NCBI GenBank assembly: GCA_003170135.1 | Contig: PMZR01000140.1 | Span: 4,382-68,381 of the forward strand | Direction: 5' to 3' | Source: Acidobacteriota bacterium | GTDB lineage: Bacteria > Acidobacteriota > Vicinamibacteria > Vicinamibacterales > Fen-181 | Length of the DNA stretch: 64,000 bases | Shown here: positions 1 through 64,000 of the stretch, in pieces | Layout: the number at the start of each line of letters is the position of its first letter | How positions within the stretch are numbered: position 1 is the first letter of the stretch | Notes under the pieces: model-generated | Seen by the model: only the letters and a program-made list of their open reading frames with translations | What the model was told of the DNA's origin: nothing | Database searches by the model: none | Translations under genes and position numbers: made by a program

Positions 1-5
1 GAACC

Positions 6-404
6 ATGCGTGACTTCGCGATCACACCGAGCATCGCGGTAACGATTGGCCGGCAGACGCGCCTCTATCACGCGTTCGTCACGACCGCGCCGGCCGAACT
101 CGACAGCCCGTCGACGCTCACGCTTTACCTGTCAACCCTCGCCGATGTCTCCGGCTTCGCCGCTACGCCCGTCGTTCAGGAAAACCGGAGCTCGCAGGTC
201 TGTGCACGACTGGTGCTCGTCGATGCCAGCGAGCTGGCATGGCAGCGCGCTCGCTGCCGCGGCTATCACCACGTTTTCGCGCCCGCCGATCCTGTGCTGG
301 TTGCCCCCAACACGCTCCAGCACTGGCTCTGGCAGCGCCTCCAGGCTCCCGCTGATCGCGAAGGCGCGAGCGACGGGAACTCGCGACCGACGTCGTCGAA
401 GTGA
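6..404 (+). CDS. hypothetical protein (cargo of the tRNA-Gln-linked element; may begin upstream of the window)
   Basis: 132-aa ORF with G/C-rich third codon positions, on the same strand as the downstream element genes. No recognisable motif. Confidence 0.4.
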   Translation: MRDFAITPSIAVTIGRQTRLYHAFVTTAPAELDSPSTLTLYLSTLADVSGFAATPVVQENRSSQVCARLVLVDASELAWQRARCRGYHHVFAPADPVLVAPNTLQHWLWQRLQAPADREGASDGNSRPTSSK

Positions 405-461
405 ACCGAACGATCGTCAACCCGTTCGCCCAAGTGGCGAACTACATCAGGAGATCCAACC

Positions 462-776
462 ATGGACGGAATGGTCGTCAAAATCGTCGCGAACGACCGC
501 AGCAACCCGCCGGGAAAGCTGGCCGACGCCGAACTCCACTTCACGAGTGGCCCGCTCGAGGGGCTGAAGCTGATTGGCTTCGGGATCTGGGAGCGGCGGA
601 GCGGTGCCGGCCGGAACGTCACGTTCCCGGCGCGGCAGTACAGCGTGAACGGTGAACGCCGCAGCTTCGCGCTGCTGCGGCCGATCGTGGATGCGACCGC
701 GCAGGACCGCATCCGCGAGCTGCTGCTGCAGGCGTACGCCCAGTACGAGGAACAGACGGAGGAACTCCGCGCGTAG
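462..776 (+). CDS. small hypothetical protein, tentatively SpoVG-like fold
   Basis: ATG preceded by GGAG (caggagatccaaccATG). 104 aa. The segment FPARQYSVNGERRSFALLRP resembles the SpoVG MPSKRTPDGEFRDIAHP region, by eye only. Confidence 0.55.
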   Translation: MDGMVVKIVANDRSNPPGKLADAELHFTSGPLEGLKLIGFGIWERRSGAGRNVTFPARQYSVNGERRSFALLRPIVDATAQDRIRELLLQAYAQYEEQTEELRA

Positions 777-864
777 CAGTCAACTGGTCCCGGATGCCGC
801 CATCGTGGCGGCGTCCGGGACGTTCGTTCGTTGCCGGCGCACTACTTGCTGAAGGAGCCATCCA

Positions 865-1095
865 ATGATTACGAAGATCTGGCTGACCGTCGCAGAAGGC
901 GCAGAGTACTGCGGCCTGAGCAAGGATACGATCTACGCAGCCTGCGAACGCGGCGAACTGCGCCACGCCCGTGTCGGCGGACGGCGCGCGATTCGACTCC
1001 GCTCGGAGTGGATCGACGCCTGGCTGGAACAGTTCACCCGGGCGGTCGAATTCACGCCGGCGCCGCGCGAATCGTCTGGCGCCGCGATCGGGTAA
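865..1095 (+). CDS. excisionase/AlpA-type helix-turn-helix DNA-binding protein
   Basis: AAGGAG RBS. LTVAEGAEYCGLSKDTIYAACERGELRHARVGGRRAIRLRSEWIDAWL fits the Xis/MerR-superfamily HTH pattern. Lies just upstream of the integrase. Confidence 0.75.
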   Translation: MITKIWLTVAEGAEYCGLSKDTIYAACERGELRHARVGGRRAIRLRSEWIDAWLEQFTRAVEFTPAPRESSGAAIG

Positions 1096-1177
1096 GACGC
1101 AGCGGAAGAGCGAAAGACCGGGAGGGTCGACGTGCAGCGGTGCGCCGGCCCGCTCCGACTTGGAAGGGAGACGGCCA

Positions 1178-1495
1178 ATGGGCGACACGTGGATCACCGA
1201 TCTGACGCATTTCCTGAACGAGGACGGCTCCTTTCCGGCGAACATCCCCGGCCCCGCTCTGAACCTCGCGCTGTTCCTCAGCGCCATCGTCGCGTGGGTC
1301 ACGAGCCACGCGCCGGACGAGTACGACGAAACGAACGTGACGTGCCGGCGAAGTCCGGGCCGGAAGCGGTGCCTGGGCACCATCGTCGCGCGACTCAAGG
1401 ACGGCGAGGCGGTCGAATGGGGCTGTCCGGTGTGCGGCGACAACGGCGTCATTCGCGGTTGGGAATCGACCCCGTGGGACCGTCGCGACGGATGA
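1178..1495 (+). CDS. hypothetical Cys-containing protein of the integrative element
   Basis: Internal ATG at 1178 preceded by GGAAGGGAG. 105 aa with C..C and WGCPVCGD, a possible zinc ribbon. The longer upstream ORF extension is Arg/Ser-rich and unlikely to be coding. Confidence 0.5.
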   Translation: MGDTWITDLTHFLNEDGSFPANIPGPALNLALFLSAIVAWVTSHAPDEYDETNVTCRRSPGRKRCLGTIVARLKDGEAVEWGCPVCGDNGVIRGWESTPWDRRDG

Positions 1496-1590
1496 GTTTC
1501 GCGGGCGGGATGTTGGGGCGCAGATGCGCAACAACGGGGCGTCAGACGCGGTAGGATCGGTACCGTATTCCGGACAAGGGACGGTTGGTG

Positions 1591-3147
1591 ATGGGGCTCT
1601 ACAAGCTCTGCGAGCACAAAGGCCGTGCGAGGGATCGGTGCCCTCATCCGTGGTGGGGAGGCTACCGCGGGCATCGAGTCAGTCTGTCGCGATGGGCGAA
1701 TCGGGAGATCCTCGGCAAGGACGACGCCGCGTCGCTGCTCGAACAACTCCGAAAGGCCGTTCGTGCGGGGACCTTCGACGACCGCGGCCTCGAACCGCCC
1801 AAGGAGTCGGCGTCGCTCACGTTCGCCGAGCTGGCCGAGAAATACAAGCAACGTCACGTCATCGCCAAGGGCCTGGCCCTGGCGAAGGTGATCGACTACC
1901 GCCTGAAGCCCCTCGTCGAGCGCTTTGGCGACCAGCCGCTGGCGAGCATCCGCACGGCCGATATCGAGGACTTCATCGCGGACTTGAAGAAGCTGCCGCG
2001 CAGCGGTGGCCGAACGAGCGGACGCCCGCTGTCGCCGGCGTCCATCAACCGCAACATCGAGCTGCTGCGGCACATGATGAACTGGGCGGTGGGTCGGGAG
2101 TATCTCGATCGGACGCCGTTCCGCCGAGGAACGGAGACGCTGATTCGCAAACAGTACGAAGACAATCAGCGCCGACGACGACTGACCGAGGAGGAGGAAG
2201 GGAAGCTCCTGAGCGTCGCGGCGCCGATGCTCCGCTCGGTGATCATCGCCGCGCTCGACACCGGCATGCGGCGTGGCGAGATGCTCGCGCTGCGGTTCGC
2301 GGACATCGACTTCGGACGCCTGCTCATCACGCTTCGCGGATCCACCACCAAGAGCGGCAAGACGAGGTTCGTGCCCATTCCGACCGAGCGGCTGCGCGCG
2401 GTACTCGAGTGGCTGCGCCTCGACGCGGCGGGCCAGGAGAAGCCAGACGAGGCACGCGTGTTCAGCGATGAAGTCGGCGACCCGGTGGGATCGTTCCGCA
2501 GAGCCTGGATGACCGCGGTCCTCAAAGCGCACGACGTGGACGTCAAGTGGTGCGCCGACGGCGGCTGGCGGCATCTGTCGCCCGAGTGTGAGGAGGCGTT
2601 TCGGAAGATCGATCTGCACTGGCACGACCTGCGGCATGAGTACGCCTCGCGCCTAGTCGAACACGGCGTGCCGCTGGCACAAGTGCGCGACCTTCTCGGC
2701 CACGCGTCGATCACCACCACCGAGCGGTACGACAACCAGAAGCTCGAGAACCTGCAGGCGTCCGCGGCGAAGCTCGAGGCAGGAAAGATCTTCGCGCCGT
2801 CACCCTCGACGGCCACCAAGCCGGCGCCACCCAAGCCGCGCAAGGTCCGCACGCTGGCGAGCGCGCCCGCGCAAACGCCGAGCGATCTCACCCGCCCGTC
2901 GCGAGGCACGAACGACGCCACCCGACACGCGCCGACACCGCCACCCATGGCCCCGTCCAATCGGGATGCCGCAACTTTTTGTCAAGTTTTTGTCAAGATC
3001 GGCCCTCAGGAGGCCTGCTCAGCTAACGTAGATCGAGCCCTCGAAATGGAGCTTAAAGCTTTGAAGGAGAAGGGCTTGCAGGATTGGCTGGGAGGCAGGG
3101 ATTCGAACCCCGATAACGTGGTCCAGAGCCACGTGTCCTACCGTTGA
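1591..3147 (+). CDS. tyrosine recombinase / phage-type integrase
   Basis: Catalytic-domain motifs TGMRRGEMLAL, HWHDLRHEYASRL and LLGHASITTTERY. Adjacent to the tRNA 3' end. The ORF has no stop until 3147, so its Pro/Ala-rich tail runs antisense into the tRNA gene. The start could be TTG 1585, GTG 1588 or ATG 1591. Confidence 0.85.
   Translation: MGLYKLCEHKGRARDRCPHPWWGGYRGHRVSLSRWANREILGKDDAASLLEQLRKAVRAGTFDDRGLEPPKESASLTFAELAEKYKQRHVIAKGLALAKVIDYRLKPLVERFGDQPLASIRTADIEDFIADLKKLPRSGGRTSGRPLSPASINRNIELLRHMMNWAVGREYLDRTPFRRGTETLIRKQYEDNQRRRRLTEEEEGKLLSVAAPMLRSVIIAALDTGMRRGEMLALRFADIDFGRLLITLRGSTTKSGKTRFVPIPTERLRAVLEWLRLDAAGQEKPDEARVFSDEVGDPVGSFRRAWMTAVLKAHDVDVKWCADGGWRHLSPECEEAFRKIDLHWHDLRHEYASRLVEHGVPLAQVRDLLGHASITTTERYDNQKLENLQASAAKLEAGKIFAPSPSTATKPAPPKPRKVRTLASAPAQTPSDLTRPSRGTNDATRHAPTPPPMAPSNRDAATFCQVFVKIGPQEACSANVDRALEMELKALKEKGLQDWLGGRDSNPDNVVQSHVSYR
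2976..2997. repeat. perfect tandem direct repeat TTTTTGTCAAG x2 (AT-rich)
   Basis: Read directly. The two 11-mers are head to tail, about 90 nt from the tRNA-Gln 3' end and inside the integrase ORF tail. Confidence 0.9.
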
Positions 3148-3158
3148 ACGACCTCCCA
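3085..3158 (-). tRNA. tRNA-Gln (anticodon CUG), CCA encoded
   Basis: Hand-folded cloverleaf. Acceptor stem TGGGAGG/CCTCCCA, D stem GTTC/GGAC, anticodon stem CGTGG/CCACG with loop CTCTGGA, T arm CGGGG-TTCGAAT-CCCTG, discriminator G, then CCA. 74 nt. Confidence 0.93.
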
Positions 3159-3220
3159 CCATGGGCACCCCAACGCGGCTGCCGCATCGGGGAACCCCGC
3201 CACTGGCGGGCGAACACTGC

Positions 3221-3250
3221 ATTGTATCGAACAGGGATGAGCCGGCGCAA
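3221..3250 (-). promoter_or_regulatory. possible sigma70-type promoter for tRNA-Gln
   Basis: On the minus strand: TTGCGC (3250-3245), an 18-nt spacer, then TACAAT (3226-3221), about 60 nt upstream of the mature tRNA 5' end. Pattern match only. Confidence 0.3.
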
Positions 3251-3367
3251 GAGCCACGTCGCGCAAGCGAAGAGTCGATCGCTCGCGTCAAGCTTGCACG
3301 CTGGGTTGTCGAGGTGGGGACGAGCGGGCAACGAAATGCCGCGCGCCGGTGCCCGGCGATCCGTCAT

Positions 3368-3478
3368 CGACAACGCACGGACGCCGGACACCAGAACGCG
3401 GAGAGCGGACGAGAACGAAGAACGACGACAAACGATGCGAACGAAACGACGACGAACGAACGACGACGACGAACGACC
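3368..3478. repeat. T-depleted ACG-rich low-complexity tract
   Basis: I count one T in about 111 nt on the plus strand. AACGA/GACGA motifs recur, e.g. gaacgaagaacgacgacaaacgatgcgaacgaaacgacgacgaacgaacgacgacgacgaacgac. Confidence 0.8.
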
Positions 3479-3772
3479 CTTCGACTCGCGCCGCACGATG
3501 CGACGCTCACTCAGGGCAAGCGACGCGACGATCGAAGCGATGCGAACGACGTGAGCGAAAAGGAGACGCTCGCGTCAAGAGCACGAGGAATGCCAGTCCC
3601 GACTGGCGCCTGACCGCGCGGTTTTCGCGGCCGACCAGGCCGGCCGTCCTCAGATCTGGGCGGCTGCGGTGTCTTCTCGCGGTGACGCCAGGCTGCCCGG
3701 AAAACGGCTTCTGCAGGATCAATACGCCCGCGATCGGCGCGCGTTTCACCTCCGAAACACGCGCGCGGGACC

Positions 3773-5308
3773 TCATCGTTTCAGCGGGTAGATGTCCCTC
3801 GGGACGTTCTTGTACGGAATCGTCGTGACGTCGGCCGGCCCGAGGCCGGGCGCGTCGATGACCACGACCGCCTTCGCGAGGCCGTCCTCCACGAAGCCGC
3901 GCCAGAAGTGCACGCGCGACTTCAGCATGATGATGTCGAGCTTCGCCAGGTCGATGTGCAGGGCGCTGAAGATGCCGGGATCGGTGACCTGGTCGAGGTC
4001 CGGCGTGAGGATCACGCGGTTGTTGTCACCAAAGAGCAGCACCGCCACCGTCTTGAACTGCTGGTACGGCCCGAGGAACTCCACCGTGCCGTCAATCTTC
4101 ACCGGCTTCCCCGCCAGCTCCTCGGCCCAGCCGCCGACATCCACCACGATCCGGTCGCCGACCTTCGCCTTCGCGGCGATCTCGGCGATCGCCTTCTCGT
4201 CGGAGATCGTGGTCACGCAGAAGTTCTTCGCGCCCTGGCGGACGAGCTCCGCGAGAATCCACGTCGAGTTGCCGGTGCGATCCGACTGGTCGGCCACCAC
4301 GACCGGCGTGTGGCCGGCGCGCGCCTCCGCGATCGCCTTCGTGACGCCCTCCTTCGTCTTCGGCAGCGTCGTGCCCGCGAACGCCTCGCGCTTCTTCCAG
4401 ATGAACCCCGACATGTCGTCGGCGATTCGCTCGGCCAGCTTCGGATCCTTGTTGGTGACGACCATGACGGTGGCGCCGACATCAGGCACGTCGGCGTAGG
4501 CGAAGCCGTAGGCCACCGACACGTACGCATCCTTCGTGCGCTCCTCCCAGATCCGCGCGCGCTCCATGATCTCCATCGACGGCGACGTGCCCGTGCCCTG
4601 GAACACGCTCGGCGTCAGCACGCCGGGCTTTCTCGTGGCCATCGTCGGCGTGTAGGTGCCCTTGATCGTGCGCAGCATGATGCGCGCGGCGCGCTCGCCC
4701 TGCAGCGCGGCGTCATAGTGCGGGTACCGCTTGATGATGAAGACGGCGTCGGCGACGTCCGACAGCTCGCGATCCTCGTTGGCGTGCAGGTCGAGCGTGA
4801 CGAAGATCGGCGTCTTGCCGGCGACTTTGCGCACGCGGCGCACGAGTTCGGCCTCCGGCTTCGGCACGCCGGTCACGGCCATCGCGCCGTGCAGCGCCAG
4901 GTAGATGCCATCGACCGGACCTGCCTGTTTCAGATCGCTCGCGATGCCGTTCGAGTACTTGTCGAACGCCTCCTCTGTGACCCAGCTCCCCGACGATCCG
5001 CCCTTCGCATCCCTGGGCGACAGCAGGCCGACGAGTTCGACGTTGTCGTACTCGCGCGCCGCATCGACGAAGCCGCGGATGTACCCGTTCTGCTTCAGCA
5101 CCTGGTCGCCGCGGACCGGCGGGCCGTAGAACTCCCACTCGGCGATGCCGGTCGGCTCCGGGCAGAAGGTGCAGGTTTCGTGTGAGAAGGTTGCGACGGC
5201 AAGACGAATCTTCTTCGGCGCCGGCGTCGACGTCTGCTGCGCAGGCATCGCACAGGCGGCAGCGAGAACCGGACACACAACAATGATGATCGCAAAGAGT
5301 AATCGCAC
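3773..5308 (-). CDS. M81 family metallopeptidase (MlrC-like), exported
   Basis: SHETCTF, LALHGAM, LDLHAN and IIKRYPHYD are typical of the MlrC N- and C-terminal domains. GTG start at 5308 is preceded by AAGGAGG. Signal-like N-terminus VRLLFAIIIVVCPVLAAACA. Confidence 0.85.
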   Translation of the reverse strand: MRLLFAIIIVVCPVLAAACAMPAQQTSTPAPKKIRLAVATFSHETCTFCPEPTGIAEWEFYGPPVRGDQVLKQNGYIRGFVDAAREYDNVELVGLLSPRDAKGGSSGSWVTEEAFDKYSNGIASDLKQAGPVDGIYLALHGAMAVTGVPKPEAELVRRVRKVAGKTPIFVTLDLHANEDRELSDVADAVFIIKRYPHYDAALQGERAARIMLRTIKGTYTPTMATRKPGVLTPSVFQGTGTSPSMEIMERARIWEERTKDAYVSVAYGFAYADVPDVGATVMVVTNKDPKLAERIADDMSGFIWKKREAFAGTTLPKTKEGVTKAIAEARAGHTPVVVADQSDRTGNSTWILAELVRQGAKNFCVTTISDEKAIAEIAAKAKVGDRIVVDVGGWAEELAGKPVKIDGTVEFLGPYQQFKTVAVLLFGDNNRVILTPDLDQVTDPGIFSALHIDLAKLDIIMLKSRVHFWRGFVEDGLAKAVVVIDAPGLGPADVTTIPYKNVPRDIYPLKR

Positions 5309-5436
5309 CCCAGCCTCCTTATGCGGTGTCCCGGCCCGAAAGGCAAAAGCCGGGACGCGGCAGCCTACCATACGGTCGAGGTCGATGGAGCAGGCCGAGG
5401 CCGGGTGGCGGGCAAGGGAGAAGGTAGAATGGTGGC

Positions 5437-6333
5437 GTGGAATCGGACCGCGACAAGCTGCAGGCCGCATGGCGGCGCCACGAGCGCCGCTTTGCCGACA
5501 ACCTCTACGTCTACGCGGTCGTGTCGCGACGCAGCGGCGGCGTGTCGGTCGGCATCAACCTGAATCCGGGCAAGGAGTGCAATTTCGATTGCGTGTACTG
5601 CCAGGTGGACCGGACGACGCCCGCGGTCACGCGCAAGGTGGATCTGGTACGCCTGGCCGCGGAACTCGACCGCGTGCTCGCCGCGGAACACGACGGCTCG
5701 CTCTACCAGGCGATGCCCTTCGCCGTGCTGGCGGCCGATCGGCGCGGCGTGCGCGACATCGCCTTCTCGGGCGACGGCGAGCCGACGACGTATCGTCGAT
5801 TCGGCGACGCGGTGCGGATTGCCGCCGACGCGCGCCGCCGGTTCGGGCTCGACGCCACCAAGCTCGTGTTGATTACCGACTCGGCGTACCTCGCGAAGCC
5901 CGCCGTACGTGACGGGCTGGTCTTGATGGACGCGAACAACGGGGAGGTGTGGGCGAAACTCGACGCGGGTACCGAGGAGTACCTGCGCCTGGTCGATCGG
6001 CCGAACGTGTCGCTGCAGGTTCTGCTCGACAACATCCTGGCGACCGCCCGCGTGCGCCCGATCGTGATCCAGACGCTCTGGCTGCGCGTGAACGGCGAGC
6101 CGCCGCCGCCGGCCGAGATCGACGCGTATTGCGCGAGGGTGAACGATCTCGTCGGGGCGGGCGCGCAGATGAAGGCGATCCAGCTTCACACGATCGCGCG
6201 CGCGCCGGCCGAACGGTTCGCGGCGCCGCTCTCCGACGGAGCGCTCGATGCGATCGCCGCCGTCGTCGCCGCGCGCGTGCCCGTGCCGATTGAGAAGTTC
6301 TACGGGATACAGATCGACGAGGCGAACCAGTAG
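5437..6333 (+). CDS. radical SAM protein
   Basis: CNFDCVYC (CxxxCxxC) about 50 aa from the N-terminus, followed by the glycine-rich FSGDGEPT. GTG start. Confidence 0.8.
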   Translation: MESDRDKLQAAWRRHERRFADNLYVYAVVSRRSGGVSVGINLNPGKECNFDCVYCQVDRTTPAVTRKVDLVRLAAELDRVLAAEHDGSLYQAMPFAVLAADRRGVRDIAFSGDGEPTTYRRFGDAVRIAADARRRFGLDATKLVLITDSAYLAKPAVRDGLVLMDANNGEVWAKLDAGTEEYLRLVDRPNVSLQVLLDNILATARVRPIVIQTLWLRVNGEPPPPAEIDAYCARVNDLVGAGAQMKAIQLHTIARAPAERFAAPLSDGALDAIAAVVAARVPVPIEKFYGIQIDEANQ

Positions 6334-6400
6334 TCAGTAGTCAGTAGACAGTAGTCAGTAGACAGTAGTCAGTAGACAGTAGTCAGTAAACGGTAGACGG
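6331..6400. repeat. heptamer tandem array, 10 units TAGTCAG/TAGACAG
   Basis: Read directly. The first unit contains the TAG stop of the radical SAM gene. Confidence 0.95.
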
Positions 6401-6461
6401 CGTGTCACGAGATGCCTGCGCCGTTCCACGGCCCAGTGCGAGCCCAGCCCAGCACCCCGCA

Positions 6462-6496
6462 CCCTACTCCCTACTGCCTACTCTCTACTGTCTACT
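6462..6496. repeat. heptamer tandem array, 5 units NNCTACT (complement of the 6331 array)
   Basis: ccctact ccctact gcctact ctctact gtctact. This is the inverted partner of 6331-6400 and ends 19 nt from the stop of the convergent gene. Confidence 0.9.
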
Positions 6497-6514
6497 GTTT
6501 CCTGTTCCACGCGT

Positions 6515-8404
6515 TCAATTCGTCGTCTTCCTCGCCGCAGCGGGCACCTTGACCATCGCAGCCTGCAGCACGCGCCGCACAGGCGACGGCGCCTCGGCCC
6601 TGCCGCCGCCCGCCTGCGCGCCGGCCGCGGGCGTGTCGGCCGCGGCCGTGGCAGCCTTGTCCTGCGCCGGATCCTCATCCTGCACGAAGGCCACCACCAG
6701 CAGTCGCGACGCGTCGATGTCGTCCCTGCGCCCGTCGGTGAAGGTCGGCTTGTCGCCGCCGCGGAAGGGCTTCGAGAGGAACTCGTCGATGGCCTTCCGG
6801 TTGTCGGCCAGGATCTTCGCCAGGTCGAACACGTGCTCGACCTTCGCGCCCTTCTTGGCGTCCACGGCGAAGCCCTTGCTGTCGGCGCCCGCGAGGCTGC
6901 GCACCACCATCGGGTGGAAGCGGATTCCGTTCGGCCCGCTGTAGCGCTGCTGCTCCTCCACCAGCGCGATCTGCAGCTTCAGCTTGCTCGATGCGCTGGC
7001 GATCCGGCTGACGTCGGCCGTCACGCGAATCGCCGATCCAACCAACGCGGCATTCAGCTTGATCTGCGCCTCGGGCGCGACGGCCAGCTGCTTCTCGACG
7101 ACCGGGTTGATGTCGTCCTTGAAGATCCCCTCGGCCGCGTCGGCGCCGCCGCCGCCCACCTTGCTCCTCCCGTCGATCGCGAACGTCGGCACGCCGCGCA
7201 GCGCGTAGATCTCCTTGCGCGCCTCGGTGGACGGATTGGTCATCGGGTCGGGCCCGGGAATGTGCTGGTGGTAGACGATGAGCGCCATGTCCTGGCGGGA
7301 GAAGCGCTCGAATGCGGCGTCGAACGCCATGTCGGCGCCGACGCAGGGCGGACAGGCCGCGCCGGTGAACAGTTCGGCCAGCACGAGCCGCGGAGTTGTC
7401 GCCTTCGGCCGCGCGTACGGCTTCACTTCGAGCGGTTTGGTGAACTTGCGGTACCTCTCGTCGAGCAGCGCCTCGAGGCCGTCGGTGGATCCGTTGTGCG
7501 CCTTCTTGTAGATCGCCTCGAGCGCCTGCCGGGTCGCGGCCGAGGCGCCACCGAGCACGTAGGCGCTCGCGCGATACTCGATCTCGCCTTGCGTGTCGCC
7601 TGCCTTCGCGCTCAGATCGGCCAGCGCCGCCGCCACCGTCCGTCGCGTGGCAGGCACATCAGCCGCCCAGGCCTCTCTGAGGGTCTTCTCGGCCTCGGCT
7701 GTCTTGCCGCGCTTCAGGTAGATCTGACCGAGCGTCGACAGCGCGCTCACGTGCGTCGTCTTGAACTGGCTTCGCAGGTTGTCGTCGCTGACCTCGCGAC
7801 CGGATCGGCCGCCTCGCCCGCCGACGGTCAACCCCTCCGTGTAGTACGACACACCGTCGCGTATCGTTCTGACGAGCGGCGTGCCCGCGGCGCGGGCGTC
7901 CTTGGTTGCGGCGATGTAAGTCTCTTCGTCGATGGCGGCCGCGCGCTTGGCGGCCGTCTCCGCTTCGTCGAGGAACAGGTCCGCGCCGAGCAGGTTCGAC
8001 GCGAACTGGGCCACCTCGGCCAGGTTCTTCGAGTCCGCGACCTGCTTTGCGAGCGCCTGCACGGCGCTCTTGTCGGCCCGCAGGCTCGTGGCCAGCTGGC
8101 TGGCCAGCTGCGTCCTCGCCACGCCGGCGGCCGCGCTCTTCGGATAGTCATCGATCACCTTTTGCAGCGCGGGGAACCTCTTCGCGTTGTCGGTGATCTT
8201 GAGCGCGTCGTTCAACGCGGCCAGCTCGGGCGGCTGGGTGGACGCCGCCTGATCCGGCTTCGCCTTGGCGTCAGGTGCCTGGCCCTGAACAGCCGGCGGT
8301 GCCTGCGCGGCCTGTTGGGCCGCCAGCGGACGCGGGGACAGCGCGAAAGCGAACAAGGCGACCGGTGCAAGCGCGCATGCGCCGGCCCATCGAATGCGGA
8401 TCAT
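6515..8404 (-). CDS. exported TPR plus thioredoxin-like (CPPC) protein, paralogue 1
   Basis: Signal peptide MIRIRWAGACALAPVALFAFALS. Helical repeat region (LGQIYLKRGKTAEAEKTLREA). ELFTGAACPPCVGADMAF...YHQHIPGPDPMTN thioredoxin-fold motif. ATG 8404 with GGAG upstream. Confidence 0.75.
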   Translation of the reverse strand: MIRIRWAGACALAPVALFAFALSPRPLAAQQAAQAPPAVQGQAPDAKAKPDQAASTQPPELAALNDALKITDNAKRFPALQKVIDDYPKSAAAGVARTQLASQLATSLRADKSAVQALAKQVADSKNLAEVAQFASNLLGADLFLDEAETAAKRAAAIDEETYIAATKDARAAGTPLVRTIRDGVSYYTEGLTVGGRGGRSGREVSDDNLRSQFKTTHVSALSTLGQIYLKRGKTAEAEKTLREAWAADVPATRRTVAAALADLSAKAGDTQGEIEYRASAYVLGGASAATRQALEAIYKKAHNGSTDGLEALLDERYRKFTKPLEVKPYARPKATTPRLVLAELFTGAACPPCVGADMAFDAAFERFSRQDMALIVYHQHIPGPDPMTNPSTEARKEIYALRGVPTFAIDGRSKVGGGGADAAEGIFKDDINPVVEKQLAVAPEAQIKLNAALVGSAIRVTADVSRIASASSKLKLQIALVEEQQRYSGPNGIRFHPMVVRSLAGADSKGFAVDAKKGAKVEHVFDLAKILADNRKAIDEFLSKPFRGGDKPTFTDGRRDDIDASRLLVVAFVQDEDPAQDKAATAAADTPAAGAQAGGGRAEAPSPVRRVLQAAMVKVPAAARKTTN

Positions 8405-8432
8405 GAGCGGACTCCAGGGGGACGTAGACATC

Positions 8433-10334
8433 TCAATTCGTCGTTCTCTTCCCGGGCGCCGGCACCTTCACCGACGCCGCCTGAAGAATGTGCCGGAGCG
8501 GCACCTCGCGCTGCGTCGGCTTGCCATTGACGATGGTCTCACCGGTGCCCTGCGCCGCATCTTCATCCTGCACGAACGCGACGACCACCAGGTGCGTCGG
8601 ATCGATGTCGTCCATGCGCGAGCTGAACGTCGGCTTCTCGGTGCCGCCGCGGAACGGCTTCGACAGGAACTCGTCGATGAACTTCCTGTTCTCGGCGAGG
8701 ATCTTCGGGAGATCGAACACCCACTCGGCGCGGGCGCCCTTGCCCGCGGGCACCGCGAAGCCGGCCCCGTCCGTCCCCGCCATCGCGCGCACGACCATCG
8801 GGTGGTACCTGATGCCGTTGCCGCCGTGGTAGCGCAGGCGTTCTTCCGCCAGCACGATGTGCAGGCGCAGCTTGTTCGACTTGCTCGTCACCTTGTCCAC
8901 CGCCGCGCTCACCCTGATGCCCGAGGCGGTCACGCTGGCCTTGAGATTCAACCTGGCTTCGGGCTGCACCGCGAGGGCCTTTTCGATTGCCGGGCTGATG
9001 CTGCGCGTGAAGTAGCGCACGGCCTGGTCGGCGCCCCCGCCGCCCGCGCCGTCCGTCTTTCCGTCGATGTAGTTGGTCGGCACGCCGCGGACGTTGTAGA
9101 ACTTCAGCCGCTTCTCCGTTGACGGATTCGTCATCGGGTCGGGACCCGGGATGTGCTGGTGGTAGACGAGCAACGCCAGGTCCCGGGGCTTGTAGCGTTC
9201 GAGCGCCGCTTCGAACGCCAGGTCGATCCCGACGCACGGCGGGCATTCGGCGCCCGTGAAGAGCTCCGCCACCACGAGGCGCGGCTCCTTCGTCTTCGGC
9301 CGCGCGAAGGGCGCGGCGTCGATTTTCGGCAGCGACTTCGCGTACATCGCATCGAGCGTCGCCTCGAGGCCCTCGATCGATCCGCCGTGGGTCTTCTTGT
9401 AGGCATCGCGGAGCTCGGTGTGCACCTCCGGCCGCGCCCCGGCGACGACGCTGTCGAGCAGGTACTGCACCAGCGCCTTGTCGTCCCCGGCCTTGCGCGC
9501 GAAGTTGGCCAGCTCGCGCACCGCAATCGTCTTGGCCGAGGAGGGCAGATCGGGATTCGCGTAGACCTCCCTGAAGGTCTTCTCCGCTTCCGCGTTCTTC
9601 CCGCGCTTCAGGTAAATCTGGCCGAGCGTGTTCTGCAGCTGCGCCCGCTGCGACCGGAACTGCGCGCGCAGGTCATCGTCGGTCGGCGCGCTCGGGGCGG
9701 CATCGGTTCGCGGGGGCATGAGCGTGGCCGTCACCTGGCCGCCGATGCCGGAGAACATCACGCCGCCCGTTGCCGCCTTTGGCTTGCTGGCGGCGGCTTT
9801 CGCGCGCTCGCGCACCCCCTTGATGTAGCCGGCTTCGTCTTCAGCCGCGAGCCCCTTCAGGGCGTAGTCCTCTGCCTGCTCGAAGAGCACGCCCGCGCGC
9901 AGCATCTCGCTCGCAATCAGGTAGTGGTTCATCATCGCAAACGACGTGGTCGACTGGACGTACTTGTCGGCCTCGACGAAGTACTTCTTCGTGGCGTCGC
10001 CCAGGCTGCGCAGATACTGGCTTCGGATCTCGGACGTCGCGGTCGATTTCAGCTGACTGTCCGGAAAATCCGTCACGAACTTCTGCAGCGCGTCGATCCG
10101 TTTCTGCGGCTCGGCCGTTCTCGACGCCTCGTTGAACGCCTTGAAGTCGGCCGGCTGATCGACGCCCTGACCGGCATCCGCCGGTGGCTTCGCCTGGGGC
10201 GCCTGCGCGGGCGGTTGCGGTGCATGCACCTGCCTCTCGTGCGGCGAGGCGGCCAGGGAGGTCGCGAGGGGGCTGGCAGCGACCAGCAGAAGAAGGCCGA
10301 AGGCCACGGCGGCGATCCAGTGAACGCGTCTCAT
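8433..10334 (-). CDS. exported TPR plus thioredoxin-like (CPPC) protein, paralogue 2
   Basis: Same architecture as paralogue 1 (ELFTGAECPPCVGIDLAF...YHQHIPGPDPMTN, C-terminus ...KRTTN). ATG 10334 sits in the same tcatgagcgg context as paralogue 1. The longer ORF extension is rejected. Confidence 0.75.
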   Translation of the reverse strand: MRRVHWIAAVAFGLLLLVAASPLATSLAASPHERQVHAPQPPAQAPQAKPPADAGQGVDQPADFKAFNEASRTAEPQKRIDALQKFVTDFPDSQLKSTATSEIRSQYLRSLGDATKKYFVEADKYVQSTTSFAMMNHYLIASEMLRAGVLFEQAEDYALKGLAAEDEAGYIKGVRERAKAAASKPKAATGGVMFSGIGGQVTATLMPPRTDAAPSAPTDDDLRAQFRSQRAQLQNTLGQIYLKRGKNAEAEKTFREVYANPDLPSSAKTIAVRELANFARKAGDDKALVQYLLDSVVAGARPEVHTELRDAYKKTHGGSIEGLEATLDAMYAKSLPKIDAAPFARPKTKEPRLVVAELFTGAECPPCVGIDLAFEAALERYKPRDLALLVYHQHIPGPDPMTNPSTEKRLKFYNVRGVPTNYIDGKTDGAGGGGADQAVRYFTRSISPAIEKALAVQPEARLNLKASVTASGIRVSAAVDKVTSKSNKLRLHIVLAEERLRYHGGNGIRYHPMVVRAMAGTDGAGFAVPAGKGARAEWVFDLPKILAENRKFIDEFLSKPFRGGTEKPTFSSRMDDIDPTHLVVVAFVQDEDAAQGTGETIVNGKPTQREVPLRHILQAASVKVPAPGKRTTN

Positions 10335-10412
10335 GAGCGGGCTCCGGGGGCAGGGCGCGAACGGGGGAGGCGCGTATGTTAGCAGAGCCCGGGCACGGCA
10401 GGTAGGGCGGAG

Positions 10413-10466
10413 GTGCGGGGTGCGCCGTGCGAAGTGCGTGGTGCGGTGCCGGGTGCGCCGTGCGGG
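10413..10466 (+). repeat. heptamer tandem array GTGCGNN (about 7 units, single arm)
   Basis: gtgcggg gtgcgcc gtgcgaa gtgcgtg gtgcggt (gccgg) gtgcgcc gtgcggg, in a divergent intergenic region. Confidence 0.9.
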
Positions 10467-10530
10467 CGGGCATGCCGCTCGCTCATCCGTTATAGTTACG
10501 CGGACATCCTCGCACAGAGGTGACTGCATC

Positions 10531-11040
10531 ATGCGCGTGCTTTCGCCGGCCTGGATCGTCGTTCTCGTCCTCTGTGTCGCTCCGGCGGCCTGGGCGCAGG
10601 ATCGTGCCGACACCGTGCTCGTGTTCCGCGGCGCAAACTCGCACGAGACGTACTTCACGATGCACAACATCCGCGCAGCACACGCGATCACGAAAGGGAA
10701 GGGCGCGAAGATCGGCATTCTCGACCACTCGTTCGGGTTCGACGTGCATCCCGGCCTGTACGCCGGCGGCCAGCCGTTCCAGGCCGACGACTGGGCGCAG
10801 ACCTTCCACGAGCGCTCGCACCACGGCTACTGGATGGCGCTCGTTGCGCACGAGATCGCGCCCGAGGCCGAGATCTACGCGCTCGGCACGTCGAGCAGCG
10901 ACGAAAGGGTGAAGGTGGACGCGATGGTGAAGGCGATCGACTGGGCGATCGCCCACGACAGTAGAGGGCGGCGAGCGGCAGGCGGGTCCTACCAGACGAA
11001 CGGCACGATGCGTTTGGTGCGCGCCATGTACTGGCGATAG
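10531..11040 (+). pseudogene. truncated S8 (subtilisin-family) peptidase remnant
   Basis: Signal peptide, an Asp-region GILDHSFG and a His-region SHHGYWMA are present. The reading frame degenerates after AIDWAIAHD and no catalytic Ser region follows. The 3' end overlaps the convergent gene by 52 nt. Confidence 0.5.
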
Positions 11041-11576
11041 GGATCGCCCAGCGTCGCGACGAGCGCCGCTTCCTCGACGTGCATGCGATAGCCGTAGACG
11101 ACGGCGAGCATTACGAGAATGACGAGCACGCTCGCCCAGTTGGTCAATGCGAACCCGAGGCCGAGAAAGAGCAGGGTGGCGCCCGCGTAGGACGGATGGC
11201 GCAGCACGCGATAGGCGCCGCGTTCGACGATGGCCTGGCTGGGTTCCACGTCGACGACCGGCTTGAACGAGGCGCCCAGCACCCGGAAGCAGTGCTGGCG
11301 GACGAGCGCCCCGGCCGCGATGAGCGCGAGCCCGATCCAGAAAACGACCACGCGCCCGGTGACGATCGCGGCGCCGCGCGCTTCGAACGCGCACACGAAC
11401 GCGATGGTCGCGCCGACGCCGTTACCGAGCATGATCACGAAGACCGAGCCGCGGTCCTGGCGGGCCGGCCGCCGGCGGCCCGCTTTTCGGATGAGCAGGA
11501 ACTCCGGGACGAAGACCCCGACGTAGAGCGTCCAGAAGACGATGACGTACGGGTACACGAAGGGCAGTGGGCGCAC
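10989..11576 (-). CDS. isoprenylcysteine carboxyl methyltransferase (ICMT) family membrane protein
   Basis: Multi-pass membrane profile. C-terminal motif RHPSYAG...EE..L...G..Y..Y is typical of the ICMT/PEMT family. Confidence 0.8.
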   Translation of the reverse strand: MRPLPFVYPYVIVFWTLYVGVFVPEFLLIRKAGRRRPARQDRGSVFVIMLGNGVGATIAFVCAFEARGAAIVTGRVVVFWIGLALIAAGALVRQHCFRVLGASFKPVVDVEPSQAIVERGAYRVLRHPSYAGATLLFLGLGFALTNWASVLVILVMLAVVYGYRMHVEEAALVATLGDPYRQYMARTKRIVPFVW

Positions 11577-11711
11577 GGGCTTCCTCTAATATTCCACATT
11601 CGCTGTGCCGCGATCCAGATTGCCCGCCGGCTCAACTGCAGCCAATTGCCTTCAGCCTTCACGTCCGATTGCGGCGAGTCGGCGCACGGTTGCCGCTGGT
11701 ATTCTCATCGG

Positions 11712-12719
11712 ATGGAAACCCCGACCATCAATGCCGAAAGCGGTGTCTTCGCGTCCGAGCTTCTCCTGCGCCGCGACCGGCTCGAACGCGCGGTGGCGCG
11801 AAATCTCGGAGACCGCCACCTGGAGCACCTCCTGTCCGAAGTCGATGCGGCGTTGCAGCGCATCGAGAAGGGGACCTTCGGGTTGTGCGAGACGTGCGGC
11901 GGCGAAATCGAGCACGATCGCCTGCTGGCCGATCCCCTGGTGCGGTACTGCCTCGAGGATCTCACGCCGGGTGAGCAGCGCGCGCTCGAACAGGACCTGC
12001 AGCTCGCGGCAGAGATCCAGCGCGGCCTGCTGCCGCAGCCCTCGGTCCGGACCCACGGCTGGGAAGTGTCGCATCACTTCGCGCCGCTCGGCGTCGTCAG
12101 CGGCGACTATTGCGACGTGGTGGTGCCTGACGGCAGCGACGGGCACGGCTTCTTCCTGCTTGGCGACGTCTCCGGCAAGGGTGTGGCCGCCTCGATCCTG
12201 ATGGCCAACCTGCACGCCACGTTCCGCACGCTGCTGGCGAGCCGCCTGCCGATCGACGCGCTGCTGGAGCGCGCGAACCGCCTGTTCTGCGAGAGCACGA
12301 TCGCGAGCCAGTACGCCACGCTCGTGTGCGTGAAGGCCTCGCCGGACGGCGAGGTGGAGGTTGCCAACGCCGGGCACTGCCCGGTGCTGGTCCGTTCGGA
12401 GGCGGGCACCCGCGTGATGCAGTCTGGCGGCCTGCCGCTCGGCATGTTCTGCAGCTCGCAGTACCCGATCGAGCGCACGCGCCTCGACCGCGGCGATCTC
12501 ATGCTGCTGTACACGGACGGCGTGATCGAAGCGCGCAACGCGGCTGACGCCGAGTACGGCCACGACCGGCTGCTGGCCATGTTCGAAGGCCTGGCCCCCG
12601 AGACCCGGAGGGACCCGGCGCGCGTCACGCAGGCCTGCCTCGATCACCTGGCGGCATTTCGGGACGGCGCCCCGCGACGCGACGACGTGACCATCATGGC
12701 CGTGCGGCGGATGGAGTGA
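11712..12719 (+). CDS. DksA/TraR-type zinc-finger domain fused to a PP2C (SpoIIE-family) phosphatase
   Basis: N-terminal coiled region plus CETCGGEIEHDRLLADPLVRYC. C-terminal SGDYCDV...LGDVSGKGVAASILMA...LLYTDGVIEA PP2C/SpoIIE motifs. In-frame ATG 11712. Confidence 0.8.
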   Translation: METPTINAESGVFASELLLRRDRLERAVARNLGDRHLEHLLSEVDAALQRIEKGTFGLCETCGGEIEHDRLLADPLVRYCLEDLTPGEQRALEQDLQLAAEIQRGLLPQPSVRTHGWEVSHHFAPLGVVSGDYCDVVVPDGSDGHGFFLLGDVSGKGVAASILMANLHATFRTLLASRLPIDALLERANRLFCESTIASQYATLVCVKASPDGEVEVANAGHCPVLVRSEAGTRVMQSGGLPLGMFCSSQYPIERTRLDRGDLMLLYTDGVIEARNAADAEYGHDRLLAMFEGLAPETRRDPARVTQACLDHLAAFRDGAPRRDDVTIMAVRRME

Positions 12720-12732
12720 GGCGCGACGCAGA

Positions 12733-12781
12733 GGGGTCAGGTCGTGAAAAAACTGGCCAATCAAGACCTGACCCCACTTGG
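12733..12781. repeat. REP-like palindromic element, type 1 (GGGGTCAGGTC...GACCTGACCCC)
   Basis: ggggtcaggtcgtgaaaaaactggccaatcaagacctgaccccacttgg. A near-identical copy lies at 24963-25011. Located between convergent genes. Confidence 0.85.
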
Positions 12782-12812
12782 CGCATGATCTCGTGGACCT
12801 GAACGGCCTGCG

Positions 12813-13343
12813 CTACTGCAGCAGGCTCTCCACCAGTTTCTCGAACTGGCGCTCGCGGTCGTCGCTGTTCAATCGCACCTTCGCCACGACGCGACCCTGC
12901 CGGTCGATGACGTACTCGGTCGGCGCGCCGCCGACGCCGTAGGCTTTCTTGATGTCCGGACTGCCCTTGAACGCCGCGAACGTGTAGTGCTTCTCGTCCA
13001 GGAACGGCTGCACCAGGTCATCCTGCTTCTCGACGATGTTGACGGCCAGCACCGTGAGGCCCTTGCCACGGTACTTCTCGGTCACGCGCTGCAGGCGAGG
13101 GAACTCCTCGCGGCAGTACGGTCACGTGGGGAAGAAGAAGTAGAGCAGCACGACGTTGCCGCGCACGTCCGACAGCGACACGTCGCGATCGTGTGTGTAC
13201 GGCGTCAGCGAGAAATCCGGCGCCGCCTGCGGCTCCGCAGCCTGTGGGTCGCCGTCCATGCCCGCCGCGGCGATCGCCCGTGGCGGCGAGGTCAGCGGCA
13301 GTGTCACGACCAACAGTGCAAGGAGCAGCGGAGTGCGGCGCAT
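12813..13343 (-). CDS. TlpA/redoxin-family thiol-disulfide oxidoreductase, candidate selenoprotein (UxxC; TGA at 13122-13124 read as Sec)
   Basis: Two ORFs (13343-13122 and 13085-12813) share one frame and are separated only by a single TGA. The joined product reads ...VVLLYFFFPT-U-PYCREEFPRLQRVTEKYRGKGLTVLAVN..., which parallels the WCxxC...KGL.V..V core of TlpA/ResA. N-terminal signal peptide present. Confidence 0.6.
13089..13116 (-). promoter_or_regulatory. SECIS-like stem-loop immediately downstream of the in-frame UGA
   Basis: The mRNA CUGC-C-GCGAGG-AGUUC-CCUCGC-CU-GCAG folds as 4 bp, a small internal loop, 6 bp and a 5-nt apical loop containing GU. By hand fold the apical loop begins 16 nt after the UGA. 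Confidence 0.45.
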
Positions 13344-13409
13344 GATGTCTCCCGGCGGTCCTGGGTTCCGACCGCCCGGCGTTCAGGAGCCCGGTCGGCC
13401 ACGGCAAGT

Positions 13410-13421
13410 ATAGGTACCTAT
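13410..13421. promoter_or_regulatory. perfect 12-bp palindrome ATAGGTACCTAT, candidate operator
   Basis: Read directly. Lies in the divergent region between the Sec-TlpA gene and ferritin, about 100 nt upstream of the ferritin ATG. Confidence 0.3.
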
Positions 13422-13521
13422 CGGCACGACAGCCGTTTTTTTATTGGGGTTCCGTGCCAAATGGCTGGGCTGTCCGTTTCTCAGCTATGATGGAGGTTCA
13501 ACCCTTTCACGAGGCACCGAC

Positions 13522-14004
13522 ATGCTGATCAGCAAGGAACTGAACGCGGCGGTCAACGAGGAGATCGGTCTCGAGCTGTTCGCCTCGCACCAGTACATGG
13601 CGATGGCGGCCTATTTCGATGAAATTGCGCTGAAGAAGCTGTCGCAGCTGTTCTTCAAACAGGGCGAGGAAGAGCGGTCGCACGCGATGAAGTTCATCAA
13701 GTACCTGATGGACGCCGGCGGCAAAGTGGAGATTCCGGCCATCAAGGCGCCGCAGGCCGCCTTCGCGACCGTCGAAGAAGCCATCCGCGTCTCGCTGGAC
13801 TGGGAGCTGGAAGTGACCCGCCGCATCAACGCGCTGATGGCGCTCGCGATCGACCAGAAGGATTACATCGCCCAGGACTTCCTGCGGTGGTTCGAGACCG
13901 AGCAGCTCGAGGAAGTGTCCACGATGGACCGGTTGCTGAAGGTCGTCAAGCTGACGGGCGAGCGGAACCTGATTATGATCGAGGGTTATCTGTCGCACGA
14001 ATAG
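13522..14004 (+). CDS. ftn: ferritin (non-haem, Ftn-type)
   Basis: Ferroxidase-centre pattern LN..VNEE...S..Y..MA.Y, EERSHA and QLEEV. 160 aa. Confidence 0.9.
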   Translation: MLISKELNAAVNEEIGLELFASHQYMAMAAYFDEIALKKLSQLFFKQGEEERSHAMKFIKYLMDAGGKVEIPAIKAPQAAFATVEEAIRVSLDWELEVTRRINALMALAIDQKDYIAQDFLRWFETEQLEEVSTMDRLLKVVKLTGERNLIMIEGYLSHE

Positions 14005-14013
14005 ATCATCAAT

Positions 14014-14062
14014 GTCCGGAGTCCGGAGTCCGAAGTCGGAAAGTCCGGCCTCCGAGTCCTGC
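14014..14062. repeat. heptamer tandem array GTCCGGA/GTCCGAA (about 7 units, self-complementary unit)
   Basis: gtccgga gtccgga gtccgaa gtcggaa a gtccggc ctccga gtcctgc. Starts 10 nt after the ferritin stop. Confidence 0.9.
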
Positions 14063-14287
14063 ACACCGTTCGCGACGTGGGGGCCGAGCTTGCTCGGCCC
14101 CTCGCGCCTGCGGGGTGGAGCACGCTCCGCCCGTTCTGCCTTCCGCCCTCCCTCGTGAAGACGCCCTCCGCGCTCAATGTCGTTGACAGCAGACAGCTCA
14201 GCCGATAGGATGCGCGGCAACGGCCGGCGTTTGTTCCATTCGCCAACACGATCGCCAACTTATCACCACGCAGAATGGAGGCGGCAC

Positions 14288-14587
14288 ATGCTCCGCATCC
14301 TGCGAGCCAGCTTGGTCGTCATCGTGGGCGCGTTGTTCGTCAGTTGCCTCAATCCCCTGGCGCCTGTGCCACAGGATCCGTGCCCCGGCTCGCTCACGTG
14401 CAGATCCCCCTCGGTCCCGAACGGAGTCACCTGCTGCGTGAACCCGTACAACTCGTCGGTCGGGTACTTGTGCGCCTATGGCGCGAACTACCAGCCGGCA
14501 GGTTGCATGAACCAGGACCAGGCGAGCCAGACCTGCGGAGTGTACAACATGCCGTACACCGTCGTGCGGTGCGTGGCTGGCGGCTAG
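14288..14587 (+). CDS. small Cys-rich lipoprotein (hypothetical)
   Basis: Signal peptide with lipobox LFVSC. 8 further Cys residues in 79 mature residues. Immediately upstream of the DsbA-like gene. Confidence 0.6.
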   Translation: MLRILRASLVVIVGALFVSCLNPLAPVPQDPCPGSLTCRSPSVPNGVTCCVNPYNSSVGYLCAYGANYQPAGCMNQDQASQTCGVYNMPYTVVRCVAGG

Positions 14588-14608
14588 TCGCGATACAGGG
14601 AGGGCGTC

Positions 14609-15232
14609 ATGGGTTCCAGCCGGTTGCGCGACGCGTTCCCTACCACCTTTCTGCTGGTCCTGCTCGCGTTGAGCGTCGCGACGAACCTGGTCTTTGTCGC
14701 CAGGCAGATGGGATGGCACCTGCCGTCGAGGAGCGTGCAGATTCCAGCGGTGACGCCGTCGGACCACATCCGCGGCGACGCGCACGCGGCCGTCACGATC
14801 GTCGAGTACGGCGACTTCCAGTGTCCGTTCTGCGCGACGTTTCACGCGTCGATGGTGCAGCTGTCGCGCGAACGCAGATTCCGCTGGGTCTACCGGCACT
14901 TTCCGCTCACGACCATCCACGCATCGGCGCTGCAGGCCGCCGAGGCCGCCGAGTGCGCCGGCGACCAGGGGCGCTTCTGGCAGTACGCCGACGCGCTCTT
15001 CCAACGCCAGCAGAAGCTGTCGCCCGCCGAATTATCGAGCATCGCCGCCGATGTCGGCATCGACGCGGCCAAGTTCGGCCCGTGCCTCGCCTCGGAGCAG
15101 CACCGCCAGCGGGTGTTGGACGATGCGCAGGCCGGCGGGGCCCGCATCTCGGGAACGCCGACCTTCTACATCAACGGCAAGCGATTCGAGGGAGTTCTGC
15201 CGCTGCAGACCCTTGAACAGCTCGTTCGCTGA
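14609..15232 (+). CDS. DsbA-family thioredoxin-fold oxidoreductase, membrane-anchored
   Basis: N-terminal TM segment. YGDFQCPFCATF active site and the GTPTFYING cis-Pro loop motif. Confidence 0.85.
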   Translation: MGSSRLRDAFPTTFLLVLLALSVATNLVFVARQMGWHLPSRSVQIPAVTPSDHIRGDAHAAVTIVEYGDFQCPFCATFHASMVQLSRERRFRWVYRHFPLTTIHASALQAAEAAECAGDQGRFWQYADALFQRQQKLSPAELSSIAADVGIDAAKFGPCLASEQHRQRVLDDAQAGGARISGTPTFYINGKRFEGVLPLQTLEQLVR

Positions 15233-15233
15233 C

Positions 15234-18200
15234 CTACCGTTTTCCCACGCGCGGACCCGTCGCGGCTGGCTTCCGCGGAGTTGATGTCGCCGTCGCCACC
15301 GGTTCGGGCAGGTCCGGCACATACAACGCGCCGGCCGCAGCCAGCTTTGCCGCCGTCTCCTGCGCGGCCGTCATCGCGAGTATGCGCACGCGCTCATTGC
15401 GTGGGAGGACGATTGCGGTGGCGCCGGCCGGCACGTCGAGCGCGTATGCGAAGACATACGACAGCACATAGGGCTGGTTGGCGTCGCCCCCGTGACGGTG
15501 CGTGCCCACCCACGCCACCTCGTCGCGTTTCACGAACCCGGCGCGAATCCTGTCCAGGCCGCTCACGGTCCGCGTGGCCTGGTCGAACCGCGTGACCGTC
15601 AGGTTGTTGATCGCGTCGAGGGTCCACGACTGATTGTTGTCCTCGGGCGCGGCGTACACCGAGCGCAGCAGCCGGTCATCGACGACGCGGCTGTTCCACT
15701 GGCCAACCACGCCTTCCCATTCCTGCACCCGGACCGTCGTCGATTGCGCGGACGCGCCCTTTCTCGCGAAGGCGAACGTCGCCGGCGTGTCGCCGCCAAC
15801 CGCCGCCGCGAGCACGTAGAGACGGTTGTAGCTGCCTGCTGGCAGCGCCAGCGTCTGGCCCTTCGGGACGAGCACGTTGCGCGCGCCGGTTGCCGCCGAC
15901 CCGAACCGGAACGGGACGCCGTGCATTTCGAAAGGCGACGGCAGCAGCTCGGCCGCCAGGGTCTGCCCCTTGCCGTCGAAGTCGCCGTCCGTGCGGTCGC
16001 GATCGGTCGAGAAGCCGTCGAGGTTGAACGGCAGATCGAGCACGGTCGCGTCGCGGCCGATCCCGGGGCGCGGTCCCTGCTGGAGCTTCACCGCGACGGT
16101 GCGCGATTGATAGCGTCCGAGATCGACGCTCACCCGTCCGTCGGTCACACCGAGCAGACGTATCCCCTCCTCGGCGGCATTGACCTCGCGCGCGGCGGCG
16201 ATGGGCACCGCCATGCCGATGGTCGCGCGGGCGGGTTCACCGAACAGTTCCTGGACACGGACGACGATCTCGTCGCCGTCCTCGGCCTTCTTCACCGCCC
16301 GCACCGCAAAGTGCCCCTGCGATCCGGCGGTGCTGACGAGCGACATCCACGGGCCGAGCGGCCCGCCGTGCGCCGTCGTCTGGAACGCGAGGAGCGGTTG
16401 ATTGAGGGCCGTTGCATGCATCGGCACCAGGCCGTCCCGCCACGTACCCTTGTGCCCGGTGACCGCGTAGGTGAAGTGATGCCGGCCGATGTCGTTGCTG
16501 CTCTGGTAGACGTAGTTCTTCGTCGGCAGCGGCGTCCGCACGAGCGTCAGGCGCACGGTGTTGTCGTCCGGCTTGTCCCAGCCGTACTTGCTGTCGTTGA
16601 GGATCGCCGTGCCGAAGCGCTGGCTGCTGTCGGTCAGGTCCGCCCACTGCTGGCCCGGCACCTCGTAGCGGTTCGGCTCGTTGTTGCCGCGCGCGATCGT
16701 GCCGAGACCCAGGTCATAGGTGGCGAGGCGGTTGGAGGCGGCCAGCGGGAAGGCGGCCTTGAGCATCAGGCCGGGACTCTTCCAGTCGACGTCGTTTGCG
16801 AAGTCCACGCGGTCGCCGCCCTCGGTGAGGCTGAGGCGCTCGGCCACGGTCGATCCCGCGGCGGTGCGGGAGATCTCGAGCGTCACGCGCACCGGGCCGC
16901 GTTCGACGACGCGCACGCGCGGGCTCGAAAACCTCGCCTGCGGCGCGGCGCTCACCGATTCGAACAGGATTTCCCACGCCGGCCACCTGCCCGAGTCGTC
17001 TTTGAGCATCTGCAGCGCGATCGGGGCTTTCAGCAGTTCGACGCCCGCCTGCCTGTCGAAGATGGACGACACGTCGCCGTTGGCGTCGATCGTCACGGTG
17101 TAGCGCGCGTTCTGCAGCGACGACCGAGTGACGGCGACCGAGGAAGGCGCCGGCGCCTTTCGCAAAAGCGCGGGCCGCACCTCGAATACCTTGAAGCCGA
17201 CAGACGGGACGTCGGCGAGGAACAGGATGCGCAGCGAGCGGCCCGTTGTCGAGAGGATCTGCGACAGCACCTCCTGGCCCGTTTCGCGATCGACCACGCG
17301 CACGCCGGCGGGCGCGCGCACGGCGAACTGGACCGTGGCCTCCACCGCGTCCTTGCGGGCGCTGGCAACGGGGTTGTAGACGACCAGCGGGACGCCGGTC
17401 GTTCTCGTGTCGAGCGTTGCGGCGACGTTGCGAACGCCGTCGGTCACGATGCCCGCGAACTGGTTCATCGACAGCAGCTCGTCGTTCCACGAGAACTGGT
17501 AGGCTTGCGGGATGCTCGTCCCCGTGATGTCGTCGTGGAACTGATGCCAGAGAAACCGGGTCCACGCCGTGCGCAGCCGGTCGCGCGGGTAGGTGAGGCC
17601 CGCGAGCGCTTCCGCGGCGACGCTGGCCCGTTCGGCCGCGTCGGCCAGCAGTTCGTTCTGGCGATTGAACCGCTTCATCGCCGCCTGCGACGTGTAACAG
17701 CCGACGCCGTGCGTCTTCAGCAGCAGCTCGCCCTCGTACTCGGGCAGCGCGGCGATCTCCTTGTCGGTGAGATCGCGCGACAGCTGGTCGGCCGACGTCG
17801 GGCGCACCTCGACCTTCGCGTCGGGATTGGCGATCGCCTTCTCGACCCATTCGACCGATTGCGCGTCGGGCGCGCCGCCCTGGTCGCCGACGCCGAAGTA
17901 CTTGAAGCCCACCGAGCGGCCGTCACCGAGCGACACGAGATCGCCCATCCACTTCGGATCGATTGACGGATCGGTGCGGATCTCCTGCACGTAGTCCCCG
18001 GGCCGCAATTCCGCGACGAGCGTCGAACCATCGACGCCCTTCCAGCGCCCGACCGCGAACGGCGGCGGGAAGGGCGCGCCCCACGAGAGTTTCTGCGTGG
18101 AAAACGACTTGAGGCCCGAGGCCGCGGCGGTCGCGGGCAGCGCGAAGCCGAACCCGAAGCAATCGGGCAGGTAGACGTCCTGGCTGACCTTGCCGAACTC

Positions 18201-18635
18201 GGCGCGATAGAACCGCTTGCCGTAGAGCGCCTGGCGCATCAGCGACTCCGGCGACGGGATGTGCGTGTCGACGGCATTGATCCACGAACCGGCGAGGCGC
18301 CAGCGATCGCCGGCCACGTACTTCTGCAGCGTGGCCCACGCCTCGGGGTGGTATTCCTTGAACCACATGTAGTGGATCGCGCCCTCGAAGGTGAACACGT
18401 AGTGCGGAAAGCGCTCGAACAGCTTGAAGTTGTCGAAGAAGGTGGCCGGCACGAACTGCCGGATCGAGTCCTGCACGGTCCAGTTCCACTGCGTATCGAG
18501 GTGCGCAGTGGCGACCAGGTACAGGACCGGCTTCTGCGCGGCCGGCTGCGCCGGGCGCGTTTCCTGCGTCCGCACGCCGGTGGCTGCCAGGCCGACGCCA
18601 ACGACCGTCATCGCCGCCAGGATCCACTGCTTCAT
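15234..18635 (-). CDS. glycoside hydrolase family 38 (alpha-mannosidase-like), exported
   Basis: AHLDTQWNWT...PDCFGFG..LP GH38 N-terminal motifs. Signal peptide from ATG 18635 (MKQWILAAMTVVGVGLAA). Confidence 0.85.
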   Translation of the reverse strand: MKQWILAAMTVVGVGLAATGVRTQETRPAQPAAQKPVLYLVATAHLDTQWNWTVQDSIRQFVPATFFDNFKLFERFPHYVFTFEGAIHYMWFKEYHPEAWATLQKYVAGDRWRLAGSWINAVDTHIPSPESLMRQALYGKRFYRAEFGKVSQDVYLPDCFGFGFALPATAAASGLKSFSTQKLSWGAPFPPPFAVGRWKGVDGSTLVAELRPGDYVQEIRTDPSIDPKWMGDLVSLGDGRSVGFKYFGVGDQGGAPDAQSVEWVEKAIANPDAKVEVRPTSADQLSRDLTDKEIAALPEYEGELLLKTHGVGCYTSQAAMKRFNRQNELLADAAERASVAAEALAGLTYPRDRLRTAWTRFLWHQFHDDITGTSIPQAYQFSWNDELLSMNQFAGIVTDGVRNVAATLDTRTTGVPLVVYNPVASARKDAVEATVQFAVRAPAGVRVVDRETGQEVLSQILSTTGRSLRILFLADVPSVGFKVFEVRPALLRKAPAPSSVAVTRSSLQNARYTVTIDANGDVSSIFDRQAGVELLKAPIALQMLKDDSGRWPAWEILFESVSAAPQARFSSPRVRVVERGPVRVTLEISRTAAGSTVAERLSLTEGGDRVDFANDVDWKSPGLMLKAAFPLAASNRLATYDLGLGTIARGNNEPNRYEVPGQQWADLTDSSQRFGTAILNDSKYGWDKPDDNTVRLTLVRTPLPTKNYVYQSSNDIGRHHFTYAVTGHKGTWRDGLVPMHATALNQPLLAFQTTAHGGPLGPWMSLVSTAGSQGHFAVRAVKKAEDGDEIVVRVQELFGEPARATIGMAVPIAAAREVNAAEEGIRLLGVTDGRVSVDLGRYQSRTVAVKLQQGPRPGIGRDATVLDLPFNLDGFSTDRDRTDGDFDGKGQTLAAELLPSPFEMHGVPFRFGSAATGARNVLVPKGQTLALPAGSYNRLYVLAAAVGGDTPATFAFARKGASAQSTTVRVQEWEGVVGQWNSRVVDDRLLRSVYAAPEDNNQSWTLDAINNLTVTRFDQATRTVSGLDRIRAGFVKRDEVAWVGTHRHGGDANQPYVLSYVFAYALDVPAGATAIVLPRNERVRILAMTAAQETAAKLAAAGALYVPDLPEPVATATSTPRKPAATGPRVGKR

Positions 18636-18757
18636 CGTCGTACTCCGGAGGCAGGCCATTGTGGCACAGGCCAACGAAAAGGGGCATGGCGCCACAAACG
18701 CCATGCCCCGCAGATACGCAGGCCGAAGGCGAAAGCCCGCGGCCGAACGCCGAACGC

Positions 18758-20452
18758 CTAGAGCCCCGGCCCCGTCGTGGTCGTGGGCTTGGTCGGGATC
18801 TTCTTCCAGGTCAGCGAATCGAGCCATTCCTTGGACGGCGGCGTGCGCGGGCCGGCATTGTCGTTGTACTTCACGATGAGCGAGTCGGCCAGCTTCCACC
18901 ACTCGTCGAAGGTCTGCTGCGTGACCTTGTTCGTGTAGTCGTTCACGAACGCGCGGGCCGCGTTCGGATCCTTCTTATAGAGGTCCAGCGCCTGCTGCTC
19001 GATGCCCGCCTGGTCCGCCAGGAACTTGCCTTCGAGCTCGGCGCGCTTCGTCTTGATGTCCGCGAGCATCGCGTTGAAGCGCAGCTGGGCCCAGTTGCCG
19101 ACGAAGTCGAACGCCCACCACGCCGATTTGCGGTCGAACTCCGCGCGCGTGCCGATGTCGAACGCCTCCGGCAGCTTCGTGGCGCCCGCATAGAGCGGCA
19201 TGAAGTTCCCGGTCTTCGCATCGTCGGGCGTGAACCACGCGACGCCGCCGATCCACGACGGCATGTTGCCGCGCGCCTGGAGCACGACGGTGTACGAGCA
19301 GCCGATGATCGAGATGGTCCGTTCGTTGCCGATGGATCCCGCCGGCGCCTGTGCAGACGGCCGGTTCGGATTCCCCCACGGCCCGGCGATTGCGCCCGCG
19401 CTCGCGTCGAAATCCGTGCCCGCGTACCAGTCGCGGTGCAGGGCCATCAGGTCCTGCACGGTGAGCTTCTTCTCCGCCTTCACCGTGAAGGGCGGCGCCG
19501 GGTCATACGGGTCGAGGTTCAACGACGGCGCAACGGTGCTCAGCACGCGCCACTCGCGCAGCGTGCTGTAACGCGGCCGATTGCCGGCGTAGACCTTGTA
19601 GAACACGAACGGTTCGCCCTTCTTCCACCAGCCCATCTGCTCGCCGACGGTCATGACGCTGGCGGACGCCATGTAGTGGTCCTTGTCCTCCAGGTGCAGC
19701 TCCGGGATGCGCGACCAGTTCGCGCTGACACCCACGTGGCCCGCCGGGATGCGCACGGCGGCCCAGACCGCGCCTTTCTCGGCCGGCCCTGACCCGAAGA
19801 TCTCGAAGTGCCAGGCCTCGTTCGGGTCGATGACCGTCAGGCATTCGCCGCTGTCGCCGTACCCGTACTTGGTGGCCAGCTCGCCCATGATCTTGATGGC
19901 TTCGCGGGCGGTCGAGGCGCGCTCGAGCGCGACACGCTCGAGTTCCATGATGTCGAACCAGCCTTCGTCGTTGTGCAGCTCGCGCTTGCCGCCGATCGTC
20001 GTCTCGCCGATTTCCACCTGCTTCTCGTTCATGAACGGGTACGCCGCGTCGTAGCGGGTGAAGGTCGTCTCGACTTCGGGAATCTCGCCCACCTGCTTGC
20101 TCGGCGGCCGATCGGCTCCGACACCGCCGCCTCGCATCACCGGTCGTATCGACCCTTTCGGATGCGTGCCGCCCACGACGATATGGACGCGGACCTCGTA
20201 GTGGCCGTCACAGGAATGGCTCGTCATGCACGAGCCGTCGGCGGTCGCTCCCTTGTCCACCGGGATCGACGTGCACCAGAGCCCGATCTCGCTCGGATCC
20301 TGGACATCCTGCGGCTCCATCCCCGGCTTCAGCTTGGCGCCGTTGTCGCCGAAAATCTGCTGCTGCTGCTGCGGTTGCTGCGGCGCCGCGAAGCTGCCGA
20401 CGGCAGCGAAGAGGACGAGCAGGATGACGCAAAACAGTCGCGTCCGTTTCAT
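18758..20452 (-). CDS. C69 family dipeptidase, exported
   Basis: Signal peptide. A CTS nucleophile context follows the pro-region. GYGDSGECL and EAWHFEI motifs are typical of peptidase C69/U34. Confidence 0.8.
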   Translation of the reverse strand: MKRTRLFCVILLVLFAAVGSFAAPQQPQQQQQIFGDNGAKLKPGMEPQDVQDPSEIGLWCTSIPVDKGATADGSCMTSHSCDGHYEVRVHIVVGGTHPKGSIRPVMRGGGVGADRPPSKQVGEIPEVETTFTRYDAAYPFMNEKQVEIGETTIGGKRELHNDEGWFDIMELERVALERASTAREAIKIMGELATKYGYGDSGECLTVIDPNEAWHFEIFGSGPAEKGAVWAAVRIPAGHVGVSANWSRIPELHLEDKDHYMASASVMTVGEQMGWWKKGEPFVFYKVYAGNRPRYSTLREWRVLSTVAPSLNLDPYDPAPPFTVKAEKKLTVQDLMALHRDWYAGTDFDASAGAIAGPWGNPNRPSAQAPAGSIGNERTISIIGCSYTVVLQARGNMPSWIGGVAWFTPDDAKTGNFMPLYAGATKLPEAFDIGTRAEFDRKSAWWAFDFVGNWAQLRFNAMLADIKTKRAELEGKFLADQAGIEQQALDLYKKDPNAARAFVNDYTNKVTQQTFDEWWKLADSLIVKYNDNAGPRTPPSKEWLDSLTWKKIPTKPTTTTGPGL

Positions 20453-20560
20453 TGCGCTTCGCTCCTTTGTCGGAAATCGCCCGCGAGACGCGATTTCCAG
20501 CTAGACGGCAAGGCCGAAGCCTTGCCCTGCGTTCTCCCGAGCCTGCTTGCTTGCGGCCTG

Positions 20561-20610
20561 GCACCGAGCACCGCACAGCACCCCGCACCTCGCACCACGC
20601 ACGTCGCACG
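20561..20610 (-). repeat. heptamer tandem array (GTGCGNN on the minus strand, about 7 units)
   Basis: Plus strand: gcaccga gcaccg caca gcacccc gcacctc gcaccac gcacgtc gcacg. Lies directly 3' of the M14-like gene stop. Confidence 0.85.
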
Positions 20611-20615
20611 ATGGG

Positions 20616-21887
<1,272 letters not shown>

Positions 21888-21896
21888 CGGCGCGCC

Positions 21897-22049
21897 TCAC
21901 TTCAACCCGAAGATCCGCAGCAGGAATGGGATGAGGACGATCGCGTAGAGCGCCTCGTCTTCCCATTGCTTCGACTTCGCGAAGTTCCAGATCATGAAGA
22001 ACGCCGCGTAGGCGGCCAGGGCGAGGTAGAGGATGGTGACGATGGTCAT
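21897..22049 (-). CDS. 50-aa two-TM membrane protein (hypothetical)
   Basis: MTIVTILYLALAAYAAFFMIWNFAKSKQWEDEALYAIVLIPFLLRIFGLK. ATG at 22049 lies just after the repeat hairpin. The stop is 9 nt from the next ATG. The longer 118-aa ORF is repeat translation. Confidence 0.55.
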   Translation of the reverse strand: MTIVTILYLALAAYAAFFMIWNFAKSKQWEDEALYAIVLIPFLLRIFGLK

Positions 22050-22061
22050 GGCGTTCCTACC

Positions 22062-22253
22062 GTGCGAGGTGCGAGGTGCGAGGTGCGACGTGCGACGTGC
22101 GACGTGCGTGCGGTGTGCGACTTGCGTCATGCCCCGGTCATCCGCACCAAGCACTCCGCACTTTGCACCGCACGGCGCACTCCGTACGACGCACTTCGCA
22201 CTTCGCACCGCACTTCGCACCGCACTTCGCACAACGCACAACGCACTCCGCAC
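22062..22253. repeat. large inverted pair of heptamer arrays (GTGCGAG/GTGCGAC left arm, NTCGCAC-type right arm)
   Basis: Left arm 22062-22126, about 9 units. Loop tcatgccccggtcatc. Right arm 22143-22253, about 15 units (gcacttc gcacttc gcaccgc acttcgc ...). Fills the gap between the permease stop (22257) and the small-ORF start. Confidence 0.95.
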
Positions 22254-22256
22254 TAC

Positions 22257-23549
22257 TTAAATTCCCGTGAGAAACCCCAGGTGCTTGCTGTACACCACCA
22301 TCAGCGTGCCCATGACGATGATGATGACCGCGGGCACCGCGCACGTCTTGAGGAACTGCCCGTACGAGCCCTTGTAGCCGACCACGTCGACCGTCAGCCG
22401 GCCGATAATCGCGGTGGGCGGCAGCGCATCGCCGAGCGGCCAGATGACGCTCATGCCGGCCAGCGCGATGATCGGGTTCAGCCCCATCTTGTTGAAGAGC
22501 AGCACGAGCGGCACGCCCAGCACCGGCGCCGCCCCCCACATCAGCACCGCTTCCGAGACGGGCAGCACGATGAACAGCGTCGCGAAAATCACCGTCACGG
22601 GCAGCGTCACCGCCGCGACGGCGAGCAGGCCGCGCGCCCCGGTCAGCGTCATCATCTGCACGAGCACGCCCACGCAGGTCAGCGTCGCGACCAGCGGCAG
22701 CAGCTGATGGATGGTCTCCCGCGAGATGCGCGCGATATCGAGCCGCACCGGCGACACCAGGATCGACGTGATCGCGGCGGCCGCGAACATCAGCGGCAGG
22801 CCCGTGATCGGCGTCGAATGCGGCCACTGGCGGCCGACGTAGATGAACGCGCCGAAGATCGTAAACGGCAGCACCACCTTCCACCACCGCATGCCGGCCG
22901 GGGCCTCGGGCAACTCGCGCAGCGCCTGCCGCAGGTCGGCGGAGGTGCCCTTCCATCCGAGAATGAAGCTGGTCAGCAGACCGGCCACGACGCACGGGAT
23001 GAGCAGCGGCCAGAAGAAGCCGACGTACGGCATGTTCACGCCGGCCGCGGTCATCATGGCCCACAGGCTGATCGGCGGCGCCGCGGCGCTCAGGCCGGCA
23101 ATGATGAAGATGATGGCGGCGGTGCGCAGCTTCGAGATGCCCATGTAGTGCAGCACCACGGCGACCATGCTGCCCGTGACGAGCACCGTCACGCTGCCCG
23201 CGCCCGTCAGGGCGCCGGGGATGAGCAGCAGCAGCGTCAGCAGTGTCAGCAGCAGCGCCCGGCTGCGATGGAACCGCGAGACGATGCCGCGCACCACGTA
23301 GGCGACGCCCCCCGATTCCTTCAGCAGGTTCATGAAGAGCGTCGCGGTGATGAAGATCAGGTTGATGTCGAGGTAGGTGACGGCGCCCTCGGCAATGTGC
23401 CGCGACGGCAACCAGTGGCCGCCCGCGGCGGCGCCGCCCAGGGCCGCGGCCAGCATGGAGAGTTCCGTGCTCAGGCGCAGCGCCCGCACGCCGGCGTAGA
23501 CGACGACCATCGTCGCCAGGACGATGGCCGCCTGGGTGAACATGGTCAC
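22257..23549 (-). CDS. TRAP-type DctM-like large permease family protein
   Basis: 430 aa, about 12 TM. The hydrophobic profile and length resemble DctM-family permeases. GTG 23549 with AGGAGG 7 nt upstream. Confidence 0.7.
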   Translation of the reverse strand: MTMFTQAAIVLATMVVVYAGVRALRLSTELSMLAAALGGAAAGGHWLPSRHIAEGAVTYLDINLIFITATLFMNLLKESGGVAYVVRGIVSRFHRSRALLLTLLTLLLLIPGALTGAGSVTVLVTGSMVAVVLHYMGISKLRTAAIIFIIAGLSAAAPPISLWAMMTAAGVNMPYVGFFWPLLIPCVVAGLLTSFILGWKGTSADLRQALRELPEAPAGMRWWKVVLPFTIFGAFIYVGRQWPHSTPITGLPLMFAAAAITSILVSPVRLDIARISRETIHQLLPLVATLTCVGVLVQMMTLTGARGLLAVAAVTLPVTVIFATLFIVLPVSEAVLMWGAAPVLGVPLVLLFNKMGLNPIIALAGMSVIWPLGDALPPTAIIGRLTVDVVGYKGSYGQFLKTCAVPAVIIIVMGTLMVVYSKHLGFLTGI

Positions 23550-23560
23550 GGGGCGGCCTC

Positions 23561-24145
23561 CTACTTGGCGAAGATGCCCTTGAGCACGCCGACCAGGTCG
23601 AGGTTCTTCTCGAAGAGGACGAGCGGAATCTTCTTCGCCTTCGAAATCGCCGTGAAGCGGCCGTCCTCGTTGCCGTCCTTGCGCACGATCATGAAATTCG
23701 CCATCGGGCAGACGGCGTCGATCGACATCTCGTCGGAGTTGTCGCCGGGCGCCGCACCCGCCGACCGCCGGCTCATGCCCTCGATGTGCGCGCCTATGAC
23801 GGTCATGCCCTGCTTGCGCGCTTCGGCGATGAGCGCCTCGACCCGCTTCAACTCATCCTCGATCGACACGCCGGCGGCGCCCATGCCCTTGAGGCTCGCC
23901 CCGGTGACGACGATGAGCGACTTGAACTGCTTCGTCGCCAGGTCCTTCGCGACGGCGTCCTCCTTGAGCGTGTATTCCACGCCGGCGCGGCGCGCCAGCA
24001 CGTTCATGGCGTTGGCGCCAGGGCTCTGGCCGCACGAGGTGATGAGCACCGGCGCCGGCGCTTTCGGCGTGGTCTGGGCGGATGCGACGGCCATCAGGCA
24101 AATGAGAGCAAGGCCGAGCGTGAAGATGCGGCTGCGGACTGTCAT
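23561..24145 (-). CDS. secreted hypothetical protein (first gene of the permease operon)
   Basis: Signal peptide MTVRSRIFTLGLALICLMAVASA. 194 aa. GGAG RBS. No motif I can name with confidence. Confidence 0.6.
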   Translation of the reverse strand: MTVRSRIFTLGLALICLMAVASAQTTPKAPAPVLITSCGQSPGANAMNVLARRAGVEYTLKEDAVAKDLATKQFKSLIVVTGASLKGMGAAGVSIEDELKRVEALIAEARKQGMTVIGAHIEGMSRRSAGAAPGDNSDEMSIDAVCPMANFMIVRKDGNEDGRFTAISKAKKIPLVLFEKNLDLVGVLKGIFAK

Positions 24146-24196
24146 GGCGTTCTCCGGGATCGGGGGCAGGGGCGTGCGGGGGCGAGAATACCATAG

Positions 24197-24267
24197 TCGT
24201 TGGTCGTTAGTTGTTGGTTGTTGGTTGTTGGTCGGGGTCGTTGGTCGTTAGTCGGGGTCGTTGGTCG
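24197..24267 (+). repeat. heptamer tandem array TCGTTGG/TTGTTGG (about 10 units, single arm)
   Basis: tcgttgg tcgttag ttgttgg ttgttgg ttgttgg tcgggg tcgttgg tcgttag tcgggg tcgttgg. Lies in the divergent region upstream of pgsB. Confidence 0.9.
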
Positions 24268-24375
24268 CCTGCCCTGAGCGAGCGCAGCGAGTCGAAGGGT
24301 TGGCCGGAGCCGCCCCCGGGCCGTCTGACGTCGGCCGGCCGCCTTCGGTGTAAGCTGCTGCAGAATCAGGGGCTC

Positions 24376-25698
24376 ATGATTCTCTTCGCCTGCCTCGTCC
24401 TGCTCGTGACGCTCGGACTTTTCGAGCGGGTGGCCGTCCGCCGGGCGCGCGGCGCGATGCCCATTCGCATCCACGTGAACGGGACCCGCGGCAAGTCCAC
24501 GGTTACGCGGTTGATTGCCGCGGCGCTGCGGGAGGCGGGCATCCCCACGGTCGCGAAGACCACGGGCACCGCCCCGCGGCTCATCCTGCCGGACGGCTCC
24601 GAGCGGCCCGTCATCCGCCGGGCACCGGCCAGCATTCGCGAGCAGGCGTGGCTCGTCGGTCGCGCCGCTCGCGCGGGCGCCCGGGCGCTGGTGGCCGAGT
24701 GCATGGCCGTCCAGCCGGACCTGCAATGGGTGAGCGAGCGCGAGATGCTGCGGGCGACGATCGGCGTCATCACCAACGTGCGCCTCGATCACACCGAGGC
24801 GATGGGCCGGACGCTCGACCAGATTGCGCAGTCGCTGGCCAATAGCGTCCCGCGCGGCGGCGTGCTGGTGACAGGCGATCGGCGCGTCGCGACGGCAGCG
24901 GCCTCGCGGTGCGCCGCGCTCGGCACGCGGCTCGTCGTCGTGGCCGCGTCGGGCGACTTCACGGGGCCAGGTCGTGAAGAAAGTGGCAAATCAAGACCTG
25001 ACCCCATCTGGGTGGAGGATGCGCGCATCGCGCTCGCGGTCACGCGCGAGCTGGGCATCGCCGATGCGATTGCCGTGCGAGGGATGCAGAAGGCCGCCGC
25101 CGACCCCGGTGCGGTGACCCGCGGGGTCGCGACAATTGGCGAGCGCCAGGTCGCGTGGATCGACGCGACGGCCGCCAATGACCCGGAGTCGCTGGACCTG
25201 CTGATAACAGGGCTGAAGCCCTGTTCCACGTCAGGGCATGTCGAACCGGACTCGAGGGATGGCCCGGCAGCCGACCATGCGGCACCAGCGGCGACGGATG
25301 TGGCACAGGACTTCAGTCCTGTGCTCACGATCTACAACCACCGGGCCGATCGATCGGATCGCCTCCGCATCTTCGCCCAGTGCAGCACGGTGTTCCGACA
25401 CTCCGGGCAGGTCGTCGTGACCGGGGATCGGCCGAGCCTGTCACTGATGACGCGCGCGAGGCAACTGTGCCCGGGCATCGACATCCGGTTCGTGCCGCGC
25501 CGCCGCCTCGCCGCGGCGACCGGCGCAATCTTGTCCGCATTCCACGTTCCACCCTCGGCGTCGGACATTCCAGATGCCGGGCCCGGCGGCGACGATCCGA
25601 TGGTCATCTTCTGCGGCAACACGCGTGGCTTCGTTCGCCCCTTTTCCGCGAACGTGGACACCGGACACCGGACTCCGGACTCCGGACAGATTCCTTGA
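24376..25698 (+). CDS. pgsB: poly-gamma-glutamate synthase PgsB/CapB
   Basis: VNGTRGKSTVTRLIAAALREAG (Mur-ligase P-loop), ECMAVQPD, TNVRLDH and NHRADRSDR match my memory of Bacillus PgsB. It contains three palindromic elements and a 3'-terminal heptamer array in frame. Confidence 0.88.
   Translation: MILFACLVLLVTLGLFERVAVRRARGAMPIRIHVNGTRGKSTVTRLIAAALREAGIPTVAKTTGTAPRLILPDGSERPVIRRAPASIREQAWLVGRAARAGARALVAECMAVQPDLQWVSEREMLRATIGVITNVRLDHTEAMGRTLDQIAQSLANSVPRGGVLVTGDRRVATAAASRCAALGTRLVVVAASGDFTGPGREESGKSRPDPIWVEDARIALAVTRELGIADAIAVRGMQKAAADPGAVTRGVATIGERQVAWIDATAANDPESLDLLITGLKPCSTSGHVEPDSRDGPAADHAAPAATDVAQDFSPVLTIYNHRADRSDRLRIFAQCSTVFRHSGQVVVTGDRPSLSLMTRARQLCPGIDIRFVPRRRLAAATGAILSAFHVPPSASDIPDAGPGGDDPMVIFCGNTRGFVRPFSANVDTGHRTPDSGQIP
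24963..25011. repeat. REP-like palindromic element, type 1, embedded in frame in pgsB
   Basis: ggggccaggtcgtgaagaaagtggcaaatcaagacctgaccccatctgg, about 5 mismatches from the intergenic copy at 12733-12781. Encodes GPGREESGKSRPDPIW. Confidence 0.85.
25207..25224. repeat. short palindrome ACAGGGC-TGAA-GCCCTGT inside pgsB
   Basis: Perfect 7-bp stem with a 4-nt loop, read directly. A variant of the type 2 element. Confidence 0.8.
25303..25324. repeat. REP-like palindrome, type 2 (GCACAGGAC-TTCA-GTCCTGTGC) inside pgsB
   Basis: Identical over 25 nt (gtggcacaggacttcagtcctgtgc) to the copy at 63569-63593. Encodes AQDFSPV. Confidence 0.9.
25656..25690 (+). repeat. heptamer tandem array GGACACC/GGACTCC (5 units) forming the last codons of pgsB
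   Basis: ggacacc ggacacc ggactcc ggactcc ggacaga. Translated as DTGHRTPDSGQ. Confidence 0.9.
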
Positions 25699-25705
25699 GG
25701 CTCCA

Positions 25706-26146
25706 ATGCTCGAAACCGCCATCGGCGTCGGCATCACCGTGAACCTGCTGCTGACCGAGGTCTTCGGCCTCGCCTCGGCGGGCCTGGTGGTTCCCGGGTA
25801 TCTCGCGCTGTATCTCTCGCACCCGTGGCGACTGGTGGCGACCACCGTCGTCGCGCTCCTGACGTGGGCGGTGGTGCGATTCGGCCTCGCTCGCCTCATC
25901 GTCCTCTACGGCCGCCGGAGGTTTGGCATCACGGTGCTCGTCGGGTTCCTGCTGAACCTGCTCGCGCTGCGCGTCCTGCGCGCGATGCCCGCCGAGCCGG
26001 TTGACCTGCGCGCCATCGGCTTCATCATTCCGGGCCTGATCGCCAACCAGGCGCTCGTCCAGGGCGTGTGGCCGACGCTCGTCCTCACCGCGCTTGCCGC
26101 CGCGATCGTACGGCTCGTGTTGTTCGCCGCGGGCGGATGGGTGTGA
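25706..26146 (+). CDS. pgsC: poly-gamma-glutamate biosynthesis protein PgsC/CapC
   Basis: 146-aa polytopic membrane protein. GLVVPGYLALY and IIPGLIAN motifs match PgsC. GAGG RBS. Confidence 0.85.
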   Translation: MLETAIGVGITVNLLLTEVFGLASAGLVVPGYLALYLSHPWRLVATTVVALLTWAVVRFGLARLIVLYGRRRFGITVLVGFLLNLLALRVLRAMPAEPVDLRAIGFIIPGLIANQALVQGVWPTLVLTALAAAIVRLVLFAAGGWV

Positions 26147-27135
26147 TGGACAACGAAGGTCCCTTCCGGCCGCGCGTCGGCCTCTGGCCCGTGCGCCTCG
26201 GCGGCCTGACGTTGGTGGCCGGCGTTGCGCTGGCGGTCGCCCTCGGCGTCTCGGCTTCGCGGCCCTCGCCCGTCGCCCGCGTGCCGCGCGAGATCGCAGA
26301 CCGGGCTCGCGGCGCGGAGATGGCGATGAAGCGGGCCGCGCAGGTGATCGGGCAGGCGCGCGAGGCCGAAGCCGTCGCGAGCGAAGCGCCTGGCGGCGGG
26401 GCGATGTCGAGCCTCGTCGGTGCCGAGCTGACGCCGATTACCTCGACGTTCGGCAATCTCGAGGCGAAACGCGTGGCGACCAACCCCGCGTGGGCCAGCG
26501 TGCTGGTGCTTCGCCTGTACGAGGCGGGTCTGCGCCGCGGCGACGTCGCTGTCGCCGGCCTCTCCGGCTCGTTCCCCGGCCTCAACGCCGCGCTCGTCAT
26601 CGCGTGCCAGTCGATCGGCGTGGACGTGTTCGCGATCTCTTCGGTGACCGCCTCGAGTTGGGGCGCCAACCAGCCGGGCTTCACCTGGCCGGAGATGGAG
26701 ATCCGCCTTGTCCGGGCCGGCGTGATCCGCCAGGCGTCAATTGCCGTGACCGCGGGCGGCGCCGGCGATCGCGCCCTCGACCTGGAACCCGATGGACGCG
26801 CGCTGGCCCGGCAGATCGCGAAGGCGGCGAGCGTCGCCATGCGCGTGCCGCTGCTCGAGCCCAGCGACTTCGAAGACGCGGTTGCCCTGCGGTTGCTCGC
26901 CTACAAGCGGGCGTCGGGCACGCGTCCGATTCAGCTCTACGTGAACGTCGGCGGCACGGAGGCGAGCCTCGGCCGGTCGGCCGCGGTGCTTCACCTGAAG
27001 AACGGGTTCCTGCCCGGCGTGCCCTTCGATTTCTCCCGCGACCGCGGCGTGATGGCGCGCTTTGCCGAGCGCGGCGTGCGCGTGCTGACCTTGCTCAACG
27101 TGCGCGACCTGGCCCTGCGCTGGGGCATCCTCTAG
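26146..27135 (+). CDS. poly-gamma-glutamate system protein (non-PgsA third component)
   Basis: The ATG overlaps the pgsC stop (gTGATGg). N-terminal TM anchor. I infer family membership (the PGA system protein found beside pgsBC outside Bacillus) from position and length, without alignment. Confidence 0.6.
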   Translation: MDNEGPFRPRVGLWPVRLGGLTLVAGVALAVALGVSASRPSPVARVPREIADRARGAEMAMKRAAQVIGQAREAEAVASEAPGGGAMSSLVGAELTPITSTFGNLEAKRVATNPAWASVLVLRLYEAGLRRGDVAVAGLSGSFPGLNAALVIACQSIGVDVFAISSVTASSWGANQPGFTWPEMEIRLVRAGVIRQASIAVTAGGAGDRALDLEPDGRALARQIAKAASVAMRVPLLEPSDFEDAVALRLLAYKRASGTRPIQLYVNVGGTEASLGRSAAVLHLKNGFLPGVPFDFSRDRGVMARFAERGVRVLTLLNVRDLALRWGIL

Positions 27136-27326
27136 GCCGCCGGATTCACTTGTGTCCACGTCGGGCCTGGGGCTTGTTCCGCCGCCGCGAACCGGCCTTT
27201 TTCCGCCAATTTCCCAGCCAAAACGGGGCGTGCCTGCCGGCGGACTCTCCTCCCTTGAGCCGCGGGGCCGGGCCAGATATGCTTCAAAGACCTGCGCTCG
27301 CGGGTCGAGCGCGAACTGGAGGAAGC

Positions 27327-28061
27327 ATGTTTGGACGCCTTGCGCTCGCCCTGGGTCTGCTCCTGTCGGGGTCCGGTCTCGGCTACGCGCAGACCGTCGA
27401 CGACATCGTCGCGAAGACGATCGCCGCACAAGGCCTGGAGAAGATGAAGTCGGTCCAGACGATGCGGATGACCGGCACGATGACGATCACGCCGCCGGGA
27501 ATCGACGCGGCCATCGTCGTCGAGAACAAGCGCCCGATGAAGACGCGCGTCACCATCACGGTGCAGGGCATCGAGAATGCCCAGGCCTACGACGGCACGG
27601 CCGGCTGGTCGTTCATGCCGGTGCAGGGGAAAGCCGCGGCGGAGCCCGCCACCTCCGACGAAATGAAGGATCTGCGGCAGCAGTCCGACATGGACGGCAC
27701 GCTGATGGATTACAAGGCGAAGGGCCACAAGGTCGAACTCCTCGGCAAGGAAGCGGTGGAAGGGACCGATGCGTGGAAGCTGAAGGTCACGCTCAAGGAC
27801 GGCGACGTGCAATACACCTACGTCGACGCCGAACACTTCCTGCCGATCAAGATGGAGACGACCCGCATCATCAACGGCACCGAAATGAAGACGGAGACGA
27901 TGATCGGCGACTACAAGGACGAGAGCGGCGTCATGATGCCGCACGCGATCGAGGCGCGGGTGCCGGGAATCGGTGTCACGCAGAAGATCGCGGTCCAGAA
28001 GGTCGAAATGAACGTCGCGATCGACGACGCCCGGTTCAAGATGCCAGCGCCGGCAAAGTAA
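27327..28061 (+). CDS. LolA-like outer-membrane lipoprotein-sorting family protein
   Basis: Signal peptide. Beta-rich 244-aa protein with the MKSVQTMRMTGTM...AWKLKV pattern seen in LolA-like/DUF4367-type proteins. GGAGG RBS. Confidence 0.6.
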   Translation: MFGRLALALGLLLSGSGLGYAQTVDDIVAKTIAAQGLEKMKSVQTMRMTGTMTITPPGIDAAIVVENKRPMKTRVTITVQGIENAQAYDGTAGWSFMPVQGKAAAEPATSDEMKDLRQQSDMDGTLMDYKAKGHKVELLGKEAVEGTDAWKLKVTLKDGDVQYTYVDAEHFLPIKMETTRIINGTEMKTETMIGDYKDESGVMMPHAIEARVPGIGVTQKIAVQKVEMNVAIDDARFKMPAPAK

Positions 28062-28066
28062 GAACG

Positions 28067-28163
28067 GGCTCAAGGCTCAGGGCTTAAGGCTCACGGCTTT
28101 TTGGGGCCTCGAGGCCCTGAGCCGAGGCAGGCCCTGAGCCCTGAGCCTTAAGCCGTAAGCCGT
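28067..28163. repeat. inverted pair of heptamer arrays (GGCTCAN x5 / GCCCTGA-GCCTTAA-GCCGTAA x6)
   Basis: Left: ggctcaa ggctcag ggcttaa ggctcac ggctttt. Centre: palindrome gggcctcgaggccc. Right: gccctga gccgagg cag gccctga gccctga gccttaa gccgtaa gccgt. Confidence 0.9.
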
Positions 28164-28184
28164 CCTGTCACTCCGTCCACTTCT

Positions 28185-31174
28185 ATGTCTCTCCGCCTGC
28201 CCCTCGCTCTCGGCCTCCTCGTCCTGGCGGCCTCGGCCGCGCGCGCCCAGGCGGTCAGGATCGACTCGGAGACGCTCGGCGGCCTCGAGGCGCGATCGAT
28301 CGGTCCCGCCGCGATGGGCGGCCGCGTCACGGCGGTTGACGGTGTCGCCGGCGATCGGGTGACCATCTACGCGGGCGCGGCCGGCGGCGGCCTGTGGAAG
28401 TCGGCCGACGGCGCCGTGCAGTTCTCGCCGATCTTCGACAAGTACAACCAGTCGATCGGCGCCATCGCGATCGATCCGCACGCGCCGGCCACCCTCTGGG
28501 TCGGCACCGGCGAGCCGTGGACGCGCAACAGCGTGTCGGCAGGCGATGGCGTCTACAAGTCCACCGATGCGGGCGACACCTGGGTCAGAGTGGGCTTCGA
28601 GGACTCCGAGCGCATCGCGCGCATTGCCGTCCACCCGAACGACGGGAACACGGTCTTTGTCTGCGCGCTGGGCCACTTGTTCGACGATCACCAGGAACGT
28701 GGCGTGTACAGGACGCGCGACGGCGGGAAGTCGTGGGACCGGGTCCTCTATGTGGCCCCGGACACCGGCTGCGCCGACCTCGCGATCGATCCGCAGGATC
28801 CCGCCATTCTCTATGCCGCCATGTGGCAGGTGCGCCGTCGTCCCGACTTCTTCACGTCGGGCGGCCCTCGCAGCGCGTTCTTCAAGTCGATCGACGGCGG
28901 CAGCCACTGGCTGCCGATGAGGAACGGCCTCCCGGAGGGTGAGCTGGGGCGCATCGCGATCGCGATCGCACCATCGAAGCCGTCGACCGTGTACGCCACG
29001 GTCGAGGCGAAGACGAGCGGGCTCTATCGGTCGGACGATCGTGGCCAGAGCTGGGTCGTCGTGAACACCACGTCCACGGTCTCCCAGCGGCCGTTCTATT
29101 TTTCGCGACTGGTGGTCGATCCCGGCGATCCCAATCGTCTCTACAAGATGGGCACGATCGCCGCCTACAGTGACGATGGCGGCCGGACGTTCAATCAACT
29201 CGGAGTGTCCGGGCGCGGCCTCAGCTACCACGCCGACGTCCACGACATCTGGATCAATCCGAAGCACCCGGCGGATCTCGTGATCGGCACCGACGGCGGC
29301 GTGTACGTGTCGCATGACCGAGGGCATGCCTGGCGCTTCGTCGGGACGCTGCCCATCTCGCAGTTCTATCACGTCAGCTACGACATGGCGTGGCCCTACA
29401 ACGTGTACGGCGGGCTGCAGGACAACAGCAGCTGGTACGGACCGTCGCGCCGCTCGGGCGGCATCGGCAACCGGCACTGGCAGTCGCTGACCGGCGGCGA
29501 CGGGTTCTGGGCGTTTCCCGATCCGACCGATCCGGACCTGGTCTACGCGGAGTACCAGGGCGGCAACCTGTTCCGGGTCCGCCGCTCGACGCTCGAGACC
29601 AAGGACATCAGACCCGCGCCGGGCGAGAGCGATCCGAAGTTCCGCTTCAACTGGAACACGCCGATTCACCTCAGTCCCACGAACCGGGGCGTCATCTACT
29701 ACGGCGCGCAGGTGCTCTTCCGATCGAAAGACAAAGGCGAGTCGTGGCAGCAGATCTCCGGGGACCTGACGACCAACGATCCCGCCAATCTGCGGCAGGA
29801 CGCGTCGGGCGGGCTGACGCCGGACAATTCGTCCGCCGAGAACTACTGCACGATCTTCGCGATCGCCGAATCGCCCAGGAACGCGAACCTCATCTGGGTT
29901 GGCACCGACGATGGCAACCTGCAGGTGACCCGCGATGGCGGCGTCACGTGGACGAACGTGGTCGCCAACGTGCCGGGGCTGCAAAGGCGCACGTGGGTCT
30001 CGAGCGTCGAGCCCGGGCATTTCGACGAGGCGGTCGCCTACGTCACGTTCGACGGCCACATGACCGGCGACATGACGACCTACGTGTACCGGACCGCGGA
30101 TTTCGGGAAGACGTGGCAGCGGCTTGGGGTTGCGACCCCGGCAGGGCCGAAGCCCCGCGCCACGGCTGATCGTGCCGCCGCGGCGGACGCTCCGGTAGGG
30201 CAAGGCTTCAGCCTTGCCGGGGATCTGCGTGGCTACGCGCACGTCGTCAAGGAGGATTCAGTCAATCCGGCCCTGCTGTTCGTCGGCACGGAGTCGGGGC
30301 TGTTCGTGAGCGTGGACGGAGGCCGCCAGTGGGCGCAGTTCACCTCGGGGCTGCCCGGCGTCGCGGTGCGCGATCTGGCGATTCATCCCCGCGAGCACGA
30401 CCTCATCGTCGCGACCCATGGGCGCGCTACTACCTGAAGAAACGCCACGTATTTGGTGACTTGCGCGTCGAGGTGTACGATGCCAGCGGCGGCTTGGTGA
30501 CCACGCTGGCCGGTGGCAAGCGCCGCGGCCTCAACCGCGTCGAGTGGCCGATGCGTTCGCGCGCCCCGAGGATGGCCCCCGGCATCGGGATCATCCCGAG
30601 CGTGTTCTCGCTTCTCGGGCCTCGAGTCCTCGAGGGCACTTACGCGGTGAAGCTCGTGCGGGGAACCGAGATGCTGGCCTCGGAAATCCTCCTGGTGCCC
30701 GATCCCCGATCGCCGCACACGGCCGCCGACCGCGTGGCTCAACGCGACACGGCGCTGAAGCTCTACGGGCTGGTCGAGCGTCTTGCGTCGCTCGTGTCGA
30801 GCCTGGATGGAGTGCGGAATCAGACGCGCGCGAGGCTTGGCACACTACCGGCCGGCGACACGCTGGCGACCCGCCTCGGCGTGTTCGCGGCGGCGCTCGA
30901 CGACGAGCGGGCCGCGCTGGTCTCGGTGAGGCAGGGCGAAGGGATCTCGGCCGACGAGAAGCTGCGCGAGGAGCTGGGTCTGCTCTACGGCAACGTCAAC
31001 GGCTACGAGGGCCGTCCCACCGAGTCGCAGGTCCGTCGCATGGCGGTTCTCGCGAAACAGCTGGACGAGGCGATTGCGCGCTTCGAGCGCCTGGTCGCGG
31101 CCGATCTGCCGGCGTTGAACGCGGATCTGGCGGCGCGGAAGATGGATGGGATAACGGTAAAGGGCGGTCGATAG
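28185..31174 (+). pseudogene. BNR/Asp-box (sortilin/VPS10-type) repeat glycosidase-like gene, disrupted near 30425
   Basis: The N-terminal ORF 28185-30437 ends ...DLIVATHGRATT*. The C-terminal part continues in another frame from about 30427 (ARYYLKKRHVFGDLRVEVYDASG...) to 31174. Multiple SxDxGxTW-type repeats are present (STDAGDTW, RDGGKSW, SIDGGSHW, SDDRGQSW, DDGGRTF, TRDGGVTW). Confidence 0.6.
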
Positions 31175-31188
31175 TCGAAGGGGCCAGA

Positions 31189-31413
31189 ATGCCATTGTTT
31201 GAGTACGAGTGCACGGGGTGCGGGACCAAGTTCGAAATCCTGATTCGCGGCAGTGAGCAGGCTCATTGTCCGACGTGTGGAAGCGATCACCTCGACAAGT
31301 GCTTGTCGGTGTTTGCGGTGTCCACGAAAGCGGCGTCCTCGCCACAGGCCGATGGTGCGTGCGCGGCGTGTCCGCACGCCGGCGCGCCCGGTGGCTGCGG
31401 CATGGCGCACTGA
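31189..31413 (+). CDS. FmdB-family zinc-ribbon protein
   Basis: MPLFEYECTGCGTKFE...HCPTCGS is the CxxC...CxxC signature of the FmdB/CxxC_CxxC_SSSS family. Confidence 0.8.
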   Translation: MPLFEYECTGCGTKFEILIRGSEQAHCPTCGSDHLDKCLSVFAVSTKAASSPQADGACAACPHAGAPGGCGMAH

Positions 31414-31466
31414 GGCGTACGGGCACAACATGTTGTGCCCCTACCGTCCGGACTACAAGGATCACC

Positions 31467-33272
31467 ATGAACGAGAGCCTGCAGGACAAGCGCGACGTTC
31501 GCGCACAGTGGTCTTTCGACACCCGTCCGATCCTCGGCCGCTTCCACCTGTGGCTGGAGGACGTGGACGTGCACTGGGTGCGGGGCAAGCCGGCCAAGGA
31601 ATTCACGTATCAGTTGTCGTTCATGGACGGGCGCACCGAACGGCTGCTGGCGATGACCGCGGCGGTCACCGCGCTGGGCACGAAGCTGTTCGGCCGGTTC
31701 GGCGCCGGTGCCACGCTCGACAAGGCCGGGCTCAACCAGGTGAAGAAGGACGCCGACGCGATTTCGGCCTACGCCATGAGCGAGAGCCTGTGGTACTTGT
31801 CGCGGCAGCTGCCCGAGAACCACGCCATCATGGTGTGCCTGGGCGAGGGGTTGATGCCGAAGGCGGGCGAGACGCCCGAGATGGGCGCGAACCCGCAGCT
31901 CGGCTTCGGGCGCGTCTACGCGCGGCCGGAAGTCGCGCGCTGGCTCGACCAGCACGTCGTCCGACTGCTGAACGATCCCGAGTACGGATGGGACATGTTC
32001 TACCGCGACCTCCAGGCATCGGGCATCACGGTCTGGGGCGCGGCGATCGACACGCTCGAGAACACGTCGCGTTTCGCGAAGGGCTGCATCGACGGGCCGA
32101 TGACGGTCCTGCACCTGTTCAACCAGCCGGTGCACATCGCGCGGCCGTACGAGGGCTACATCGGCACCATGCTCCTGCCGCGCGAGGTCGTCCGCGTCGC
32201 GGCCGACCACGCCATCCTCGTCTCGGTGCGCACGCCGCGCGCGCTCGTGATGAAGGCCATCCAGCTGACCTATCCCGGCATCAAGCCGCACCACGTCCAC
32301 GTCTGGACGCTCGGCGGCAAGAGCCGGCTGCCGCGCATCGGCAACCTCTGGAAGCAGTGGCAGGATCTCGGCGCGCACATCGTCGAAGAGGGGTGGACGC
32401 TTCCGACCGGCCTGAAGGCGTTCACCGAGTCCGGCACGTATGCGCCCACCTACGCGGTGCGCGCGTGGCAGGACACGGCGGGTGAGACGCACCTGTTCTT
32501 CATCGACGGCTACGCGGCGTCGGCCGAAGCGGTGCAGGCGGCGAGTCTGGCGCCCGTGCTCGGTCTGGACGCGTCGCTGGCGGTGTTCACGTCGAAGTTC
32601 AAGCTGCCCTACGAACGCGAGCAGGACATCATGCCGCTCGATCCCGACGGCCCGGAGTTTGCCGCGAAGCTGGCGGACGTCATCGGCGAGCCGGTGAATG
32701 CGGCAACACGCGACGACTACCGGCGCATGATCATGGAGGGACGCTCGGCGGGCATCGACCTGACGAAGCGCACGCTCACCGCCGACGACTTCTTCCAGGA
32801 GCGCAAGTGGGAAGTGCTGGCGCTCACCGGCTACATGGGACCGGATCCGTATTCGGGGATCGAGGGCGTCGAAGAGCTCGCGCCAGGCGTGTACCGGTCG
32901 ACCGTGCGGCTCGCCTCGGCGCGGGGCGACAAGCGGATCGCGTTCACGCTGCGGCTGATGGAGACGTTCGACCAGAGCCGGCTCGTGTTCAGCCCCCTGC
33001 TCAACCGCTTCCTGGCCGGCGAGAACTACGAAACCCGGCCGGTGAAGATCTCCGACTCGGGCCGCATCCGCAACGAGCTGCAGACGCTGTGCGCGGAGGC
33101 GCTGGAGTTCTACGACGCGGACCACATCCGCGTCCACTTCGACAAGATCCCGCCCGAGGTGATCTCTCTCGAGCATCAGAAGAAGCTGCTCGAGGTGCTG
33201 CGCTGGTACAAATCGCGTCACCCGATCTGGTTTTCCTGGCTCGAGATTGCCGAAGCGCGCGTGCCCGCGTAG
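31467..33272 (+). CDS. hypothetical 601-aa protein, possibly a divergent GlpX-like (class II FBPase fold) domain plus C-terminal extension
   Basis: By eye, AAIDTLENTSRFAKG, VWTLGGKSRLPRI and FIDGYAASAEAVQAASLAPVLG loosely parallel GlpX AVDPIDGT, ILDRPRH and GGAPEGV..AAAL.CLGG. Remote and unverified. Confidence 0.55.
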   Translation: MNESLQDKRDVRAQWSFDTRPILGRFHLWLEDVDVHWVRGKPAKEFTYQLSFMDGRTERLLAMTAAVTALGTKLFGRFGAGATLDKAGLNQVKKDADAISAYAMSESLWYLSRQLPENHAIMVCLGEGLMPKAGETPEMGANPQLGFGRVYARPEVARWLDQHVVRLLNDPEYGWDMFYRDLQASGITVWGAAIDTLENTSRFAKGCIDGPMTVLHLFNQPVHIARPYEGYIGTMLLPREVVRVAADHAILVSVRTPRALVMKAIQLTYPGIKPHHVHVWTLGGKSRLPRIGNLWKQWQDLGAHIVEEGWTLPTGLKAFTESGTYAPTYAVRAWQDTAGETHLFFIDGYAASAEAVQAASLAPVLGLDASLAVFTSKFKLPYEREQDIMPLDPDGPEFAAKLADVIGEPVNAATRDDYRRMIMEGRSAGIDLTKRTLTADDFFQERKWEVLALTGYMGPDPYSGIEGVEELAPGVYRSTVRLASARGDKRIAFTLRLMETFDQSRLVFSPLLNRFLAGENYETRPVKISDSGRIRNELQTLCAEALEFYDADHIRVHFDKIPPEVISLEHQKKLLEVLRWYKSRHPIWFSWLEIAEARVPA

Positions 33273-33280
33273 GGGCGCGC

Positions 33281-35872
33281 CTACTCGCTGCGCAGCGCCC
33301 GGAGCGGCGCCACCTTCATCGCGCGCCGGGCCGGGAAGTAACAGGCCAGCAGCATCGCGGCGGCGAGCAGCAGCGGCGCGACGACGAAGGTGAGCGGATC
33401 GAGCGCGCTCACCTGGTACAGCAGGCTGCGCACGCCCTGCCCGACCGCCACCGCGAGGACCAGGCCGACGCCGATGCCGGCGGCCGTCAGCACGAGACCT
33501 TCGCGCAGCACCAGCCACAGCACGTCGCGCGGCGTGGCCCCGAGCGACATGCGGATGCCAATTTCGCGCGTGCGCCGCGACACCAGGTATGCCTTCACGC
33601 CGTACACGCCGACCAGCGCAAGGAACACGGCCGCCAGGCCGATCGCGCTGAACAGGTTCGCGCCGGTCTTCACCATCCACAGGCTCATGCTGGCGTCGCG
33701 ATGTGCGGCCATGGTCCGCAACGACAGCACGGGCAGCCGGTCATCGAGCAGCCGCAGGTCCTGCCGGACGAGGCGCAGCACCGCGGGCTCGCCGCCCGGC
33801 TGCCTGACCCGCAGGTGCACGAACATGTTCGCCTGGTAGTGCTGGCCGAACGCGACGTACACCTGGGGCTGCACATCCTCCTGGAGCAGGCTGTGGCGGA
33901 TCGGCCGTGCGATGCCGATGATCTCGAGCGGCGCGGCCTGCGTCCCCGGGCTGGTCCCACGCGCATCGGAGTCGACGATGCGGATGAATTGTCCGAGCGG
34001 ATCCGCCTTCGGGAACAGCCGCCGCGCGAGCGTCTCGTCGATGACCACGCGCGGTGCGGCCGTCGCCCTCAGCTCCTCGTCCGCGTTGAACCCGCGCCCG
34101 CGCAGGATCCTGATGCCGAGCGTTTCGAAATAGCCGGCGCCGACGATATAGTAGTTGACGCCAATCGCGTTGCCGCGATCGCGGGGCGGAGCGCCATTGC
34201 CCATCGTGAACGAGGCGTCGTCTGGTCCCGCAGGCGCCTGGTTCCCTTCGGTCCCGACCTTCTCCACCCGGCGCCCCATCGTCATGTCGCCGAAGGGGAC
34301 GACCGAGGCGAGGCTTGCCGCCTCGACGCCGGGCAGCGCGCGCATCCGCTCCAGCAGGTGCCGGTAGAGTTCACGGCCTTTCGCTTCGTCGTACCCGGCC
34401 ATGCTCGGATCGACGTTCGCGACGATCGATTGCGCGAGGCTGAACCCCGGCTCGGCCGAGGCGGCCTTGCCCGCCGCCCGGATGAACAGGCCTGCCGCCG
34501 TCAGCAACCCGAGCGACAGCGCCACCTGCCCGACCACCAGGGCGTTGCGCAGGCTGATGCGGCGCCAGCGCCTGCGGCCGGTCTCGCCGCCCTGTTCCTT
34601 CAACTCGGGCACGACGTCGGTGCGCGACAGCTTCCACGCCGGGCCGAGGCCGAAGACGAGCGTGCTGAGGGCGCTGAAGCCGAGCGTCGCCAGGAGCACG
34701 CGAAGATCGGGTGCCGGATCGAGCGCCAGCGCGAACATGCCCTGCATCGCGGGCGCCATCGACGCCACGAGCAGCCGCGTCGCCCAGAACGCGATGAGCA
34801 GGCCGCCGGCGCCCCCGGCGAGCGACAGGAGGAAGCCCTCCACCAGCAGCTGCCGGACGATCGGGCCGCGGCCGCTGCCGAGCGCCAGCCGAATCGCGAT
34901 TTCCTTGCGGCGGCTCGTCCCGCGCGCCAGCAGCATGTTGGCGAGGTTCAGGCACGCGATGGCCAGCACGATCGCCGTCATCGCCATGAGCAGGATCGAG
35001 AGGCTGGCCGTCTGCGAATCGTCCTGCGGGTTGCTCGAGACGCCGAAGCGCGTCAGCGCGTGCGCCAGCAGCACCTGGTTCTTGTTCTCGGCAGGGTACT
35101 CCCGCTGCAACTCGGTCGAGAGCCCGGCCAGCAGCGATTCGGTCTTCGCCACGTCGACGCCCGGCTTCAGGCGCCCGAAGAGCATCAGGCTGTGGTTCAG
35201 CCGGTCGCCGAGCAGCGGGTGCTCCGCCGTCCGGAACATGTCGTTGACGACCATCTCGTAGGTGCCGGTCGGCAGCCAGAATTCGGGCGAAATGATCGAG
35301 GCGGCCGCCGTGAAGCCCTGCGGTGCCACGCCGACAACGGTGAACGGCCGGGAGTTGAGGCGCACCGGCGTGCCGACGATGTGCGGATCGAACCCGTGGG
35401 CCTTCCAGTGTTCGTATGACACGACGACGACGGGAATGCCCGCGCCGGGTTTCTCCTCGTCGAGGCTGAAGTCGCGGCCCACCTCCAGGTGCCCGGCGAA
35501 GGTGGCGAAGTAGTTGGCGGTGACGATGGCCGTGAAGACGCGGCGCGTCTGGTCGGCGTCCTTGTACCCGACGAGCGCCAGCGTCATGCCAGCCAGGTCG
35601 GAGAACACGGGGTTGCGCGAGCGGATGTCCTGGTAGTCCGGGTAGGAGAAGTCGCGGTAGGTGCCCGGGTGCGCGCGGTCGCGGCTGTAAAGGCCGACGA
35701 CCTGTGTCGCGCCGCGCTCGGCGGGCGAGGGGCGAATCAGCGCCGCGTTGACCAGGCTGAACACGGCCGTGTTGGCGCCGATCCCGAGCGCCAGCACGAC
35801 AATGGCGACGACGCTGAAGCCCGGCGTCCTCAACAGGCTGCGGACCGCGAACCGGATGTCCTTGATGAGCAT
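33281..35872 (-). CDS. ADOP-family duplicated FtsX/MacB-type ABC transporter permease
   Basis: The N-terminus MLIKDIRFAVRSLLRTPGFSVVAIVVLALGIGANTAVFS is characteristic. Two MacB_PCD/FtsX modules in 863 aa. Confidence 0.88.
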   Translation of the reverse strand: MLIKDIRFAVRSLLRTPGFSVVAIVVLALGIGANTAVFSLVNAALIRPSPAERGATQVVGLYSRDRAHPGTYRDFSYPDYQDIRSRNPVFSDLAGMTLALVGYKDADQTRRVFTAIVTANYFATFAGHLEVGRDFSLDEEKPGAGIPVVVVSYEHWKAHGFDPHIVGTPVRLNSRPFTVVGVAPQGFTAAASIISPEFWLPTGTYEMVVNDMFRTAEHPLLGDRLNHSLMLFGRLKPGVDVAKTESLLAGLSTELQREYPAENKNQVLLAHALTRFGVSSNPQDDSQTASLSILLMAMTAIVLAIACLNLANMLLARGTSRRKEIAIRLALGSGRGPIVRQLLVEGFLLSLAGGAGGLLIAFWATRLLVASMAPAMQGMFALALDPAPDLRVLLATLGFSALSTLVFGLGPAWKLSRTDVVPELKEQGGETGRRRWRRISLRNALVVGQVALSLGLLTAAGLFIRAAGKAASAEPGFSLAQSIVANVDPSMAGYDEAKGRELYRHLLERMRALPGVEAASLASVVPFGDMTMGRRVEKVGTEGNQAPAGPDDASFTMGNGAPPRDRGNAIGVNYYIVGAGYFETLGIRILRGRGFNADEELRATAAPRVVIDETLARRLFPKADPLGQFIRIVDSDARGTSPGTQAAPLEIIGIARPIRHSLLQEDVQPQVYVAFGQHYQANMFVHLRVRQPGGEPAVLRLVRQDLRLLDDRLPVLSLRTMAAHRDASMSLWMVKTGANLFSAIGLAAVFLALVGVYGVKAYLVSRRTREIGIRMSLGATPRDVLWLVLREGLVLTAAGIGVGLVLAVAVGQGVRSLLYQVSALDPLTFVVAPLLLAAAMLLACYFPARRAMKVAPLRALRSE

Positions 35873-35968
35873 CGCAACTTCCCCCCGCGCGGCAGCCCGG
35901 TGCAGGCCGCTACGAAGGAAGACGCGGGGAAGGGCCCAGATGTTCCGTGTCCCGACCCGGTTTCGCGG

Positions 35969-37504
35969 CTAGTGCGTCGTCACGGTCGCGGGCGCGTTTG
36001 CCATCTCCACGACCGACAGGTACACCAGTCGCGCCAAATCCTGCAGGATCTCCGGGTTGACGAACTCCGGTGTGTCGTGCGTCGTGTGATAGGTCGGCAC
36101 GGGAATCGATCGGCCGCCCGACGCGCCGAAGCTGATGGTCGGGATGTTCGCCCACATGAAGTGCGCCGCATCCTGCCGTGGCCGCCCGAGGTTGGTCGTC
36201 GGCCGCACGCCGATCTGCCGGTGGACGTACTTCGCGTTGTTGCGCTCGAAGAACGCCCACGCGTCCGCGAAGTTCCCGCCGCCGCCGCTCGCGGTGATGC
36301 GGTCGCCGTGCCCGACGCTCTCCAGGTTCAGCATCGCCTTCACCCGGTTGTTCGGCGTGACCGGGTGCGCGACGTAATACTCGGAACCCTTCACCCCCTG
36401 CTCCTCGGCCCCGAACAGGATGAAGACGACGGTGCGTTTGAGCGGGACGCCGCTTTGCCCGAGGGCCTGCGCCGCGCCCAGCAGCACCGCGTCGGCCGAC
36501 GCGTTGTCGTTGGCGCCGGGCATCAGCTGATCGTTCATGCCCAGGTGATCGAGGTGCGCGCCGATGATGATGACCTCGTTCTTGAGCGCCGGGTCGCTGC
36601 CCTCGAGGATGCCGACGACGTTCGCGCCGATGCCCTCGGGATGATGCTCGGTGACGTTCTTCATCGTCATCGTCTTCTTCAGATCGAACGATGCCGGCTT
36701 GCGCGTCTGCCGAATCAGCTGCACGACGGCGTCGTGCTTCCTCCCGGTGCCCGCGAACAGGTCGTCGGCGACGGTGGTGCCGACGTAGCTGAGCAGGAAG
36801 TTCCTGACGAAGACGCAGTTCGGGTTGGCGATGTGATAGTCGTAGACCATCCCGGCGGCGCCGTGCCTGCTCGCGTTCTGCACCTTGTAATCGTGGAAGG
36901 AGTAGGGTCGCCACTTCGCGAATTCATCCCCGTTGGTCTCCGGCTGCACAGGGACTTCCGGTTCCACCAGCACCAGCTTGCCCTTCACATCCAGGCCCTG
37001 GTACTCGTCGTAGCCGAGTTCGGGCGCCGTGATGCCGTACCCGACATAGACGACATCGGAAGTGACCGTGCCCGAATCCGACGTCGATCCGGGAAAGTAC
37101 TCGTCGTCGTAGACGTACGGGCGTTCGATGAACTCGTCGGGCGCGACCGGGATGCGAAGGCTCAGCCGTTCGCCGGGAAGCACGAGCGTGTAGGGATTCG
37201 GGAAGTGCTGCTCGTAGGCGCCGTTGTCGCCGGCCGGCCTCACCTTCCAGTCCTTCAGCAACTGCTCGGCCCACTTTGCGGCGGCCTCGAACCCCGGCGT
37301 GCCGGTGAGGCGCCCCTGGTATTTGGGCGACGCCAGCTCCTTCACGTAATCGAACAGCGTCACGCTCGAAATCGCGTGCATCGCGGCGAGCAGATGCTGG
37401 TCGTTTGCGACCGGCGCGGATGCCTGCTGCGCCGCCAGTACGCCGATGCTCGCCACCGCCACGAGCGCGAGAACGGCCTTCCTGCGGAGCCCTCTCGAAT
37501 CCAT
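35969..37504 (-). CDS. M28 family metallopeptidase with PA domain, exported
   Basis: IIIGAHLDHLG, NDNASADAVLL and FILFGAEEQGVKGS zinc-ligand motifs. Signal peptide. Confidence 0.85.
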   Translation of the reverse strand: MDSRGLRRKAVLALVAVASIGVLAAQQASAPVANDQHLLAAMHAISSVTLFDYVKELASPKYQGRLTGTPGFEAAAKWAEQLLKDWKVRPAGDNGAYEQHFPNPYTLVLPGERLSLRIPVAPDEFIERPYVYDDEYFPGSTSDSGTVTSDVVYVGYGITAPELGYDEYQGLDVKGKLVLVEPEVPVQPETNGDEFAKWRPYSFHDYKVQNASRHGAAGMVYDYHIANPNCVFVRNFLLSYVGTTVADDLFAGTGRKHDAVVQLIRQTRKPASFDLKKTMTMKNVTEHHPEGIGANVVGILEGSDPALKNEVIIIGAHLDHLGMNDQLMPGANDNASADAVLLGAAQALGQSGVPLKRTVVFILFGAEEQGVKGSEYYVAHPVTPNNRVKAMLNLESVGHGDRITASGGGGNFADAWAFFERNNAKYVHRQIGVRPTTNLGRPRQDAAHFMWANIPTISFGASGGRSIPVPTYHTTHDTPEFVNPEILQDLARLVYLSVVEMANAPATVTTH

Positions 37505-37586
37505 GCGTCACCTTTTGAATGGCGGGGGCCCGAACAGGAAATACCACGACCGGTGGCGAGGATGCAAATGGGGGCAGGCGGGGCAG

Positions 37587-37662
37587 GTGCGGGGTGCGGT
37601 GTGCGACGTGCAGGGTGCGACGTGCGAAATGCGGAGTGCGCCGTCGAGGTGCGAAGTGCGAC
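37587..37662 (+). repeat. heptamer tandem array GTGCGNN (about 11 units, single arm)
   Basis: gtgcggg gtgcggt gtgcgac gtgcagg gtgcgac gtgcgaa atgcgga gtgcgcc gtcgag gtgcgaa gtgcgac. Confidence 0.9.
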
Positions 37663-37895
37663 GTCCCGGAGCCCGCGGTCCCGTGCGAACCGGGCCACCG
37701 GCGAGAGCCGTAGAGTCAGGGCAAGCGGCAGGCGTCGAAACCTGCGGCGGAGGCCACCGGGCACCATGGCGTGGGGATGGGGGCGACACCGAAGTCACCA
37801 CCCCGCGCCGTTCGCCGATCGATGAGCCGACGTCGCAGGTTTGCCGGGGACTGGGCTCGAGCGGTGGCCCGGCTCGCGCGGGACCGGTCCGCTGC

Positions 37896-37923
37896 GTGCA
37901 AAGTGCAATGTGCGACGTGCTGT
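37896..37923 (+). repeat. heptamer tandem array GTGCAAN/GTGCGAC (4 units), same orientation as 37587
   Basis: gtgcaaa gtgcaat gtgcgac gtgctgt. Confidence 0.8.
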
Positions 37924-38026
37924 TCCGGAGCGCGCGGTGAGAGACGCGGAGTGCAAATGGAGCCCTCGCCGAGCCGAAGCCAGACCGATGACAGGGCGAA
38001 GGCGGGTGTGGTGATACTCTGCGGCC

Positions 38027-39190
38027 ATGGTGATCCGGACAACGCTCGGCGCGGTGCCCGTCACCGTCAGCCTGACGGACCGCGCCATCACCGTCAGCCG
38101 CGACGACGAGTTCGTGGTCGCCTGGGATTCGGGCGGCCGGCTGTACAGCGTTGTCGAAGGGGAAGCAACATATCGGCGCGGGCTGAACGGGCGCGTGCTC
38201 GTGAAGCGGCGGGTGAACGGCGTACGCCAGCACGAGTGGGCAAGCGACGAACACGCCGCTGCGATCGTGGATCGCGGGGCGGCACTGGCCCGTGAGCTGT
38301 TGCAGGCCGGCGCGCTCGCCCACGATGTCGTCGTCGCGCTCGAGAAGGTTGCCCGGTTCGACAGCCGCGTGGCCGCTGACGATGCCATCCGCTTCGACCG
38401 GGTGTATCGGCCGATCGGCATCCTGCCTCCGGACGAGTACCTGGCCCTCGTGCTGCAGGCGACCGAGGGCTGCTCGTTCCGTTCGTGCACGTTCTGCCAG
38501 TTCCATCGCGAACCGTACCGTGTCAAGAGCGTCCGGCAGTTTGAAGATCACGTCGCGGCCGTGCGCGAGTATCTCGGCGATTCGCTGCGGTTGCGCGACC
38601 GCACGGTGTTCCTCGGATCCGCCAACGCGCTGGCCGTTCCTATGCCGGGCCTCGTGCCGATCGTTGACGTCCTCGCGCGAGAATTCCCCGGGCGGCCGGT
38701 GCACGCGTTTCTCGACGGCTTCACCGGAGTGATGAAGAGTGCGGACGATTACGCCGCGCTTGCCGCGCGGGGCCTGCGTCGCGTGTATATCGGCCTTGAA
38801 TCGGGCCACGACCCACTGCTGGCGCTGGTCGGCAAGCCGTCGACGAGCGAGCAGGTGGTCGAGACGGTGCAGGTCATCAAGTCTTGCGGCGTGAAAGTCG
38901 GCGTGATCGCGATGGTGGGCCTGGGCGGCGATCGCTTCGCGGACGCGCATATGATGGAGACCGCCGAGGCGATTAACGCCATGCACCTCGGCGCCGGCGA
39001 TCTCGTCTACTTCAGCGACCTCGTCGATCTCCCGGGCAGTCCCTATCTGAAGGCCGCCGGGGACGCGGGCATTCGCGGGCTCGACGCCGGCGAACGCCTC
39101 GCGCAGCGCCAGGCTATCCGGAGCCGGCTCGCGTTTGCCCGTCCCGCGCCGCAAATGGCGACCTACGACATCCGCGAATTCGTGTACTAG
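38027..39190 (+). CDS. radical SAM-like protein with non-canonical Cx4Cx2C cluster motif and an N-terminal extra domain
   Basis: LQATEGCSFRSCTFCQF, followed by GSANAL, YIGLESG and the downstream TIM-barrel-like pattern of radical SAM enzymes. Confidence 0.7.
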   Translation: MVIRTTLGAVPVTVSLTDRAITVSRDDEFVVAWDSGGRLYSVVEGEATYRRGLNGRVLVKRRVNGVRQHEWASDEHAAAIVDRGAALARELLQAGALAHDVVVALEKVARFDSRVAADDAIRFDRVYRPIGILPPDEYLALVLQATEGCSFRSCTFCQFHREPYRVKSVRQFEDHVAAVREYLGDSLRLRDRTVFLGSANALAVPMPGLVPIVDVLAREFPGRPVHAFLDGFTGVMKSADDYAALAARGLRRVYIGLESGHDPLLALVGKPSTSEQVVETVQVIKSCGVKVGVIAMVGLGGDRFADAHMMETAEAINAMHLGAGDLVYFSDLVDLPGSPYLKAAGDAGIRGLDAGERLAQRQAIRSRLAFARPAPQMATYDIREFVY

Positions 39191-39221
39191 GACGTGTCGC
39201 CGGCGGGATCCATGTTCTGTG

Positions 39222-39243
39222 GAGCAGGACTTCAGTCCTGCTC
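39222..39243. repeat. REP-like palindrome, type 2 variant (GAGCAGGAC-TTCA-GTCCTGCTC)
   Basis: The 16-nt core caggacttcagtcctg is identical to the copies at 25303 and 63572. Lies 32 nt after the radical SAM stop. Confidence 0.85.
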
Positions 39244-39347
39244 TCAGCCCCAGCAGTGGCTTCTCCGCGCTCCGGTCCGGCCGGCCTGTCGTGCTCCCGC
39301 GCGCTCCCGTGCCGCGCCAGGCAAACACGCCAGCGTACAATGATGGT

Positions 39348-39818
39348 ATGGCAGGCCCCTCCCTGGACGACAAAGGTGTGATCGCCCCGTGTTCGAAGTG
39401 CGGTCAGAAGGTTCGCAGCTCGTTCGCGCGGCTGGGTGAAACCGTCCGCTGCCCGCGCTGCAAGGCCGACATCGCTCCGCCGTCCGAACCGATCGACGTT
39501 CCGACGGCCGCGTTGTTCGACGCGCTCGTCTCCTCGTCTTCGCTGCCCCTCGTCGTCGACTACTGGGCGCCGTGGTGCGGTCCGTGTCGCATGGTCGCGC
39601 CCGAGCTGAAGAAGATCGCCGCCGCGCACAAGGGCCGCCTCATCGTTGTCAAGGTGAACACCGAGGCGCTCCCGGACGTCGCGGCGCGGCAGCGCATTCA
39701 GTCGATTCCGACCATGGCGTTGATGAGCGGCGGACGGGAAGTGGCGCGCACGGTCGGAGCCAGGCCCGCAGCCGCCATCCAGGCGTTCATCGATCAGGCG
39801 ATCGGACAGGCCAGGTGA
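39348..39818 (+). CDS. trxC: thioredoxin 2 (TrxC-type, N-terminal zinc finger)
   Basis: CSKCGQK...CPRCK zinc-finger extension plus the WAPWCGPC active site. Confidence 0.9.
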   Translation: MAGPSLDDKGVIAPCSKCGQKVRSSFARLGETVRCPRCKADIAPPSEPIDVPTAALFDALVSSSSLPLVVDYWAPWCGPCRMVAPELKKIAAAHKGRLIVVKVNTEALPDVAARQRIQSIPTMALMSGGREVARTVGARPAAAIQAFIDQAIGQAR

Positions 39819-39833
39819 TCGGCTAGTCGCACC

Positions 39834-39875
39834 AAGGACCAAGGACCAAGGACCAGGGACCAGGGACCAGAGACC
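39834..39875 (+). repeat. heptamer tandem array AAGGACC/AGGGACC (6 units) ending at the next start codon
   Basis: aaggacc aaggacc aaggacc agggacc agggacc agagacc, followed directly by ATG 39876. Confidence 0.95.
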
Positions 39876-41126
39876 ATGCCCATCGACACACTGTTCCTCG
39901 ACGCGGGCGGCGTCCTGGTGTTTCCGAACTGGGCGCGGGTGAGCGAGGTGCTGGCGCGTCACGGCGTCCGCGCCGATGCGCACGCGCTGGCCGCAGCCGA
40001 GCCGCACGTCAAGCGCCAGATCGACGTCGCCGACATCATCTCGACGACCGATGACAAGCAGCGCGGCTGGCGATACTTCGACTTGATCTTCGAACGGATC
40101 GGCGTCCCGTCGAGCGACGCCACCGCTGCGGCCGTAGGCGAGCTCTACCAGTATCACCAGGCGCTGAATCTGTGGGAATGCGTGCCCGAGACGGTCGAGG
40201 CGCGGCTGCGTGACCTCCGACGGCTCGGACTGCGCCTGGCGGTTGTGTCGAACGCGAACGGCCGGTTGGGCGTGGTGTTCGAGCGCCTGGGCCTCGCGAA
40301 GTACTTCGACTGCCTGATCGATTCGTTCCACGAGGGCGTCGAGAAGCCCGATCCGCGGCTGTTCGAGATCGCCTTGTCGCGCTGCGGCGCACGCGCCGAG
40401 CGCACCCTTCACGTCGGGGATCTCTATCACGTGGACGTCGTCGGCGCTCGGGCCGCGGGGCTCTCGGCGGTGCTGTTCGACGCCGCGGATCTCTATGGGG
40501 ACGTCGACTGTCCCCGCGTGCGATCGCTCGAAGACCTCGTCCGGATGCTCGGTGGGGCAGGTGGGGGCCCCGCCATCCAGGAGAAGCCCGAACGCGTGCC
40601 GTATCGTGTTACCGATCTGGCGGCGTCCTACGATCCGATCCGCACGCTGCCTGTCGCGGTGGTGCTCGACAACGTGCGCAGCGCCTACAACGTCGGCGCG
40701 TTTTTTCGGACGGCCGACGGCGTCCGGGCGGAGAAGCTATACCTGTGCGGGTTCACCGCGCGGCCGCCGCACGCAATGGTCGCCAAGACCGCGCTCGGTG
40801 CCGAGGCCTCGGTCGCCTGGCAGGGCGAGAGCGAGGCGGTTGAGATCATCCGCGCGCTGACGTCCCGTGGCTACGAGATTGCGGCCATCGAGACCAGCCT
40901 GCAAGCGGTGGATTTGTTCGAGTGGCGTCCGGCCTTCCCGGTCTGCGTCGTCTTCGGGCACGAAGTGGACGGCCTGCCACCGAAGATCCTCGACACGTGC
41001 GACGCCCGCATCCGCATACCCATGCTCGGTTCGAAGCACTCGCTCAATGTCGCCACGGCCGGGGGCGTGGTGCTCTACGAACTGCTCCGCAAATACCGGC
41101 TGCTCGGTGGCAGGGATGGCGGGTAG
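39876..41126 (+). CDS. HAD-superfamily hydrolase fused to a SpoU/TrmH-family RNA 2'-O-methyltransferase
   Basis: N-terminal DAGGVL (DxD-type motif I), VVSNANG, EKPDPRLF and GDLYHVDVVGA. C-terminal VLDNVRSAYNVGAFFRTAD, VFGHEVDGL and SLNVATAGGVVLYE SPOUT motifs. Confidence 0.8.
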   Translation: MPIDTLFLDAGGVLVFPNWARVSEVLARHGVRADAHALAAAEPHVKRQIDVADIISTTDDKQRGWRYFDLIFERIGVPSSDATAAAVGELYQYHQALNLWECVPETVEARLRDLRRLGLRLAVVSNANGRLGVVFERLGLAKYFDCLIDSFHEGVEKPDPRLFEIALSRCGARAERTLHVGDLYHVDVVGARAAGLSAVLFDAADLYGDVDCPRVRSLEDLVRMLGGAGGGPAIQEKPERVPYRVTDLAASYDPIRTLPVAVVLDNVRSAYNVGAFFRTADGVRAEKLYLCGFTARPPHAMVAKTALGAEASVAWQGESEAVEIIRALTSRGYEIAAIETSLQAVDLFEWRPAFPVCVVFGHEVDGLPPKILDTCDARIRIPMLGSKHSLNVATAGGVVLYELLRKYRLLGGRDGG

Positions 41127-41180
41127 GGCAGATGGGGCGAGTAGGGCGGGTCGGGCAGCGGGCTTGCCCGCCGAAGCGCG

Positions 41181-41939
41181 TCAGCGCGAAGGCGGGTCGA
41201 ACGTGGCCATCACCGGGGCATGATCGCTCGTCCCGACATCGGCGAGCACGGGGCAGGCCGTGACGCGCTCCGCCATGTCGCGGCTCGCGAGCACGTAGTC
41301 GAGGCGCCACCCGATGTTGCGCTGCCGCATGTTGCGCCAGGGCGCCCACCAGGTGAACATCTGATCGTTGTCTGGCGCGAGGCTCCGACCCAGGTCCACG
41401 AGTCCGCGCGCCAGGATGCGCTCGAACTGCGCGCGCTCGTCGGGCCGTTGTCCGATGATGCCCGGCTTCCGCTCTTTCGGATGCACGTCCATGTCGGCGC
41501 GCGCCACGTTCAAATCGCCGCAGAGGACGACTCTCCGGCCCTCCGCGCACAGCGTGCCGACGTAGTCTTCCATCGCCTGGAGGAACTGCATCTTCGCGGG
41601 GAAGTCCTTGCCGCCATTCGGCACGTACACCGAGGCCACCACCAGGTCGCCGCGCGAGACGACGACGATGCGGTGCTCGAAGTCGAACGGCGGGTGCGAG
41701 AAATCCGGGCGATCGGGGAACGTGTCGCGGCGCAGGTGCAGCGCGACACCCGAGTACCCTTTCGCGCCGTGCCAGTAACACCAGTACCCCTCCATCTCGC
41801 ACAGCGCGGCGGGCACCTGGTCCGAGGCGGCCTTGATCTCCTGCAGGCAGACGATGTCGGGCCGGTCGCGTTCCACCCAGGTCTGCACCTCGGCCTGGCG
41901 CGCGCGGATGCCGTTCACGTTCCAGGTGGCAATCTTCAT
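41181..41939 (-). CDS. xth: exodeoxyribonuclease III
   Basis: MKIATWNVNGIRAR, VCLQEIK, GDLNVA, WRLDY and SDHAP motifs of the ExoIII/APE1 family. ATG 41939. Confidence 0.92.
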   Translation of the reverse strand: MKIATWNVNGIRARQAEVQTWVERDRPDIVCLQEIKAASDQVPAALCEMEGYWCYWHGAKGYSGVALHLRRDTFPDRPDFSHPPFDFEHRIVVVSRGDLVVASVYVPNGGKDFPAKMQFLQAMEDYVGTLCAEGRRVVLCGDLNVARADMDVHPKERKPGIIGQRPDERAQFERILARGLVDLGRSLAPDNDQMFTWWAPWRNMRQRNIGWRLDYVLASRDMAERVTACPVLADVGTSDHAPVMATFDPPSR

Positions 41940-42414
41940 GACGCAAGATATGAGATATGCTAACAATATTAGGACAATCCAGCCAGAGCCCGGTTGCTTC
42001 CGCAGCGCGCCAGCCCTGACCCTCGAATTCTGTCCGCTTCTCATTCGCCCGGCTCCACGGATCTCGGTCCGAGCCGGGTTCGTTCTGGGCTCCCCTGCGA
42101 CCACCAATTGCCGCCTCGCCGACGCCTTTCGTCGTAGATCGACCGCTGCTGCCGCCCTTTTCGCGTGGGTGCAGACGCGGATGGCGGTTCCTTTACGGCA
42201 CCACGAATCAGGGCGGAGCCGCGGGATTCGGGACGATGTTCAGGCTGTCCACGGCCTGCCGCGGATGAGTTGTTCCGCACGGGCGCAGAGCTTCCGACCC
42301 ATCCGGTCAACGCCAGAAATTGCTTGAAAATCGGGTGGGAATTGCGTGAGATTGCCCACAGGTGTTTCTTCGAAGCGCGAACGTTCATTCGGACTCCGAC
42401 GAAGGGAACGACAG

Positions 42415-44232
42415 ATGAAGATCCGACGTACCGGATTCGCGAGCAGGATGACGGTGGCCTTGCTGGTGGGCTGGTTGGCGATCGCGGCTCGGGTTATGGC
42501 CGACACGTATCCCCGCCAACCCGGGATCAAGATCACGAACTACACCTTCGACATCACCGTGAACGACGCGAACAGCGAATTCGTCGTCCAGGACACGGTG
42601 GAGGTGCAGTTTCTCGCCGCGGGCATCACCAGCGTCGAGCTCGACCTGTGCAAGTTCAACGCCCAGGCACGCAGCCCTCAGATGGCCGCCGGGATTATCG
42701 ACCCCTGCGCGGAACCGTCGGGAGGCCGCGGTGGCAATACCGCCGCACCGTCCGGCGGCAAGGGCATGATGGTGACCGGCGTGACCTCCGGCGGGCAGCC
42801 CCTCGCGTTTCAACACGAGAACGATCGCGTACACGTCACCTTGCCGCGCGCCTTCCGGCCCGGCGACCGCTACGCGTTCACGATCAGCTACCACGGCGTT
42901 CCCGCCACTGGCATTCTGATCGCCGACAACAAGTACGGGGACCGGGAGTTCTTCTCCAACCCCTGGCCCCACAAGGCTCGCAACTACCTGGCGGTGGTCG
43001 ACCACCCGTCCATGAAATCGCCCGTGGTGACGATGGTGACGGCGCCGCGCCATTACCAGGTGATCTCAAACGGGAGCCTGGTGGAGCAGACCGATCTGCC
43101 CGGCGATTTGCGGCGCACCGTCTGGAAGGAGGCCAGCCCCGTCTGCCCGTGCCTGATGGCGATGGGGGTGGCCCCGTTTGCCGTGGATCACTTCGGGGAG
43201 TATCGCGGCATTCCGCTTTCGTCCTGGGTCTATCCGCAGGAGAAGGATGTCAGCTTCAGGAACTTCCGCGCCTTCACGCAGCCGATCCTGGAGTTCTTCA
43301 TCGATCGCATCGGTCCCTACTCGTACGAGAAGCTGGCCCAGGTGGAGGCCAACGGCATCGGCGGCGGCATGGAGCTGGCTTCGGCCATCTTCTACGGCTA
43401 CGGCGCGACGGGGCCCGGCCGCCAGCTGATCGCCCACGAGATGGCGCATCAATGGTTCGGCGATTCGGCGGCGGAACTGGACTGGGACGACGTGTGGCTG
43501 AGCGAGGGCTTCGCCACTTATTTCGCGTTGCTCTACCAGGAATTCCAGGACGGCCACGACGCCTTCCTGGACGGCGTCAAACGCAGCAAGGAGCAGGCGA
43601 TTCGCTACGCGCTGGCCAATCCCGGTTCGACGATCGTGCACGACAACCTGGCGGACCTCAGCAAGGTGATCGCCAACAACGCCCAGATCTATCAGGGCGG
43701 AGCGCAGGTACTGCACAACATTCGAGGCGTGATCGGCACCAGCACCTTCTGGGACGGCATCCGCCTGTACTACAGCCGCTTCCAGAACGGCAACGCCACG
43801 ACCGACGACCTGCGGCATGCCTTCGAAGAGGCGTGCGCGAAGGCGGGTGACCGCTGTCCGGCCGAGGGCAGGGATCTCGCGTGGCTCTTCCACGAACTGC
43901 TGAACCGGGGCGGCGTCCTGCAGGTGAAGGGACGCTGGCATTACGACGCCGCAGCCAGACAGCTGCAGGTGACGCTCGATCAAACCCAGACCACCGGCCT
44001 CTATCGGATGCCCGTTGAAGTGAGCATCACGGTGATGGAGACGCCGCAACCGGCCGGTCGCGCCGGGGCCGGTGGCGCACCGCCGCCGCCGCTGCCGGTG
44101 CAGCACATCCACGTCATGCAGCTCACCGAGCAGCACCAGGTGTTCACGTTTCCGATCGACAGCGAGCCGGTGAGCGTGACGCTCGATCCCCAGGCGTGGG
44201 TCATGATGCAGGCCACGCTGGACAGAAATTAG
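42415..44232 (+). CDS. M1 family aminopeptidase, exported
   Basis: [10 protein letters not shown]...WLSEGFATY (HExxH-x18-E), with a GGMEL (GxMEN-like) motif upstream. Signal peptide. Confidence 0.88.
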
Positions 44233-44359
44233 CGAACCGGCCGGAATCGCCTCCCTGCGGCCCGTCGTGCCGCTCGACTCAATTGGGGACGCGGGTACGA
44301 CTTGCTGGTACCCTTTCTTCTGGCGTACCCTAGACTGTTCTGCATTCCTTGTATCCAGC

Positions 44360-46105
44360 ATGAAAACGACCGCATCTGAACCTCTGCACCCCGACGGGCC
44401 CGGCCCGGTGCCGGACACCGCGCCGCCGCTCGACTTCATCCGCGAAATCGTCGCCGAGGACGTCGGCAGCGGCAAGCACGGCGGCCGCGTCGCCACGCGC
44501 TTCCCGCCCGAGCCGAACGGCTACCTGCACATCGGGCATGCGAAGTCGATCTGCCTGAATTTCGGCGTCGCGCAGGAGTTCGGCGGCACCTGCAACCTGC
44601 GCTTCGACGACACCAACCCGGCCAAGGAAGACGTCGAGTACGTCGATTCCATCATCGACAGTGTCCGCTGGCTCGGCTTCGACTGGGGCGATCGCCTCTT
44701 CCACGCCTCCGATTACTTCGACACGATCTACGAGTACACCGTCCAGCTGATCACGGACGGCAAGGCATACGTCGACGACCAGTCGGCCGACCAGATCCGC
44801 GAACACCGCGGCACGCTGACCGAGCCCGGGCGCGAGAGCCCGTGGCGCAACCGTCCGGTCGAGGAGAACCTCGACCTGTTCGCGCGGATGAAGGCGGGTG
44901 AGTTCGCGGACGGCGAAAAGGTGCTGCGGGCGAAGATCGACATGGCGTCGCCGAACTTCAACCTGCGCGACCCGGTCCTTTATCGCATCCGTCATGCGAC
45001 GCACCACCGTACGGGCGACACGTGGTGCATTTACCCGATGTACGACAACACCCACGCGATCTCCGACGCGCTCGAGGGGATCACCCACTCGCTCTGCACG
45101 CTCGAGTTCGAGGATCACCGCCCCCTCTACGACTGGGTCATCGAGAATTGCCCGGTGCCGAGTCGGCCGCGCCAGATCGAGTTCGCGCGGCTGAACCTCA
45201 CCTACACCGTGATGAGCAAGCGCAAGCTGCTCGAACTGGTGCAGCGCGGCGACGTCTCGGGGTGGGACGACCCGCGCATGCCGACGCTCGTGGGGCTGCG
45301 GCGTCGCGGCTTCACCCCCGAGTCGATCCGGACCTTCGCGGCGCGGATCGGCGTGGCCAAGCGCGAGAACCTGGTGGACGTGGCGCTGCTCGAAGACGCG
45401 GTGCGGGAGGATCTGAACCGGCGGGCGCCGCGCGTCCTCGCCGTCCTGCGTCCGCTGCGCGTCGTGATCGAGAACTACCCGGAAGGGCAGGTGGAACAGG
45501 TCGAGCTCGCGAACAACCCGGAGGACCCCTCGTCCGGGACGCGGAAGGTCCCGTTCTCGCGCGTCCTCTACATCGAGCAGGACGATTTCCGCGAGCAGCC
45601 GCCACCGAAGTTCCACCGCCTCGCGCCCGGGCGCGAAGTGCGGCTGCGCGGCACCTACTTCATCACGTGCACGGGCGCCGTGAAGGATGCCGCGGGTTGC
45701 ATCACCGAGCTGCGGTGCACCTACGATCCCGCCACGCGGGCGGGCTCCGCGCCAGATGGCCGCAAGGTGAAGGGGACGATTCACTGGGTGGCGGCCGACC
45801 ACGCGCTCGACGCGGAAGTGCGCCTCTACGATCGGCTGTTCACGGTGCCGAACCCGGCCGACGACAAGAGCGGCCGCGATTACAAGGAGTTCCTCAACCC
45901 GGCTTCGCTGGACGTGCTCTCCGGCTGTCGTGTCGAACCGAGCCTGGCGGCGGCCGCCGCCGGCGATCGTGTCCAGTTCGAGCGGCTCGGCTACTTCGCG
46001 GTCGATCCCGATTCGTCCGCCGACCGGCTTGTGTTCAATCGGACCGTCACGTTGCGCGACACGTGGGCCCGGATTGAAGAGGCGCAGAAGAAAGAGAAAC
46101 GATAG
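44360..46105 (+). CDS. glnS: glutamine--tRNA ligase
   Basis: [16 protein letters not shown] (HIGH) and VMSKRKL (KMSKS). Overall GlnRS pattern NLRFDDTNP and YDW. Confidence 0.93.
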
Positions 46106-46131
46106 TCCGGAGTCCGCAGTCCGCAGTCCGA
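46104..46131 (+). repeat. heptamer tandem array AGTCCGN (4 units) overlapping the glnS stop
   Basis: agtccgg agtccgc agtccgc agtccga. The TAG stop is at 46103-46105. Confidence 0.9.
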
Positions 46132-46280
46132 GGCTACCCGCCGCTGGTCAGGCGAGGTTTCAGCCTGGCCAGGTTGGTAGAGCGAGGCTTCCCGCCTCCG
46201 CGCGCAGCCATCACGCCGGCGCGTTACGGCGAGGACACGCCGGAGCACGGCGAAGGCGGGCACCCTTGTCAGACCGGCGC

Positions 46281-46315
46281 GTCGGGCATCGGGCATCGGA
46301 CATCGGACGACAGCG
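46281..46315 (+). repeat. heptamer tandem array (G/A)TCGGGC / ATCGGAC (5 units)
   Basis: gtcgggc atcgggc atcgggc atcggac atcggac. Ends 10 nt before the lpxD ATG. Confidence 0.9.
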
Positions 46316-46325
46316 AGAGCGACCT

Positions 46326-47324
46326 ATGCCACTGTCCATCGAGGCGTTGGCGCGAATTGCCGGGGCCCGCGTCGTGAGTGGCGACCTCACGCGGTCGATC
46401 TCCGGAGTCGCGGAGATCGCGTCGGCCACCGACAGCGACCTCGTGTTCGTCGAGCGCGAGAAGGATCTGGCGGCCGCGCTCGCGTCGCGGGCCGGCGCAA
46501 TCATCGCCGGCGAATTCGCGGCGGCGTGCGGCACCAGCAAGACCGTGCTCGTCTGCGCGCAGCCCAAGCTCGGCTTCGTCCGCGCTGCCGCGTGCATCTG
46601 TCCCACGCCCCGACGGGCGCCTGGCGTGCATCCAACGTCCACGGTCCACGCGTCCGCGATGCTCGGGCCGGAGGTGGCGATTGGCGAACGCGTCAGCATC
46701 GAGGCCGGCGCGCGGGTCGGCGCCCGCACGCAGGTCGGCCCCGGCGCCGTCATCGGCCACGATGCCCACGTCGGCGCCGACTGCGACATCAAGGCGAACG
46801 TTGTCATCTACCCGGGCACGAAGATCGGCGATCGCGTCATCGTGCACGCGGGCGCGGTGCTCGGCAGCGACGGCTTCGGGTTCGTGCGCGACGAGACGAC
46901 GGGACGGTACGAGAAGTTCCCGCAGGTGGGGTGGCTGGAGATCGGCGCGGACGTCGAGATTGGGGCCAACGTCACCATCGATCGCGGCGCGCTCGGCGCG
47001 ACCATCGTGGAGGACGGCACCAAGTTCGACAATCTCGTGCACATCGGCCACAACGTGCACGTCGGCCGGAACGTCGTGATGGCCGCCCAGGCCGGCATTG
47101 CCGGGAGCAGCGTCATCGAGGACAACGTGATGATGGGCGGGCAGGTGGGCATCGGCGATCACGCGCGTGTCGGCGAGGGCGCGATTCTCGGCGGGCAGAG
47201 CGGCGTGTTGTCGGGCAAGGTGCTGCGCGGCAAGCGTGTCGTGTTCTGGGGAACGCCGGCGCGGCCGCTGCGGGAGTACCTGAAGGAACTCGCCGCCCTG
47301 GCCCGCCTGACGAAGAAGTCCTGA
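46326..47324 (+). CDS. lpxD: UDP-3-O-acylglucosamine N-acyltransferase
   Basis: Hexapeptide-repeat left-handed beta-helix core, with the FGF....G...K.PQ.G and IGHN motifs of LpxD. 332 aa. Confidence 0.88.
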   Translation: MPLSIEALARIAGARVVSGDLTRSISGVAEIASATDSDLVFVEREKDLAAALASRAGAIIAGEFAAACGTSKTVLVCAQPKLGFVRAAACICPTPRRAPGVHPTSTVHASAMLGPEVAIGERVSIEAGARVGARTQVGPGAVIGHDAHVGADCDIKANVVIYPGTKIGDRVIVHAGAVLGSDGFGFVRDETTGRYEKFPQVGWLEIGADVEIGANVTIDRGALGATIVEDGTKFDNLVHIGHNVHVGRNVVMAAQAGIAGSSVIEDNVMMGGQVGIGDHARVGEGAILGGQSGVLSGKVLRGKRVVFWGTPARPLREYLKELAALARLTKKS

Positions 47325-47335
47325 ATCCCGCCTCG

Positions 47336-47358
47336 GAAATGGGGTCAGACCCCATTTC
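47336..47358. repeat. perfect palindrome GAAATGGGGTC-A-GACCCCATTTC (REP-like, type 3)
   Basis: Read directly, 12 nt after the lpxD stop. A second partial copy lies at 47421-47439. Confidence 0.9.
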
Positions 47359-47420
47359 GGGTTCTGGATCTCGCCAAGGTCTTCCATTCCAAGCGTTTGC
47401 GTCAACGGAGGGCATGATCT

Positions 47421-47439
47421 TGGGGTCAGACCCCATTTC
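47421..47439. repeat. second copy of the GGGGTCAGACCCCATTTC element
   Basis: tggggtcagaccccatttc, read directly. Confidence 0.85.
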
Positions 47440-47551
47440 GGCGGAGAAGTTCGGGCTAAGTTGTCTGTTTTCAGGCTTTTCCGTCGTGGGAGCGTGCGAA
47501 CTGAGTCGGTCTGAATTTCGAAATTGTAATCGTCTTTTTCCGGAAGCCTCT

Positions 47552-47581
47552 TTGAGAGTGGTTATATCTATGTGATATCAT
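47552..47581 (+). promoter_or_regulatory. possible sigma70-type promoter for the SPFH gene
   Basis: TTGAGA (47552-57), an 18-nt spacer, then TATCAT (47576-81), in the only AT-rich stretch upstream. GGAGG RBS at 47600. Pattern match only. Confidence 0.3.
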
Positions 47582-47613
47582 TGTGCCATCACTGCCCCCG
47601 GAGGTGATGGTCG

Positions 47614-48513
47614 ATGATTCGCGAAACCGAACGCTCCACCGTTCCTGGGCTCCTGATGCTCGTCATCGTCGTGGTGCTGTTCGTCGCCAGCGTGCTGGGC
47701 ATCATTTTCGCCTCGACGGCGCTCGACACCCGCGACGAGCCTGCGTCCGCCGGCGCGATCGCTCTCCTGATTGCCTCCATCGCGGTCTGCGTCGCCGACG
47801 CGATCAGCCTGGGTGGATTCTTCATGGTGAATCCGAACGGGGCCAAGGTGCTGCAGCTGTTCGGCACCTACAAGGGCACGGTCAAAGCCGCGGGCCTGCA
47901 CTGGACGAACCCGTTCTACAGCCGCAAGGCCATCTCGCTGCGCGTGCGCAACTTCGAGAGCCAGCACTTGAAGGTCAACGACAAGGACGGCAACCCGATC
48001 GAAATCGCCGCCGTCGTCGTCTGGCGCGTCGTCGATACCGCCGAAGCCCTGTTCGAGGTGGACAACTTCGAGAACTACGTCCACATCCAGAGCGAGGCCG
48101 CGGTGCGCAACCTTGCCACCAGCTATCCGTACGATTCGCACGACGAGCAGGTGATGTCGCTTCGCGGCCAGACGGCCGCCATTGCCGAACACATGAAGAC
48201 GGAGATCCAGGACCGGCTCGCGAAGGCGGGCGTGGAGGTCATCGAGGCGCGAATCAGCCACCTGGCCTATGCGCCGGAGATCGCGGGCGCCATGCTGCAG
48301 CGGCAGCAGGCGGGCGCGATCATCGCGGCGCGGCAGCGCATCGTGGAAGGCGCGGTCGGGATGGTGGAGATGGCGCTCGACCTGCTGTCGAGCAAGGAGA
48401 TCGTGCACCTGGACGAGGAGCGACGGGCGGCGATGGTCAGCAACCTGCTCGTGGTCCTGTGCGGCGAACGCGGCGCGCAGCCGGTGCTCAACACCGGCAC
48501 GCTGTATCAATAG
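47614..48513 (+). CDS. SPFH/Band 7 domain membrane protein
   Basis: Two N-terminal TM segments, then an SPFH core ([23 protein letters not shown]...AVRNLA...) and a C-terminal coiled region. Confidence 0.85.
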
Positions 48514-48516
48514 GCC

Positions 48517-48717
48517 GTGGCGGAACGAAAAGCGTTTCTGCTGCGCGTGGATCCGGCCCTGTTCGAGGCGCTGCAGGCGTGGGCGAACGACGAACTGCGC
48601 AGCCTCAACGGCCAGATCGAATACCTGCTGCGCGAGGCCCTGCGGGAGGCCGGTCGACTGAAGAAAGACCGGCCCACCCCGCGAGTGCCGGCGGCCGACC
48701 GGGACGAAAAGGCCTAG
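48517..48717 (+). CDS. Arc/ribbon-helix-helix-type small DNA-binding protein
   Basis: 66 aa. The N-terminal beta-strand-like FLLRVDPALFEALQAWANDELRSLNGQIEYLLREAL fits an RHH fold. GTG start 3 nt after the SPFH stop. Confidence 0.6.
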   Translation: MAERKAFLLRVDPALFEALQAWANDELRSLNGQIEYLLREALREAGRLKKDRPTPRVPAADRDEKA

Positions 48718-50879
48718 GACTTCCCGACCACCCGCAGCATCGTCTCCCGCGCCGCGGGATGGTCGATGTCCAGGCGCGAACGCGCCTCGACGCGCAGCAT
48801 GTAGGACCCGGGCGGCACGCTCGCGAGCGGCACCTTCAACAAGTACCCGAATCCGCCATCCGCCCCCTGCAGCTCCCCGGTCGATCGCTTGTCCTCGTGC
48901 CGGTACCGTTCCTGCCCGTCTTCGCCGACGATGGTCGTGACGATGTCGATGTCGTGCGGGATGGCCAGCTTCGTGTCGTAGATCTCGGCGAGCACGCCCA
49001 TTTGATCGGTCTGGCCGAAATTGCGCATCACCGACGGCGACCCAGGCAGCATGGTCGTCAGGACCTTGTCCGGCCGCGGGTTCGCCAGCATCGTCTGCTC
49101 GGACGACACCACCAGGCCGCTCATCGACACCGGCGTCTTCGCGTAATCGGGCACCTCGACATCGCAGTGGACCGATCCCACGCGGTCGTTGCTGGTGTCG
49201 CGCGCGCCGACACGAAGCACGTAGCGGCCCGGCGGCAGCGACACGCGCGACTGGATCAGCAGCCCCGTCCGGTTCACGATGGCCTGCATGTCGCGCTTGA
49301 GCGGCATGGCCACTTCCAGGTGCTCGCCGCCGCGGGTCTTGCCCGTGTCGTCGATCGCCACGAACGACAGCTCCAGGTTGCCTTCCACCCGGTCGCTCTT
49401 CTCGACGAATTGCACCGCGCCCGGCGGCGTCTGCAGCATGACGAGCACCGACCCGTTCCCCGCCGCGCCGCGGAACGGCGTCGCCACCACGCTGATCGGC
49501 AGCTCGGCGGCGGGTAGCACCGACGCCAGCGCATCGCGCAGTTCAGGAGAGGTGCCCTCCTTGGTCTCGACCACGGCCGCTTCGGCCGCCTTGCCGGCCT
49601 TGGGCGCCTGGTAACCCTTGCGCGCCTGCACCTGCGTGCCGGCCCGTTTCACCCGCACCTCGATCTTCCGAAATTTGCCGTCGAGCTTATCGTTGCTGGG
49701 GTAGTAACCCAGGATGTAGTAGTGGCTGTTCTCGTTGCGGATGCGCTCGAAGGCGTTCTGCGCGGCCTTGAGCGACCCGGTCACCGCGAAGCCGCCGGTC
49801 TGGGCGGCCATCGTCCGCAGGTTGTCCTGCGCGGCCATCACGTCGTCCTGCAGCCTGGCGCTCTTGACGATTTCCTGCCCGTACTGGTCGAAGTCGCCAG
49901 GCATCGCCGAGGCGATGTCGATGAAGTCGTCGCCCCCCTGGGTGAAGACCGACGGATCGAGTGCGTAAAGCGTGACGTCGCCGCGGTTGGCGGCCACCAC
50001 GAAGTCGTTCAGCCGATCGCGCAGCTCGCGCCGCGGCACGCCGTTGTCCGCGAGATCACCGACCGGCCGCACGGCCTGGCCGTCTGCGGGCGTGGTGGTG
50101 GGGCCGCTCGTAATGTCCTGCTTGCCGAGGTCGTAGTCCACGCCCTCGCCCACCAGCACGATCGACTTGCGCCGGCTGTGGATGGTGCCGGCGTACGCCG
50201 CCAGGTAGGCCAGCGCGTCCAGCGTCGTGCGGGCATTGAAGATCCGCTGTTGCTCGTCGGCTTTGCCCGTGGCCATCCCCAGGACGGCATTGTCGTCGGC
50301 CAATCCGGGCGACATGATCTTGCGGCCGACGCACTTGTCCACCGCCTCGAACAGCAGGCGGCGGTTCCCCGTGAACTCCTGTGACGACTTGCGGTTGCCA
50401 GACGTCGTGATGACCGCCGCCAGGTCATTCGGCGCGACGTTGGTCTCGATGAACTGGCGGGCCAGCTTCCGCGCGCCCACCGAGCGCGCCGGGTTGATGT
50501 GCAGGTCGTCGAGCACGATCAGGTAGACGCGCCCCGGCGTCTGCGCGTTCGACACGACGTCGGGCTCGAACCGGCGCCCCGCCAGCACCGCGGGCGCCGG
50601 CTGCGTCTCCACCGGCACGTCGATGAGCTGCAGGTTGCTGATGTCCTGGCGCTTGCCGCCCTCGAGAACTTCGAACTCGTCCTTCTTCAAATCCGCGATG
50701 AACTGGCCGGCCTTGTCGCGGACGACCGCATCGACTTCGACGTACTCGACCTGCACGCGGAAGGTCGGCTGCGCCGGCTTCTGCTTCGACGCCGCCTGCC
50801 GGCCGTGGATCGGGGCGAGCGTCAACACGGCGAAGGACGTGACAAGAAAGACGAGCGCGCGAGTCGGCACAAACCTCAT
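48714..50879 (-). CDS. VWA domain protein (VWFA-related acidobacterial-type N-terminal domain)
   Basis: Signal peptide. FRVQVEYVEVDAVVRDKAGQFIADLKKDEFEVLEGGKRQ is the characteristic N-terminal module. A VWA core (LIVLDD...) follows. Confidence 0.8.
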   Translation of the reverse strand: MRFVPTRALVFLVTSFAVLTLAPIHGRQAASKQKPAQPTFRVQVEYVEVDAVVRDKAGQFIADLKKDEFEVLEGGKRQDISNLQLIDVPVETQPAPAVLAGRRFEPDVVSNAQTPGRVYLIVLDDLHINPARSVGARKLARQFIETNVAPNDLAAVITTSGNRKSSQEFTGNRRLLFEAVDKCVGRKIMSPGLADDNAVLGMATGKADEQQRIFNARTTLDALAYLAAYAGTIHSRRKSIVLVGEGVDYDLGKQDITSGPTTTPADGQAVRPVGDLADNGVPRRELRDRLNDFVVAANRGDVTLYALDPSVFTQGGDDFIDIASAMPGDFDQYGQEIVKSARLQDDVMAAQDNLRTMAAQTGGFAVTGSLKAAQNAFERIRNENSHYYILGYYPSNDKLDGKFRKIEVRVKRAGTQVQARKGYQAPKAGKAAEAAVVETKEGTSPELRDALASVLPAAELPISVVATPFRGAAGNGSVLVMLQTPPGAVQFVEKSDRVEGNLELSFVAIDDTGKTRGGEHLEVAMPLKRDMQAIVNRTGLLIQSRVSLPPGRYVLRVGARDTSNDRVGSVHCDVEVPDYAKTPVSMSGLVVSSEQTMLANPRPDKVLTTMLPGSPSVMRNFGQTDQMGVLAEIYDTKLAIPHDIDIVTTIVGEDGQERYRHEDKRSTGELQGADGGFGYLLKVPLASVPPGSYMLRVEARSRLDIDHPAARETMLRVVGKS

Positions 50880-51048
50880 GGCGTCTGCTCCGAACTTGAC
50901 AATCCGTTATGGCAGGGCTTGCGCAGCAGGCTGGTTGCCCGATTATAAGTCGATTCCCCGCGCACTGGTCCCCAGTATAATAGCAAGCCCCCGGTTCGCC
51001 GGGTTCCGATTCCGGGCGTCTCGCGAATTCCCGCACCAAGGAGGCTGC

Positions 51049-52155
51049 ATGCACATCGGCGTTCCGCGCGAGCGGCACGTGGACGAACACCGCGTCGGCC
51101 TGACGCCGGCCGGCGTCGAGCTGCTGACCGCCGCCGGGCATGTCTGCTCGGTGGAGAGCGACGCAGGCCGGGGCGCGGGCTTTTCCAGCGTCGACTACGA
51201 ACGGGCCGGCGGCCGCATCGTCTACTCGCCCGAAGAGGCGCACGGCCGAGCCGACCTCGTGTTCCGTGTCGGCCCGGTCACCGAGGACGAAGCCGCCTGG
51301 TTGCAGCCCGGCGCGATCATCGCAGGCTTCCTGCACCTGGCCGCGCGCGGACGGGCGGTCGTCGAGGCGCTCCTCGCGAAGCGCATCACCGCCATCGCGT
51401 ACGAGACCATCCAGCACGACGGCGCGCTGCCCGTGCTGACGCCGCTCAGCCAGGTGGCCGGCCGGATGGTGCCGCAGGTGGCCGCCCGGCTGCTCCAGAA
51501 CGATCACGGCGGCAAGGGGATCCTGCTCGGCGGCGTGCCCGGGGTGCCGCCGGCCGAAGTGGTCATCATCGGCGGCGGGACGCTCGGTGCCGCGGCGGCG
51601 CATTCGTTCCTCGGCATCGGCGCGACGGTGTACCTGCTGGACCGCGATCTCAGCCGCCTCCAGCACATCGACGAGGCGTGCGCCGGCGGCCGGCGGCCGA
51701 TCATGATGGTGTCGCACCCGTTCAACATCCGGAAGGCGGTGCGGTTCGCGGACGTGCTCGTCGGCGCCGTCCTCGTGCCCGGCACGCGGACGCCCATCGT
51801 GGTCACGCGCGAGATGGTGGCGTCGATGAAGCCGCGCTCCGTCATCCTCGACATCGCGATCGACCAGGGCGGGTGTGTCGAGACGAGCCGGCCCACCACG
51901 CATCGCGATCCGACGTTTGTCGAAGAAGGCATGATCCATTACTGCGTGCCGAACATGACCTCGGTCGTGGCCCGGACCGCGACGCACGCCTTCAACAACG
52001 CGATGTGGCCGTTCATGTGGGAGGTCGCGCGCGCCGGCCTGAACGATGCGCTCGCGAGCATGCCCGCCCTCAAGCAGGGCATCGCGACGCACGGAGGCCA
52101 CGTCGTGAACGCGGCGCTCGCCGCGCACCTGGGCGTGCACGAGGTGACGTTGTGA
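51049..52155 (+). CDS. ald: alanine dehydrogenase
   Basis: MHIGVPRE..HRVGLTPAGV, VIIGGGTLG Rossmann motif and DIAIDQGG. AAGGAGG RBS. Confidence 0.88.
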   Translation: MHIGVPRERHVDEHRVGLTPAGVELLTAAGHVCSVESDAGRGAGFSSVDYERAGGRIVYSPEEAHGRADLVFRVGPVTEDEAAWLQPGAIIAGFLHLAARGRAVVEALLAKRITAIAYETIQHDGALPVLTPLSQVAGRMVPQVAARLLQNDHGGKGILLGGVPGVPPAEVVIIGGGTLGAAAAHSFLGIGATVYLLDRDLSRLQHIDEACAGGRRPIMMVSHPFNIRKAVRFADVLVGAVLVPGTRTPIVVTREMVASMKPRSVILDIAIDQGGCVETSRPTTHRDPTFVEEGMIHYCVPNMTSVVARTATHAFNNAMWPFMWEVARAGLNDALASMPALKQGIATHGGHVVNAALAAHLGVHEVTL

Positions 52156-52160
52156 GCTGG

Positions 52161-53453
52161 ATGGACGAGTACCGGCGCAAGGTCGTCGGCGCCGACGAAG
52201 CCGTGTCGCACATCGAGTCGGGCCAGCGGCTGTTCTTCACCGGGAACTGCTCCATGCCGGCGCAGACGCTGGCGGCCCTGGTGAAGCGTGCCGCCACGCT
52301 GACCAACGTCGAGATCGTGCACGTCCTGACGATCGGGACCGACAGCTACGTCGCGCCCGAGATGGACGGGCACCTGCGCGTCAACACGCTGTTCATCAGC
52401 GACAACGTCCGCCGGGCGGTCAACGAGGGCCGGGCCGATTTCACGCCCGTCTTCCTGTCGGAGATCCCGGCGCTGTTCAAGAACGGGCAGCTGCCGCTCG
52501 ACGTGGCCGTCATTCACGTCACCCCGCCCGACGAGCACGGCTTCTGCTCGTTCGGCGTCGAGGTGAGCGTGACGAAGCCGGCGGCGCAGGCGGCGCGCCT
52601 GGTCATCGCGGAAGTGAACGCGCAGATGCCGCGCACGCTCGGCGACTCGTTCATCCACGTGTCGAAGCTCGACTACATCGTCCCGGTCGATTACCCGCTC
52701 ACCGAGATGCGGATGGGCGAGCCGGCGGGGCTGGCCCAGTGCATCGCCACCCACATCGCGCGGCTGATCCCCGACGGCGCCACGCTGCAGACCGGCATCG
52801 GCGCGATCCCCGACGCGGTCCTGCACCAGCTTGGCACGCACCAGCACCTGGGCATTCATACGGAGCTCTTTTCCGACGGCGTGATCGACCTGGTGGAGAA
52901 GGGCGTCATCGACGGCGAGCGCAAGTCGCTGCACCCGGGCAAGGTGATCTCCAGCTTCATGATCGGCACCAAGCGTCTCTACGATTTCGTGCACGACAAT
53001 CCGATCATCGAGATGCACCCGAGCGAATACACCAACGACCCGTTCATCGTCGCGCAGAACGACCGGATGGTGGCCATCAACTCCGCCATCGAGGTGGATC
53101 TGACCGGCCAGGTGTGCTCCGACAGCATCGGGACGCGGTTCTACAGCGGCGTGGGCGGGCAGGTGGATTTCATCTACGGGGCGTCGCGCAGCAAGGGAGG
53201 CGTGCCGATCATCGCGTTGCCGGCGACGGCGACGGTCAAGGGAGAGACGATCAGCAAGATCGTGCCGACGCTGAAGGTCGGGGCGGGCGTCGTGACGACG
53301 CGCAACCACGTGCACTACGTGGTGACCGAGCACGGCGCGGCCGACCTGTACGCGAAGACCATTCGCCAGCGCGCCCGCGCGCTCATCGACATCGCCGCGC
53401 CCGAGTTCCGCGCGGAACTCGAGGAGCAGGCGATCAGACTCAGGTATCTCTAG
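52161..53453 (+). CDS. acetyl-CoA hydrolase/transferase family protein (4-hydroxybutyrate CoA-transferase-like)
   Basis: LQTGIGAIPDAV, HTELFSDG and GSGGQVDF-like (YSGVGGQVDF) motifs. The start could be GTG 52152, overlapping the ald stop, or ATG 52161. Confidence 0.85.
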   Translation: MDEYRRKVVGADEAVSHIESGQRLFFTGNCSMPAQTLAALVKRAATLTNVEIVHVLTIGTDSYVAPEMDGHLRVNTLFISDNVRRAVNEGRADFTPVFLSEIPALFKNGQLPLDVAVIHVTPPDEHGFCSFGVEVSVTKPAAQAARLVIAEVNAQMPRTLGDSFIHVSKLDYIVPVDYPLTEMRMGEPAGLAQCIATHIARLIPDGATLQTGIGAIPDAVLHQLGTHQHLGIHTELFSDGVIDLVEKGVIDGERKSLHPGKVISSFMIGTKRLYDFVHDNPIIEMHPSEYTNDPFIVAQNDRMVAINSAIEVDLTGQVCSDSIGTRFYSGVGGQVDFIYGASRSKGGVPIIALPATATVKGETISKIVPTLKVGAGVVTTRNHVHYVVTEHGAADLYAKTIRQRARALIDIAAPEFRAELEEQAIRLRYL

Positions 53454-53455
53454 AT

Positions 53456-53532
53456 AGTCCGGAGTCCGGAGTCCGGAGTCAGGCCAAGGTCTAAGGCCCA
53501 AGGCCCAGGGACCAGGGACCAAGGACCAGGGA
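53456..53532 (+). repeat. composite heptamer array, 11 contiguous in-phase units of three unit types
   Basis: agtccgg x3, agtcagg, ccaaggt, ctaaggc, ccaaggc, ccaggga x2, ccaagga, ccaggga. Starts 3 nt after the TAG stop. Confidence 0.95.
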
Positions 53533-53545
53533 CTTCGTCTCCGTC

Positions 53546-54319
53546 CTATCTTGCGTGCACCACTAACCTCCCCGATTGCGGCCGGTTAAGGACGAGCGCC
53601 TTCAGCCGCTTCAAGATCGCCAGTGACGGCCGGTGCCGCACGTCCACCTGCGTGAATCCCGCAGCCGCCAGCATCTGCTTCATGCACTCGATGGTCGGGA
53701 TCGCCGTGAACTCGTAGCGGGTGCCTCGCTCGTGGCCGTCGCCCGGGAAGAAGCTGATGAGCGGGTAGCGCCCGTGCAGCGCGGGCACGAGCGCGTGCGT
53801 CTCGCAGACGAGCGTGCCGCGCGTGACGCCGCGCAGGCAATCGAGCACGTCGATGGGCGAGCGGAGGTGGTAGAGGACGCCGAGGAAGAGCACCAGGTCG
53901 AACTGGCCGATGACCTGCGGGTCCAGGTCCTCCGCGGCCAGGCGCATCGATTCGACCTTCGAGCCGAGCGCCGAGTGCGCCAGCAGGAAGCCGTCCTTGC
54001 CGTGCACGTCCCACGCGTAGGTGTCGATGGCCACGACGCGCGCCGCGCCCCGCCGCTCGCACTCGAACGAGAAGAACCCGTCCCAGGCGCCGACGTCGAG
54101 CACCGACTTGCCCGTCAGATCCTCGGGCAGCGAGAGGAACCGCAGCCGGCGGACAAACCGCTGGCGCACGTGCCACTCGGGCCGCGTCACCAGCCCGCCG
54201 CCGAGATCGATCGGATGGCACCACTTGATGGCGCGGACGCGGCGTTCGAGTTCGGCGCGGTCCACGTCCCCGCGCGGGGCTGCCCCAGCCGTTTGCTGCT
54301 CAATCATCCCGGGGAACAT
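53546..54319 (-). CDS. class I SAM-dependent methyltransferase
   Basis: VLDVGAWDGFFSF (motif I) and DLVLFLGVLYHL. Start ambiguous: TTG 54343, ATG 54319 or ATG 54307. Confidence 0.75.
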   Translation of the reverse strand: MFPGMIEQQTAGAAPRGDVDRAELERRVRAIKWCHPIDLGGGLVTRPEWHVRQRFVRRLRFLSLPEDLTGKSVLDVGAWDGFFSFECERRGAARVVAIDTYAWDVHGKDGFLLAHSALGSKVESMRLAAEDLDPQVIGQFDLVLFLGVLYHLRSPIDVLDCLRGVTRGTLVCETHALVPALHGRYPLISFFPGDGHERGTRYEFTAIPTIECMKQMLAAAGFTQVDVRHRPSLAILKRLKALVLNRPQSGRLVVHAR

Positions 54320-54388
54320 GCCATTGATTGGAGCGCGCGTCAACTCGCGGGACCGTTAACGCGGGCAGAGCAGGTTGGGCAGGCCTTC

Positions 54389-54679
54389 CTAGAGTTTTCC
54401 CCAGCCTCGCGTCAGGTAGTCGCTCAGCGACAACGCGAACAGGATGCCGACCCAGAACAGGCTCGCGCCGGCGACGACCCACGTGAGGCGCGTGCTGTAG
54501 CGCAGGTGCATGAAGAAGAGGACCACCAGCGACGCCTTCAGGACCGCGATGGTCAGCGCGACCACGGGGCTGAAGAACCCGAGGTCGAAGAACGCGACCC
54601 AGCTCGTCAGGCCGGTGAGGATGAGCAGCGCCCCGAAGACGGTGTAGTAGACGCGCAGCGGAACGATGTGTTCAGACAT
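54389..54679 (-). CDS. ctaF: cytochrome c oxidase subunit IV (caa3-type small subunit)
   Basis: 96 aa, 3 TM. HIVPLRVYYTVFGALLILT...VVLFFMHL is typical of the bacterial CoxIV/CtaF family. Last gene of the oxidase operon. Confidence 0.8.
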   Translation of the reverse strand: MSEHIVPLRVYYTVFGALLILTGLTSWVAFFDLGFFSPVVALTIAVLKASLVVLFFMHLRYSTRLTWVVAGASLFWVGILFALSLSDYLTRGWGKL

Positions 54680-54691
54680 GGATTATTCCAC

Positions 54692-54832
54692 GTGCGAAGT
54701 GCGATGTGCGACGTGCGACGTGCGACGTGCGGTGCGACGTGCGAGGTGCGGTGCGACGTGCGAGCATCCCGCACGCAGTCTGCACTCGGCACCCAGCACC
54801 GCACTTTGCACCTCGCACTCCGCACTCCGCAC
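54692..54832. repeat. inverted pair of heptamer arrays (GTGCGAN x11 / NNCGCAC-type arm) between ctaE and ctaF
   Basis: Left arm 54692-54764: gtgcgaa gtgcgat gtgcgac x3 gtgcg gtgcgac gtgcgag gtgcg gtgcgac gtgcgag. Right arm 54765-54832: ...gcactttgcacctcgcactccgcactccgcac. Confidence 0.95.
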
Positions 54833-54837
54833 AATCG

Positions 54838-55536
54838 TCACCTGTGTCGATCCACCAGGTACAACAGCGGGAACAGGAAAATCCAGATGATGTCCACGAA
54901 GTGCCAGTACAGGCCCGCCACCTCGATCGGCGTGTGCCACTTCTCGTTGAACACGTTGCGCCACGCCATGTACATCATCGTCAGGATGATGCCGAAGCCG
55001 ATGAATATGTGCAGCGCGTGCAGTCCCGTCATCGTGAAGTAGAGCGAGAAGAAGATCTGCGCGTGGTTCGGATCCGTCCCCTCGATCTGGAAGCCGTGCC
55101 CGGGAATGTGGTGGTCCAGGTACTCGTGGTAGTACTCGAGGAACTTCAGCCCGACGAAGATCACGCCGAGCAGCAGCGTCAGCCCCAGGAACCCCACAAT
55201 CCGTCCACGCCGCCCGTTGGCCGCCGCGTGCACCGCCATCGCCATCGTCAGGCTGCTCGTGATGAGGACGACCGTCATCCCCGCGCCCGAGTAGATGTTG
55301 AGCTGGCGGCTCGCGACGCCGAACGTGGACGGGTACCAGACGCGATAGAGCATGTAGGCGGCGAACAGGCCGCCGAAGAACAGCACTTCGGTCACCAGGA
55401 AGACCCACATGCCGAGCGTGGCCGCTTCGCGCTGCTGCTCCATGTCGTCGAAGTGGTGCGCAAGACGCGGATCGTGCGGGGGATGTGGCTGCCCCGCATG
55501 CGAGGGCGGCGACTGAGGGCTCGCCACTTCAGCCAA
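54838..55536 (-). CDS. ctaE: cytochrome c oxidase subunit III
   Basis: [32 protein letters not shown]...[20 protein letters not shown] start overlaps the ctaD stop. Confidence 0.9.
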
Positions 55537-57151
55537 GTTGGGCCTCCTGCTTCTCGTAGTCGTAGGCCGGGCCGGTCACAATCGGCGTCTCGTCGAAGTT
55601 GAAGGTCGGCGGCGGCGACGTCGTCTGCCACTCGAGGCCGGTGGCGCCCCAGGGGTTCGGCCCCGCGACTCTTCCGTACTTCAATGACAGCAGCAGGTAG
55701 ACGAGCGGCATCAGGTAGCCGATGCCGAGCACCGAGGCCCCTGCGGTGGACAGCACGTTGAGCGCCTGGAACTCGGGCGGATACGCGTGGTAGCGGCGCG
55801 GCATGCCCAGGTAGCCGAGGATGAACTGCGGGAAGAACGTCAGGTTGAAGCCGAGGAACACCGTGAGCGCCGCCAGCTTCGCCCAGATCTCCGGGTACAG
55901 GCGTCCCGTGATCTTCGGCCACCAGTAATGGATCGCCCCCAGGTACCCCATCAGCGCGCCGCCGACCATGATGTAGTGGAAGTGCGCGACGACGAAGTAG
56001 GTGTCGTGCACGTGCACGTCGATACCCAGCGTGGCGAGGAACAGCCCCGTGAGGCCGCCGATGGTGAAGAGGCCGATGAACCCGAACGCGTACAGCATCG
56101 GCGCGGTGAGCGAAATCGAGCCCTTGTAGAGCGTCGCCGTCCAGTTGAACACCTTGATCGCCGACGGGATGGCCACCAGGAAGCTGAGCACCGAGAAAAT
56201 CATCGCCGAGTACATCGAAATGCCGGCGACGAACATGTGGTGGCCCCAGACGAAGAAGCCGAGGACGGCGATCGCCAGGCTCGAGAAGGCCACCATCTTG
56301 TAGCCGAAGACGCTGTGGCGCGTGAAGGCCGCGACCAGTTCGCTGACCACGCCCATCGACGGCAGGATCATGATGTAGACGGCCGGGTGCGAGTAGAACC
56401 AGAACAGGTGCTGGAAGAGGAGCGGGTCGCCGCCATAGGCCGGGTTGAAAATCCCGAGGTGGAACGCGCGCTCAACCGCCACGAGCACCAGCGTGATCGC
56501 GAGCACGGGCGTGCCCAGCACGTTGATGAGGGCCGTCGCGTAGATCGACCAGAGGAACAGCGGCATCCGCATCCACGTCATGCCCGGCGCGCGCATGCGG
56601 TGGATCGTGACGATGAAATTGAGGCCCGTGAGGATCGACGAGAAGCCCGCGATGAAGACCCCGATCGCCGCGGTCAGCACGTTCGTGTTCGACGCCACCG
56701 TGCTGAACGGCGTGTAGAACGTCCAGCCGGTGTCCACGCCGCCGGTGGCGATGGCCCACAGCGTGAACGCCCCGCCCAGCACGTAGACGTACCAGCTGAG
56801 CAGGTTGATCTTCGGAAACGCCAGGTCGCGCGCGCCGATCATCATCGGCACCAGGAAATTGCCGAAGACAGCCGGAATCGACGGAATCAGGAAGAGGAAG
56901 ATCATCACGATGCCGTGCATCGTGAACAGCTTGTTGTAGGTGTCGTCCGACACGAGATCGCCCGGCGGCGTCAGCAACTCGAGGCGGATCACGCCGGCGA
57001 ACAGCGCGCCGATGCCGAAGAACACCGTGATGCTGATGAGGTACAGGATCGCAATCCGCTTGTGATCGGTCGTCAGCAGCCACGACTTGATGCCGTAGTC
57101 GGCGTTGAGGTAGTGCGTCTTCGGGAGCGCGAGCGCTTCGGGTGATTCCAT
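55529..57151 (-). CDS. ctaD: cytochrome c oxidase subunit I
   Basis: [29 protein letters not shown] and VVAHFHY haem-copper oxidase signatures. Confidence 0.95.
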
Positions 57152-57157
57152 AAGGAC

Positions 57158-58189
57158 CTACCGCTTCGGCATCGGACCCTGGGGCGGACGCGCCGGGGTC
57201 GTTTCACCCGGTCGCGGCCCCGTCGGTGCCTCGCCTTGCGGCTGGGGCGGGAGCGCCGTGGTGGCGATCGACTTGATGTACTCGATGAGCTGCAGCAACT
57301 GCTCTTCGCTGACGACGCCCTGGAACGACGGCATGATCGGCTGGAATCCCGCCACGTTCGTCCCTCCCGGCGTCAGGATGCACGTGCGCAGATAGGCTTC
57401 GTCGACCGTGGCGGCCTGGCCGTTCGCCAGCTGGACCTGGTGGCCGAACAGCCCCTGCAGCACCGGCCCGCGCCCCTGGCCATCGGATTTGTGGCAGGTC
57501 ACGCATCCGAGGTCCTGGAACAGCTTCTCGCCCGCCGACGCCATCGAGCCTTCGCCTGTCCCGCCCGCGAGCCACGTCTCATAGTCGGCCGGCGCCATGA
57601 CCACCACCTGGCCGATCATGCCGGAGTGTTTCGTGCCGCAGTATTGTGTGCAGAAGAAACGATAGGTGCCGGGCTGGGTCGGCCTGAACCAGATGGTCGT
57701 GTACCGCCCGGGCACGATGTCCGCCTTCATGCGAAACGCCGGCACGAACAGGTCGTGAATGACGTCCTCGGACGCCAGGGTCAGCTTGACGGCGCGGCCC
57801 GTGGGCACGTGCAGCTCGTCGATCTCGCGCTGGCCGCCCAGGTGCTGGAACTTGAACATCCACTGCTTGGCGACGACGTAGATGTCGAGCGTGTCGGAGG
57901 GCGGCGACCCCATCGAGAAGTACACGCCGGCGCCCCAGAAGAACATCACCATCGTCAGCAGCACGGGGATTGCCGTCCACAACACTTCGACGGCGTACCC
58001 GGCGTGGACAGGCTGGCCGATGTCGCCGCGTGCACGCTGGCGGTAGCGATAGGCGAAATACACGACCAGCGCGGCGATGAGGATGCTGAAGAAGGCGCTG
58101 ACGCCGACGAGGAAGAAGTACAACGCGTCGACGCGCCCGGCCATCGTCGAGGCGCGCTCGGGGAACACGGGGAAGAAACGCGGCCACAT
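57158..58189 (-). CDS. coxB: cytochrome c oxidase subunit II with fused C-terminal cytochrome c domain (caa3-type)
   Basis: CuA site FFCTQYCGTKHSGM and C-terminal CVTCH haem c motif. Two N-terminal TM segments. Confidence 0.92.
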   Translation of the reverse strand: MWPRFFPVFPERASTMAGRVDALYFFLVGVSAFFSILIAALVVYFAYRYRQRARGDIGQPVHAGYAVEVLWTAIPVLLTMVMFFWGAGVYFSMGSPPSDTLDIYVVAKQWMFKFQHLGGQREIDELHVPTGRAVKLTLASEDVIHDLFVPAFRMKADIVPGRYTTIWFRPTQPGTYRFFCTQYCGTKHSGMIGQVVVMAPADYETWLAGGTGEGSMASAGEKLFQDLGCVTCHKSDGQGRGPVLQGLFGHQVQLANGQAATVDEAYLRTCILTPGGTNVAGFQPIMPSFQGVVSEEQLLQLIEYIKSIATTALPPQPQGEAPTGPRPGETTPARPPQGPMPKR

Positions 58190-58195
58190 AGTCGG

Positions 58196-59167
58196 TCACC
58201 GATCGATGCGATGTTTCACGGACTCGGGGCGCGTCGTCGCGCCCGGCTGGTCTCGGCTCGTCGCCGGCGAGCCCGGCACGTTCGGCGGCGGCTCCCCGGT
58301 CTTCGTGCGCTTGCGCTCGCGCGAGACCATGGCCACGATGAACGACCCGAGCACCACGACGGTGACGATGCCACCCAGGCGGATCACGTTCAGGACGACG
58401 AGGCCGTACTTTCCCGTCTTCGGGTCGTAGTGGTAGCAGTAGAGGAGCACGCGGTCCACGGGCGTGCCGATGCGGCCCGCGGACGCGTCCACCAGCGCCA
58501 GCCGGAGATCGCGCGGGGAATATTCGATGCCGTAGAGATACTTCGCGAGACGGCCGTCGGCGGTGGCCACCATGATGCCCGACGCGTGCGCGTAGATGCC
58601 GGTGGCCTCGTCGTAGACGTAATGGAACCCGACCGCGTCGGTGAGCGGCTTGATCGACGCGTCCTGCCCGGTCAAAAAATGCCAGGCAGATGCGGCGTCC
58701 GCGTGCCCGTAGCGCTGGATGTAGGACTTCTTCTTCCGGGCGGCGAGCTGCGGCGTCTCACGCGGATTGAAGCTGACGGTGACCAGTTCGTAGTCGCTGC
58801 CCGGGTTGAGCGACATGCCTTTCATCGCGCCCGCCAGGCCGTTCAGGACCAGCGTGCACAACATCGGACAGTCGTAGTAGACGAGCGTCAGGACGACCGG
58901 CTTCCGGTGATTGAAGTACTGGGCGAGCGTGACCGACCGTCCCGCCTCGTCTTTGAAGGGCAGGTCGAGCGGAATCTGCGCGTTCAGCCGTTGATCGAAC
59001 GCGATTTTCTGCAGGTCGGCCGGCTGCACGCCCGCCGGCAAGTCGCCCTTGGACATCATGCCGTTGGCCGGAACGCCGTTGTACTGCGCCAGCGCGCCCG
59101 CCGGCCACGCGAGCGCGGCGGCGAGAACGAGTCCACAGAGCGCCGCTTTCATGGTCCTGTCCTTCAT
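58196..59167 (-). CDS. SCO1/SenC family copper chaperone with C-terminal TM anchor
   Basis: VLTLVYYDCPMLCT (CxxxC) plus a downstream conserved His region. ATG 59167 overlaps the upstream stop (ATGA). It is only the last third of the 912-aa ORF in the track. Confidence 0.85.
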   Translation of the reverse strand: MKDRTMKAALCGLVLAAALAWPAGALAQYNGVPANGMMSKGDLPAGVQPADLQKIAFDQRLNAQIPLDLPFKDEAGRSVTLAQYFNHRKPVVLTLVYYDCPMLCTLVLNGLAGAMKGMSLNPGSDYELVTVSFNPRETPQLAARKKKSYIQRYGHADAASAWHFLTGQDASIKPLTDAVGFHYVYDEATGIYAHASGIMVATADGRLAKYLYGIEYSPRDLRLALVDASAGRIGTPVDRVLLYCYHYDPKTGKYGLVVLNVIRLGGIVTVVVLGSFIVAMVSRERKRTKTGEPPPNVPGSPATSRDQPGATTRPESVKHRIDR

Positions 59168-59640
59168 CGCGTCATCGGCGGCTCGGGCCCCTTCGCGGGG
59201 CTCGAGCCCTCCGGCGCATTCGCCGTGCCCGGCGCCGCAGGCCCGGCCACCGGGAATCCCTGCTGCATCACCTGGTTCATCGCCTGCCAGATCGGGATGC
59301 GCACGGCGCCGGCCTGCTGGTTGACCCAGGTGTAGGAGTTCAGCAAGTCGTCTTCCTGCCTCCGAAGCGCCTTGAGGTCTTCGCGGGGCTTCAATTGCAG
59401 GCGCGGGCTGGGCGGCAGGCGGAGCTCGCCGCCCCTCTGCGCGATCGGGTACTCGCTCACCTGCGTGCTCGTCTCCTGGTGTCGATAGAAGCCGAACAAC
59501 AGCCAGACCACCAGACAGATCACGATCCCCGCGACGACGAGCGAGGCGCCAAAGCCGACGATGACGCGAATGTCGATGTCGCGCCCCTCGTGGCCGACCG
59601 CGGGGTCGTCGACGCCTGAACCGTGCGGTGTGTCGTTCAT
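59164..59640 (-). CDS. single-TM membrane protein of the ACIII/oxidase operon (possibly ActG-like)
   Basis: One TM (VIVGFGASLVVAGIVICLVVWLLFGF). Positioned between actF and SCO. ATG 59640 is chosen because upstream codons are heptamer repeat. Confidence 0.55.
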   Translation of the reverse strand: MNDTPHGSGVDDPAVGHEGRDIDIRVIVGFGASLVVAGIVICLVVWLLFGFYRHQETSTQVSEYPIAQRGGELRLPPSPRLQLKPREDLKALRRQEDDLLNSYTWVNQQAGAVRIPIWQAMNQVMQQGFPVAGPAAPGTANAPEGSSPAKGPEPPMTR

Positions 59641-59685
59641 GCCAAAGCCAAGGCCCAAGGCCGAAAGCCGAAAGCCGAAAGCCCT
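59641..59685. repeat. heptamer-type array GCCAAA/GCCCAAG/GCCGAAA (7 units) exactly filling the actF to next-gene gap
   Basis: gccaaa gccaag gcccaag gccgaaa gccgaaa gccgaaa gccctc. Confidence 0.9.
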
Positions 59686-60867
59686 CTAGTGTCTCTTCAG
59701 CGCGTTCGCCAGCTCCAGAGAATCGTGCAGCGGCAGCAACGGCCGGCTCGCCAGCTGCCACGCAAAAACGCTGACGAACAGTCCGCCGACGGCGATCGTC
59801 GTCGCGAAATCCTGCCAGCTCACCACCAGGCGCCCCTGGTGCGTTTCGGGCGCCACCATCCAGAACAGATCCAGCAGCCGCATGAACAGCAACAGGACCA
59901 CGACCGCGCGCAGCACCGGCAGGGCCCGCTTGGTCCGCCGCATGAGCAGCAGCACGAACGGCACGAAGAAATGGAACACGGCGAGCGTGAGAGCGATCCA
60001 CTGCCAGCCGACGCCCAGCCGGTGCACGTACCAGGGGATCTCCTCCGGCAGGTTGCCGGCCCAGATGAGCAGCAGCTGCGAGAACGACGTGTAGGCCCAT
60101 AGCATGACGAAGGCCAGCACCATGTTGCCGACGTCCCGCATCGTTGTGACGCGCAGCAGCGTCGAGAACGGGGCATCGCGCGACAGCTGGACGAGCACGA
60201 GGGTGGCGAACGCTAGCGCGCTCAATCCCTGGCCCGTCATGAAGATCATCCCGAAGATCGTGGAGTACCAATGCGGCTCGAGCGACATTACCCAGTCGAT
60301 CGTAGCAAACGTGATCGTGAAGGCGTAGAGGACGAGCCCGGGTGCCGCGAGGCGCCCGAGGCGGCGGAAGTAGGTCGGATCGCCCGTTCGATCGTTCTCC
60401 CGCGACCAGTGATTGACCAGGAAGGCCAGCAGCAGCCAGGCGGCGAAGTAGATGAGGGCGCGCACGACGAAGAACGGCACGTTCAGGTAGAGCGCCTTTG
60501 CCCGGATCGTCGCGTCCACGCCCGGCAGCGTCCAGGGATACAGCCAGTGCAGGCCCAGGAGAATCGGCAGGAAGAGAATGGCCATGAGCGGCAGCGTGCG
60601 CGTGGCGGCTTCGAGCGGGCGCCGCATGACGAACGCCCACACGCCGCCGGTCAGGTACTGCATCATCGCGATGGCCAGCGAGCCGAGCGCCACGCCCAGC
60701 CAGAACATGAAGGCCATCAGGTACGAGTGGAAGAACTGGTTCGGGTCGGCCATCGCGCCGGCGACGCAGGCGGCGGCGCCGACCAGGCCGACGACGAGCC
60801 CGGTGGTCCGGGCCCGCTGCAATCCCGCCGGAGGCGCGACGTTGAGGTCGAGGAGGTCGTCGTTCAC
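59686..60867 (-). CDS. actF: Alternative Complex III subunit ActF (NrfD-like membrane subunit 2)
   Basis: 393 aa, about 10 TM. Position after actE in the conserved actABCDEF order. GTG start. Confidence 0.75.
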   Translation of the reverse strand: MNDDLLDLNVAPPAGLQRARTTGLVVGLVGAAACVAGAMADPNQFFHSYLMAFMFWLGVALGSLAIAMMQYLTGGVWAFVMRRPLEAATRTLPLMAILFLPILLGLHWLYPWTLPGVDATIRAKALYLNVPFFVVRALIYFAAWLLLAFLVNHWSRENDRTGDPTYFRRLGRLAAPGLVLYAFTITFATIDWVMSLEPHWYSTIFGMIFMTGQGLSALAFATLVLVQLSRDAPFSTLLRVTTMRDVGNMVLAFVMLWAYTSFSQLLLIWAGNLPEEIPWYVHRLGVGWQWIALTLAVFHFFVPFVLLLMRRTKRALPVLRAVVVLLLFMRLLDLFWMVAPETHQGRLVVSWQDFATTIAVGGLFVSVFAWQLASRPLLPLHDSLELANALKRH

Positions 60868-60882
60868 AGCGCGTTACCCATC

Positions 60883-60955
60883 GTGCGAGGTGCGAGGTGC
60901 CAGCACCCGGCACACCAGCACTTCGCACGAGCACTCAGCACCCAGCACCTGGCAC
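60883..60955. repeat. inverted pair of heptamer arrays (GTGCGAG x2-3 / NNNGCAC x7) between actE and actF
   Basis: gtgcgag gtgcgag gtgccag | cacccggcacaccagcacttcgcacgagcactcagcacccagcacctggcac. Confidence 0.9.
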
Positions 60956-61542
60956 TACTTCGGCGCATCGTGGACCTCGTTGCGCTTCCCGGGCGGCACG
61001 TCGGCGATTGACGCCGCGGTGGTGGCCTGAAGCGCCCGGATGTAGGCGACGATCGCCCACCTGTCGCGGACCGGCACCTGCTGCTTGTAGTCCGGCATCG
61101 CGCCGAAGCCGTTCGTGATCACGTCGAAGAAGTGGCCCGCCGGCGCCTGCCGCAACCGGTCGACGTGCAGCGAGGGCGGCGCGCGGAACCCGCGGCGCAC
61201 GATCATCCCGTCGCCGTTGCCCGTCCGCGAATGGCACGGCGCGCAGAAGATGTCGTAGCGCTCGTGCCCGCGCGTCATGACGTCCCAGGTGACCGGGAAC
61301 GGGAACACCGTGGCAAGCTCACCGTTCACCTTGCCGGTGTACAGCACGTCGTCGCCTTCCACGTCGCCTCGCGCGACCGTCCCTTCGACGAGCGGCCGCT
61401 CCGAGCGGTGATCAGCGAAGAACTCGCTCTCCCGCAGCGGGATGTATTTCGGCTGGTCGTGCATGTCCTGCCGGCAGCCGCCAAGCGCCAGCAGTCCAAT
61501 CAGCCCGAGGCCTGCGCAGAGTCGTTCGCGGTTACGCCACAA
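60955..61542 (-). CDS. actE: Alternative Complex III subunit ActE (monohaem cytochrome c lipoprotein)
   Basis: Lipobox LALGGC and CAPCH haem-binding motif. TTG start overlaps the actD stop. Confidence 0.8.
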   Translation of the reverse strand: MWRNRERLCAGLGLIGLLALGGCRQDMHDQPKYIPLRESEFFADHRSERPLVEGTVARGDVEGDDVLYTGKVNGELATVFPFPVTWDVMTRGHERYDIFCAPCHSRTGNGDGMIVRRGFRAPPSLHVDRLRQAPAGHFFDVITNGFGAMPDYKQQVPVRDRWAIVAYIRALQATTAASIADVPPGKRNEVHDAPK

Positions 61543-62065
61543 CGTCCGACACCTCTCGCGGCGCCAGGCTCAGCAGGAACTGGCGCGTGGCGTGCGCATC
61601 GAACTTCGGATCCGCGGCTTCGATGCACAGGAAGAACCGATCGCGCGTTGCGAGCGCGAACCGCGGAACGTTGAACACCGGGTGGTAGAGCATCGGCAGC
61701 CGATTCAGCGCGAGCATGCCGAAGACCGCTGTCGCCGCGGCCAGCAGCACCGTCATCTCGAAGGTGACCGGCACGAACGCGGGCCAGCTGTTGTACGGGC
61801 GGCCGCCGACATTGAGCGGATAAGCGATGACCGCCACCCAGTACTGCAGCGCGAAGCCGGACAGGGCGCCGATGGCGCCGCCACACAGGACGAGCAGCGG
61901 CACCGCCGTGCCGTGGATGCCCAGCGCCTCGGTCAGTTCCTCGATCGGGAACGGCGCATACGCGTCCATCTGGCGGTAGCCCTCGTCGTACGCGCGGCGG
62001 GTGACGTCCACCAGCGTCTTCGGATCGTCGAATTCGGCCATCAGGCCGTATAACGGCTCGGCCAT
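61532..62065 (-). CDS. actD: Alternative Complex III subunit ActD (DUF3341-type)
   Basis: LYGLMAEFDDP..L......Y..GY...DAY.PFP N-terminal pattern plus two TM segments. ATG 62065. Confidence 0.8.
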   Translation of the reverse strand: MAEPLYGLMAEFDDPKTLVDVTRRAYDEGYRQMDAYAPFPIEELTEALGIHGTAVPLLVLCGGAIGALSGFALQYWVAVIAYPLNVGGRPYNSWPAFVPVTFEMTVLLAAATAVFGMLALNRLPMLYHPVFNVPRFALATRDRFFLCIEAADPKFDAHATRQFLLSLAPREVSDVVA

Positions 62066-62085
62066 GCTCAAACGCCTCGCGCGTC

Positions 62086-62127
62086 GTCCGGAGTCCGAGG
62101 TCCGAACTCGACACCGGACTCCGGACT
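62086..62127. repeat. inverted pair of heptamer arrays (GTCCGGA/GTCCGAG/GTCCGAA vs CCGGACT x2) between actC and actD
   Basis: gtccgga gtccgag gtccgaa ctcgaca ccggact ccggact. Confidence 0.9.
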
Positions 62128-62129
62128 CG

Positions 62130-63530
62130 CTACGTCTTCTCCGTGTGTCCGACCTGGGCCTCGGGCAGCAGCCCGCGCATCTCGAAGATCGAGATCATCG
62201 GCAGCAGCCTGATGAACAGGAACAGCAGCGTCGAAAACAGCCCGATCGTGCCGAGGAACGTGGCCCAGTCCCAGACGGTCGGGTAATACATGCCCCACGA
62301 CGAGGGGTCGAAATCGCGGTGCAGGCTCGTGACGATGATCACGAACCGCTCGAGCCACATCCCGACATTCACCACGAGTGCCACGCAGAACAACGCGAGG
62401 ACGCTCCGGCGCACCCGTTTGAACCAGAGCGACTGCGGGATGATGACGTTGGTGAGGATGAGCGCCCAGTACGCCCAGTGGTACGGCCCGAGCATCCGGT
62501 TGAGCGTCATGTAGCGCTCGAAGACGTCCGCGCTGTAGAACGACATGAACGCTTCGATCGCGTAGCCATAGGCCACGATGAGGCCCGTGGCGAGCATCAC
62601 CTTCGCCATGTTGTCGAGGTGCCGCATCGTGATGAAATCGCCCAGCCCGTAGATCGCCCGCAACGGGATGGCGAGCGCCAGCACCATGGCGAAGCCGGAG
62701 TAGATGGCGCCGGCCACGAAGTACGGCGGGAAGATCGTCGTGTGCCACCCGGGAACGATCGAGATGGCGAAGTCGAAGCTCACCACGGTGTGCACCGAGA
62801 CGACCAGCGGTGTCGCCAGGCCCGCGAGCAGCAGGTAGGCGACCTCGTAGCGCGCCCAGTGCCGTCCGGAGCCGCGCCAGCCCAGCGCCCCGATGCCGTA
62901 CAGGACGCGGCCGACCTTCGAACGCGCGCGATCGCGCAGCGCCGCCAGGTCCGGCACGAGACCGACGTACCAGAAGAGGAGCGACACCGTCAGGTAGGTG
63001 GACACCGCGAAGACATCCCAGATGAGCGGGCTGCGGAACTGCGGCCACACGGTCATCGTGTTCGGATACGGCACCAGCCAGTACGCGAGCCAGGGCCGGC
63101 CGAGGTGCAGGACCGGGAACAGTCCCGCGCACGCCACGGCGAACAGGGTCATCGCCTCGGCGAAGCGGTTGATCGACTGGCGCCACTGCTGGTGCAGGAG
63201 CAGGAGGATCGCGGAGATGAGGGTGCCCGCGTGGCCGATCCCGATCCACCAGACGAAGTTGACGATGTCGAACCCCCACGCGACCGGGATGTTGATGCCC
63301 CAGATGCCCACGCCCTTGACGAACAGATACGTGCAGGCGACGAAGAGGATCATCACGAACACGAACGACAGGGCAAAGCCGCCCAGCCAGCCGATCCCGA
63401 CGCGGTTCGTCAGGACGATCGCGCTGATCTTGTCGGTGATCGATCCGAACGTGTGGCCGGGGGCAATGACCGGCGGCTCGCCGGTCAGCTTGTCCTCGGT
63501 CGTCGTCTCGGGCACGGGGCGTTGCGCCAT
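62130..63530 (-). CDS. actC: Alternative Complex III subunit ActC (NrfD/PsrC-family quinol-interacting membrane subunit)
   Basis: 466 aa polytopic. WGINIPVAWGFDIVNFVWWIGIGHAGTLISAILL is typical of NrfD-like ActC. Confidence 0.85.
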   Translation of the reverse strand: MAQRPVPETTTEDKLTGEPPVIAPGHTFGSITDKISAIVLTNRVGIGWLGGFALSFVFVMILFVACTYLFVKGVGIWGINIPVAWGFDIVNFVWWIGIGHAGTLISAILLLLHQQWRQSINRFAEAMTLFAVACAGLFPVLHLGRPWLAYWLVPYPNTMTVWPQFRSPLIWDVFAVSTYLTVSLLFWYVGLVPDLAALRDRARSKVGRVLYGIGALGWRGSGRHWARYEVAYLLLAGLATPLVVSVHTVVSFDFAISIVPGWHTTIFPPYFVAGAIYSGFAMVLALAIPLRAIYGLGDFITMRHLDNMAKVMLATGLIVAYGYAIEAFMSFYSADVFERYMTLNRMLGPYHWAYWALILTNVIIPQSLWFKRVRRSVLALFCVALVVNVGMWLERFVIIVTSLHRDFDPSSWGMYYPTVWDWATFLGTIGLFSTLLFLFIRLLPMISIFEMRGLLPEAQVGHTEKT

Positions 63531-63571
63531 CTCGCGTTGTCCTCACATCCGGCTGAAACCGGCCTCCCGTG

Positions 63572-63593
63572 GCACAGGACTTCAGTCCTGTGC
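63572..63593. repeat. REP-like palindrome, type 2 (GCACAGGAC-TTCA-GTCCTGTGC); its loop carries the actB stop codon
   Basis: Identical to the copy at 25303-25324. The minus-strand TGA at 63582-63584 lies in the loop. Confidence 0.9.
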
Positions 63594-64000
63594 GCTCTCT
63601 TTCCCGCTGCCGGGCGGCTCGATCTCCGGATTCGGATTTCGCACCGCCGCGAGGTACGTCGTGCGCGGTCGCGTGTTCAATTCGCCCAGCAGCGCGTAGT
63701 CGCGCGGGTCGTTCTTGAGCTTCGCCACCGCGCTCGTCGTGTCGTTGATGTTGCCGAAGGTGATCGCCTGGGCCGGGCACGCCGCCTGGCACGCCGTCAG
63801 GATCTCCCCGTCCCGCACCGGCCGGTTCTCTTTTTCGGCCTCGATCTTCCCCTCGTTGATGCGCTGCACGCAGTAGGTGCACTTCTCCATGACGCCGCGG
63901 CTTCGCACCGTCACGTCGGGATTGCGCTGCATCTTCAGGCTGGGCGTTTCCCAGTCGGAGTACAGGTAGAAGTTGAACCGGCGCACCTTGTACGGGCAGT
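63582..64000 (-). CDS. actB: Alternative Complex III subunit ActB, C-terminal 4Fe-4S ferredoxin part (5' end outside the window)
   Basis: [11 protein letters not shown]...[14 protein letters not shown] iron-sulfur cluster motifs. Followed by actC. Confidence 0.8.

Follow-up and report, generated by a model that had tools for sequence, protein, structure and literature searches.

Heptamer arrays in an acidobacterial window

The window, meaning the whole 64-kb stretch of acidobacterial DNA analysed here, carries ordinary housekeeping genes of many kinds, including respiratory complexes, glnS, lpxD, and genes for thioredoxin and peptidases, and these are the neighbours of arrays built from head-to-tail 7-nt units (Table 1). 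Several of the arrays sit inside a conserved, collinear respiratory operon, that of the ACIII–cytochrome oxidase. All 17 loci listed in the original prediction, which was made by reading the letters alone, are present at the coordinates given there and with their units, and their periodicity is real. When TRF was run on the window and period-7 arrays were counted at 3 or more copies, 23 arrays of 3.4-15.7 copies were found (1,054 bp in total), against an expectation of 0.65 and a maximum of 4 in 100 dinucleotide-preserving shuffles of the same DNA. No array was found at periods 5, 8, 10 or 11, and one was found at period 6. Higher-order 14-nt periods are also present, as two-unit slippage predicts.

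Table 1. Positions, units and settings of the period-7 features in window coordinates; z-scores are relative to shuffles, with the folded segment in brackets.
Position	Strand	Units	Setting	Evidence
6328..6398	+	CAGTAGW x10, left hairpin arm	contains TAG stop of radical-SAM gene 5437-6333; convergent genes on both sides	TRF, sequence, fold (6320-6514, z -4.8)
6462..6498	+	CYCTACT x5, complementary right arm to 6328..6398	array end 16 nt from stop of gene 6515-8431(-)	TRF, sequence, fold
10407..10466	+	GTGCGNN x~8, degenerate single array	divergent spacer	TRF; fold z -0.1
14014..14037	+	GTCCGGA x3.4, small self-hairpin	9 nt after stop of ferritin-like gene 13444-14004	TRF; fold z -2.4
20561..20609	-	GTGCGNN in sense of minus-strand genes, unpaired	6 nt after stop of gene 20616-21887(-)	fold z +0.4
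21781..21863	-	inverted pair GTCCGNT / GTCCGAA (each arm on own strand); hairpin of 6 bp + 1 mismatch	between 50-aa membrane ORF 21897-22049(-) and gene 20616-21887(-)	TRF, fold (21756-21896, z -7.0)
22061..22254	-	largest locus: GTGCGAS x7 + ~15 complementary units; hairpin of -120 kcal/mol	begins 2 nt after stop of 22257-23549(-)	TRF, fold (22050-22256, z -5.6)
24196..24267	+	GTCGTTG / GTTGTTG x10.6, single array	divergent spacer, DUF6305 gene / pgsB-like gene	TRF; fold z +1.8
25656..25688	+	GGACWCC x4.7 (GTCCG family, complement)	3' tail of pgsB-like ORF; capC 18 nt downstream	TRF, sequence
28066..28163	+	GGCTYAN x4.6 + complementary GCCYTRA units, hairpin	5 nt after LolA-like gene stop, 22 nt before BNR/sortilin gene start	TRF, fold (28062-28184, z -4.3)
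37586..37664	+	GTGCGNN x~10, degenerate single array	divergent spacer, M28 peptidase / radical SAM genes	TRF, sequence
37895..37920	+	GTGCRAN x3.7, second same-strand array	M28 peptidase / radical SAM spacer	TRF
39831..39876	+	ACCARGG x6.6; repeated AGGA/GGGA Shine-Dalgarno-like motifs	from 12 nt after thioredoxin gene stop up to HAD-SpoU gene ATG	TRF, sequence
46104..46130	+	AGTCCGN x3.9	contains TAG stop of glnS	TRF, fold
46282..46306	+	ATCGGRC x3.6, distal complementary arm to 46104..46130	20 nt before lpxD start	TRF, fold
53456..53533	+	AGTCCGG x3.6 then directly CCARGGN x7	fills 92-nt spacer of convergent genes	TRF, fold (53454-53545, z -3.6)
54690..54832	-	GTGCGGA arm + GTCGCAC arm (sense strand); -92 kcal/mol as RNA	coxIII/coxIV spacer	TRF, fold (54680-54837, RNA z -5.2, DNA z -4.9)
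59642..59684	-	GGCTTTS x6 (sense strand)	fills spacer actF / next gene, 1 nt after stop to 1 nt before ATG	TRF, sequence
60883..60949	-	GTGCT/GTGCG units + short complementary GTGCGAG arm	actE/actF spacer	TRF, fold (60868-60954, z -1.5)
62086..62128	-	GTCCGGA x3 + its complement; stem of 13 consecutive base pairs	actC/actD spacer; stem begins 3 nt after actC stop	TRF, fold (62072-62129, z -3.1)

On a gene map drawn from codon usage, 995 of the 1,054 array bases (94%) fall in the ~11% of the window that is non-coding, and they make up ~14% of that non-coding DNA. The arrays had been described as confined to intercistronic DNA, and it is the intergenic part of that description that stands: four arrays (10407, 24196, 37586 and 37895) occupy divergent spacers, two loci lie between convergent genes, and the array at 25656-25688 falls within the final ~14 codons of the pgsB-like ORF. 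Because some of the occupied spacers are divergent or convergent, the arrays follow intergenic rather than intercistronic position. The proximity to stop codons noted earlier likewise holds for 14 stops, each with an array edge 0-16 nt away, including stops contained in the arrays at 6333 and 46105 and one directly abutted at 60955, but it does not extend to the four divergent arrays, which have no upstream stop codon.

The window units group into the families GTGCG-NN, GTCCG-NN, CCARGG-N, GGCTY-NN, CAGTAG-W and GTYGTTG. Units do differ between loci, as was claimed, but they are less diverse than that claim implied, as the GTGCG and GTCCG cores, one base apart, account for ~18 of 24 window arrays. 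These two cores recur at non-orthologous sites in the closest relatives only.

Hairpins formed by inverted pairs

Inverted pairs make up about half of the window loci, and ViennaRNA returned for them the predicted long stems, in which blocks of 6 bp alternate with a mismatched, unpaired seventh position. The pairs fold with z-scores of -3.1 to -7.0, with the exception of the weakly supported hairpin at 60883, and nine window loci, with z from -2.4 to -7.0, form extragenic imperfect palindromes. The arrays at 46104 and 46282 had been listed as separate loci; both are present, but they are the arms of one pair across 150 nt (fold of 46106-46325, z -3.5). The GTCCG-family hairpins share a periodic T.T/A.A mismatch at different sites. 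Although GTCCGGA is self-complementary at 6/7 positions, near-palindromic units were rejected as the driver of hairpin pairs, because they are not enriched (9.9% vs 13% in random genomic heptamers). The stems leave ~15-25 nt before several downstream start codons. No T runs follow the stems in the window folds, and a terminator scan of 44001-64000 returned one weak terminator-like site within an array (59669-59652) and no other; lacking a U-tract, the stems are not classic intrinsic terminators.

Related loci and the origin of the arrays

In 1.76 Mb of related loci, mostly from Acidobacteriota, period-7 arrays are the most numerous (133, versus 59 at period 9, 42 at period 6, 23 at period 8, 4 at period 5, 3 at period 10 and 1 at period 11), and 42 of 52 arrays lie outside the homology-defined genes, which occupy 87% of the length of the operon (p 5e-29). 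The period-7 excess and the intergenic placement are thus not peculiar to the window. Among genome representatives, ActD identity reaches 73% at most. Closer relatives, at 74-89% ActD identity, have the corresponding spacers of their ACIII–cytochrome oxidase operons occupied by arrays as well, in some cases with different units. For instance, the actC/actD spacer holds an array in 6/6 of these relatives, with the hairpin unit changing between GTCCG and GTCGG while the arms remain complementary; the actF/next-gene spacer holds GGCTTTG arrays in three, with the same unit as the window in L082 and L083; and the coxIII/coxIV spacer holds arrays in four, of which three have hairpins of three unrelated units, a sequence pattern that looks like replacement rather than drift. 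At actA/actB, period-7 arrays occur in 15/71 loci, and some of these 15 carry hairpin arrays, built from no fewer than five different units when all families are considered. Arrays thus persist at orthologous spacers while their units turn over: orthologous arrays diverge fast though the flanking genes are ~92% identical, and the units of different lineages are wholly unlike each other, even within one orthologous spacer.

A change in unit number was observed as a single event, between L081 and L082, the only pair both close enough and array-bearing; these two contigs share 99.0% identity along 5,315 nt, and their sole indel is one GACTTCG unit within an array. At ~90% identity, the arrays of strain pairs align too poorly for unit steps to be counted. 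In L083, the actE/actF spacer is short and contains CACGTG, possibly a single proto-unit, and the same spacer of L081 contains (CGCACGT)x8.7, which is what in-place expansion or collapse predicts.

Of the roles and origins offered in the original prediction, a slippage-generated VNTR class fits best, the one-unit difference between L081 and L082 being the direct example. The arrays are probably STRR-type heptanucleotide simple-sequence repeats (SSRs), generated by slippage, self-perpetuating and excluded from genes. Strand slippage would grow, shrink and homogenise an array in steps of 7 (and 14) nt, and since a 7-nt step shifts the reading frame, arrays would survive outside genes only. Once seeded, an array would persist in its spacer while its unit sequence drifted or was replaced, and would expand until it reached the stop and start codons on either side. 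About half would gain a complementary neighbour, probably by inverted duplication or template switching at the DNA level; a spacer with both arms would then be a long imperfect palindrome, and a transcript across it would carry a stable stem of 6-bp blocks. Such hairpins may act as REP-like mRNA punctuation, their most plausible use being REP/BIME-like protection or segmentation of polycistronic mRNA. Some observations sit less easily with slippage. Slippage alone makes no inverted arm, yet adjacent arrays in the related loci are inverted in 20 cases and direct in 4. Random local seeding does not predict that two cores should dominate the window arrays or recur only in the closest relatives. 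The three unrelated units at coxIII/coxIV, with their look of replacement, and the common mismatch of the GTCCG-family hairpins also count against it. Furthermore, some array-free spacers also fold well, and one unit-step polymorphism, no more, was directly observed.

Those array-free spacers bear on a possible, if doubtful, alternative, that the hairpins themselves are the selected product. They would be RNA stem-loops between cistrons and at 3' ends, acting as barriers to 3'-5' exonucleases or as guides to processing. The stems would then determine how stable operon segments are relative to each other, and through this the stoichiometry of subunits, in a REP/BIME-like manner or by selective processing and stabilisation, and heptamer slippage would merely build and renew the hairpins in this lineage. 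As 25% of the array-free intercistronic spacers of the operon have z < -2, where chance gives ~2%, the hairpin may be the selected feature. Consistent with selection, L001, L084 and L085 have non-heptamer GC hairpins at these junctions, arms stay complementary despite unit change at coxIII/coxIV, actC/actD and actA/actB, and the folds are strong and positioned between stop and start codons as described above. Stem-loops that control subunit stoichiometry have been described before (PMC4423207). However, the stems lack a strand-specific signature: among 29 hairpins with known transcription direction, G.U and A.C oppositions on the sense strand number 24 and 31 (p 0.42), and a per-hairpin sign test gives no signal (8 vs 12). 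Half of the arrays are single and fold no better than shuffles. Single arrays are biased neither in orientation nor in composition with respect to the direction of transcription (GC skew 28:21, AT skew 24:23). Both sequence-based tests for selection at the RNA level, on oppositions in stems and on single arrays, were thus negative, and processing, attenuation and a protein lattice, as offered in the original prediction, would be candidate roles only. In most related genomes the spacers at these operon junctions are short and array-free, and the missing U-tract sets the stems apart from classic terminators.

It is unlikely that the heptamer hairpins of Acidobacteriota are a distinct, self-renewing class of operon punctuation, made by an undescribed trans-acting factor or a copying mechanism dedicated to them. 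Each lineage would have its own pentamer cores, with two bases left free, and these would be written into spacers directly after stop codons; both arms would be replaced together with the mismatch kept at every seventh position. If true, this might also explain why 7 nt is the favoured repeat period across bacteria.

RAYT transposases copy REP/REPIN elements to new sites, and the arrays or hairpin modules could by extension be non-autonomous mobile palindromes, copied to new spacers by an enzyme encoded elsewhere. The reuse of a small, lineage-specific repertoire of units at many unrelated spacers, the replacement of unit families at orthologous spacers and the recurrent mismatch of the GTCCG hairpins would suit such copying, as would an identical 16-nt junction, GATAGTCCGGAGTCCG, present both at 46100 and at 53449, where it supplies the stop codons of genes unrelated to each other. 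The idea is nonetheless improbable, given that a search of the window for conserved flanks or termini of a larger mobile element returned just overlaps, array remnants and one inverted flank pair (37663/37862), with no conserved sequence outside the arrays and no target duplications around them. Modules differ in length by whole units, the same families also occur as single arrays that form no palindrome, and no IS200/IS605-type (RAYT-like) gene was found among the proteins scanned in the 64 kb, where the only recombinase is a phage-type integrase adjoining a tRNA gene.

Very improbable is a protein-binding lattice, in which a 5-nt core would be read every 7 nt by a cold-shock-type single-strand binder (~7 nt per monomer) or by a DNA-binding nucleoid or regulatory protein. 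Units do resemble a constant pentamer plus two variable bases, variation within arrays concentrates in two adjacent positions (0.654 vs a null of 0.602), several arrays abut start codons or sit in the spacers of divergent promoters, and the literature discusses heptamer repeats as binding sites of CspB as well as a suspected Nostoc heptamer-binding factor (PMC4679880, bioRxiv 10.1101/2022.06.06.494920). The concentration of variation is statistically present, but it was discounted as evidence of selection, because slippage amplifies single mutations (seen as 14-nt periods) and because a core-anchored listing of units is circular as regards core constancy. The wholesale differences in unit between lineages and at one orthologous spacer, and the absence of orientation bias, also argue against a common reader. 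That the arrays are contingency loci, whose copy number switches neighbouring genes on and off, is scarcely credible: copy number does change in unit steps (L081/L082), divergent promoter spacers hold four of the arrays and two extend as far as a start codon, but most arrays are downstream of stop codons, their neighbours are housekeeping rather than surface or restriction genes, and their density is far too high for a set of switches, so phase-variable contingency SSRs were rejected.

The arrays provide a series traceable from strain-level unit changes to complete unit turnover at fixed spacers, a natural series for measuring array birth, growth and replacement, and the ACIII–cytochrome oxidase operon is a setting for testing hairpin control of mRNA segment stability. 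Acidobacteriota are abundant soil bacteria with few genetic tools, and in this phylum the arrays are likely to interrupt assemblies and to serve well as markers of strains in soil metagenomes.

Relation to known intergenic repeats

As the original prediction recognised, the arrays are neither CRISPR, since they consist of contiguous 7-mers rather than repeats of 23-50 nt with unique spacers of similar length, nor MITEs, since they share no flanks or duplications, nor a single-consensus REP. An Rfam search left the arrays without a match, tRNA-Gln alone reaching the gathering threshold in the window. The statement that they belong to no described element class was, however, mistaken. The arrays belong to the known structural class of heptanucleotide SSRs, of which the STRR, Xanthomonas/Nostoc GGGNATC and Beggiatoaceae TAACTGA repeats have been described (PMC4679880, PMC4692102): they have at least three head-to-tail 7-nt units, are over-represented and intergenic, comprise several dispersed families and vary in unit number (a single event). 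An excess of such repeats in prokaryotic intergenic DNA, with slippage as the hypothesis, is documented in Mrazek 2007 as relayed by PMC4679880 and PMC4692102, and among long SSRs the commonest period in many genomes is 7 nt, such repeats being intergenic and ascribed to polymerase slippage (Mrazek, Guo and Shah 2007, as relayed there). For perfect 7-nt repeats of three copies in four acidobacterial genera, the median score was 0, that is, not over-represented (Huang and Mrazek 2014, PMC4060949), so that a phylum-level excess of imperfect arrays is not on record in that survey. As far as the literature was searched, no description of 7-nt arrays of this type in Acidobacteria was found. Since at least 2007 it has been asked why, in many bacteria, long repeats favour a period of 7 nt, and the Acidobacteriota add an independent, G+C-rich lineage with dense heptamer repeats.

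The question of what STRR-type repeats do dates to 1990. STRR are the short tandemly repeated repetitive heptamers of heterocystous cyanobacteria (Calothrix, Nostoc/Anabaena), with the consensus units CCCCAGT, TTGGTCA and CAACAGT, and structured, variable nif spacers are reportedly present in Anabaena. No window unit matches these STRR1-3 consensus units, whether rotated or complemented. The resemblance lies in tandem 7-nt units, several strain-variable families per genome, and dispersal in intergenic DNA, including spacers inside operons. In contrast, the window units are unlike those of STRR, G+C-rich, from another phylum and to a large share in inverted pairs, and on unit sequence the membership is one of structural class only, not of the STRR1-3 families. 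The Calothrix and Nostoc STRR repeats are intergenic heptamers (PMC4692102, bioRxiv 10.1101/2022.06.06.494920), as are the Xanthomonas/Nostoc GGGNATC repeats, sometimes in inverted pairs and variable in length between strains (PMC4692102). The GGGAATC / GGGGAYT repeats (Rehm et al. 2015, PMC4692102) share with the window arrays their heptameric unit, strongly intergenic position, occupation of the same gene pairs in related species with extensive variation in length and sequence, and some inverted repeats between convergent genes. They differ in being one G-rich family with G-quadruplex potential, whereas the window has several families, most without G runs. The TAACTGA direct repeats of marine Beggiatoaceae are also intergenic, often immediately upstream of start codons (MacGregor 2015, PMC4679880), but represent a single unit in 2-6 copies per set, with one indirect repeat in 170 sets (PMC4679880). 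The window arrays at 39831 and 59642 are placed likewise, directly before a start codon.

The REP/BIME elements of enterobacteria and pseudomonads are of fixed length (~35 nt), share a single consensus and are linked to RAYT transposases. Unlike these elements, which have no 7-nt periodicity, the window arrays vary by units and have no consensus beyond the unit, their several unrelated units standing between unshared flanks. The hairpin arrays and these elements are nevertheless both extragenic imperfect palindromes between cistrons or after operons, often a few nucleotides from a stop codon, and both form species-specific families. By analogy, REP/BIME elements would be the best functional counterpart of the hairpin arrays.

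Heptamer arrays and their placement

Tandem Repeats Finder located 23 period-7 arrays of at least three copies in the window, 1,054 bp in all, against a mean of 0.65 and a maximum of 4 in 100 dinucleotide-preserving shuffles, and at the same threshold periods of 5, 8, 10 and 11 gave no arrays and a period of 6 gave one. All positions at which the original prediction had placed arrays were recovered, with sequences matching its description. On a gene map drawn from codon usage and checked with Pfam and NCBIfam (window G+C of 67%), 995 of the 1,054 array bases fall in the non-coding 11% of the window, and the arrays account for about one-seventh of its non-coding bases. The proposed confinement to intercistronic DNA stands as regards intergenic position, but is too strict otherwise, as four arrays occupy divergent spacers and another two loci are found between convergent genes. 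The array at 25656-25688 lies within the final ~14 codons of a pgsB-like ORF.

Fourteen stop codons have an array edge 0-16 nt away, three of them within the first unit or abutting it, and the spacers are almost wholly filled by arrays and their loops. Genes next to the arrays have unrelated housekeeping roles (radical SAM enzymes, ferritin, peptidases, pgsB/capC, a LolA-like protein, thioredoxin, glnS, lpxD and acetyl-CoA hydrolase), and five spacers of the alternative complex III (ACIII) and caa3 oxidase operon (54389-64000) carry arrays. Unit diversity is lower than first described, with about 18 of 24 arrays built on GTGCG-NN or GTCCG-NN, pentamer cores that differ by one base and are followed by two variable bases, and the arrays at 46104 and 46282, listed as separate loci, are the arms of a single long-range stem. 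A 16-nt string, GATAGTCCGGAGTCCG, is identical at 46100-46115 and 53449-53464, where it ends the unrelated glnS and acetyl-CoA hydrolase genes; in each of them the TAG stop is thus supplied or abutted by the array.

The window's first 6 kb are free of heptamer arrays. A phage-type tyrosine integrase ORF (1585-3084, +) adjoins tRNA-Gln(CTG) (3085-3158, -), an arrangement typical of integrated elements that terminate at a tRNA gene. The ORFs at 6515-8431 (-) and 8433-10382 (-) are tandem paralogues of ~640 aa each, with no Pfam match and weak matches to the NCBIfam Omp28-related selenoprotein domain. The thioredoxin-fold ORF (AhpC/TSA, Redoxin) at 12813-13343 (-) has a single in-frame TGA in the motif FFPT-TGA-PYC, where U-x-x-C replaces C-x-x-C, and a hairpin (GCGAGG...CCTCGC) ~11 nt downstream of it, and probably encodes a selenocysteine-containing oxidoreductase with a SECIS element. 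In the divergent spacer between M28 peptidase and radical SAM genes, two same-strand GTGCG arrays are flanked by the inverted repeat CGGTGGCCCGGYTCGCRCGGGACCG (~26-38 nt, at 37663-37700 and 37862-37887), which may be an operator-like palindrome.

Inverted pairs and single arrays

Folding of the spacers, each read as the sense strand of its genes, with z-scores taken against shuffles, separated two kinds of locus, inverted pairs with long stems and single arrays. The long stems foreseen for inverted pairs were found at eight loci and took the expected form, six-pair runs with the seventh position unpaired, and they were equally good with DNA folding parameters. In contrast, the single arrays (10407, 20561, 24196, 37586, 37895, 39831 and 59642), most of which lie in divergent spacers or extend to a start codon, did not fold better than shuffled sequence. 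No T runs follow the stems, a terminator scan of 44001-64000 did not pick them up and placed one weak terminator-like site (59669-59652) in an array, and an Rfam search of the window returned one tRNA only and no array.

Hairpins and related features in the window and in related ACIII–cytochrome oxidase loci (L081 to L083)
Feature	Sequence	Position	Detail
Inverted-pair stem	window	6320-6514	z within -3.1 to -7.0
Inverted-pair stem	window	21756-21896	z within -3.1 to -7.0
Inverted-pair stem	window	22050-22256	z within -3.1 to -7.0
Inverted-pair stem	window	28062-28184	z within -3.1 to -7.0
Inverted-pair stem	window	46106-46325	z within -3.1 to -7.0
Inverted-pair stem	window	53454-53545	z within -3.1 to -7.0
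Inverted-pair stem	window	54680-54837	z within -3.1 to -7.0
Inverted-pair stem	window	62072-62129	z within -3.1 to -7.0
Smaller stem	window	14005-14070	z -2.4
Weak stem	window	60868-60954	z -1.5
GTCCG hairpin, T.T/A.A mismatch	window	21781-21863	
GTCCG hairpin, T.T/A.A mismatch	L081	2365-2414, 3383-3479, 8010-8066	
GTCCG hairpin, T.T/A.A mismatch	L083	5928-5991, 13356-13419	
coxIII–coxIV hairpin	window		GTGCGGA/GTCGCAC
coxIII–coxIV hairpin	L082		GATAGTT/ATCAACT
coxIII–coxIV hairpin	L083		GTCCGGA/CGGACRC
Duplicated actC–actD right arm and actD start	L081	8075-8260	
Duplicated actC–actD right arm and actD start	L082	3690-3870	

The two arms of GTCCG-family hairpins, each read on its own strand, are GTCCGR-T and GTCCGR-A, so that every seventh position holds a T.T or A.A mismatch; three genomes show this, at sites that are not orthologous. 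Such a mismatch is not what simple inverted duplication would give, and it might be a sign that perfect long palindromes, or perfect double-stranded RNA, are not tolerated.

Between the window's two largest heptamer hairpins lies a 50-aa ORF (21897-22049, -) with good codon usage, whose product is a hydrophobic peptide, apparently with two transmembrane helices. The spacer of the 20561 array also holds a perfect non-heptamer GC hairpin, GGCAAGGCCGAAGCCTTGCC, at 20507-20526, and simple hairpins like it are present at ACIII–cox junctions of L001, L084 and L085.

Distribution and turnover in related loci

Searches with ActD gave 80 collinear ACIII–cox loci in species-representative genomes, nearly all labelled Acidobacteriota (best identity 73%), and 80 further loci in metagenomes, closer relatives at 82-87% among them. 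Across 1.76 Mb of non-redundant loci, counts of arrays with three or more copies were 133 at period 7, and 4, 42, 23, 59, 3 and 1 at periods 5, 6, 8, 9, 10 and 11, respectively; within the operon, 42 of 52 period-7 arrays lie outside genes, which were defined by tblastn and make up 87% of its span (p 5e-29). The trait is thus widespread, but unevenly so, among members of the phylum. The window (36 arrays per 100 kb) and the related locus L064 are dense in arrays, while four loci labelled Thermoanaerobaculia (L013, L016, L022 and L031; 68-71% G+C) have no period-7 arrays, only periods of 6, 8, 9 and 12, and thus the trait is not uniform across the phylum. Neighbouring arrays in the related loci with consensus units at most one mismatch apart are inverted in 20 cases and direct in 4. 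The units are lineage-specific: among the loci compared, GTGCG triplets are restricted to the window and L081-L083, GTCCG triplets to these and L064, and GTTTC triplets to one Acidobacteriaceae clade.

In the closest relatives of the window, arrays occupy the same operon spacers. The actC–actD spacer carries arrays in 6 of 6 genomes, of the GTCCG family in four, of GTCGG units with both arms changed to match in L084, and of other units in L085. In the spacer after actF, GGCTTTG is shared by the window and by L082 and L083. Hairpins in the coxIII–coxIV spacer of the same three are built from three unrelated units, and L001 has a direct GGGGCTG array there. Among more distant relatives, period-7 arrays are present between actA and actB in 15 of 71 genomes; in several families they fold into hairpins that immediately follow the actA stop and that use at least five different units. 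In the SCO1–coxII spacer of the L058 clade, arrays have diverged past alignment between flanking genes that are ~92% identical.

L058 and L130 carry 7-nt GAACCNN arrays in the SCO1–coxII spacer, where L093 (about 7640-7690) has an array of 8-nt period, ATCACCAA, instead. In L081 and L082 the right hairpin arm of the actC–actD spacer and the first actD codons (…CGGACGACGCGCGAGGCGTCTGATCATGGCCGAG) are tandemly duplicated, ~75 nt apart.

Origin of the arrays and comparison with known repeats

The best-supported reading is that the arrays are microsatellite-like and resized by slippage, presumably in one- and two-unit steps, the latter fitting the 14-nt higher-order periods. The closest pair available, L081 and L082 (99.0% identity over 5,315 nt), have as their sole indel one GACTTCG unit within an array, which supports the slippage-generated VNTR class listed in the original prediction. 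The 39-nt actE–actF spacer of L083 contains CACGTG where L081 has (CGCACGT)x8.7, the remnant expected of in-place expansion or collapse. Several 7-8-bp non-coding indels listed in a mutation-accumulation study of Acidobacterium capsulatum (PMC8717266) are suggestive. Since a length of 7 cannot be divided by 3, arrays would be kept out of genes, and once seeded they would perpetuate themselves, so that a spacer would remain occupied while its units drift.

The inverted arms require more than slippage. Their complementarity is kept through complete unit changes, which implies that the arms are coupled, either mechanically, perhaps by inverted duplication or template switching, or by selection for the hairpin. 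The main rival, which may also be an add-on to slippage, is that a stem-loop after the stop codon is useful in itself, as suggested by the one quarter of array-free operon spacers of at least 35 nt that fold with z < -2 and by ordinary GC hairpins at the same ACIII–cox junctions in L001, L084 and L085. However, a signature of selection on RNA was not found: in 29 hairpins of known transcription direction, transition-type oppositions that the mRNA would carry as G.U number 24, and those it would carry as A.C 31 (p 0.42), the mismatches are mostly transversions, and 53 single arrays have no strand bias in composition. A DNA-level origin is therefore favoured. A more novel reading, with a dedicated copying mechanism or a trans-acting factor, has a low probability, and is kept alive by the reuse of a few cores at unrelated sites with no shared flanks, by one spacer at which unrelated units have replaced entire hairpins, and by the seventh-position mismatch. 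CRISPR, MITEs, fixed-consensus REPs, intrinsic terminators and contingency loci have defining properties that the window arrays lack.

The original prediction did not recognise the arrays as a described class, but they show all the structural features of heptanucleotide SSRs. According to Mrazek (2007), as summarised in PMC4679880 and PMC4692102, these SSRs lie in intergenic DNA and in many prokaryotes are commoner than long SSRs of any other period. Among the described examples are STRR repeats of several families in Calothrix and Nostoc, the GGGAATC repeats of Xanthomonas and the TAACTGA repeats of Beggiatoaceae (PMC4679880, PMC4692102, bioRxiv 10.1101/2022.06.06.494920). Those of Xanthomonas lie between genes, recur at the same gene pairs across related species with differences in length and sequence, and are in some cases arranged as inverted pairs (PMC4692102), and TAACTGA repeats are often found immediately before a start codon (PMC4679880). 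The literature searched gave no description of heptamer arrays in Acidobacteria, and a 2014 survey of perfect 7-nt x3 repeats scored its four acidobacterial genera as not over-represented (PMC4060949). Two features of the arrays are worth following up: that so many form hairpin pairs, and that they persist at fixed spacers of the operon while their units turn over wholesale. If the post-stop stem-loop is useful, the nearest working model would be REP/BIME or selective RNA processing and stabilisation (PMC4423207).

What the first reader, a model, noticed from the sequence alone, without database searches (positions are those of the whole stretch)
12813..13343. Candidate selenoprotein: exported TlpA/redoxin-family protein with UGA replacing the first Cys of CxxC, plus a SECIS-like hairpin
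The ORFs 13343-13122 and 13085-12813 are in the same frame. They are separated only by one TGA (13122-13124) and 12 further sense codons. The joined sequence reads FFFPT-[TGA]-PYCREEFPRLQRVTEKYRGKGLTVLAVN. In TlpA/ResA/redoxin proteins the equivalent stretch is W-C-x-x-C followed by ...L...Y...G..V..V, so the TGA falls exactly on the redox-active N-terminal Cys.

Sec/Cys interchange at this position is an established feature of thioredoxin-fold selenoproteins.

Downstream, the mRNA can form CUGC-C-GCGAGG-[AGUUC]-CCUCGC-CU-GCAG. Its apical loop contains GU and begins 16 nt after the UGA, which fits within the spacing described for bacterial SECIS elements.

A standard gene caller would split or discard this gene.
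Basis: partly seen in the sequence, partly recalled or inferred. Interest (0 to 1): 0.75.

Follow-up and report, generated by a model that had tools for sequence, protein, structure and literature searches.

The report
Unannotated exported TlpA-like selenoprotein gene
This is very probably a real gene for a secreted thiol-disulfide enzyme whose active-site cysteine is replaced by selenocysteine, encoded by a "stop" codon; public annotations cut the gene in two, but it belongs to an already recognised kind of bacterial selenoprotein.

Summary
Window 13343..12813 (-) is one 176-codon frame interrupted only by TGA at 13122-13124, and that TGA aligns with the first Cys of the CxxC motif of TlpA/ResA/DsbE-type redoxins.

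- At least 14 distinct relatives from independent metagenomes (46-96% amino-acid identity), plus TPR-fused paralogues, all keep TGA at this codon. Their frames are intact on both sides, with dN/dS below 1.
- The closest full-length Cys forms found are only about 38-48% identical and carry Cys at that position.
- The hairpin after the TGA meets the published bacterial SECIS model: 6-bp stem, loop AGUUY, 16 nt after UGA.
- The stem is kept by four compensatory double changes and one G-U wobble.
- Synonymous variation is suppressed across it, and a rare CCT codon is retained there.
- TGA is an ordinary stop for 11 of 28 well-supported genes in the window, so the code is not reassigned.

Not shown: selA, selB, selC and selD are absent from the 64 kb, and the rest of the genome could not be reached.

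The organism is related to Vicinamibacterales (Acidobacteriota). UxxC redoxin/TlpA-like selenoproteins are already catalogued, so this is a mis-annotated new member of a known kind. No curated NCBIfam model reaches its cut-off.

The parts
12813..13343 (-). Complete selenoprotein coding sequence: 176 codons, ATG at 13343-13341, Sec-TGA at 13122-13124, TAG stop at 12813-12815. Public annotations call it as two genes of 73 aa and 90 aa.
   Evidence: Single frame with one TGA. Pfam AhpC-TSA and Redoxin above threshold. GC3 is 0.83 upstream and 0.92 downstream of the TGA. dN/dS is 0.15-0.67 on both sides. The split annotation appears in all public copies.
13269..13343 (-). Probable Sec-type signal peptide, MRRTPLLLALLVVTLPLTSPPRAIA|AAG (inferred).
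   Evidence: Read directly from the translation: a basic N-terminus, a hydrophobic core and an AxA site. Orthologues have equivalent N-termini. No signal-peptide predictor was available, so the cleavage site is inferred.
13113..13124 (-). Active-site motif U-P-Y-C, with TGA at 13122-13124 as codon 74 and Cys77 at 13113-13115.
   Evidence: The TGA aligns with the first Cys of CxxC in 16 homologues. The motif FPT-U-PYCR is invariant in orthologues.
13089..13116 (-). bSECIS-like hairpin inside the coding sequence. Lower stem: 13116-13113 pairs with 13092-13089. Upper 6-bp stem: 13111-13106 pairs with 13100-13095. Apical loop AGUUC: 13105-13101.
   Evidence: RNAfold gives -14.7 kcal/mol for the 28-nt hairpin. 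The RNAalifold consensus shows the same structure. In the upper stem, 95 of 96 cells pair across 16 sequences, with 4 compensatory cells and covariation of 0.104 against 0.052 in shuffles (0 of 500 reach the observed value). Synonymous diversity is 0.111 here against 0.297 elsewhere (p about 0.01).
13348..13353 (-). Shine-Dalgarno-like GGGAGA, ending 4 nt upstream of the ATG.
   Evidence: Read from the sequence. Not tested further.
12733..12775 (-). Terminator-like inverted repeat, GGGGTCAGGTC ... GACCTGACCCC, with a T-run. It lies between this gene and the convergent SpoIIE-type phosphatase gene.
   Evidence: Sequence. The consensus scan reports a terminator-like site at 12773-12755 on the - strand. 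This is a consensus match only.

Best explanation
The locus is one functional gene for an exported TlpA/ResA/DsbE-like thioredoxin-fold oxidoreductase. The attacking residue of its redox motif is selenocysteine (U-P-Y-C).

Proposed mechanism:
1. During translation, the UGA at 13122-13124 is read as Sec.
2. This happens because the mRNA immediately downstream folds into a bacterial SECIS hairpin: a 6-bp G+C-rich upper stem and an AGUUY loop starting 16 nt after the UGA.
3. The hairpin would recruit SelB carrying Sec-tRNA(Sec) to the ribosome.
4. The hairpin is built from the codons of the conserved CREEFPR segment.
5. The finished protein is exported through its N-terminal signal peptide. In the cell envelope it acts as a selenol/thiol-disulfide reductase, presumably re-reduced by a CcdA/DsbD-type membrane electron carrier, as other TlpA-family proteins are.

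Shown here: the single frame, the position of the TGA in the fold, conservation of the TGA and of both halves, the Sec/Cys pair, and the conserved, covarying hairpin.

Inferred: SelB-dependent Sec insertion, export, direction of electron flow, and substrate.
For: 1. The TGA lies on the first Cys of CxxC, and the joined protein passes the Pfam Redoxin and AhpC-TSA thresholds. The closest solved structures are DsbE, ResA and TlpA.

2. TGA is kept at the same codon in every close relative found:
- L019-L022
- L023-L030
- the syntenic relatives L038 and L039
- L040 and L041
- the paralogous TPR-fused forms in L042-L044 and L025
Pairwise identity falls as low as 46%, and none has an extra stop or frameshift.

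3. Both halves are under purifying selection, with dN/dS of 0.15-0.67, and both have coding-type GC3.

4. Cys forms exist only at greater distance. The exported type is at most about 38% identical. TPR-fused proteins with FWFP[GAT]-C-xPCR reach 42-48%.

5. The hairpin meets all four bSECIS model criteria quoted in PMC13188914: a 5-nt loop with G at position 2 followed by U, a 6-bp upper stem, 16-nt spacing, and an MFE of -10 to -17 kcal/mol.

6. Base pairing is maintained through substitutions:
- The A-U pair becomes C-G in L021, and G-C in L038 and L042.
- The C-G pair becomes U-A in L042.
- The G-C pair becomes G-U in L026.
- In each case at the A-U pair, the third base of the Pro codon tracks the middle base of the Glu/Ala/Gly codon opposite.

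7. The Pro codon is the rare CCT, only 4.6% of Pro codons in this window, in every sequence where its partner is A.

8. Synonymous diversity in codons +1 to +11 is 0.111, against 0.297 elsewhere. The one freely varying synonymous site, TTC/TTT, lies in the loop.

9. TGA terminates 11 of 28 Pfam-supported genes in the window, so this is site-specific recoding.

10. One relative, L025, carries two such TGA genes side by side, as expected of a Sec-decoding organism.

11. Acidobacteria are reported to include selenoprotein-containing species (PMC1794560; PMC12013277).
Against: - No selA, selB, selD or tRNA-Sec lies in the 64-kb window or in any fetched flank. The Sec-decoding trait of this organism is therefore unproven.
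- The hairpin of the window sequence alone is not significantly more stable than shuffled sequence (z = -0.91).
- The hairpin region also encodes a protein motif, CRxE.P, that is conserved in Cys homologues. Part of its nucleotide conservation is therefore protein-level.
- Covariation rests on only a few events: two pairs, four cells.
- One paralogue, L025b, has a C.A mismatch in the stem.
- There are no expression or selenium-incorporation data.
Confidence: 0.88

Rival explanations
1. Recent pseudogene: a nonsense mutation (TGC to TGA) inactivated a TlpA-like gene, and the two halves are decaying remnants.
For: Public gene callers split it into 73-aa and 90-aa fragments. No Sec machinery was seen in the window.
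Against: - The same TGA is present in relatives down to 46% identity and in paralogues, with no frameshift or second stop anywhere.
- dN/dS is below 1 on both sides.
- No close Cys-containing orthologue exists from which a recent mutation could derive.
- There is synonymous constraint and compensatory pairing in the hairpin.
Confidence: 0.02
2. The UGA is recoded, but not as Sec. The downstream hairpin and the weak UGA-C context promote read-through by a near-cognate tRNA (Trp, Cys or Arg), or the UGA is decoded as Cys through a Sec-like pathway.
For: - The UGA is followed by C in all FPT-U-PYCR orthologues. From general knowledge, UGA-C is a leaky termination context.
- Sec machinery is not demonstrated for this genome.
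Against: - The UGA occupies the catalytic Cys position of a redox motif, where only Sec or Cys preserves function. A Trp or Arg there would give a dead enzyme, yet the gene is under purifying selection.
- The hairpin has the specific bSECIS features of loop G-U and 16-nt spacing, not a generic read-through stimulator (for the criteria).
- Paralogues with UGA-G keep the same hairpin.
Confidence: 0.06
3. The TGA is a true stop. The locus makes a 73-aa exported peptide and, separately, a 90-aa protein from the GTG at 13085. This is a split gene, possibly with the two parts reassembling.
For: A GTG start lies 12 codons after the TGA, and gene callers accept it.
Against: - The 12 codons between the TGA and the GTG are the most conserved of the whole gene at both amino-acid and nucleotide level, and they contain the resolving Cys.
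- The GTG is not conserved as a start. L022, L027 and L038 have CTC at that codon, L025 has ATC, and L026, L028 and L029 have GTC. The callers also chose different starts in relatives.
- The 90-aa fragment has neither a signal peptide nor the redox motif.
- No ribosome-binding site precedes the GTG (sequence).
Confidence: 0.03
4. Genome-wide reassignment of TGA to a sense codon.
For: None beyond the in-frame TGA itself.
Against: - TGA ends 11 of 28 Pfam-supported genes in the window.
- It is the only pair of long (80 codons or more), high-GC3 stop-to-stop segments in the window that a TGA joins in frame; the three other such junctions inspected use TAG.
Confidence: 0.01

Closest known systems
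[quoted passage not shown]
   Same: - A thioredoxin-fold thiol-disulfide oxidoreductase with Sec at the first position of UxxC.
- Cys homologues exist.
- The SECIS lies within the coding sequence just after the UGA.
- The Pfam Redoxin and AhpC-TSA domains are matched.
   Different: I could not check whether the example accessions of those families are orthologues of this protein. The motif here is FPT-U-PYCREEFPRLQ. The host lineage is Vicinamibacterales-like Acidobacteriota rather than the Deltaproteobacteria and Clostridia in which the first such families were described.
NCBIfam NF053656, 'TUGYCR motif thioredoxin fold (seleno)protein', and NF041054, 'ResA-like WAxxUGC motif-containing protein'
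   Same: Both are curated redoxin/ResA-like selenoprotein families. The TUGYCR motif resembles T-U-P-Y-C-R here.
   Different: - Scores are far below the curated cut-offs: 32.7 against 100 bits, and 36.3 against 300 bits.
- The WAxxUGC family has U-G-C (UxC spacing), not UxxC.
Characterised Cys-type periplasmic reductases: Bradyrhizobium TlpA (PDB 1jfu, 4txo), Bacillus ResA (1st9 and others) and DsbE/CcmG (3gl3, 3kh7)
   Same: - Fold and domain length.
- Export signal or membrane anchor.
- An active-site (C/U)xxC followed by R.E.P.
- The conserved cis-Pro region G.P.
   Different: - Sec replaces the nucleophilic Cys.
- Identity is only about 30-40%.
- The protein is below every NCBIfam equivalog or subfamily cut-off: ResA 70.8 against 170, TlpA 47.2 against 230, DsbE 37.2 against 123.
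- It does not sit in a cytochrome c maturation or cytochrome oxidase assembly operon. Its neighbours are a ferritin gene, a DsbA-like gene and a SpoIIE-type phosphatase gene.
E. coli fdhF/fdnG SECIS and the bSECISearch consensus model
   Same: A stem-loop immediately 3' of the UGA inside the ORF, a small apical loop with G-U at its start, and spacing within 16-37 nt (for the criteria).
   Different: There is no sequence similarity, and the spacing is at the minimum of the allowed range. Whether a bulged U equivalent to that of fdhF is needed is unknown, and SelB binding is untested.

Membership tests
Bacterial selenoprotein gene (Sec-UGA plus bSECIS) | In-frame UGA conserved at the same codon in orthologues, with coding conservation on both sides | tested here: met
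   At least 14 distinct relatives and 4 paralogue sequences keep the TGA, with no other stop or frameshift. dN/dS is 0.15-0.67 on both sides.
Bacterial selenoprotein gene (Sec-UGA plus bSECIS) | Homologues with Cys aligned to the UGA (Sec/Cys pair) | tested here: met
   The column is Cys in 16 TlpA-like homologues and in the Cys forms P0082, P0076, P0081, P0085 and P0092.
Bacterial selenoprotein gene (Sec-UGA plus bSECIS) | bSECIS model: 3-9 nt apical loop, 4-16 bp upper stem, G in the first two loop positions, 16-37 nt from UGA to loop, MFE of -7.5 kcal/mol or lower (PMC13188914, Fig. 2 legend) | tested here: met
   - Loop AGUUC: 5 nt, with G at position 2 followed by U.
- 6-bp upper stem.
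- 16-nt spacing.
- MFE of -14.7 kcal/mol.
- The same holds in all relatives.
- Compensatory changes are present.
Bacterial selenoprotein gene (Sec-UGA plus bSECIS) | Genome encodes SelA, SelB, SelD and tRNA-Sec | not testable with these tools
   None lies in the 64-kb window or in the fetched flanks. The single genome-collection scan found no close relative. A look-up meant to extend the window failed.
Bacterial selenoprotein gene (Sec-UGA plus bSECIS) | Selenium actually incorporated at the UGA | not testable with these tools
   This needs 75Se labelling, mass spectrometry or a reporter assay.
TlpA/ResA/DsbE-like redoxin (thioredoxin fold; Pfam PF08534 / PF00578) | Domain match above the curated Pfam threshold | tested here: met
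   AhpC-TSA scores 71.6 bits (cut-off 26) and Redoxin 70 bits (cut-off 26.6). PDB DsbE, ResA and TlpA match at E = 1e-17 to 1e-7.
TlpA/ResA/DsbE-like redoxin (thioredoxin fold; Pfam PF08534 / PF00578) | (C/U)xxC active site and the conserved cis-Pro loop | tested here: met
   U74-P-Y-C77. C77 is invariant and P141 nearly invariant in the alignment.
TlpA/ResA/DsbE-like redoxin (thioredoxin fold; Pfam PF08534 / PF00578) | Extracytoplasmic location (signal peptide or membrane anchor) | tested here: inconclusive
   The N-terminus looks like a Sec signal peptide, and orthologues share this. No predictor was available and there is no experiment.
NCBIfam NF053656 redoxin_TUGYCR (seleno)protein | Score at or above the curated cut-off (100 bits) | tested here: not met
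   32.7 bits. It is absent from the hit lists of four relatives and paralogues.
NCBIfam NF041054 ResA-like WAxxUGC selenoprotein | Score at or above 300 bits, and a WAxxUGC motif | tested here: not met
   36.3 bits here; at most 57.9 bits in the relatives and paralogues tested. The motif here is FFPTUPYC.
Named equivalogs TlpA (NF047696), ResA (NF002854) and DsbE/CcmG (TIGR00385) | Score at or above the curated cut-off | tested here: not met
   47.2 against 230, 70.8 against 170, and 37.2 against 123.15. The protein is a family-level relative, not an orthologue of any of these.

The most novel reading that the evidence does not exclude
The FPT-U-PYCREEFPRLQ proteins and their TPR-fused paralogues form a distinct selenoprotein subfamily that no curated model yet captures.

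- Among the close relatives recovered, the subfamily appears to be Sec-only: no Cys form above about 48% identity was found.
- It is exported to the envelope of aerobic, soil- or sediment-dwelling Vicinamibacteria-like Acidobacteriota.
- Its SECIS has become fused to the conserved CREEFPR active-site helix, so RNA and protein constraints co-evolve: the middle base of the Glu/Ala/Gly codon pairs with the third base of the Pro codon.

If so, it would be a convenient natural system for studying how a SECIS is accommodated inside a constrained coding segment, and why an envelope reductase needs selenium in an aerobe.
Probability: 0.45. Interest if true: 0.45.

Novelty: new member of a known kind. 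Interest (0 to 1): 0.35.

Why it matters
**Annotation.** Every public copy of this gene, in NCBI, JGI, ENA and Logan, is split into a 73-aa "SCO1/SenC-like" stub and a 90-aa "thioredoxin" stub. The same applies to its relatives. The gene and its whole clade are therefore invisible to function and pangenome analyses.

**Biology.** It implies that this Vicinamibacterales-like acidobacterium uses selenium and places a selenoenzyme in its cell envelope. The same organism carries caa3 oxidase and alternative complex III genes and so appears to respire oxygen. This adds to the picture of selenium use outside the classical anaerobic selenoprotein-rich groups.

**Method.** The locus is a clean example of a SECIS whose stem is maintained through coupled non-synonymous and synonymous changes.

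It does not change current understanding of Sec decoding.

Tried and rejected
- **Genome-collection scan.** A scan of GTDB species genomes with the joined protein found only distant Cys-type TlpA proteins (25-50% identity over the matched segment) and not the source genome. 
- The 102 residues after the TGA were used instead. That search is what revealed the truncated orthologue fragments.
- **Single-sequence folding.** The z-score of -0.91 gives no support on its own. I rejected it as evidence and replaced it with comparative tests.
- **Identical copies.** The first set of contigs carrying the gene was 100% identical. It is uninformative for evolution and useful only to exclude sequencing error.
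- **Rfam.** No family matches the locus even at E = 1, and the only window-wide hit is tRNA-Gln. I know of no bacterial SECIS model in Rfam, so the absence of a hit says little about the hairpin.
- **Other recoded genes in the window.** Three more same-frame adjacent ORF pairs are separated by TAG and are ordinary neighbouring genes.
- **Extending the window.** A look-up of the ActC-like protein was not on record. The chance of hitting sel genes was low anyway.
- **Not attempted.** Structure prediction was skipped because the full-length Sec-to-Cys sequence cannot be submitted and the fold assignment is already secure. A covariance-model search for further SECIS copies was skipped because such a model would mainly find homologous coding sequence.
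- **Operon context.** There is no link to cytochrome c maturation or to Sco/CoxB. The oxidase genes lie 41 kb away. A specific TlpA-like role in CuA assembly is therefore not supported.

Full report
**1. The observation**

On the minus strand, window 13343..12813 translates as a single 176-codon frame with one internal stop, TGA at 13122-13124. The sequence around it reads ...NVVLLYFFFPT-*-PYCREEFPRLQRVTEKYRGKGLTVLAVN....

The TGA and 12 sense codons lie between them. Both pieces have the high third-position G+C of real genes in this 67% G+C window, 0.83 and 0.92.

With Cys in place of the stop, the protein passes the Pfam thresholds for AhpC-TSA (71.6 bits) and Redoxin (70 bits). Its closest solved relatives are DsbE, ResA and TlpA. 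In an alignment with 16 full-length homologues, the TGA column is the first Cys of CxxC.

For this single sequence the fold is no better than shuffled controls (z = -0.91).

The 931-bp region is identical, or differs at one base, in 11 contigs taken from at least 8 different ENA, JGI and Logan samples. The TGA is therefore not a sequencing or assembly error.

**2. Comparative evidence**

A full HMMER scan with the 102 residues after the TGA returned several short proteins of 70-113 aa. These begin just after the redox motif and are 39-84% identical to the query. Fetching their contigs showed in every case an upstream ORF in the same frame, ending in TGA at the homologous codon:
- L019 (96% nucleotide identity)
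- L020, L021 and L022
- L040 and L041

A metagenome scan added eight more, L023-L030. A syntenic relative, L038/L039, has the arrangement ferritin, split gene, TPR protein, SpoIIE phosphatase, and it too has the TGA.

Pairwise amino-acid identity among the nearly full-length sequences goes down to 46%. None has a frameshift or a second stop. dN/dS against the window sequence is 0.15-0.59 upstream of the TGA and 0.24-0.67 downstream.

A second architecture is a TPR domain of about 450 aa fused to the same redoxin domain. It also carries TGA at this codon (L042, L043, L044, and a second gene in L025). In L025 the two Sec genes are adjacent.

Cys forms occur only at greater distance:
- at most about 38% identity for exported single-domain proteins
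- 42-48% for TPR-fused proteins with FWFP[GAT]-C-xPCR.EFP

This is the classical Sec/Cys pair signature.

**3. The hairpin**

Across 16 distinct sequences, 95 of 96 cells of the 6-bp upper stem are paired. Several substitutions preserve the pairing:
- The A-U pair is replaced by C-G in L021 (Glu GAG to Ala GCG, with Pro CCT to CCG).
- The same pair is replaced by G-C in L038 and in L042 (GAG to GGG, with CCT to CCC).
- A C-G pair becomes U-A in L042.
- A G-C pair becomes G-U in L026.

The covariation score is 0.104, against 0.052 ± 0.011 in column shuffles. None of 500 shuffles reaches it, and it exceeds all slid controls.

Wherever the pairing partner is A, the Pro codon is CCT. That codon accounts for only 4.6% of Pro codons in the window's genes.

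At amino-acid-invariant codons, synonymous diversity is 0.111 in codons +1 to +11 and 0.297 elsewhere (permutation p about 0.01). That stretch is the lowest-diversity run in the gene. The only freely varying synonymous site in it, TTC/TTT, lies in the loop.

The structure satisfies the published bSECIS model (PMC13188914, Fig. 2 legend), which requires:
- an apical loop of 3-9 nt
- an upper stem of 4-16 bp
- G in the first two loop positions, usually followed by G or U
- 16-37 nt between the UGA and the loop
- an MFE of -7.5 kcal/mol or lower

Here the values are 5 nt (AGUUY), 6 bp, G-U at loop positions 2-3, 16 nt, and -10 to -17 kcal/mol.

**4. Alternatives**

- *Genome-wide TGA reassignment* is excluded. 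TGA ends 11 of 28 Pfam-supported genes in the window. Among adjacent long, high-GC3 segments in the same frame, this is the only junction formed by a TGA.
- *A pseudogene* cannot explain conservation of the stop and of both halves across this much divergence.
- *Independent translation of the 90-aa piece* is unlikely. The 12 codons before its GTG are the most conserved in the gene and contain the resolving Cys. The GTG is not conserved as a start. The fragment would lack both a signal peptide and an active site.
- *Non-Sec read-through* remains formally possible, because the Sec machinery was not seen.

**5. What is not shown**

The window has only tRNA-Gln. Four Pfam scans covering 40 of its long ORFs found no SelA, SelB or SelD. 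The flanks of related loci have no tRNA-Sec.

GlnRS from the window is about 75-81% identical to the proteins that NCBI labels Vicinamibacterales or Acidobacteria. Acidobacteria are reported to include Sec users (PMC1794560; Occallatibacter riparius in PMC12013277). This is lineage-level plausibility only.

**6. Function (inferred)**

The N-terminus, MRRTPLLLALLVVTLPLTSPPRAIA|AAG, looks like a Sec-type signal peptide, and orthologues share this.

The protein is therefore most likely a periplasmic or envelope selenol-thiol reductase of the TlpA/ResA/CcmG type. The Sec would be the attacking nucleophile and Cys77 the resolving residue. From general knowledge of the family, it would be recycled by a CcdA/DsbD-type carrier.

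Gene context:
- The gene is monocistronic.
- It is divergent from a ferritin gene (13522-14004).
- It is convergent with a DksA-zinc-finger/SpoIIE phosphatase gene (11712-12719).
- A DsbA-like gene and a Cys-rich secreted ORF lie further upstream, but both are missing from the syntenic relative.

No cytochrome c maturation or Sco/CoxB assembly context is present. The caa3 oxidase and alternative complex III genes lie 41 kb or more away. The substrate is unknown. The conserved ferritin neighbour hints at envelope redox or oxidative stress, but only weakly.

**7. Comparison with what is known, and novelty**

A 2026 review lists several predicted prokaryotic selenoprotein families of this type (PMC13188914 Table 1):
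- "Redoxin family protein (PF08534, UxxC)"
- "Thiol:disulfide interchange protein (UxxC)"

The kind is therefore known.

Against NCBIfam release 20, this protein and four relatives reach no curated cut-off. The nearest selenoprotein models are redoxin_TUGYCR (32.7 against 100 bits) and WAxxUGC_long (at most 57.9 against 300 bits). All public annotations split the gene.

I therefore file it as a new, currently mis-annotated member of a known kind. It works like a UxxC thioredoxin-fold selenoprotein. It is a member of the Pfam Redoxin/AhpC-TSA superfamily, but not of the named TlpA, ResA, DsbE, TUGYCR or WAxxUGC families.

**8. Verdict**

Interest is modest at 0.35. It is a good catch and a clean SECIS covariation example, but it would not surprise specialists.

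Noticed in passing
L025:3001-3522 and L025:3606-5285: One related contig (Ga0153916_10005042) carries two TGA-containing redoxin genes side by side. One is the short exported form. The other is a TPR-redoxin fusion of about 555 aa with FPT-U-GGCREEFPH and the same hairpin, which has one C.A mismatch. TPR-fused Sec forms also occur in L042-L044, and Cys forms exist (P0082, P0076, P0092).
   Followed up: partly
window 14609-15232 (+): A DsbA-like protein (CPFC motif) matches NCBIfam NF041057, 'Rcas_1661 family thioredoxin-like (seleno)lipoprotein', at 96.9 bits, below the cut-off of 190. It is the Cys version of a family that has Sec members, and it lies about 1.3 kb from the Sec gene. It is absent from the syntenic relative L038/L039.
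   Followed up: partly
window 14177-14587 (+): A small Cys-rich, apparently secreted ORF (called as 99 aa in public records) with no NCBIfam match. It sits between the ferritin gene and the DsbA-like gene, and is also absent from L038/L039.
   Followed up: no
window 1585-3158: A phage-type integrase gene (1585-3147, +) abuts tRNA-Gln(CTG) (3085-3158, -). This suggests an integrated mobile element at the left end of the window.
   Followed up: no
window 11712-12719 (+): A SpoIIE/PP2C-type phosphatase with an N-terminal DksA/TraR zinc finger, convergent with the Sec gene. The pairing of the ferritin gene, the Sec gene and this phosphatase gene is conserved in the relative L038/L039.
   Followed up: partly
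window 54389-58189 and 60955-63530 (-): A caa3-type cytochrome c oxidase cluster (COX4_pro, COX3, COX1, and COX2 fused to cytochrome c), followed by alternative complex III genes (cytochrome c, ActD, NrfD-like ActC). These indicate aerobic respiration in the host of this selenoprotein.
   Followed up: no
window 23561-26146: A DUF6305 gene lies next to a CapB-like Mur-ligase gene and a CapC gene, a poly-gamma-glutamate-type capsule synthesis pair. The arrangement is conserved in L038/L039.
   Followed up: no
window 12733-12775: An 11-bp perfect inverted repeat, GGGGTCAGGTC / GACCTGACCCC, with a T-run in its 21-nt loop. It lies between the two convergent genes and may be a bidirectional terminator.
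   Followed up: partly
window 13122-13343 and 12813-13085 (public records): JGI names the 73-aa N-terminal stub 'cytochrome oxidase Cu insertion factor (SCO1/SenC/PrrC family)' and the 90-aa stub 'thiol-disulfide isomerase/thioredoxin'. These are two different functional labels for halves of one gene.
   Followed up: yes

What the first reader, a model, noticed from the sequence alone, without database searches (positions are those of the whole stretch)
22062..22253. Largest array: a 192-nt asymmetric GTGCGAN hairpin between a DctM-like permease gene and a 50-aa ORF
The left arm has about 9 units (22062-22126). A 16-nt loop follows. The right arm has about 15 units of the complementary NTCGCAC type (22143-22253). 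The element starts 4 nt after the permease TAA and ends 12 nt before the small-ORF ATG. The unequal arm lengths suggest expansion or contraction by slippage. They also allow alternative pairing registers shifted by multiples of 7 nt, which gives the structure a built-in slide-rule property.
Basis: seen in the sequence. Interest (0 to 1): 0.6.

Follow-up and report, generated by a model that had tools for sequence, protein, structure and literature searches.

The report
Heptamer-repeat hairpin between two coupled genes
The 192-base hairpin is real, but it is one ordinary copy of a lineage-specific family of 7-base repeat hairpins that this soil-type acidobacterium places right after stop codons, here in a gene junction that is only 0-19 bases long in many relatives.

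Summary
On the mRNA (minus) strand, 17 GUGCG-type units start 3 nt after the UAA of a 430-aa membrane-protein gene. A 16-nt loop and about 10 complementary units follow, ending 12 nt before the AUG of a conserved 50-aa gene.

It is not special. The genome has 610 strong period-7 arrays, against 20 of period 6 and 5 of period 8. About 64 are clear inverted pairs, and this one is the sixth largest. Unequal arms are the norm.

The long arm contains a 52-nt internal duplication, so growth by local duplication is supported. Arm-length polymorphism is not: nine independent assemblies, one about 1% diverged, carry an identical 207-nt spacer. Shifted pairing registers exist but cost at least 5.6 kcal/mol.

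Near relatives have no insert (TAAATG), or hairpins built from other heptamers, at the same junction. The element is therefore dispensable and short-lived.

It matches the heptamer repeats known from Xanthomonas and Nostoc: stop-codon proximity, convergent G-rich-first pairs and depletion between divergent genes. It lacks their G-tracts.

The most likely reading is a tolerated passenger with generic RNA-hairpin effects on translational coupling.

The parts
22257..23549 (-).
   Evidence: ORF list. Orthologues at 67-93% identity occur in Acidobacteriota, Gemmatimonadota, Bacteroidota, Ignavibacteria and Aminicenantes. There is no significant Pfam, NCBIfam or PDB hit.
22143..22253 (-). 5' arm on the mRNA: 17 GUGCG(NN) units (14 heptamers and 3 pentamers), G-rich, starting 3 nt after UAA. 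It contains a 52-nt higher-order duplication (22156-22207 and 22208-22259).
   Evidence: Sequence. TRF rows of period 7, 12, 19 and 52. Lag-52 identity 41/52, with the short unit at the same place in both copies.
22127..22142 (-). 16-nt loop, unique in the genome
   Evidence: Sequence. blastn of the centre of the element finds other loci only through the repeat units, never through the loop.
22062..22126 (-). 3' arm on the mRNA: about 10 (NN)CGCAC units, C-rich. On the + strand these read GTGCGAG x3, GTGCGAC x3 and then degenerate units.
   Evidence: Sequence. It pairs core-to-core with the 5' arm as 5-6 bp helices separated by 1-2 nt mismatches.
22050..22061 (-). 12-nt leader GGUAGGAACGCC with a Shine-Dalgarno-like AGGA 7 nt before the AUG
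   Evidence: Sequence. In the predicted fold AGGAAC pairs with GUUUCU in the last codons of the upstream gene (unpaired probability 0.04). This is a prediction only.
21897..22049 (-). Gene for a conserved 50-aa protein with two hydrophobic segments, probably a small partner subunit of the 430-aa protein
   Evidence: tblastn matches directly downstream of the membrane-protein gene in most of the 160 related loci. The C-terminal motif KSKKWEEEALYVIVLIPFLLRLFGLK is conserved. Codon-usage scoring picks the 50-aa form, not the 118-aa ORF that runs through the array.
21780..21863 (-). Second, smaller heptamer hairpin ((GUCCGAA)n ... (CGGACAU)n on the mRNA) between the small gene and the AstE/AspA-like gene
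   Evidence: TRF and the inverted-pair list. A similar hairpin sits in the same spacer in L179. The AstE-like orthologues align only from about residue 30-43 onwards, so the start is probably at 21755.
20616..21755 (-). AstE/AspA-like (succinylglutamate desuccinylase/aspartoacylase family) gene, the next cistron
   Evidence: Pfam PF24827, E 5.8e-6. Gene call. A 379-aa variant is in the public collection.

Best explanation
The element is one copy of this species' own GTGCGNN family of intergenic heptamer-repeat hairpins. This kind of repeat is already described in Xanthomonas (GGGAATC) and Nostoc (GGGGAYT).

It consists of two convergent arrays whose G-rich strands point toward each other. They pair through the 5-nt core only, which gives a long rod of 5-6 bp helices punctuated by mismatches.

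It sits in a junction that in many relatives is a tight, translationally coupled stop/start (TAAATG, ATGA, or 0-19 nt with a Shine-Dalgarno). That junction joins a conserved membrane-protein gene and its 50-aa partner.

Shown:
- It grew in place by tandem duplication: blocks of identical units and a 52-nt segmental duplication that makes the arms unequal.
- It is stable within the sampled population.
- It is evolutionarily short-lived and dispensable. Sister lineages have no insert, or hairpins of other heptamers.

Inferred:
- It is co-transcribed with the operon and folds in the mRNA 3 nt after the UAA.
- There it would act like any stable post-stop structure. It would block a terminated ribosome from sliding to the next start, and perhaps block 3' exonucleases.
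- The small gene would then depend on its own AGGA site. The fold predicts that this site is masked by the last codons of the upstream gene, so translation of the upstream gene would unmask it.

On this reading the hairpin is a tolerated passenger with generic side effects, not a dedicated regulator or a switch.
For: Family and abundance:
- 610 strong period-7 arrays, against 20 of period 6 and 5 of period 8.
- The GTGCG/CGCAC core at 7-nt spacing occurs at 244 sites, the commonest core.
- The GTGCGNN x4 pattern has 355 hits in this genome and none in 38 of 40 genomes of the same family or order.

Placement rules shared with the known class:
- 29-36% of co-directional or convergent spacers of 100-250 nt hold an array, against about 10% of divergent ones.
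- 52% of first arrays start within 10 nt of, or overlap, the stop codon.
- Inverted pairs are G-first 39:1. In the GTGCG family the ratio is 66:0.
- Single arrays that abut a stop are G-rich on the sense strand (Fisher p 1.6e-14).
- Rehm et al. 2015 report the same rules.

Local growth: the unit blocks and the 52-nt duplication.

Dispensability and turnover:
- The junction is 0-19 nt in about half of the related loci.
- Among relatives at 86-93% identity it is empty in L099, L100 and L175. It holds GGGATCA in L095, GGTCGGT in L096, a non-heptamer hairpin in L097, GTGCT/GTGCY in L098 and L179, and GTCCG in L177.
- Three of these states lie within about 0.02-0.03 aa substitutions per site of each other.

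Population stability.

No sign of RNA-level selection: sense and antisense transcripts of 53 co-directional hairpins fold equally well (28 vs 25, p 0.58). The variable NN positions of the two arms match no better than chance (0.104 vs 0.135 null).

Position: it matches the 'ribosome termination structure' of Chemla et al. 2020.
Against: Transcription through the hairpin, folding in vivo and any effect on the small gene are therefore all inferred.

Some features are hard to get from neutral slippage alone:
- The two arms share a core far more often than chance (65 observed vs 13.9 +/- 3.3).
- Polarity is almost absolute.
- The same junction is refilled again and again in close relatives.
- The predicted masking of the Shine-Dalgarno site by upstream codons could mean real, selected coupling.

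The mechanism that spreads one core to hundreds of sites is unknown.
Confidence: 0.6

Rival explanations
1. Selected translational device. The hairpin was kept at this junction because it sets the ratio of membrane protein to small partner. It would either insulate the small gene from re-initiation, or couple it by masking its Shine-Dalgarno site until the upstream gene is translated.
For: The stem starts 3 nt after the stop, where ribosome termination structures lie. AGGAAC is predicted to pair with GUUUCU in the upstream gene's last codons. Many lineages independently have a hairpin at this junction, always leaving 10-17 nt with a purine-rich stretch before the AUG. For this element the sense-strand fold is 11 kcal/mol better than the antisense fold.
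Against: Close relatives work with no spacer at all (TAAATG). Unit, length and loop differ in every lineage. The family shows no sense-strand stability advantage and no complementarity at the variable positions. The same hairpins fill hundreds of unrelated spacers.
Confidence: 0.15
2. Hypermutable contingency element, the reader's 'slide rule'. Arm lengths would change often by slippage, and the alternative registers would tune expression within a population.
For: Repeat blocks and a 52-nt duplication show past slippage. Shifted registers lie within 5-7 kcal/mol of the optimum of -130.6. Three k-mer assemblies break inside the 3' arm.
Against: Nine assemblies from nine samples have an identical spacer, including one with about 1% flanking divergence. 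The array is neither in a reading frame nor in a promoter. Contig breaks are expected wherever 31-mers recur at other loci.
Confidence: 0.05
3. Product of a dedicated process that works in a 7-nt register and has a fixed polarity. Examples would be repeat addition to both 3' ends of a break, or nick-primed synthesis. Such a process would lay down two independent G-strand arrays that converge. Generic slippage or inverted duplication would not be the source.
For: G-first polarity is 39:1 and 66:0. It holds even for adjacent arrays of different units (43:1). Both arms share a core, but the NN positions and unit numbers are uncorrelated. Cores are lineage-specific at hundreds of sites. There are no target-site duplications and the loops are unique.
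Against: No candidate enzyme was identified. There are 142 unit classes in one genome, which argues against a single template. The polarity may be explained by the stop-codon rule for single arrays. Loss of NN correlation could follow from later slippage within each arm.
Confidence: 0.12
4. REP/RAYT-type or MITE-type mobile element inserted as a unit.
For: It is a dispersed family with a conserved core, located after genes inside operons, as REP/BIME elements are. Two Y1-transposase homologues are present in the genome.
Against: The Y1 genes are not flanked by heptamer arrays. Flanking direct repeats are at chance level (3.66 vs 3.61). The loop and flanks are unique. The arms are variable-length tandem arrays, not a fixed palindrome.
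Confidence: 0.05
5. Intrinsic transcription terminator, or a coding N-terminal extension of the small ORF (the 118-aa ORF 21897-22253).
For: It is a very stable stem after a gene. The array is open in the small gene's frame.
Against: There is no U-tract after the stem, and the terminator scan finds nothing at the element. The downstream cistrons follow within 9-12 nt spacing, like an operon. The extension is absent or different in all relatives, and codon-usage scoring rejects it.
Confidence: 0.03

Closest known systems
Heptameric intergenic simple-sequence repeats of Xanthomonas (GGGAATC) and Nostoc PCC 7120 (GGGGAYT), including 70-75 convergent inverted pairs per genome (Rehm et al. 2015, PMC4692102)
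   Same: 7-nt tandem unit with a conserved core and variable positions. Hundreds of intergenic sites per genome. Enriched between co-directional genes and depleted between divergent ones. The G-rich strand is the sense strand within a few tens of nt of the stop codon. Pairs always converge and could form stem-loops.
   Different: This unit has no G-runs, so a G-quadruplex is not possible and the hairpin is the only obvious structure. This genome uses many unit classes (142), with two dominant cores (GTGCG, GTCCG) that are absent from sister genera. The host is an uncultured acidobacterium.
STRR (short tandemly repeated repetitive) heptanucleotide sequences of filamentous cyanobacteria, and the TAACTGA repeats of Beggiatoaceae, cyanobacteria and Bacteroidetes (MacGregor 2015, PMC4679880)
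   Same: Tandem heptamers in intergenic, probably transcribed DNA, with several unit types and unknown function. A TAACTGA array turned up in one related Bacteroidales locus (L061).
   Different: TAACTGA repeats are mostly direct, short (2-6 copies) and lie just upstream of start codons. Here the arrays abut stop codons and are often inverted pairs.
Ribosome termination structure (RTS; Chemla et al. 2020, PMC7518266)
   Same: A stable mRNA structure beginning a few nt after the stop codon, where the authors place an insulator against translation re-initiation.
   Different: An RTS is a statistical signal of about -8 kcal/mol per 40-nt window. This is a 192-nt rod of about -124 kcal/mol built from repeats. 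An insulating effect here is untested.
REP/BIME elements of enterobacteria and pseudomonads with their RAYT transposases
   Same: A dispersed, species-specific family of imperfect palindromes after genes inside operons. Known effects are on mRNA stability and on translation when the element is close to the stop codon (from my own knowledge of Newbury et al. 1987 and Liang, Rudd and Deutscher 2015; not read here).
   Different: The arms are variable tandem arrays rather than a fixed 20-40 nt palindrome. No RAYT is flanked by the repeats.

Membership tests
Heptameric intergenic SSR class (Xanthomonas/Nostoc type, Rehm 2015) | Tandem unit of exactly 7 nt, strongly over-represented against neighbouring periods | tested here: met
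   610 arrays of period 7, 20 of period 6 and 5 of period 8 at TRF score 50 or more. GTGCG at spacing 7 occurs at 136 sites, and at 0-7 sites at other spacings.
Heptameric intergenic SSR class (Xanthomonas/Nostoc type, Rehm 2015) | Located between aligned ORFs and under-represented between divergent ORFs and in coding DNA | tested here: met
   29-36% of co-directional or convergent spacers of 100-250 nt hold an array, against about 10% of divergent ones. This copy lies between two co-directional cistrons.
Heptameric intergenic SSR class (Xanthomonas/Nostoc type, Rehm 2015) | G-rich strand is the sense strand close to the stop codon; paired sites are convergent | tested here: met
   This copy has its G-rich arm 3 nt after UAA. 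Genome-wide the ratios are 55:10, 49:11, 26:9 and 32:7. Pairs are G-first 39:1 and 66:0.
Heptameric intergenic SSR class (Xanthomonas/Nostoc type, Rehm 2015) | G-tracts able to form a G-quadruplex | tested here: not met
   GTGCGNN units have no run of three or more G. This feature defines the G4 subclass studied by Rehm et al., not heptamer repeats in general.
REP/BIME with RAYT | Cognate Y1 (RAYT) transposase gene flanked by the repeats | tested here: not met
   There are two PF01797 matches. Neither has a heptamer array within 3 kb.
MITE or other transposon-derived hairpin | Whole-element copies with target-site duplications | tested here: not met
   The loop and flanks are unique in the genome. 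The flank-to-flank longest common substring is 3.66 against a null of 3.61 +/- 0.10.
Intrinsic (Rho-independent) terminator | GC-rich stem followed directly by a U-tract | tested here: not met
   The sequence after the stem is GGUAGGAACGCCAUG. The terminator scan finds nothing at the element.
Phase-variable contingency SSR | Repeat-number differences between closely related strains that switch a gene | tested here: not met
   The 207-nt spacer is identical in nine assemblies, one of them about 1% diverged. Read-level data were not obtainable.
Ribosome termination structure (RTS) | Stable local mRNA structure centred about 5 nt after the stop codon | tested here: met
   The stem begins 3 nt after UAA. 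The fold is -124 kcal/mol, z -5.1.
Ribosome termination structure (RTS) | Reduces translation re-initiation at the next cistron | not testable with these tools
   This needs reporter assays or ribosome profiling.
Any curated RNA family (Rfam 15) | Covariance-model score above the gathering threshold | tested here: not met
   The best hit is a plant miRNA-precursor model at 48 bits, against a gathering score of 168. This is a generic long-hairpin match.
TRAP transporter DctM (for the flanking 'permease') | Significant match to PF06808, or to a solved DctM/SiaQM structure | tested here: not met
   PF06808 gives E 0.85 and 8.8 bits, against a cut-off of 23.8. There is no NCBIfam hit. There is no PDB hit with the single sequence or with a 24-sequence profile.

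The most novel reading that the evidence does not exclude
Heptamer hairpins may not be slippage debris. They could be the footprint of a polar process that works in a 7-nt register and is anchored at gene 3' ends. That process would synthesise two independent G-strand arrays of the same core, pointing toward each other. Examples would be repeat addition to both 3' ends of a break, or nick-primed synthesis. The preferred core would be switched between sister genera. This would explain the near-absolute G-first polarity, the shared core with uncorrelated variable positions and arm lengths, the unique loops, the lack of target-site duplications, and the repeated refilling of this junction in lineages only about 2-3% apart in protein sequence.
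Probability: 0.12. Interest if true: 0.75.

Novelty: new member of a known kind. Interest (0 to 1): 0.3.

Why it matters
For this locus the result is mainly practical.
- The hairpin misleads gene callers. It produces a 118-aa ORF that runs through the array, and a second hairpin probably inflates the next gene from 379 to 423 aa.
- It breaks k-mer assemblies.
- It should not be read as a regulator of this transporter-like operon.

For the class, this junction is a clean natural experiment. The ancestral state (TAAATG) is known. At least six different fillings occur among relatives 86-93% identical, and some sister lineages differ while only about 2-3% apart in protein sequence. Within one population the array is frozen. 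That brackets the turnover rate.

It also shows that these hairpins can invade a translationally coupled junction between two subunit-like genes without destroying it. The open questions remain and become testable on such junctions. Why 7 nt? Why do the G-strands always point inward? What spreads a species-specific core to hundreds of sites?

Tried and rejected
I used independent public assemblies instead.
- Rfam: only sub-threshold generic hairpin hits.
- Terminator and promoter scan: nothing at the element.
- REP/RAYT: Y1 transposase genes exist but are not flanked by arrays.
- Target-site duplications: at chance level.
- Dispersed whole-element copies: the loop is unique.
- RNA-level selection via G-U pairs: no sense-strand advantage across 53 hairpins.
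- Rho-avoidance idea: it predicts that single arrays are G-rich on the sense strand overall. They are not (142 vs 133). Only those that abut a stop codon are.
- Complementarity at the NN positions: none beyond chance.
- Homology of the window's array with the GTGCT/GTGCY hairpins of L098 and L179: undecided. They fall in different clades of the tree and their non-repeat flanks barely align.
- Gene calling: my first GC3-based caller mis-set starts and lost a gene. I replaced it with a codon-usage log-odds caller. The distance statistics depend on that home-made annotation.
- Permease family assignment by Pfam, NCBIfam and PDB, with single sequence and profile: nothing significant.

Full report
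**Observation.** The sequence is exactly as described.
- On the + strand a GTGCGAN arm occupies 22062-22126. It has GTGCGAG x3, GTGCGAC x3 and then three or four degenerate units.
- A 16-nt loop occupies 22127-22142.
- An NNCGCAC arm occupies 22143-22253.

All the genes here are on the minus strand, so the mRNA reads as follows:
- UAA (22259-22257) of a 430-aa ORF, then GUA.
- 17 GUGCG-type units (14 heptamers and 3 five-nt units), then the loop, then about 10 complementary units.
- GGUAGGAACGCC, then the AUG (22049) of a 50-aa ORF.

The fold is far better than shuffles. RNA gives -124.2 kcal/mol (z -5.1) on the mRNA strand and -113.9 (z -6.6) on the other strand. DNA gives -71.4 (z -4.8). Nine contigs from nine different samples and several assemblers contain the identical 207-nt spacer, so it is not an assembly artefact.

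**What the flanks are.** The 50-aa ORF is a real gene.
- It is found directly after the 430-aa gene in most of 160 related loci, from Acidobacteriota, Gemmatimonadota, Bacteroidota, Ignavibacteria and Aminicenantes.
- It has two hydrophobic segments and a conserved C-terminal motif.
- The four-gene order is conserved: DUF6305, 430-aa membrane protein, small protein, AstE/AspA-like enzyme.

The 'DctM-like' label is not supported. There is no significant Pfam, NCBIfam or PDB match, even with a 24-sequence profile. DctM is only a sub-threshold top hit (E 0.85).

**The genome-wide family.** The genome is 5.8 Mb and 67.5% G+C. It is an uncultured acidobacterium, probably Vicinamibacterales, judged from the titles of the nearest loci.
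- It holds 610 strong period-7 arrays, against 20 of period 6 and 5 of period 8.
- There are 142 unit classes.
- GTGCG/CGCAC is the commonest core, with 244 sites of three or more units, only at 7-nt spacing. GTCCG/CGGAC comes second.
- These cores are lineage-specific. GTGCGNN x4 has 355 hits here and none in 38 of 40 genomes of the same family or order. GTCCGNN x4 has 241 hits here and at most 2 in any relative. Some relatives are rich in other cores.

With my own codon-usage gene calls:
- Arrays fill 29-36% of co-directional and convergent spacers of 100-250 nt, but about 10% of divergent ones.
- Half of the first arrays start within 10 nt of the stop codon or overlap it, while 10-25 nt are usually left before the next start.

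This copy, with 3 nt and 12 nt, is typical. It is the sixth largest of about 64 clear inverted pairs.

**Polarity and the two arms.**
- Inverted pairs are G-rich arm first in 39 cases and C-rich first in 1. In the GTGCG family the ratio is 66:0 (strict) or 37:1 (loose).
- An inverted repeat reads the same on both strands, so this polarity is not a matter of transcription direction. The G-strands of the two arrays always converge.
- The same holds for adjacent arrays of unrelated units (43:1).
- It matches a rule for single arrays. Arrays that abut a stop codon are G-rich on that gene's sense strand (55:10, 49:11; at convergent genes 26:9 and 32:7; Fisher p 1.6e-14). Single arrays as a whole show no sense-strand bias (142 vs 133).
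- The two arms share a core far more often than chance (65 vs 13.9 +/- 3.3).
- Their two variable positions match no better than arms taken from different loci (0.104 vs 0.135).
- Their unit numbers are unrelated, for example 14/7, 6/16, 6/22 and 11/4. Asymmetry is the norm.

Rehm et al. 2015 reported the same placement rules and 'convergent' pairs for GGGAATC in Xanthomonas.

**How this copy became asymmetric.** Identical units sit in blocks. The long arm is two copies of a 52-nt block (22156-22207 and 22208-22259; 41 of 52 identical). Both copies have the unusual 5-nt unit at the same position, and lag 52 is the best self-match of the arm. Without that duplication the arms would be about equal.

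**Is it variable now?** I saw no variation.
- Nine assemblies have the identical spacer.
- One of them (L087) differs at 10 of 1,066 positions, all outside the spacer. Two others differ at 1-2 positions.
- Three Logan contigs end inside the 3' arm but agree up to their ends. This is expected where 31-mers recur at other loci.

Minority variants therefore cannot be excluded.

**The 'slide rule'.** Forcing the arms into registers shifted by 7 or 14 nt gives best folds of -125.0 and -123.6 kcal/mol, against -130.6 for the optimum. The pair-probability mass stays in the main register. The surplus of the long arm folds on itself through G-U pairs. Alternative registers exist, as in any repeat hairpin, but nothing marks them as a designed feature.

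**Evolution of the junction.**
- In about half of the related loci the stop and start overlap or lie 0-19 nt apart (TAATG, ATGA, TAGATG, or a short spacer with GGAGG). The Shine-Dalgarno is often inside the last codons of the upstream gene. This is classic translational coupling.
- Expanded spacers in high-G+C Acidobacteriota hold period-7 arrays of quite different units, all G-rich on the sense strand after the stop.
- Among the nearest relatives (86-93% identity) the junction is empty in L099, L100 and L175. It holds a GGGATCA hairpin (L095), a GGTCGGT hairpin (L096), a non-heptamer hairpin (L097), GTGCT/GTGCY hairpins (L098, L179) or a GTCCG hairpin (L177).
- In a tree of the two flanking proteins, L175, L095 and L177 lie within about 0.02-0.03 substitutions per site of each other, yet are empty, GGGATCA and GTCCG. 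L097 (166-nt hairpin) is sister to L099 (empty).

The element is therefore dispensable and turns over quickly between species, while it is frozen within a population.

**What it is not.**
- No Rfam family.
- Not an intrinsic terminator, since there is no U-tract.
- Not REP/RAYT: the two Y1 transposase genes are not flanked by arrays.
- Not a MITE-like copy: there are no target-site duplications, and the loop and flanks are unique.
- Not a G-quadruplex former, since it has no G-runs.
- Not a coding extension. The 118-aa ORF through the array is rejected by codon usage and by the relatives.

**How it most likely works.**

Shown: it is a member of a known class of heptamer repeats. It grew by local duplication, is stable in the population, and is dispensable and short-lived between species.

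Inferred:
- The operon's 9-12 nt spacers on either side imply co-transcription.
- The RNA rod begins 3 nt after UAA, the place where stable 'ribosome termination structures' were shown in a synthetic operon to reduce re-initiation.
- The small gene has acquired its own AGGA site. In the predicted fold this site pairs with GUUUCU in the last codons of the upstream gene (unpaired probability 0.04), so a terminating ribosome would unmask it.
- The closed stem leaves only 15 nt of unpaired path between stop and start, close to the ancestral spacer length. This may be why a hairpin-shaped insert is tolerated here.

Against a selected RNA function:
- The family shows no sense-strand stability advantage (28 vs 25, p 0.58).
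- There is no complementarity at the variable positions.

I therefore rate a tolerated passenger with generic hairpin effects at 0.6, a selected translational device at 0.15, a dedicated polar repeat-building process (a question of origin, partly compatible with the first) at 0.12, a REP/MITE-type mobile element at 0.05, a hypermutable switch at 0.05, and a terminator or coding extension at 0.03.

**Novelty and score.** The kind is described in the literature and has been met many times in this scan. This copy is a new member in a new host, with a core that cannot form G4. The junction comparison and the arm-independence statistics add to the class-level puzzle but do not solve it. Interest is 0.3.

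Noticed in passing
window 20616-24145 (minus strand); L001-L080, L095-L179: A four-gene cassette is conserved at 67-93% identity across at least five phyla: DUF6305, a 430-aa membrane protein, a 50-aa two-segment membrane protein and an AstE/AspA-like enzyme, usually followed by a C69 dipeptidase. The 430-aa protein has a mean column identity of 79% over 24 orthologues. Neither it nor its small partner has any Pfam, NCBIfam or PDB match. This looks like an uncharacterised transporter family. Here it lies next to poly-gamma-glutamate synthesis genes (pgsB/capC-like).
   Followed up: partly
window 21756-21896: A second heptamer hairpin ((GUCCGAA)n ... (CGGACAU)n on the mRNA) lies between the small gene and the AstE-like gene. 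Public gene calls of 423 aa run through it. Orthologues align only from about residue 30-43, and a 379-aa call also exists, so the true start is probably 21755. L179 has a similar hairpin, with similar flanks, in the same spacer.
   Followed up: partly
window 22047-22259: The permease frame, the 207-nt spacer (69 codons, no stop in that frame) and the small gene are all in one reading frame. Read-through of the single UAA would therefore give a fusion protein. This is probably chance, since relatives are not consistently in frame.
   Followed up: no
G000 against G001-G040: The heptamer cores are genus-specific. GTGCGNN x4 has 355 hits and GTCCGNN x4 has 241 hits in this genome, and almost none in 40 relatives. 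The reversed control pattern GCCTGNN x4 has 25-27 hits in two other genomes of the order (G028, G029). Each lineage seems to have its own dominant core.
   Followed up: partly
L022:4250-4300; L008, L021, L045, L095 just after the permease stop: In some relatives the array overlaps or resembles the end of the gene. In L022 (N)CAGTAG units supply the stop codon and replace the last eight codons. The units GGGATCA, CTAGGGA and GGGGCTA resemble the conserved gene end GGGG(A/C)TCTAG. Either the arrays are seeded from local sequence, or they remodel gene ends.
   Followed up: no
L061:5091-5137; L062, L070, L072, L031 permease-to-small-gene spacers: A Porphyromonadaceae MAG carries a TAACTGA array, the heptamer described by MacGregor 2015. 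Several low-G+C Bacteroidota and Ignavibacteria relatives have AT-rich hairpins with 7-8 nt repeat arms (AAATCCG ... CGGATTT) at the same junction.
   Followed up: no
window 24196-24267: About ten GTCGTTG units lie in the divergent region between the DUF6305 gene and the pgsB-like gene. The longest ORF for pgsB (TTG at 24211) runs through them, and the public call is 440 aa.
   Followed up: no
L092, L093, L094 (Logan contigs): All three k-mer contigs that carry the permease stop inside the 3' arm of the hairpin (181-193 of 207 nt). These repeats fragment short-read assemblies.
   Followed up: no
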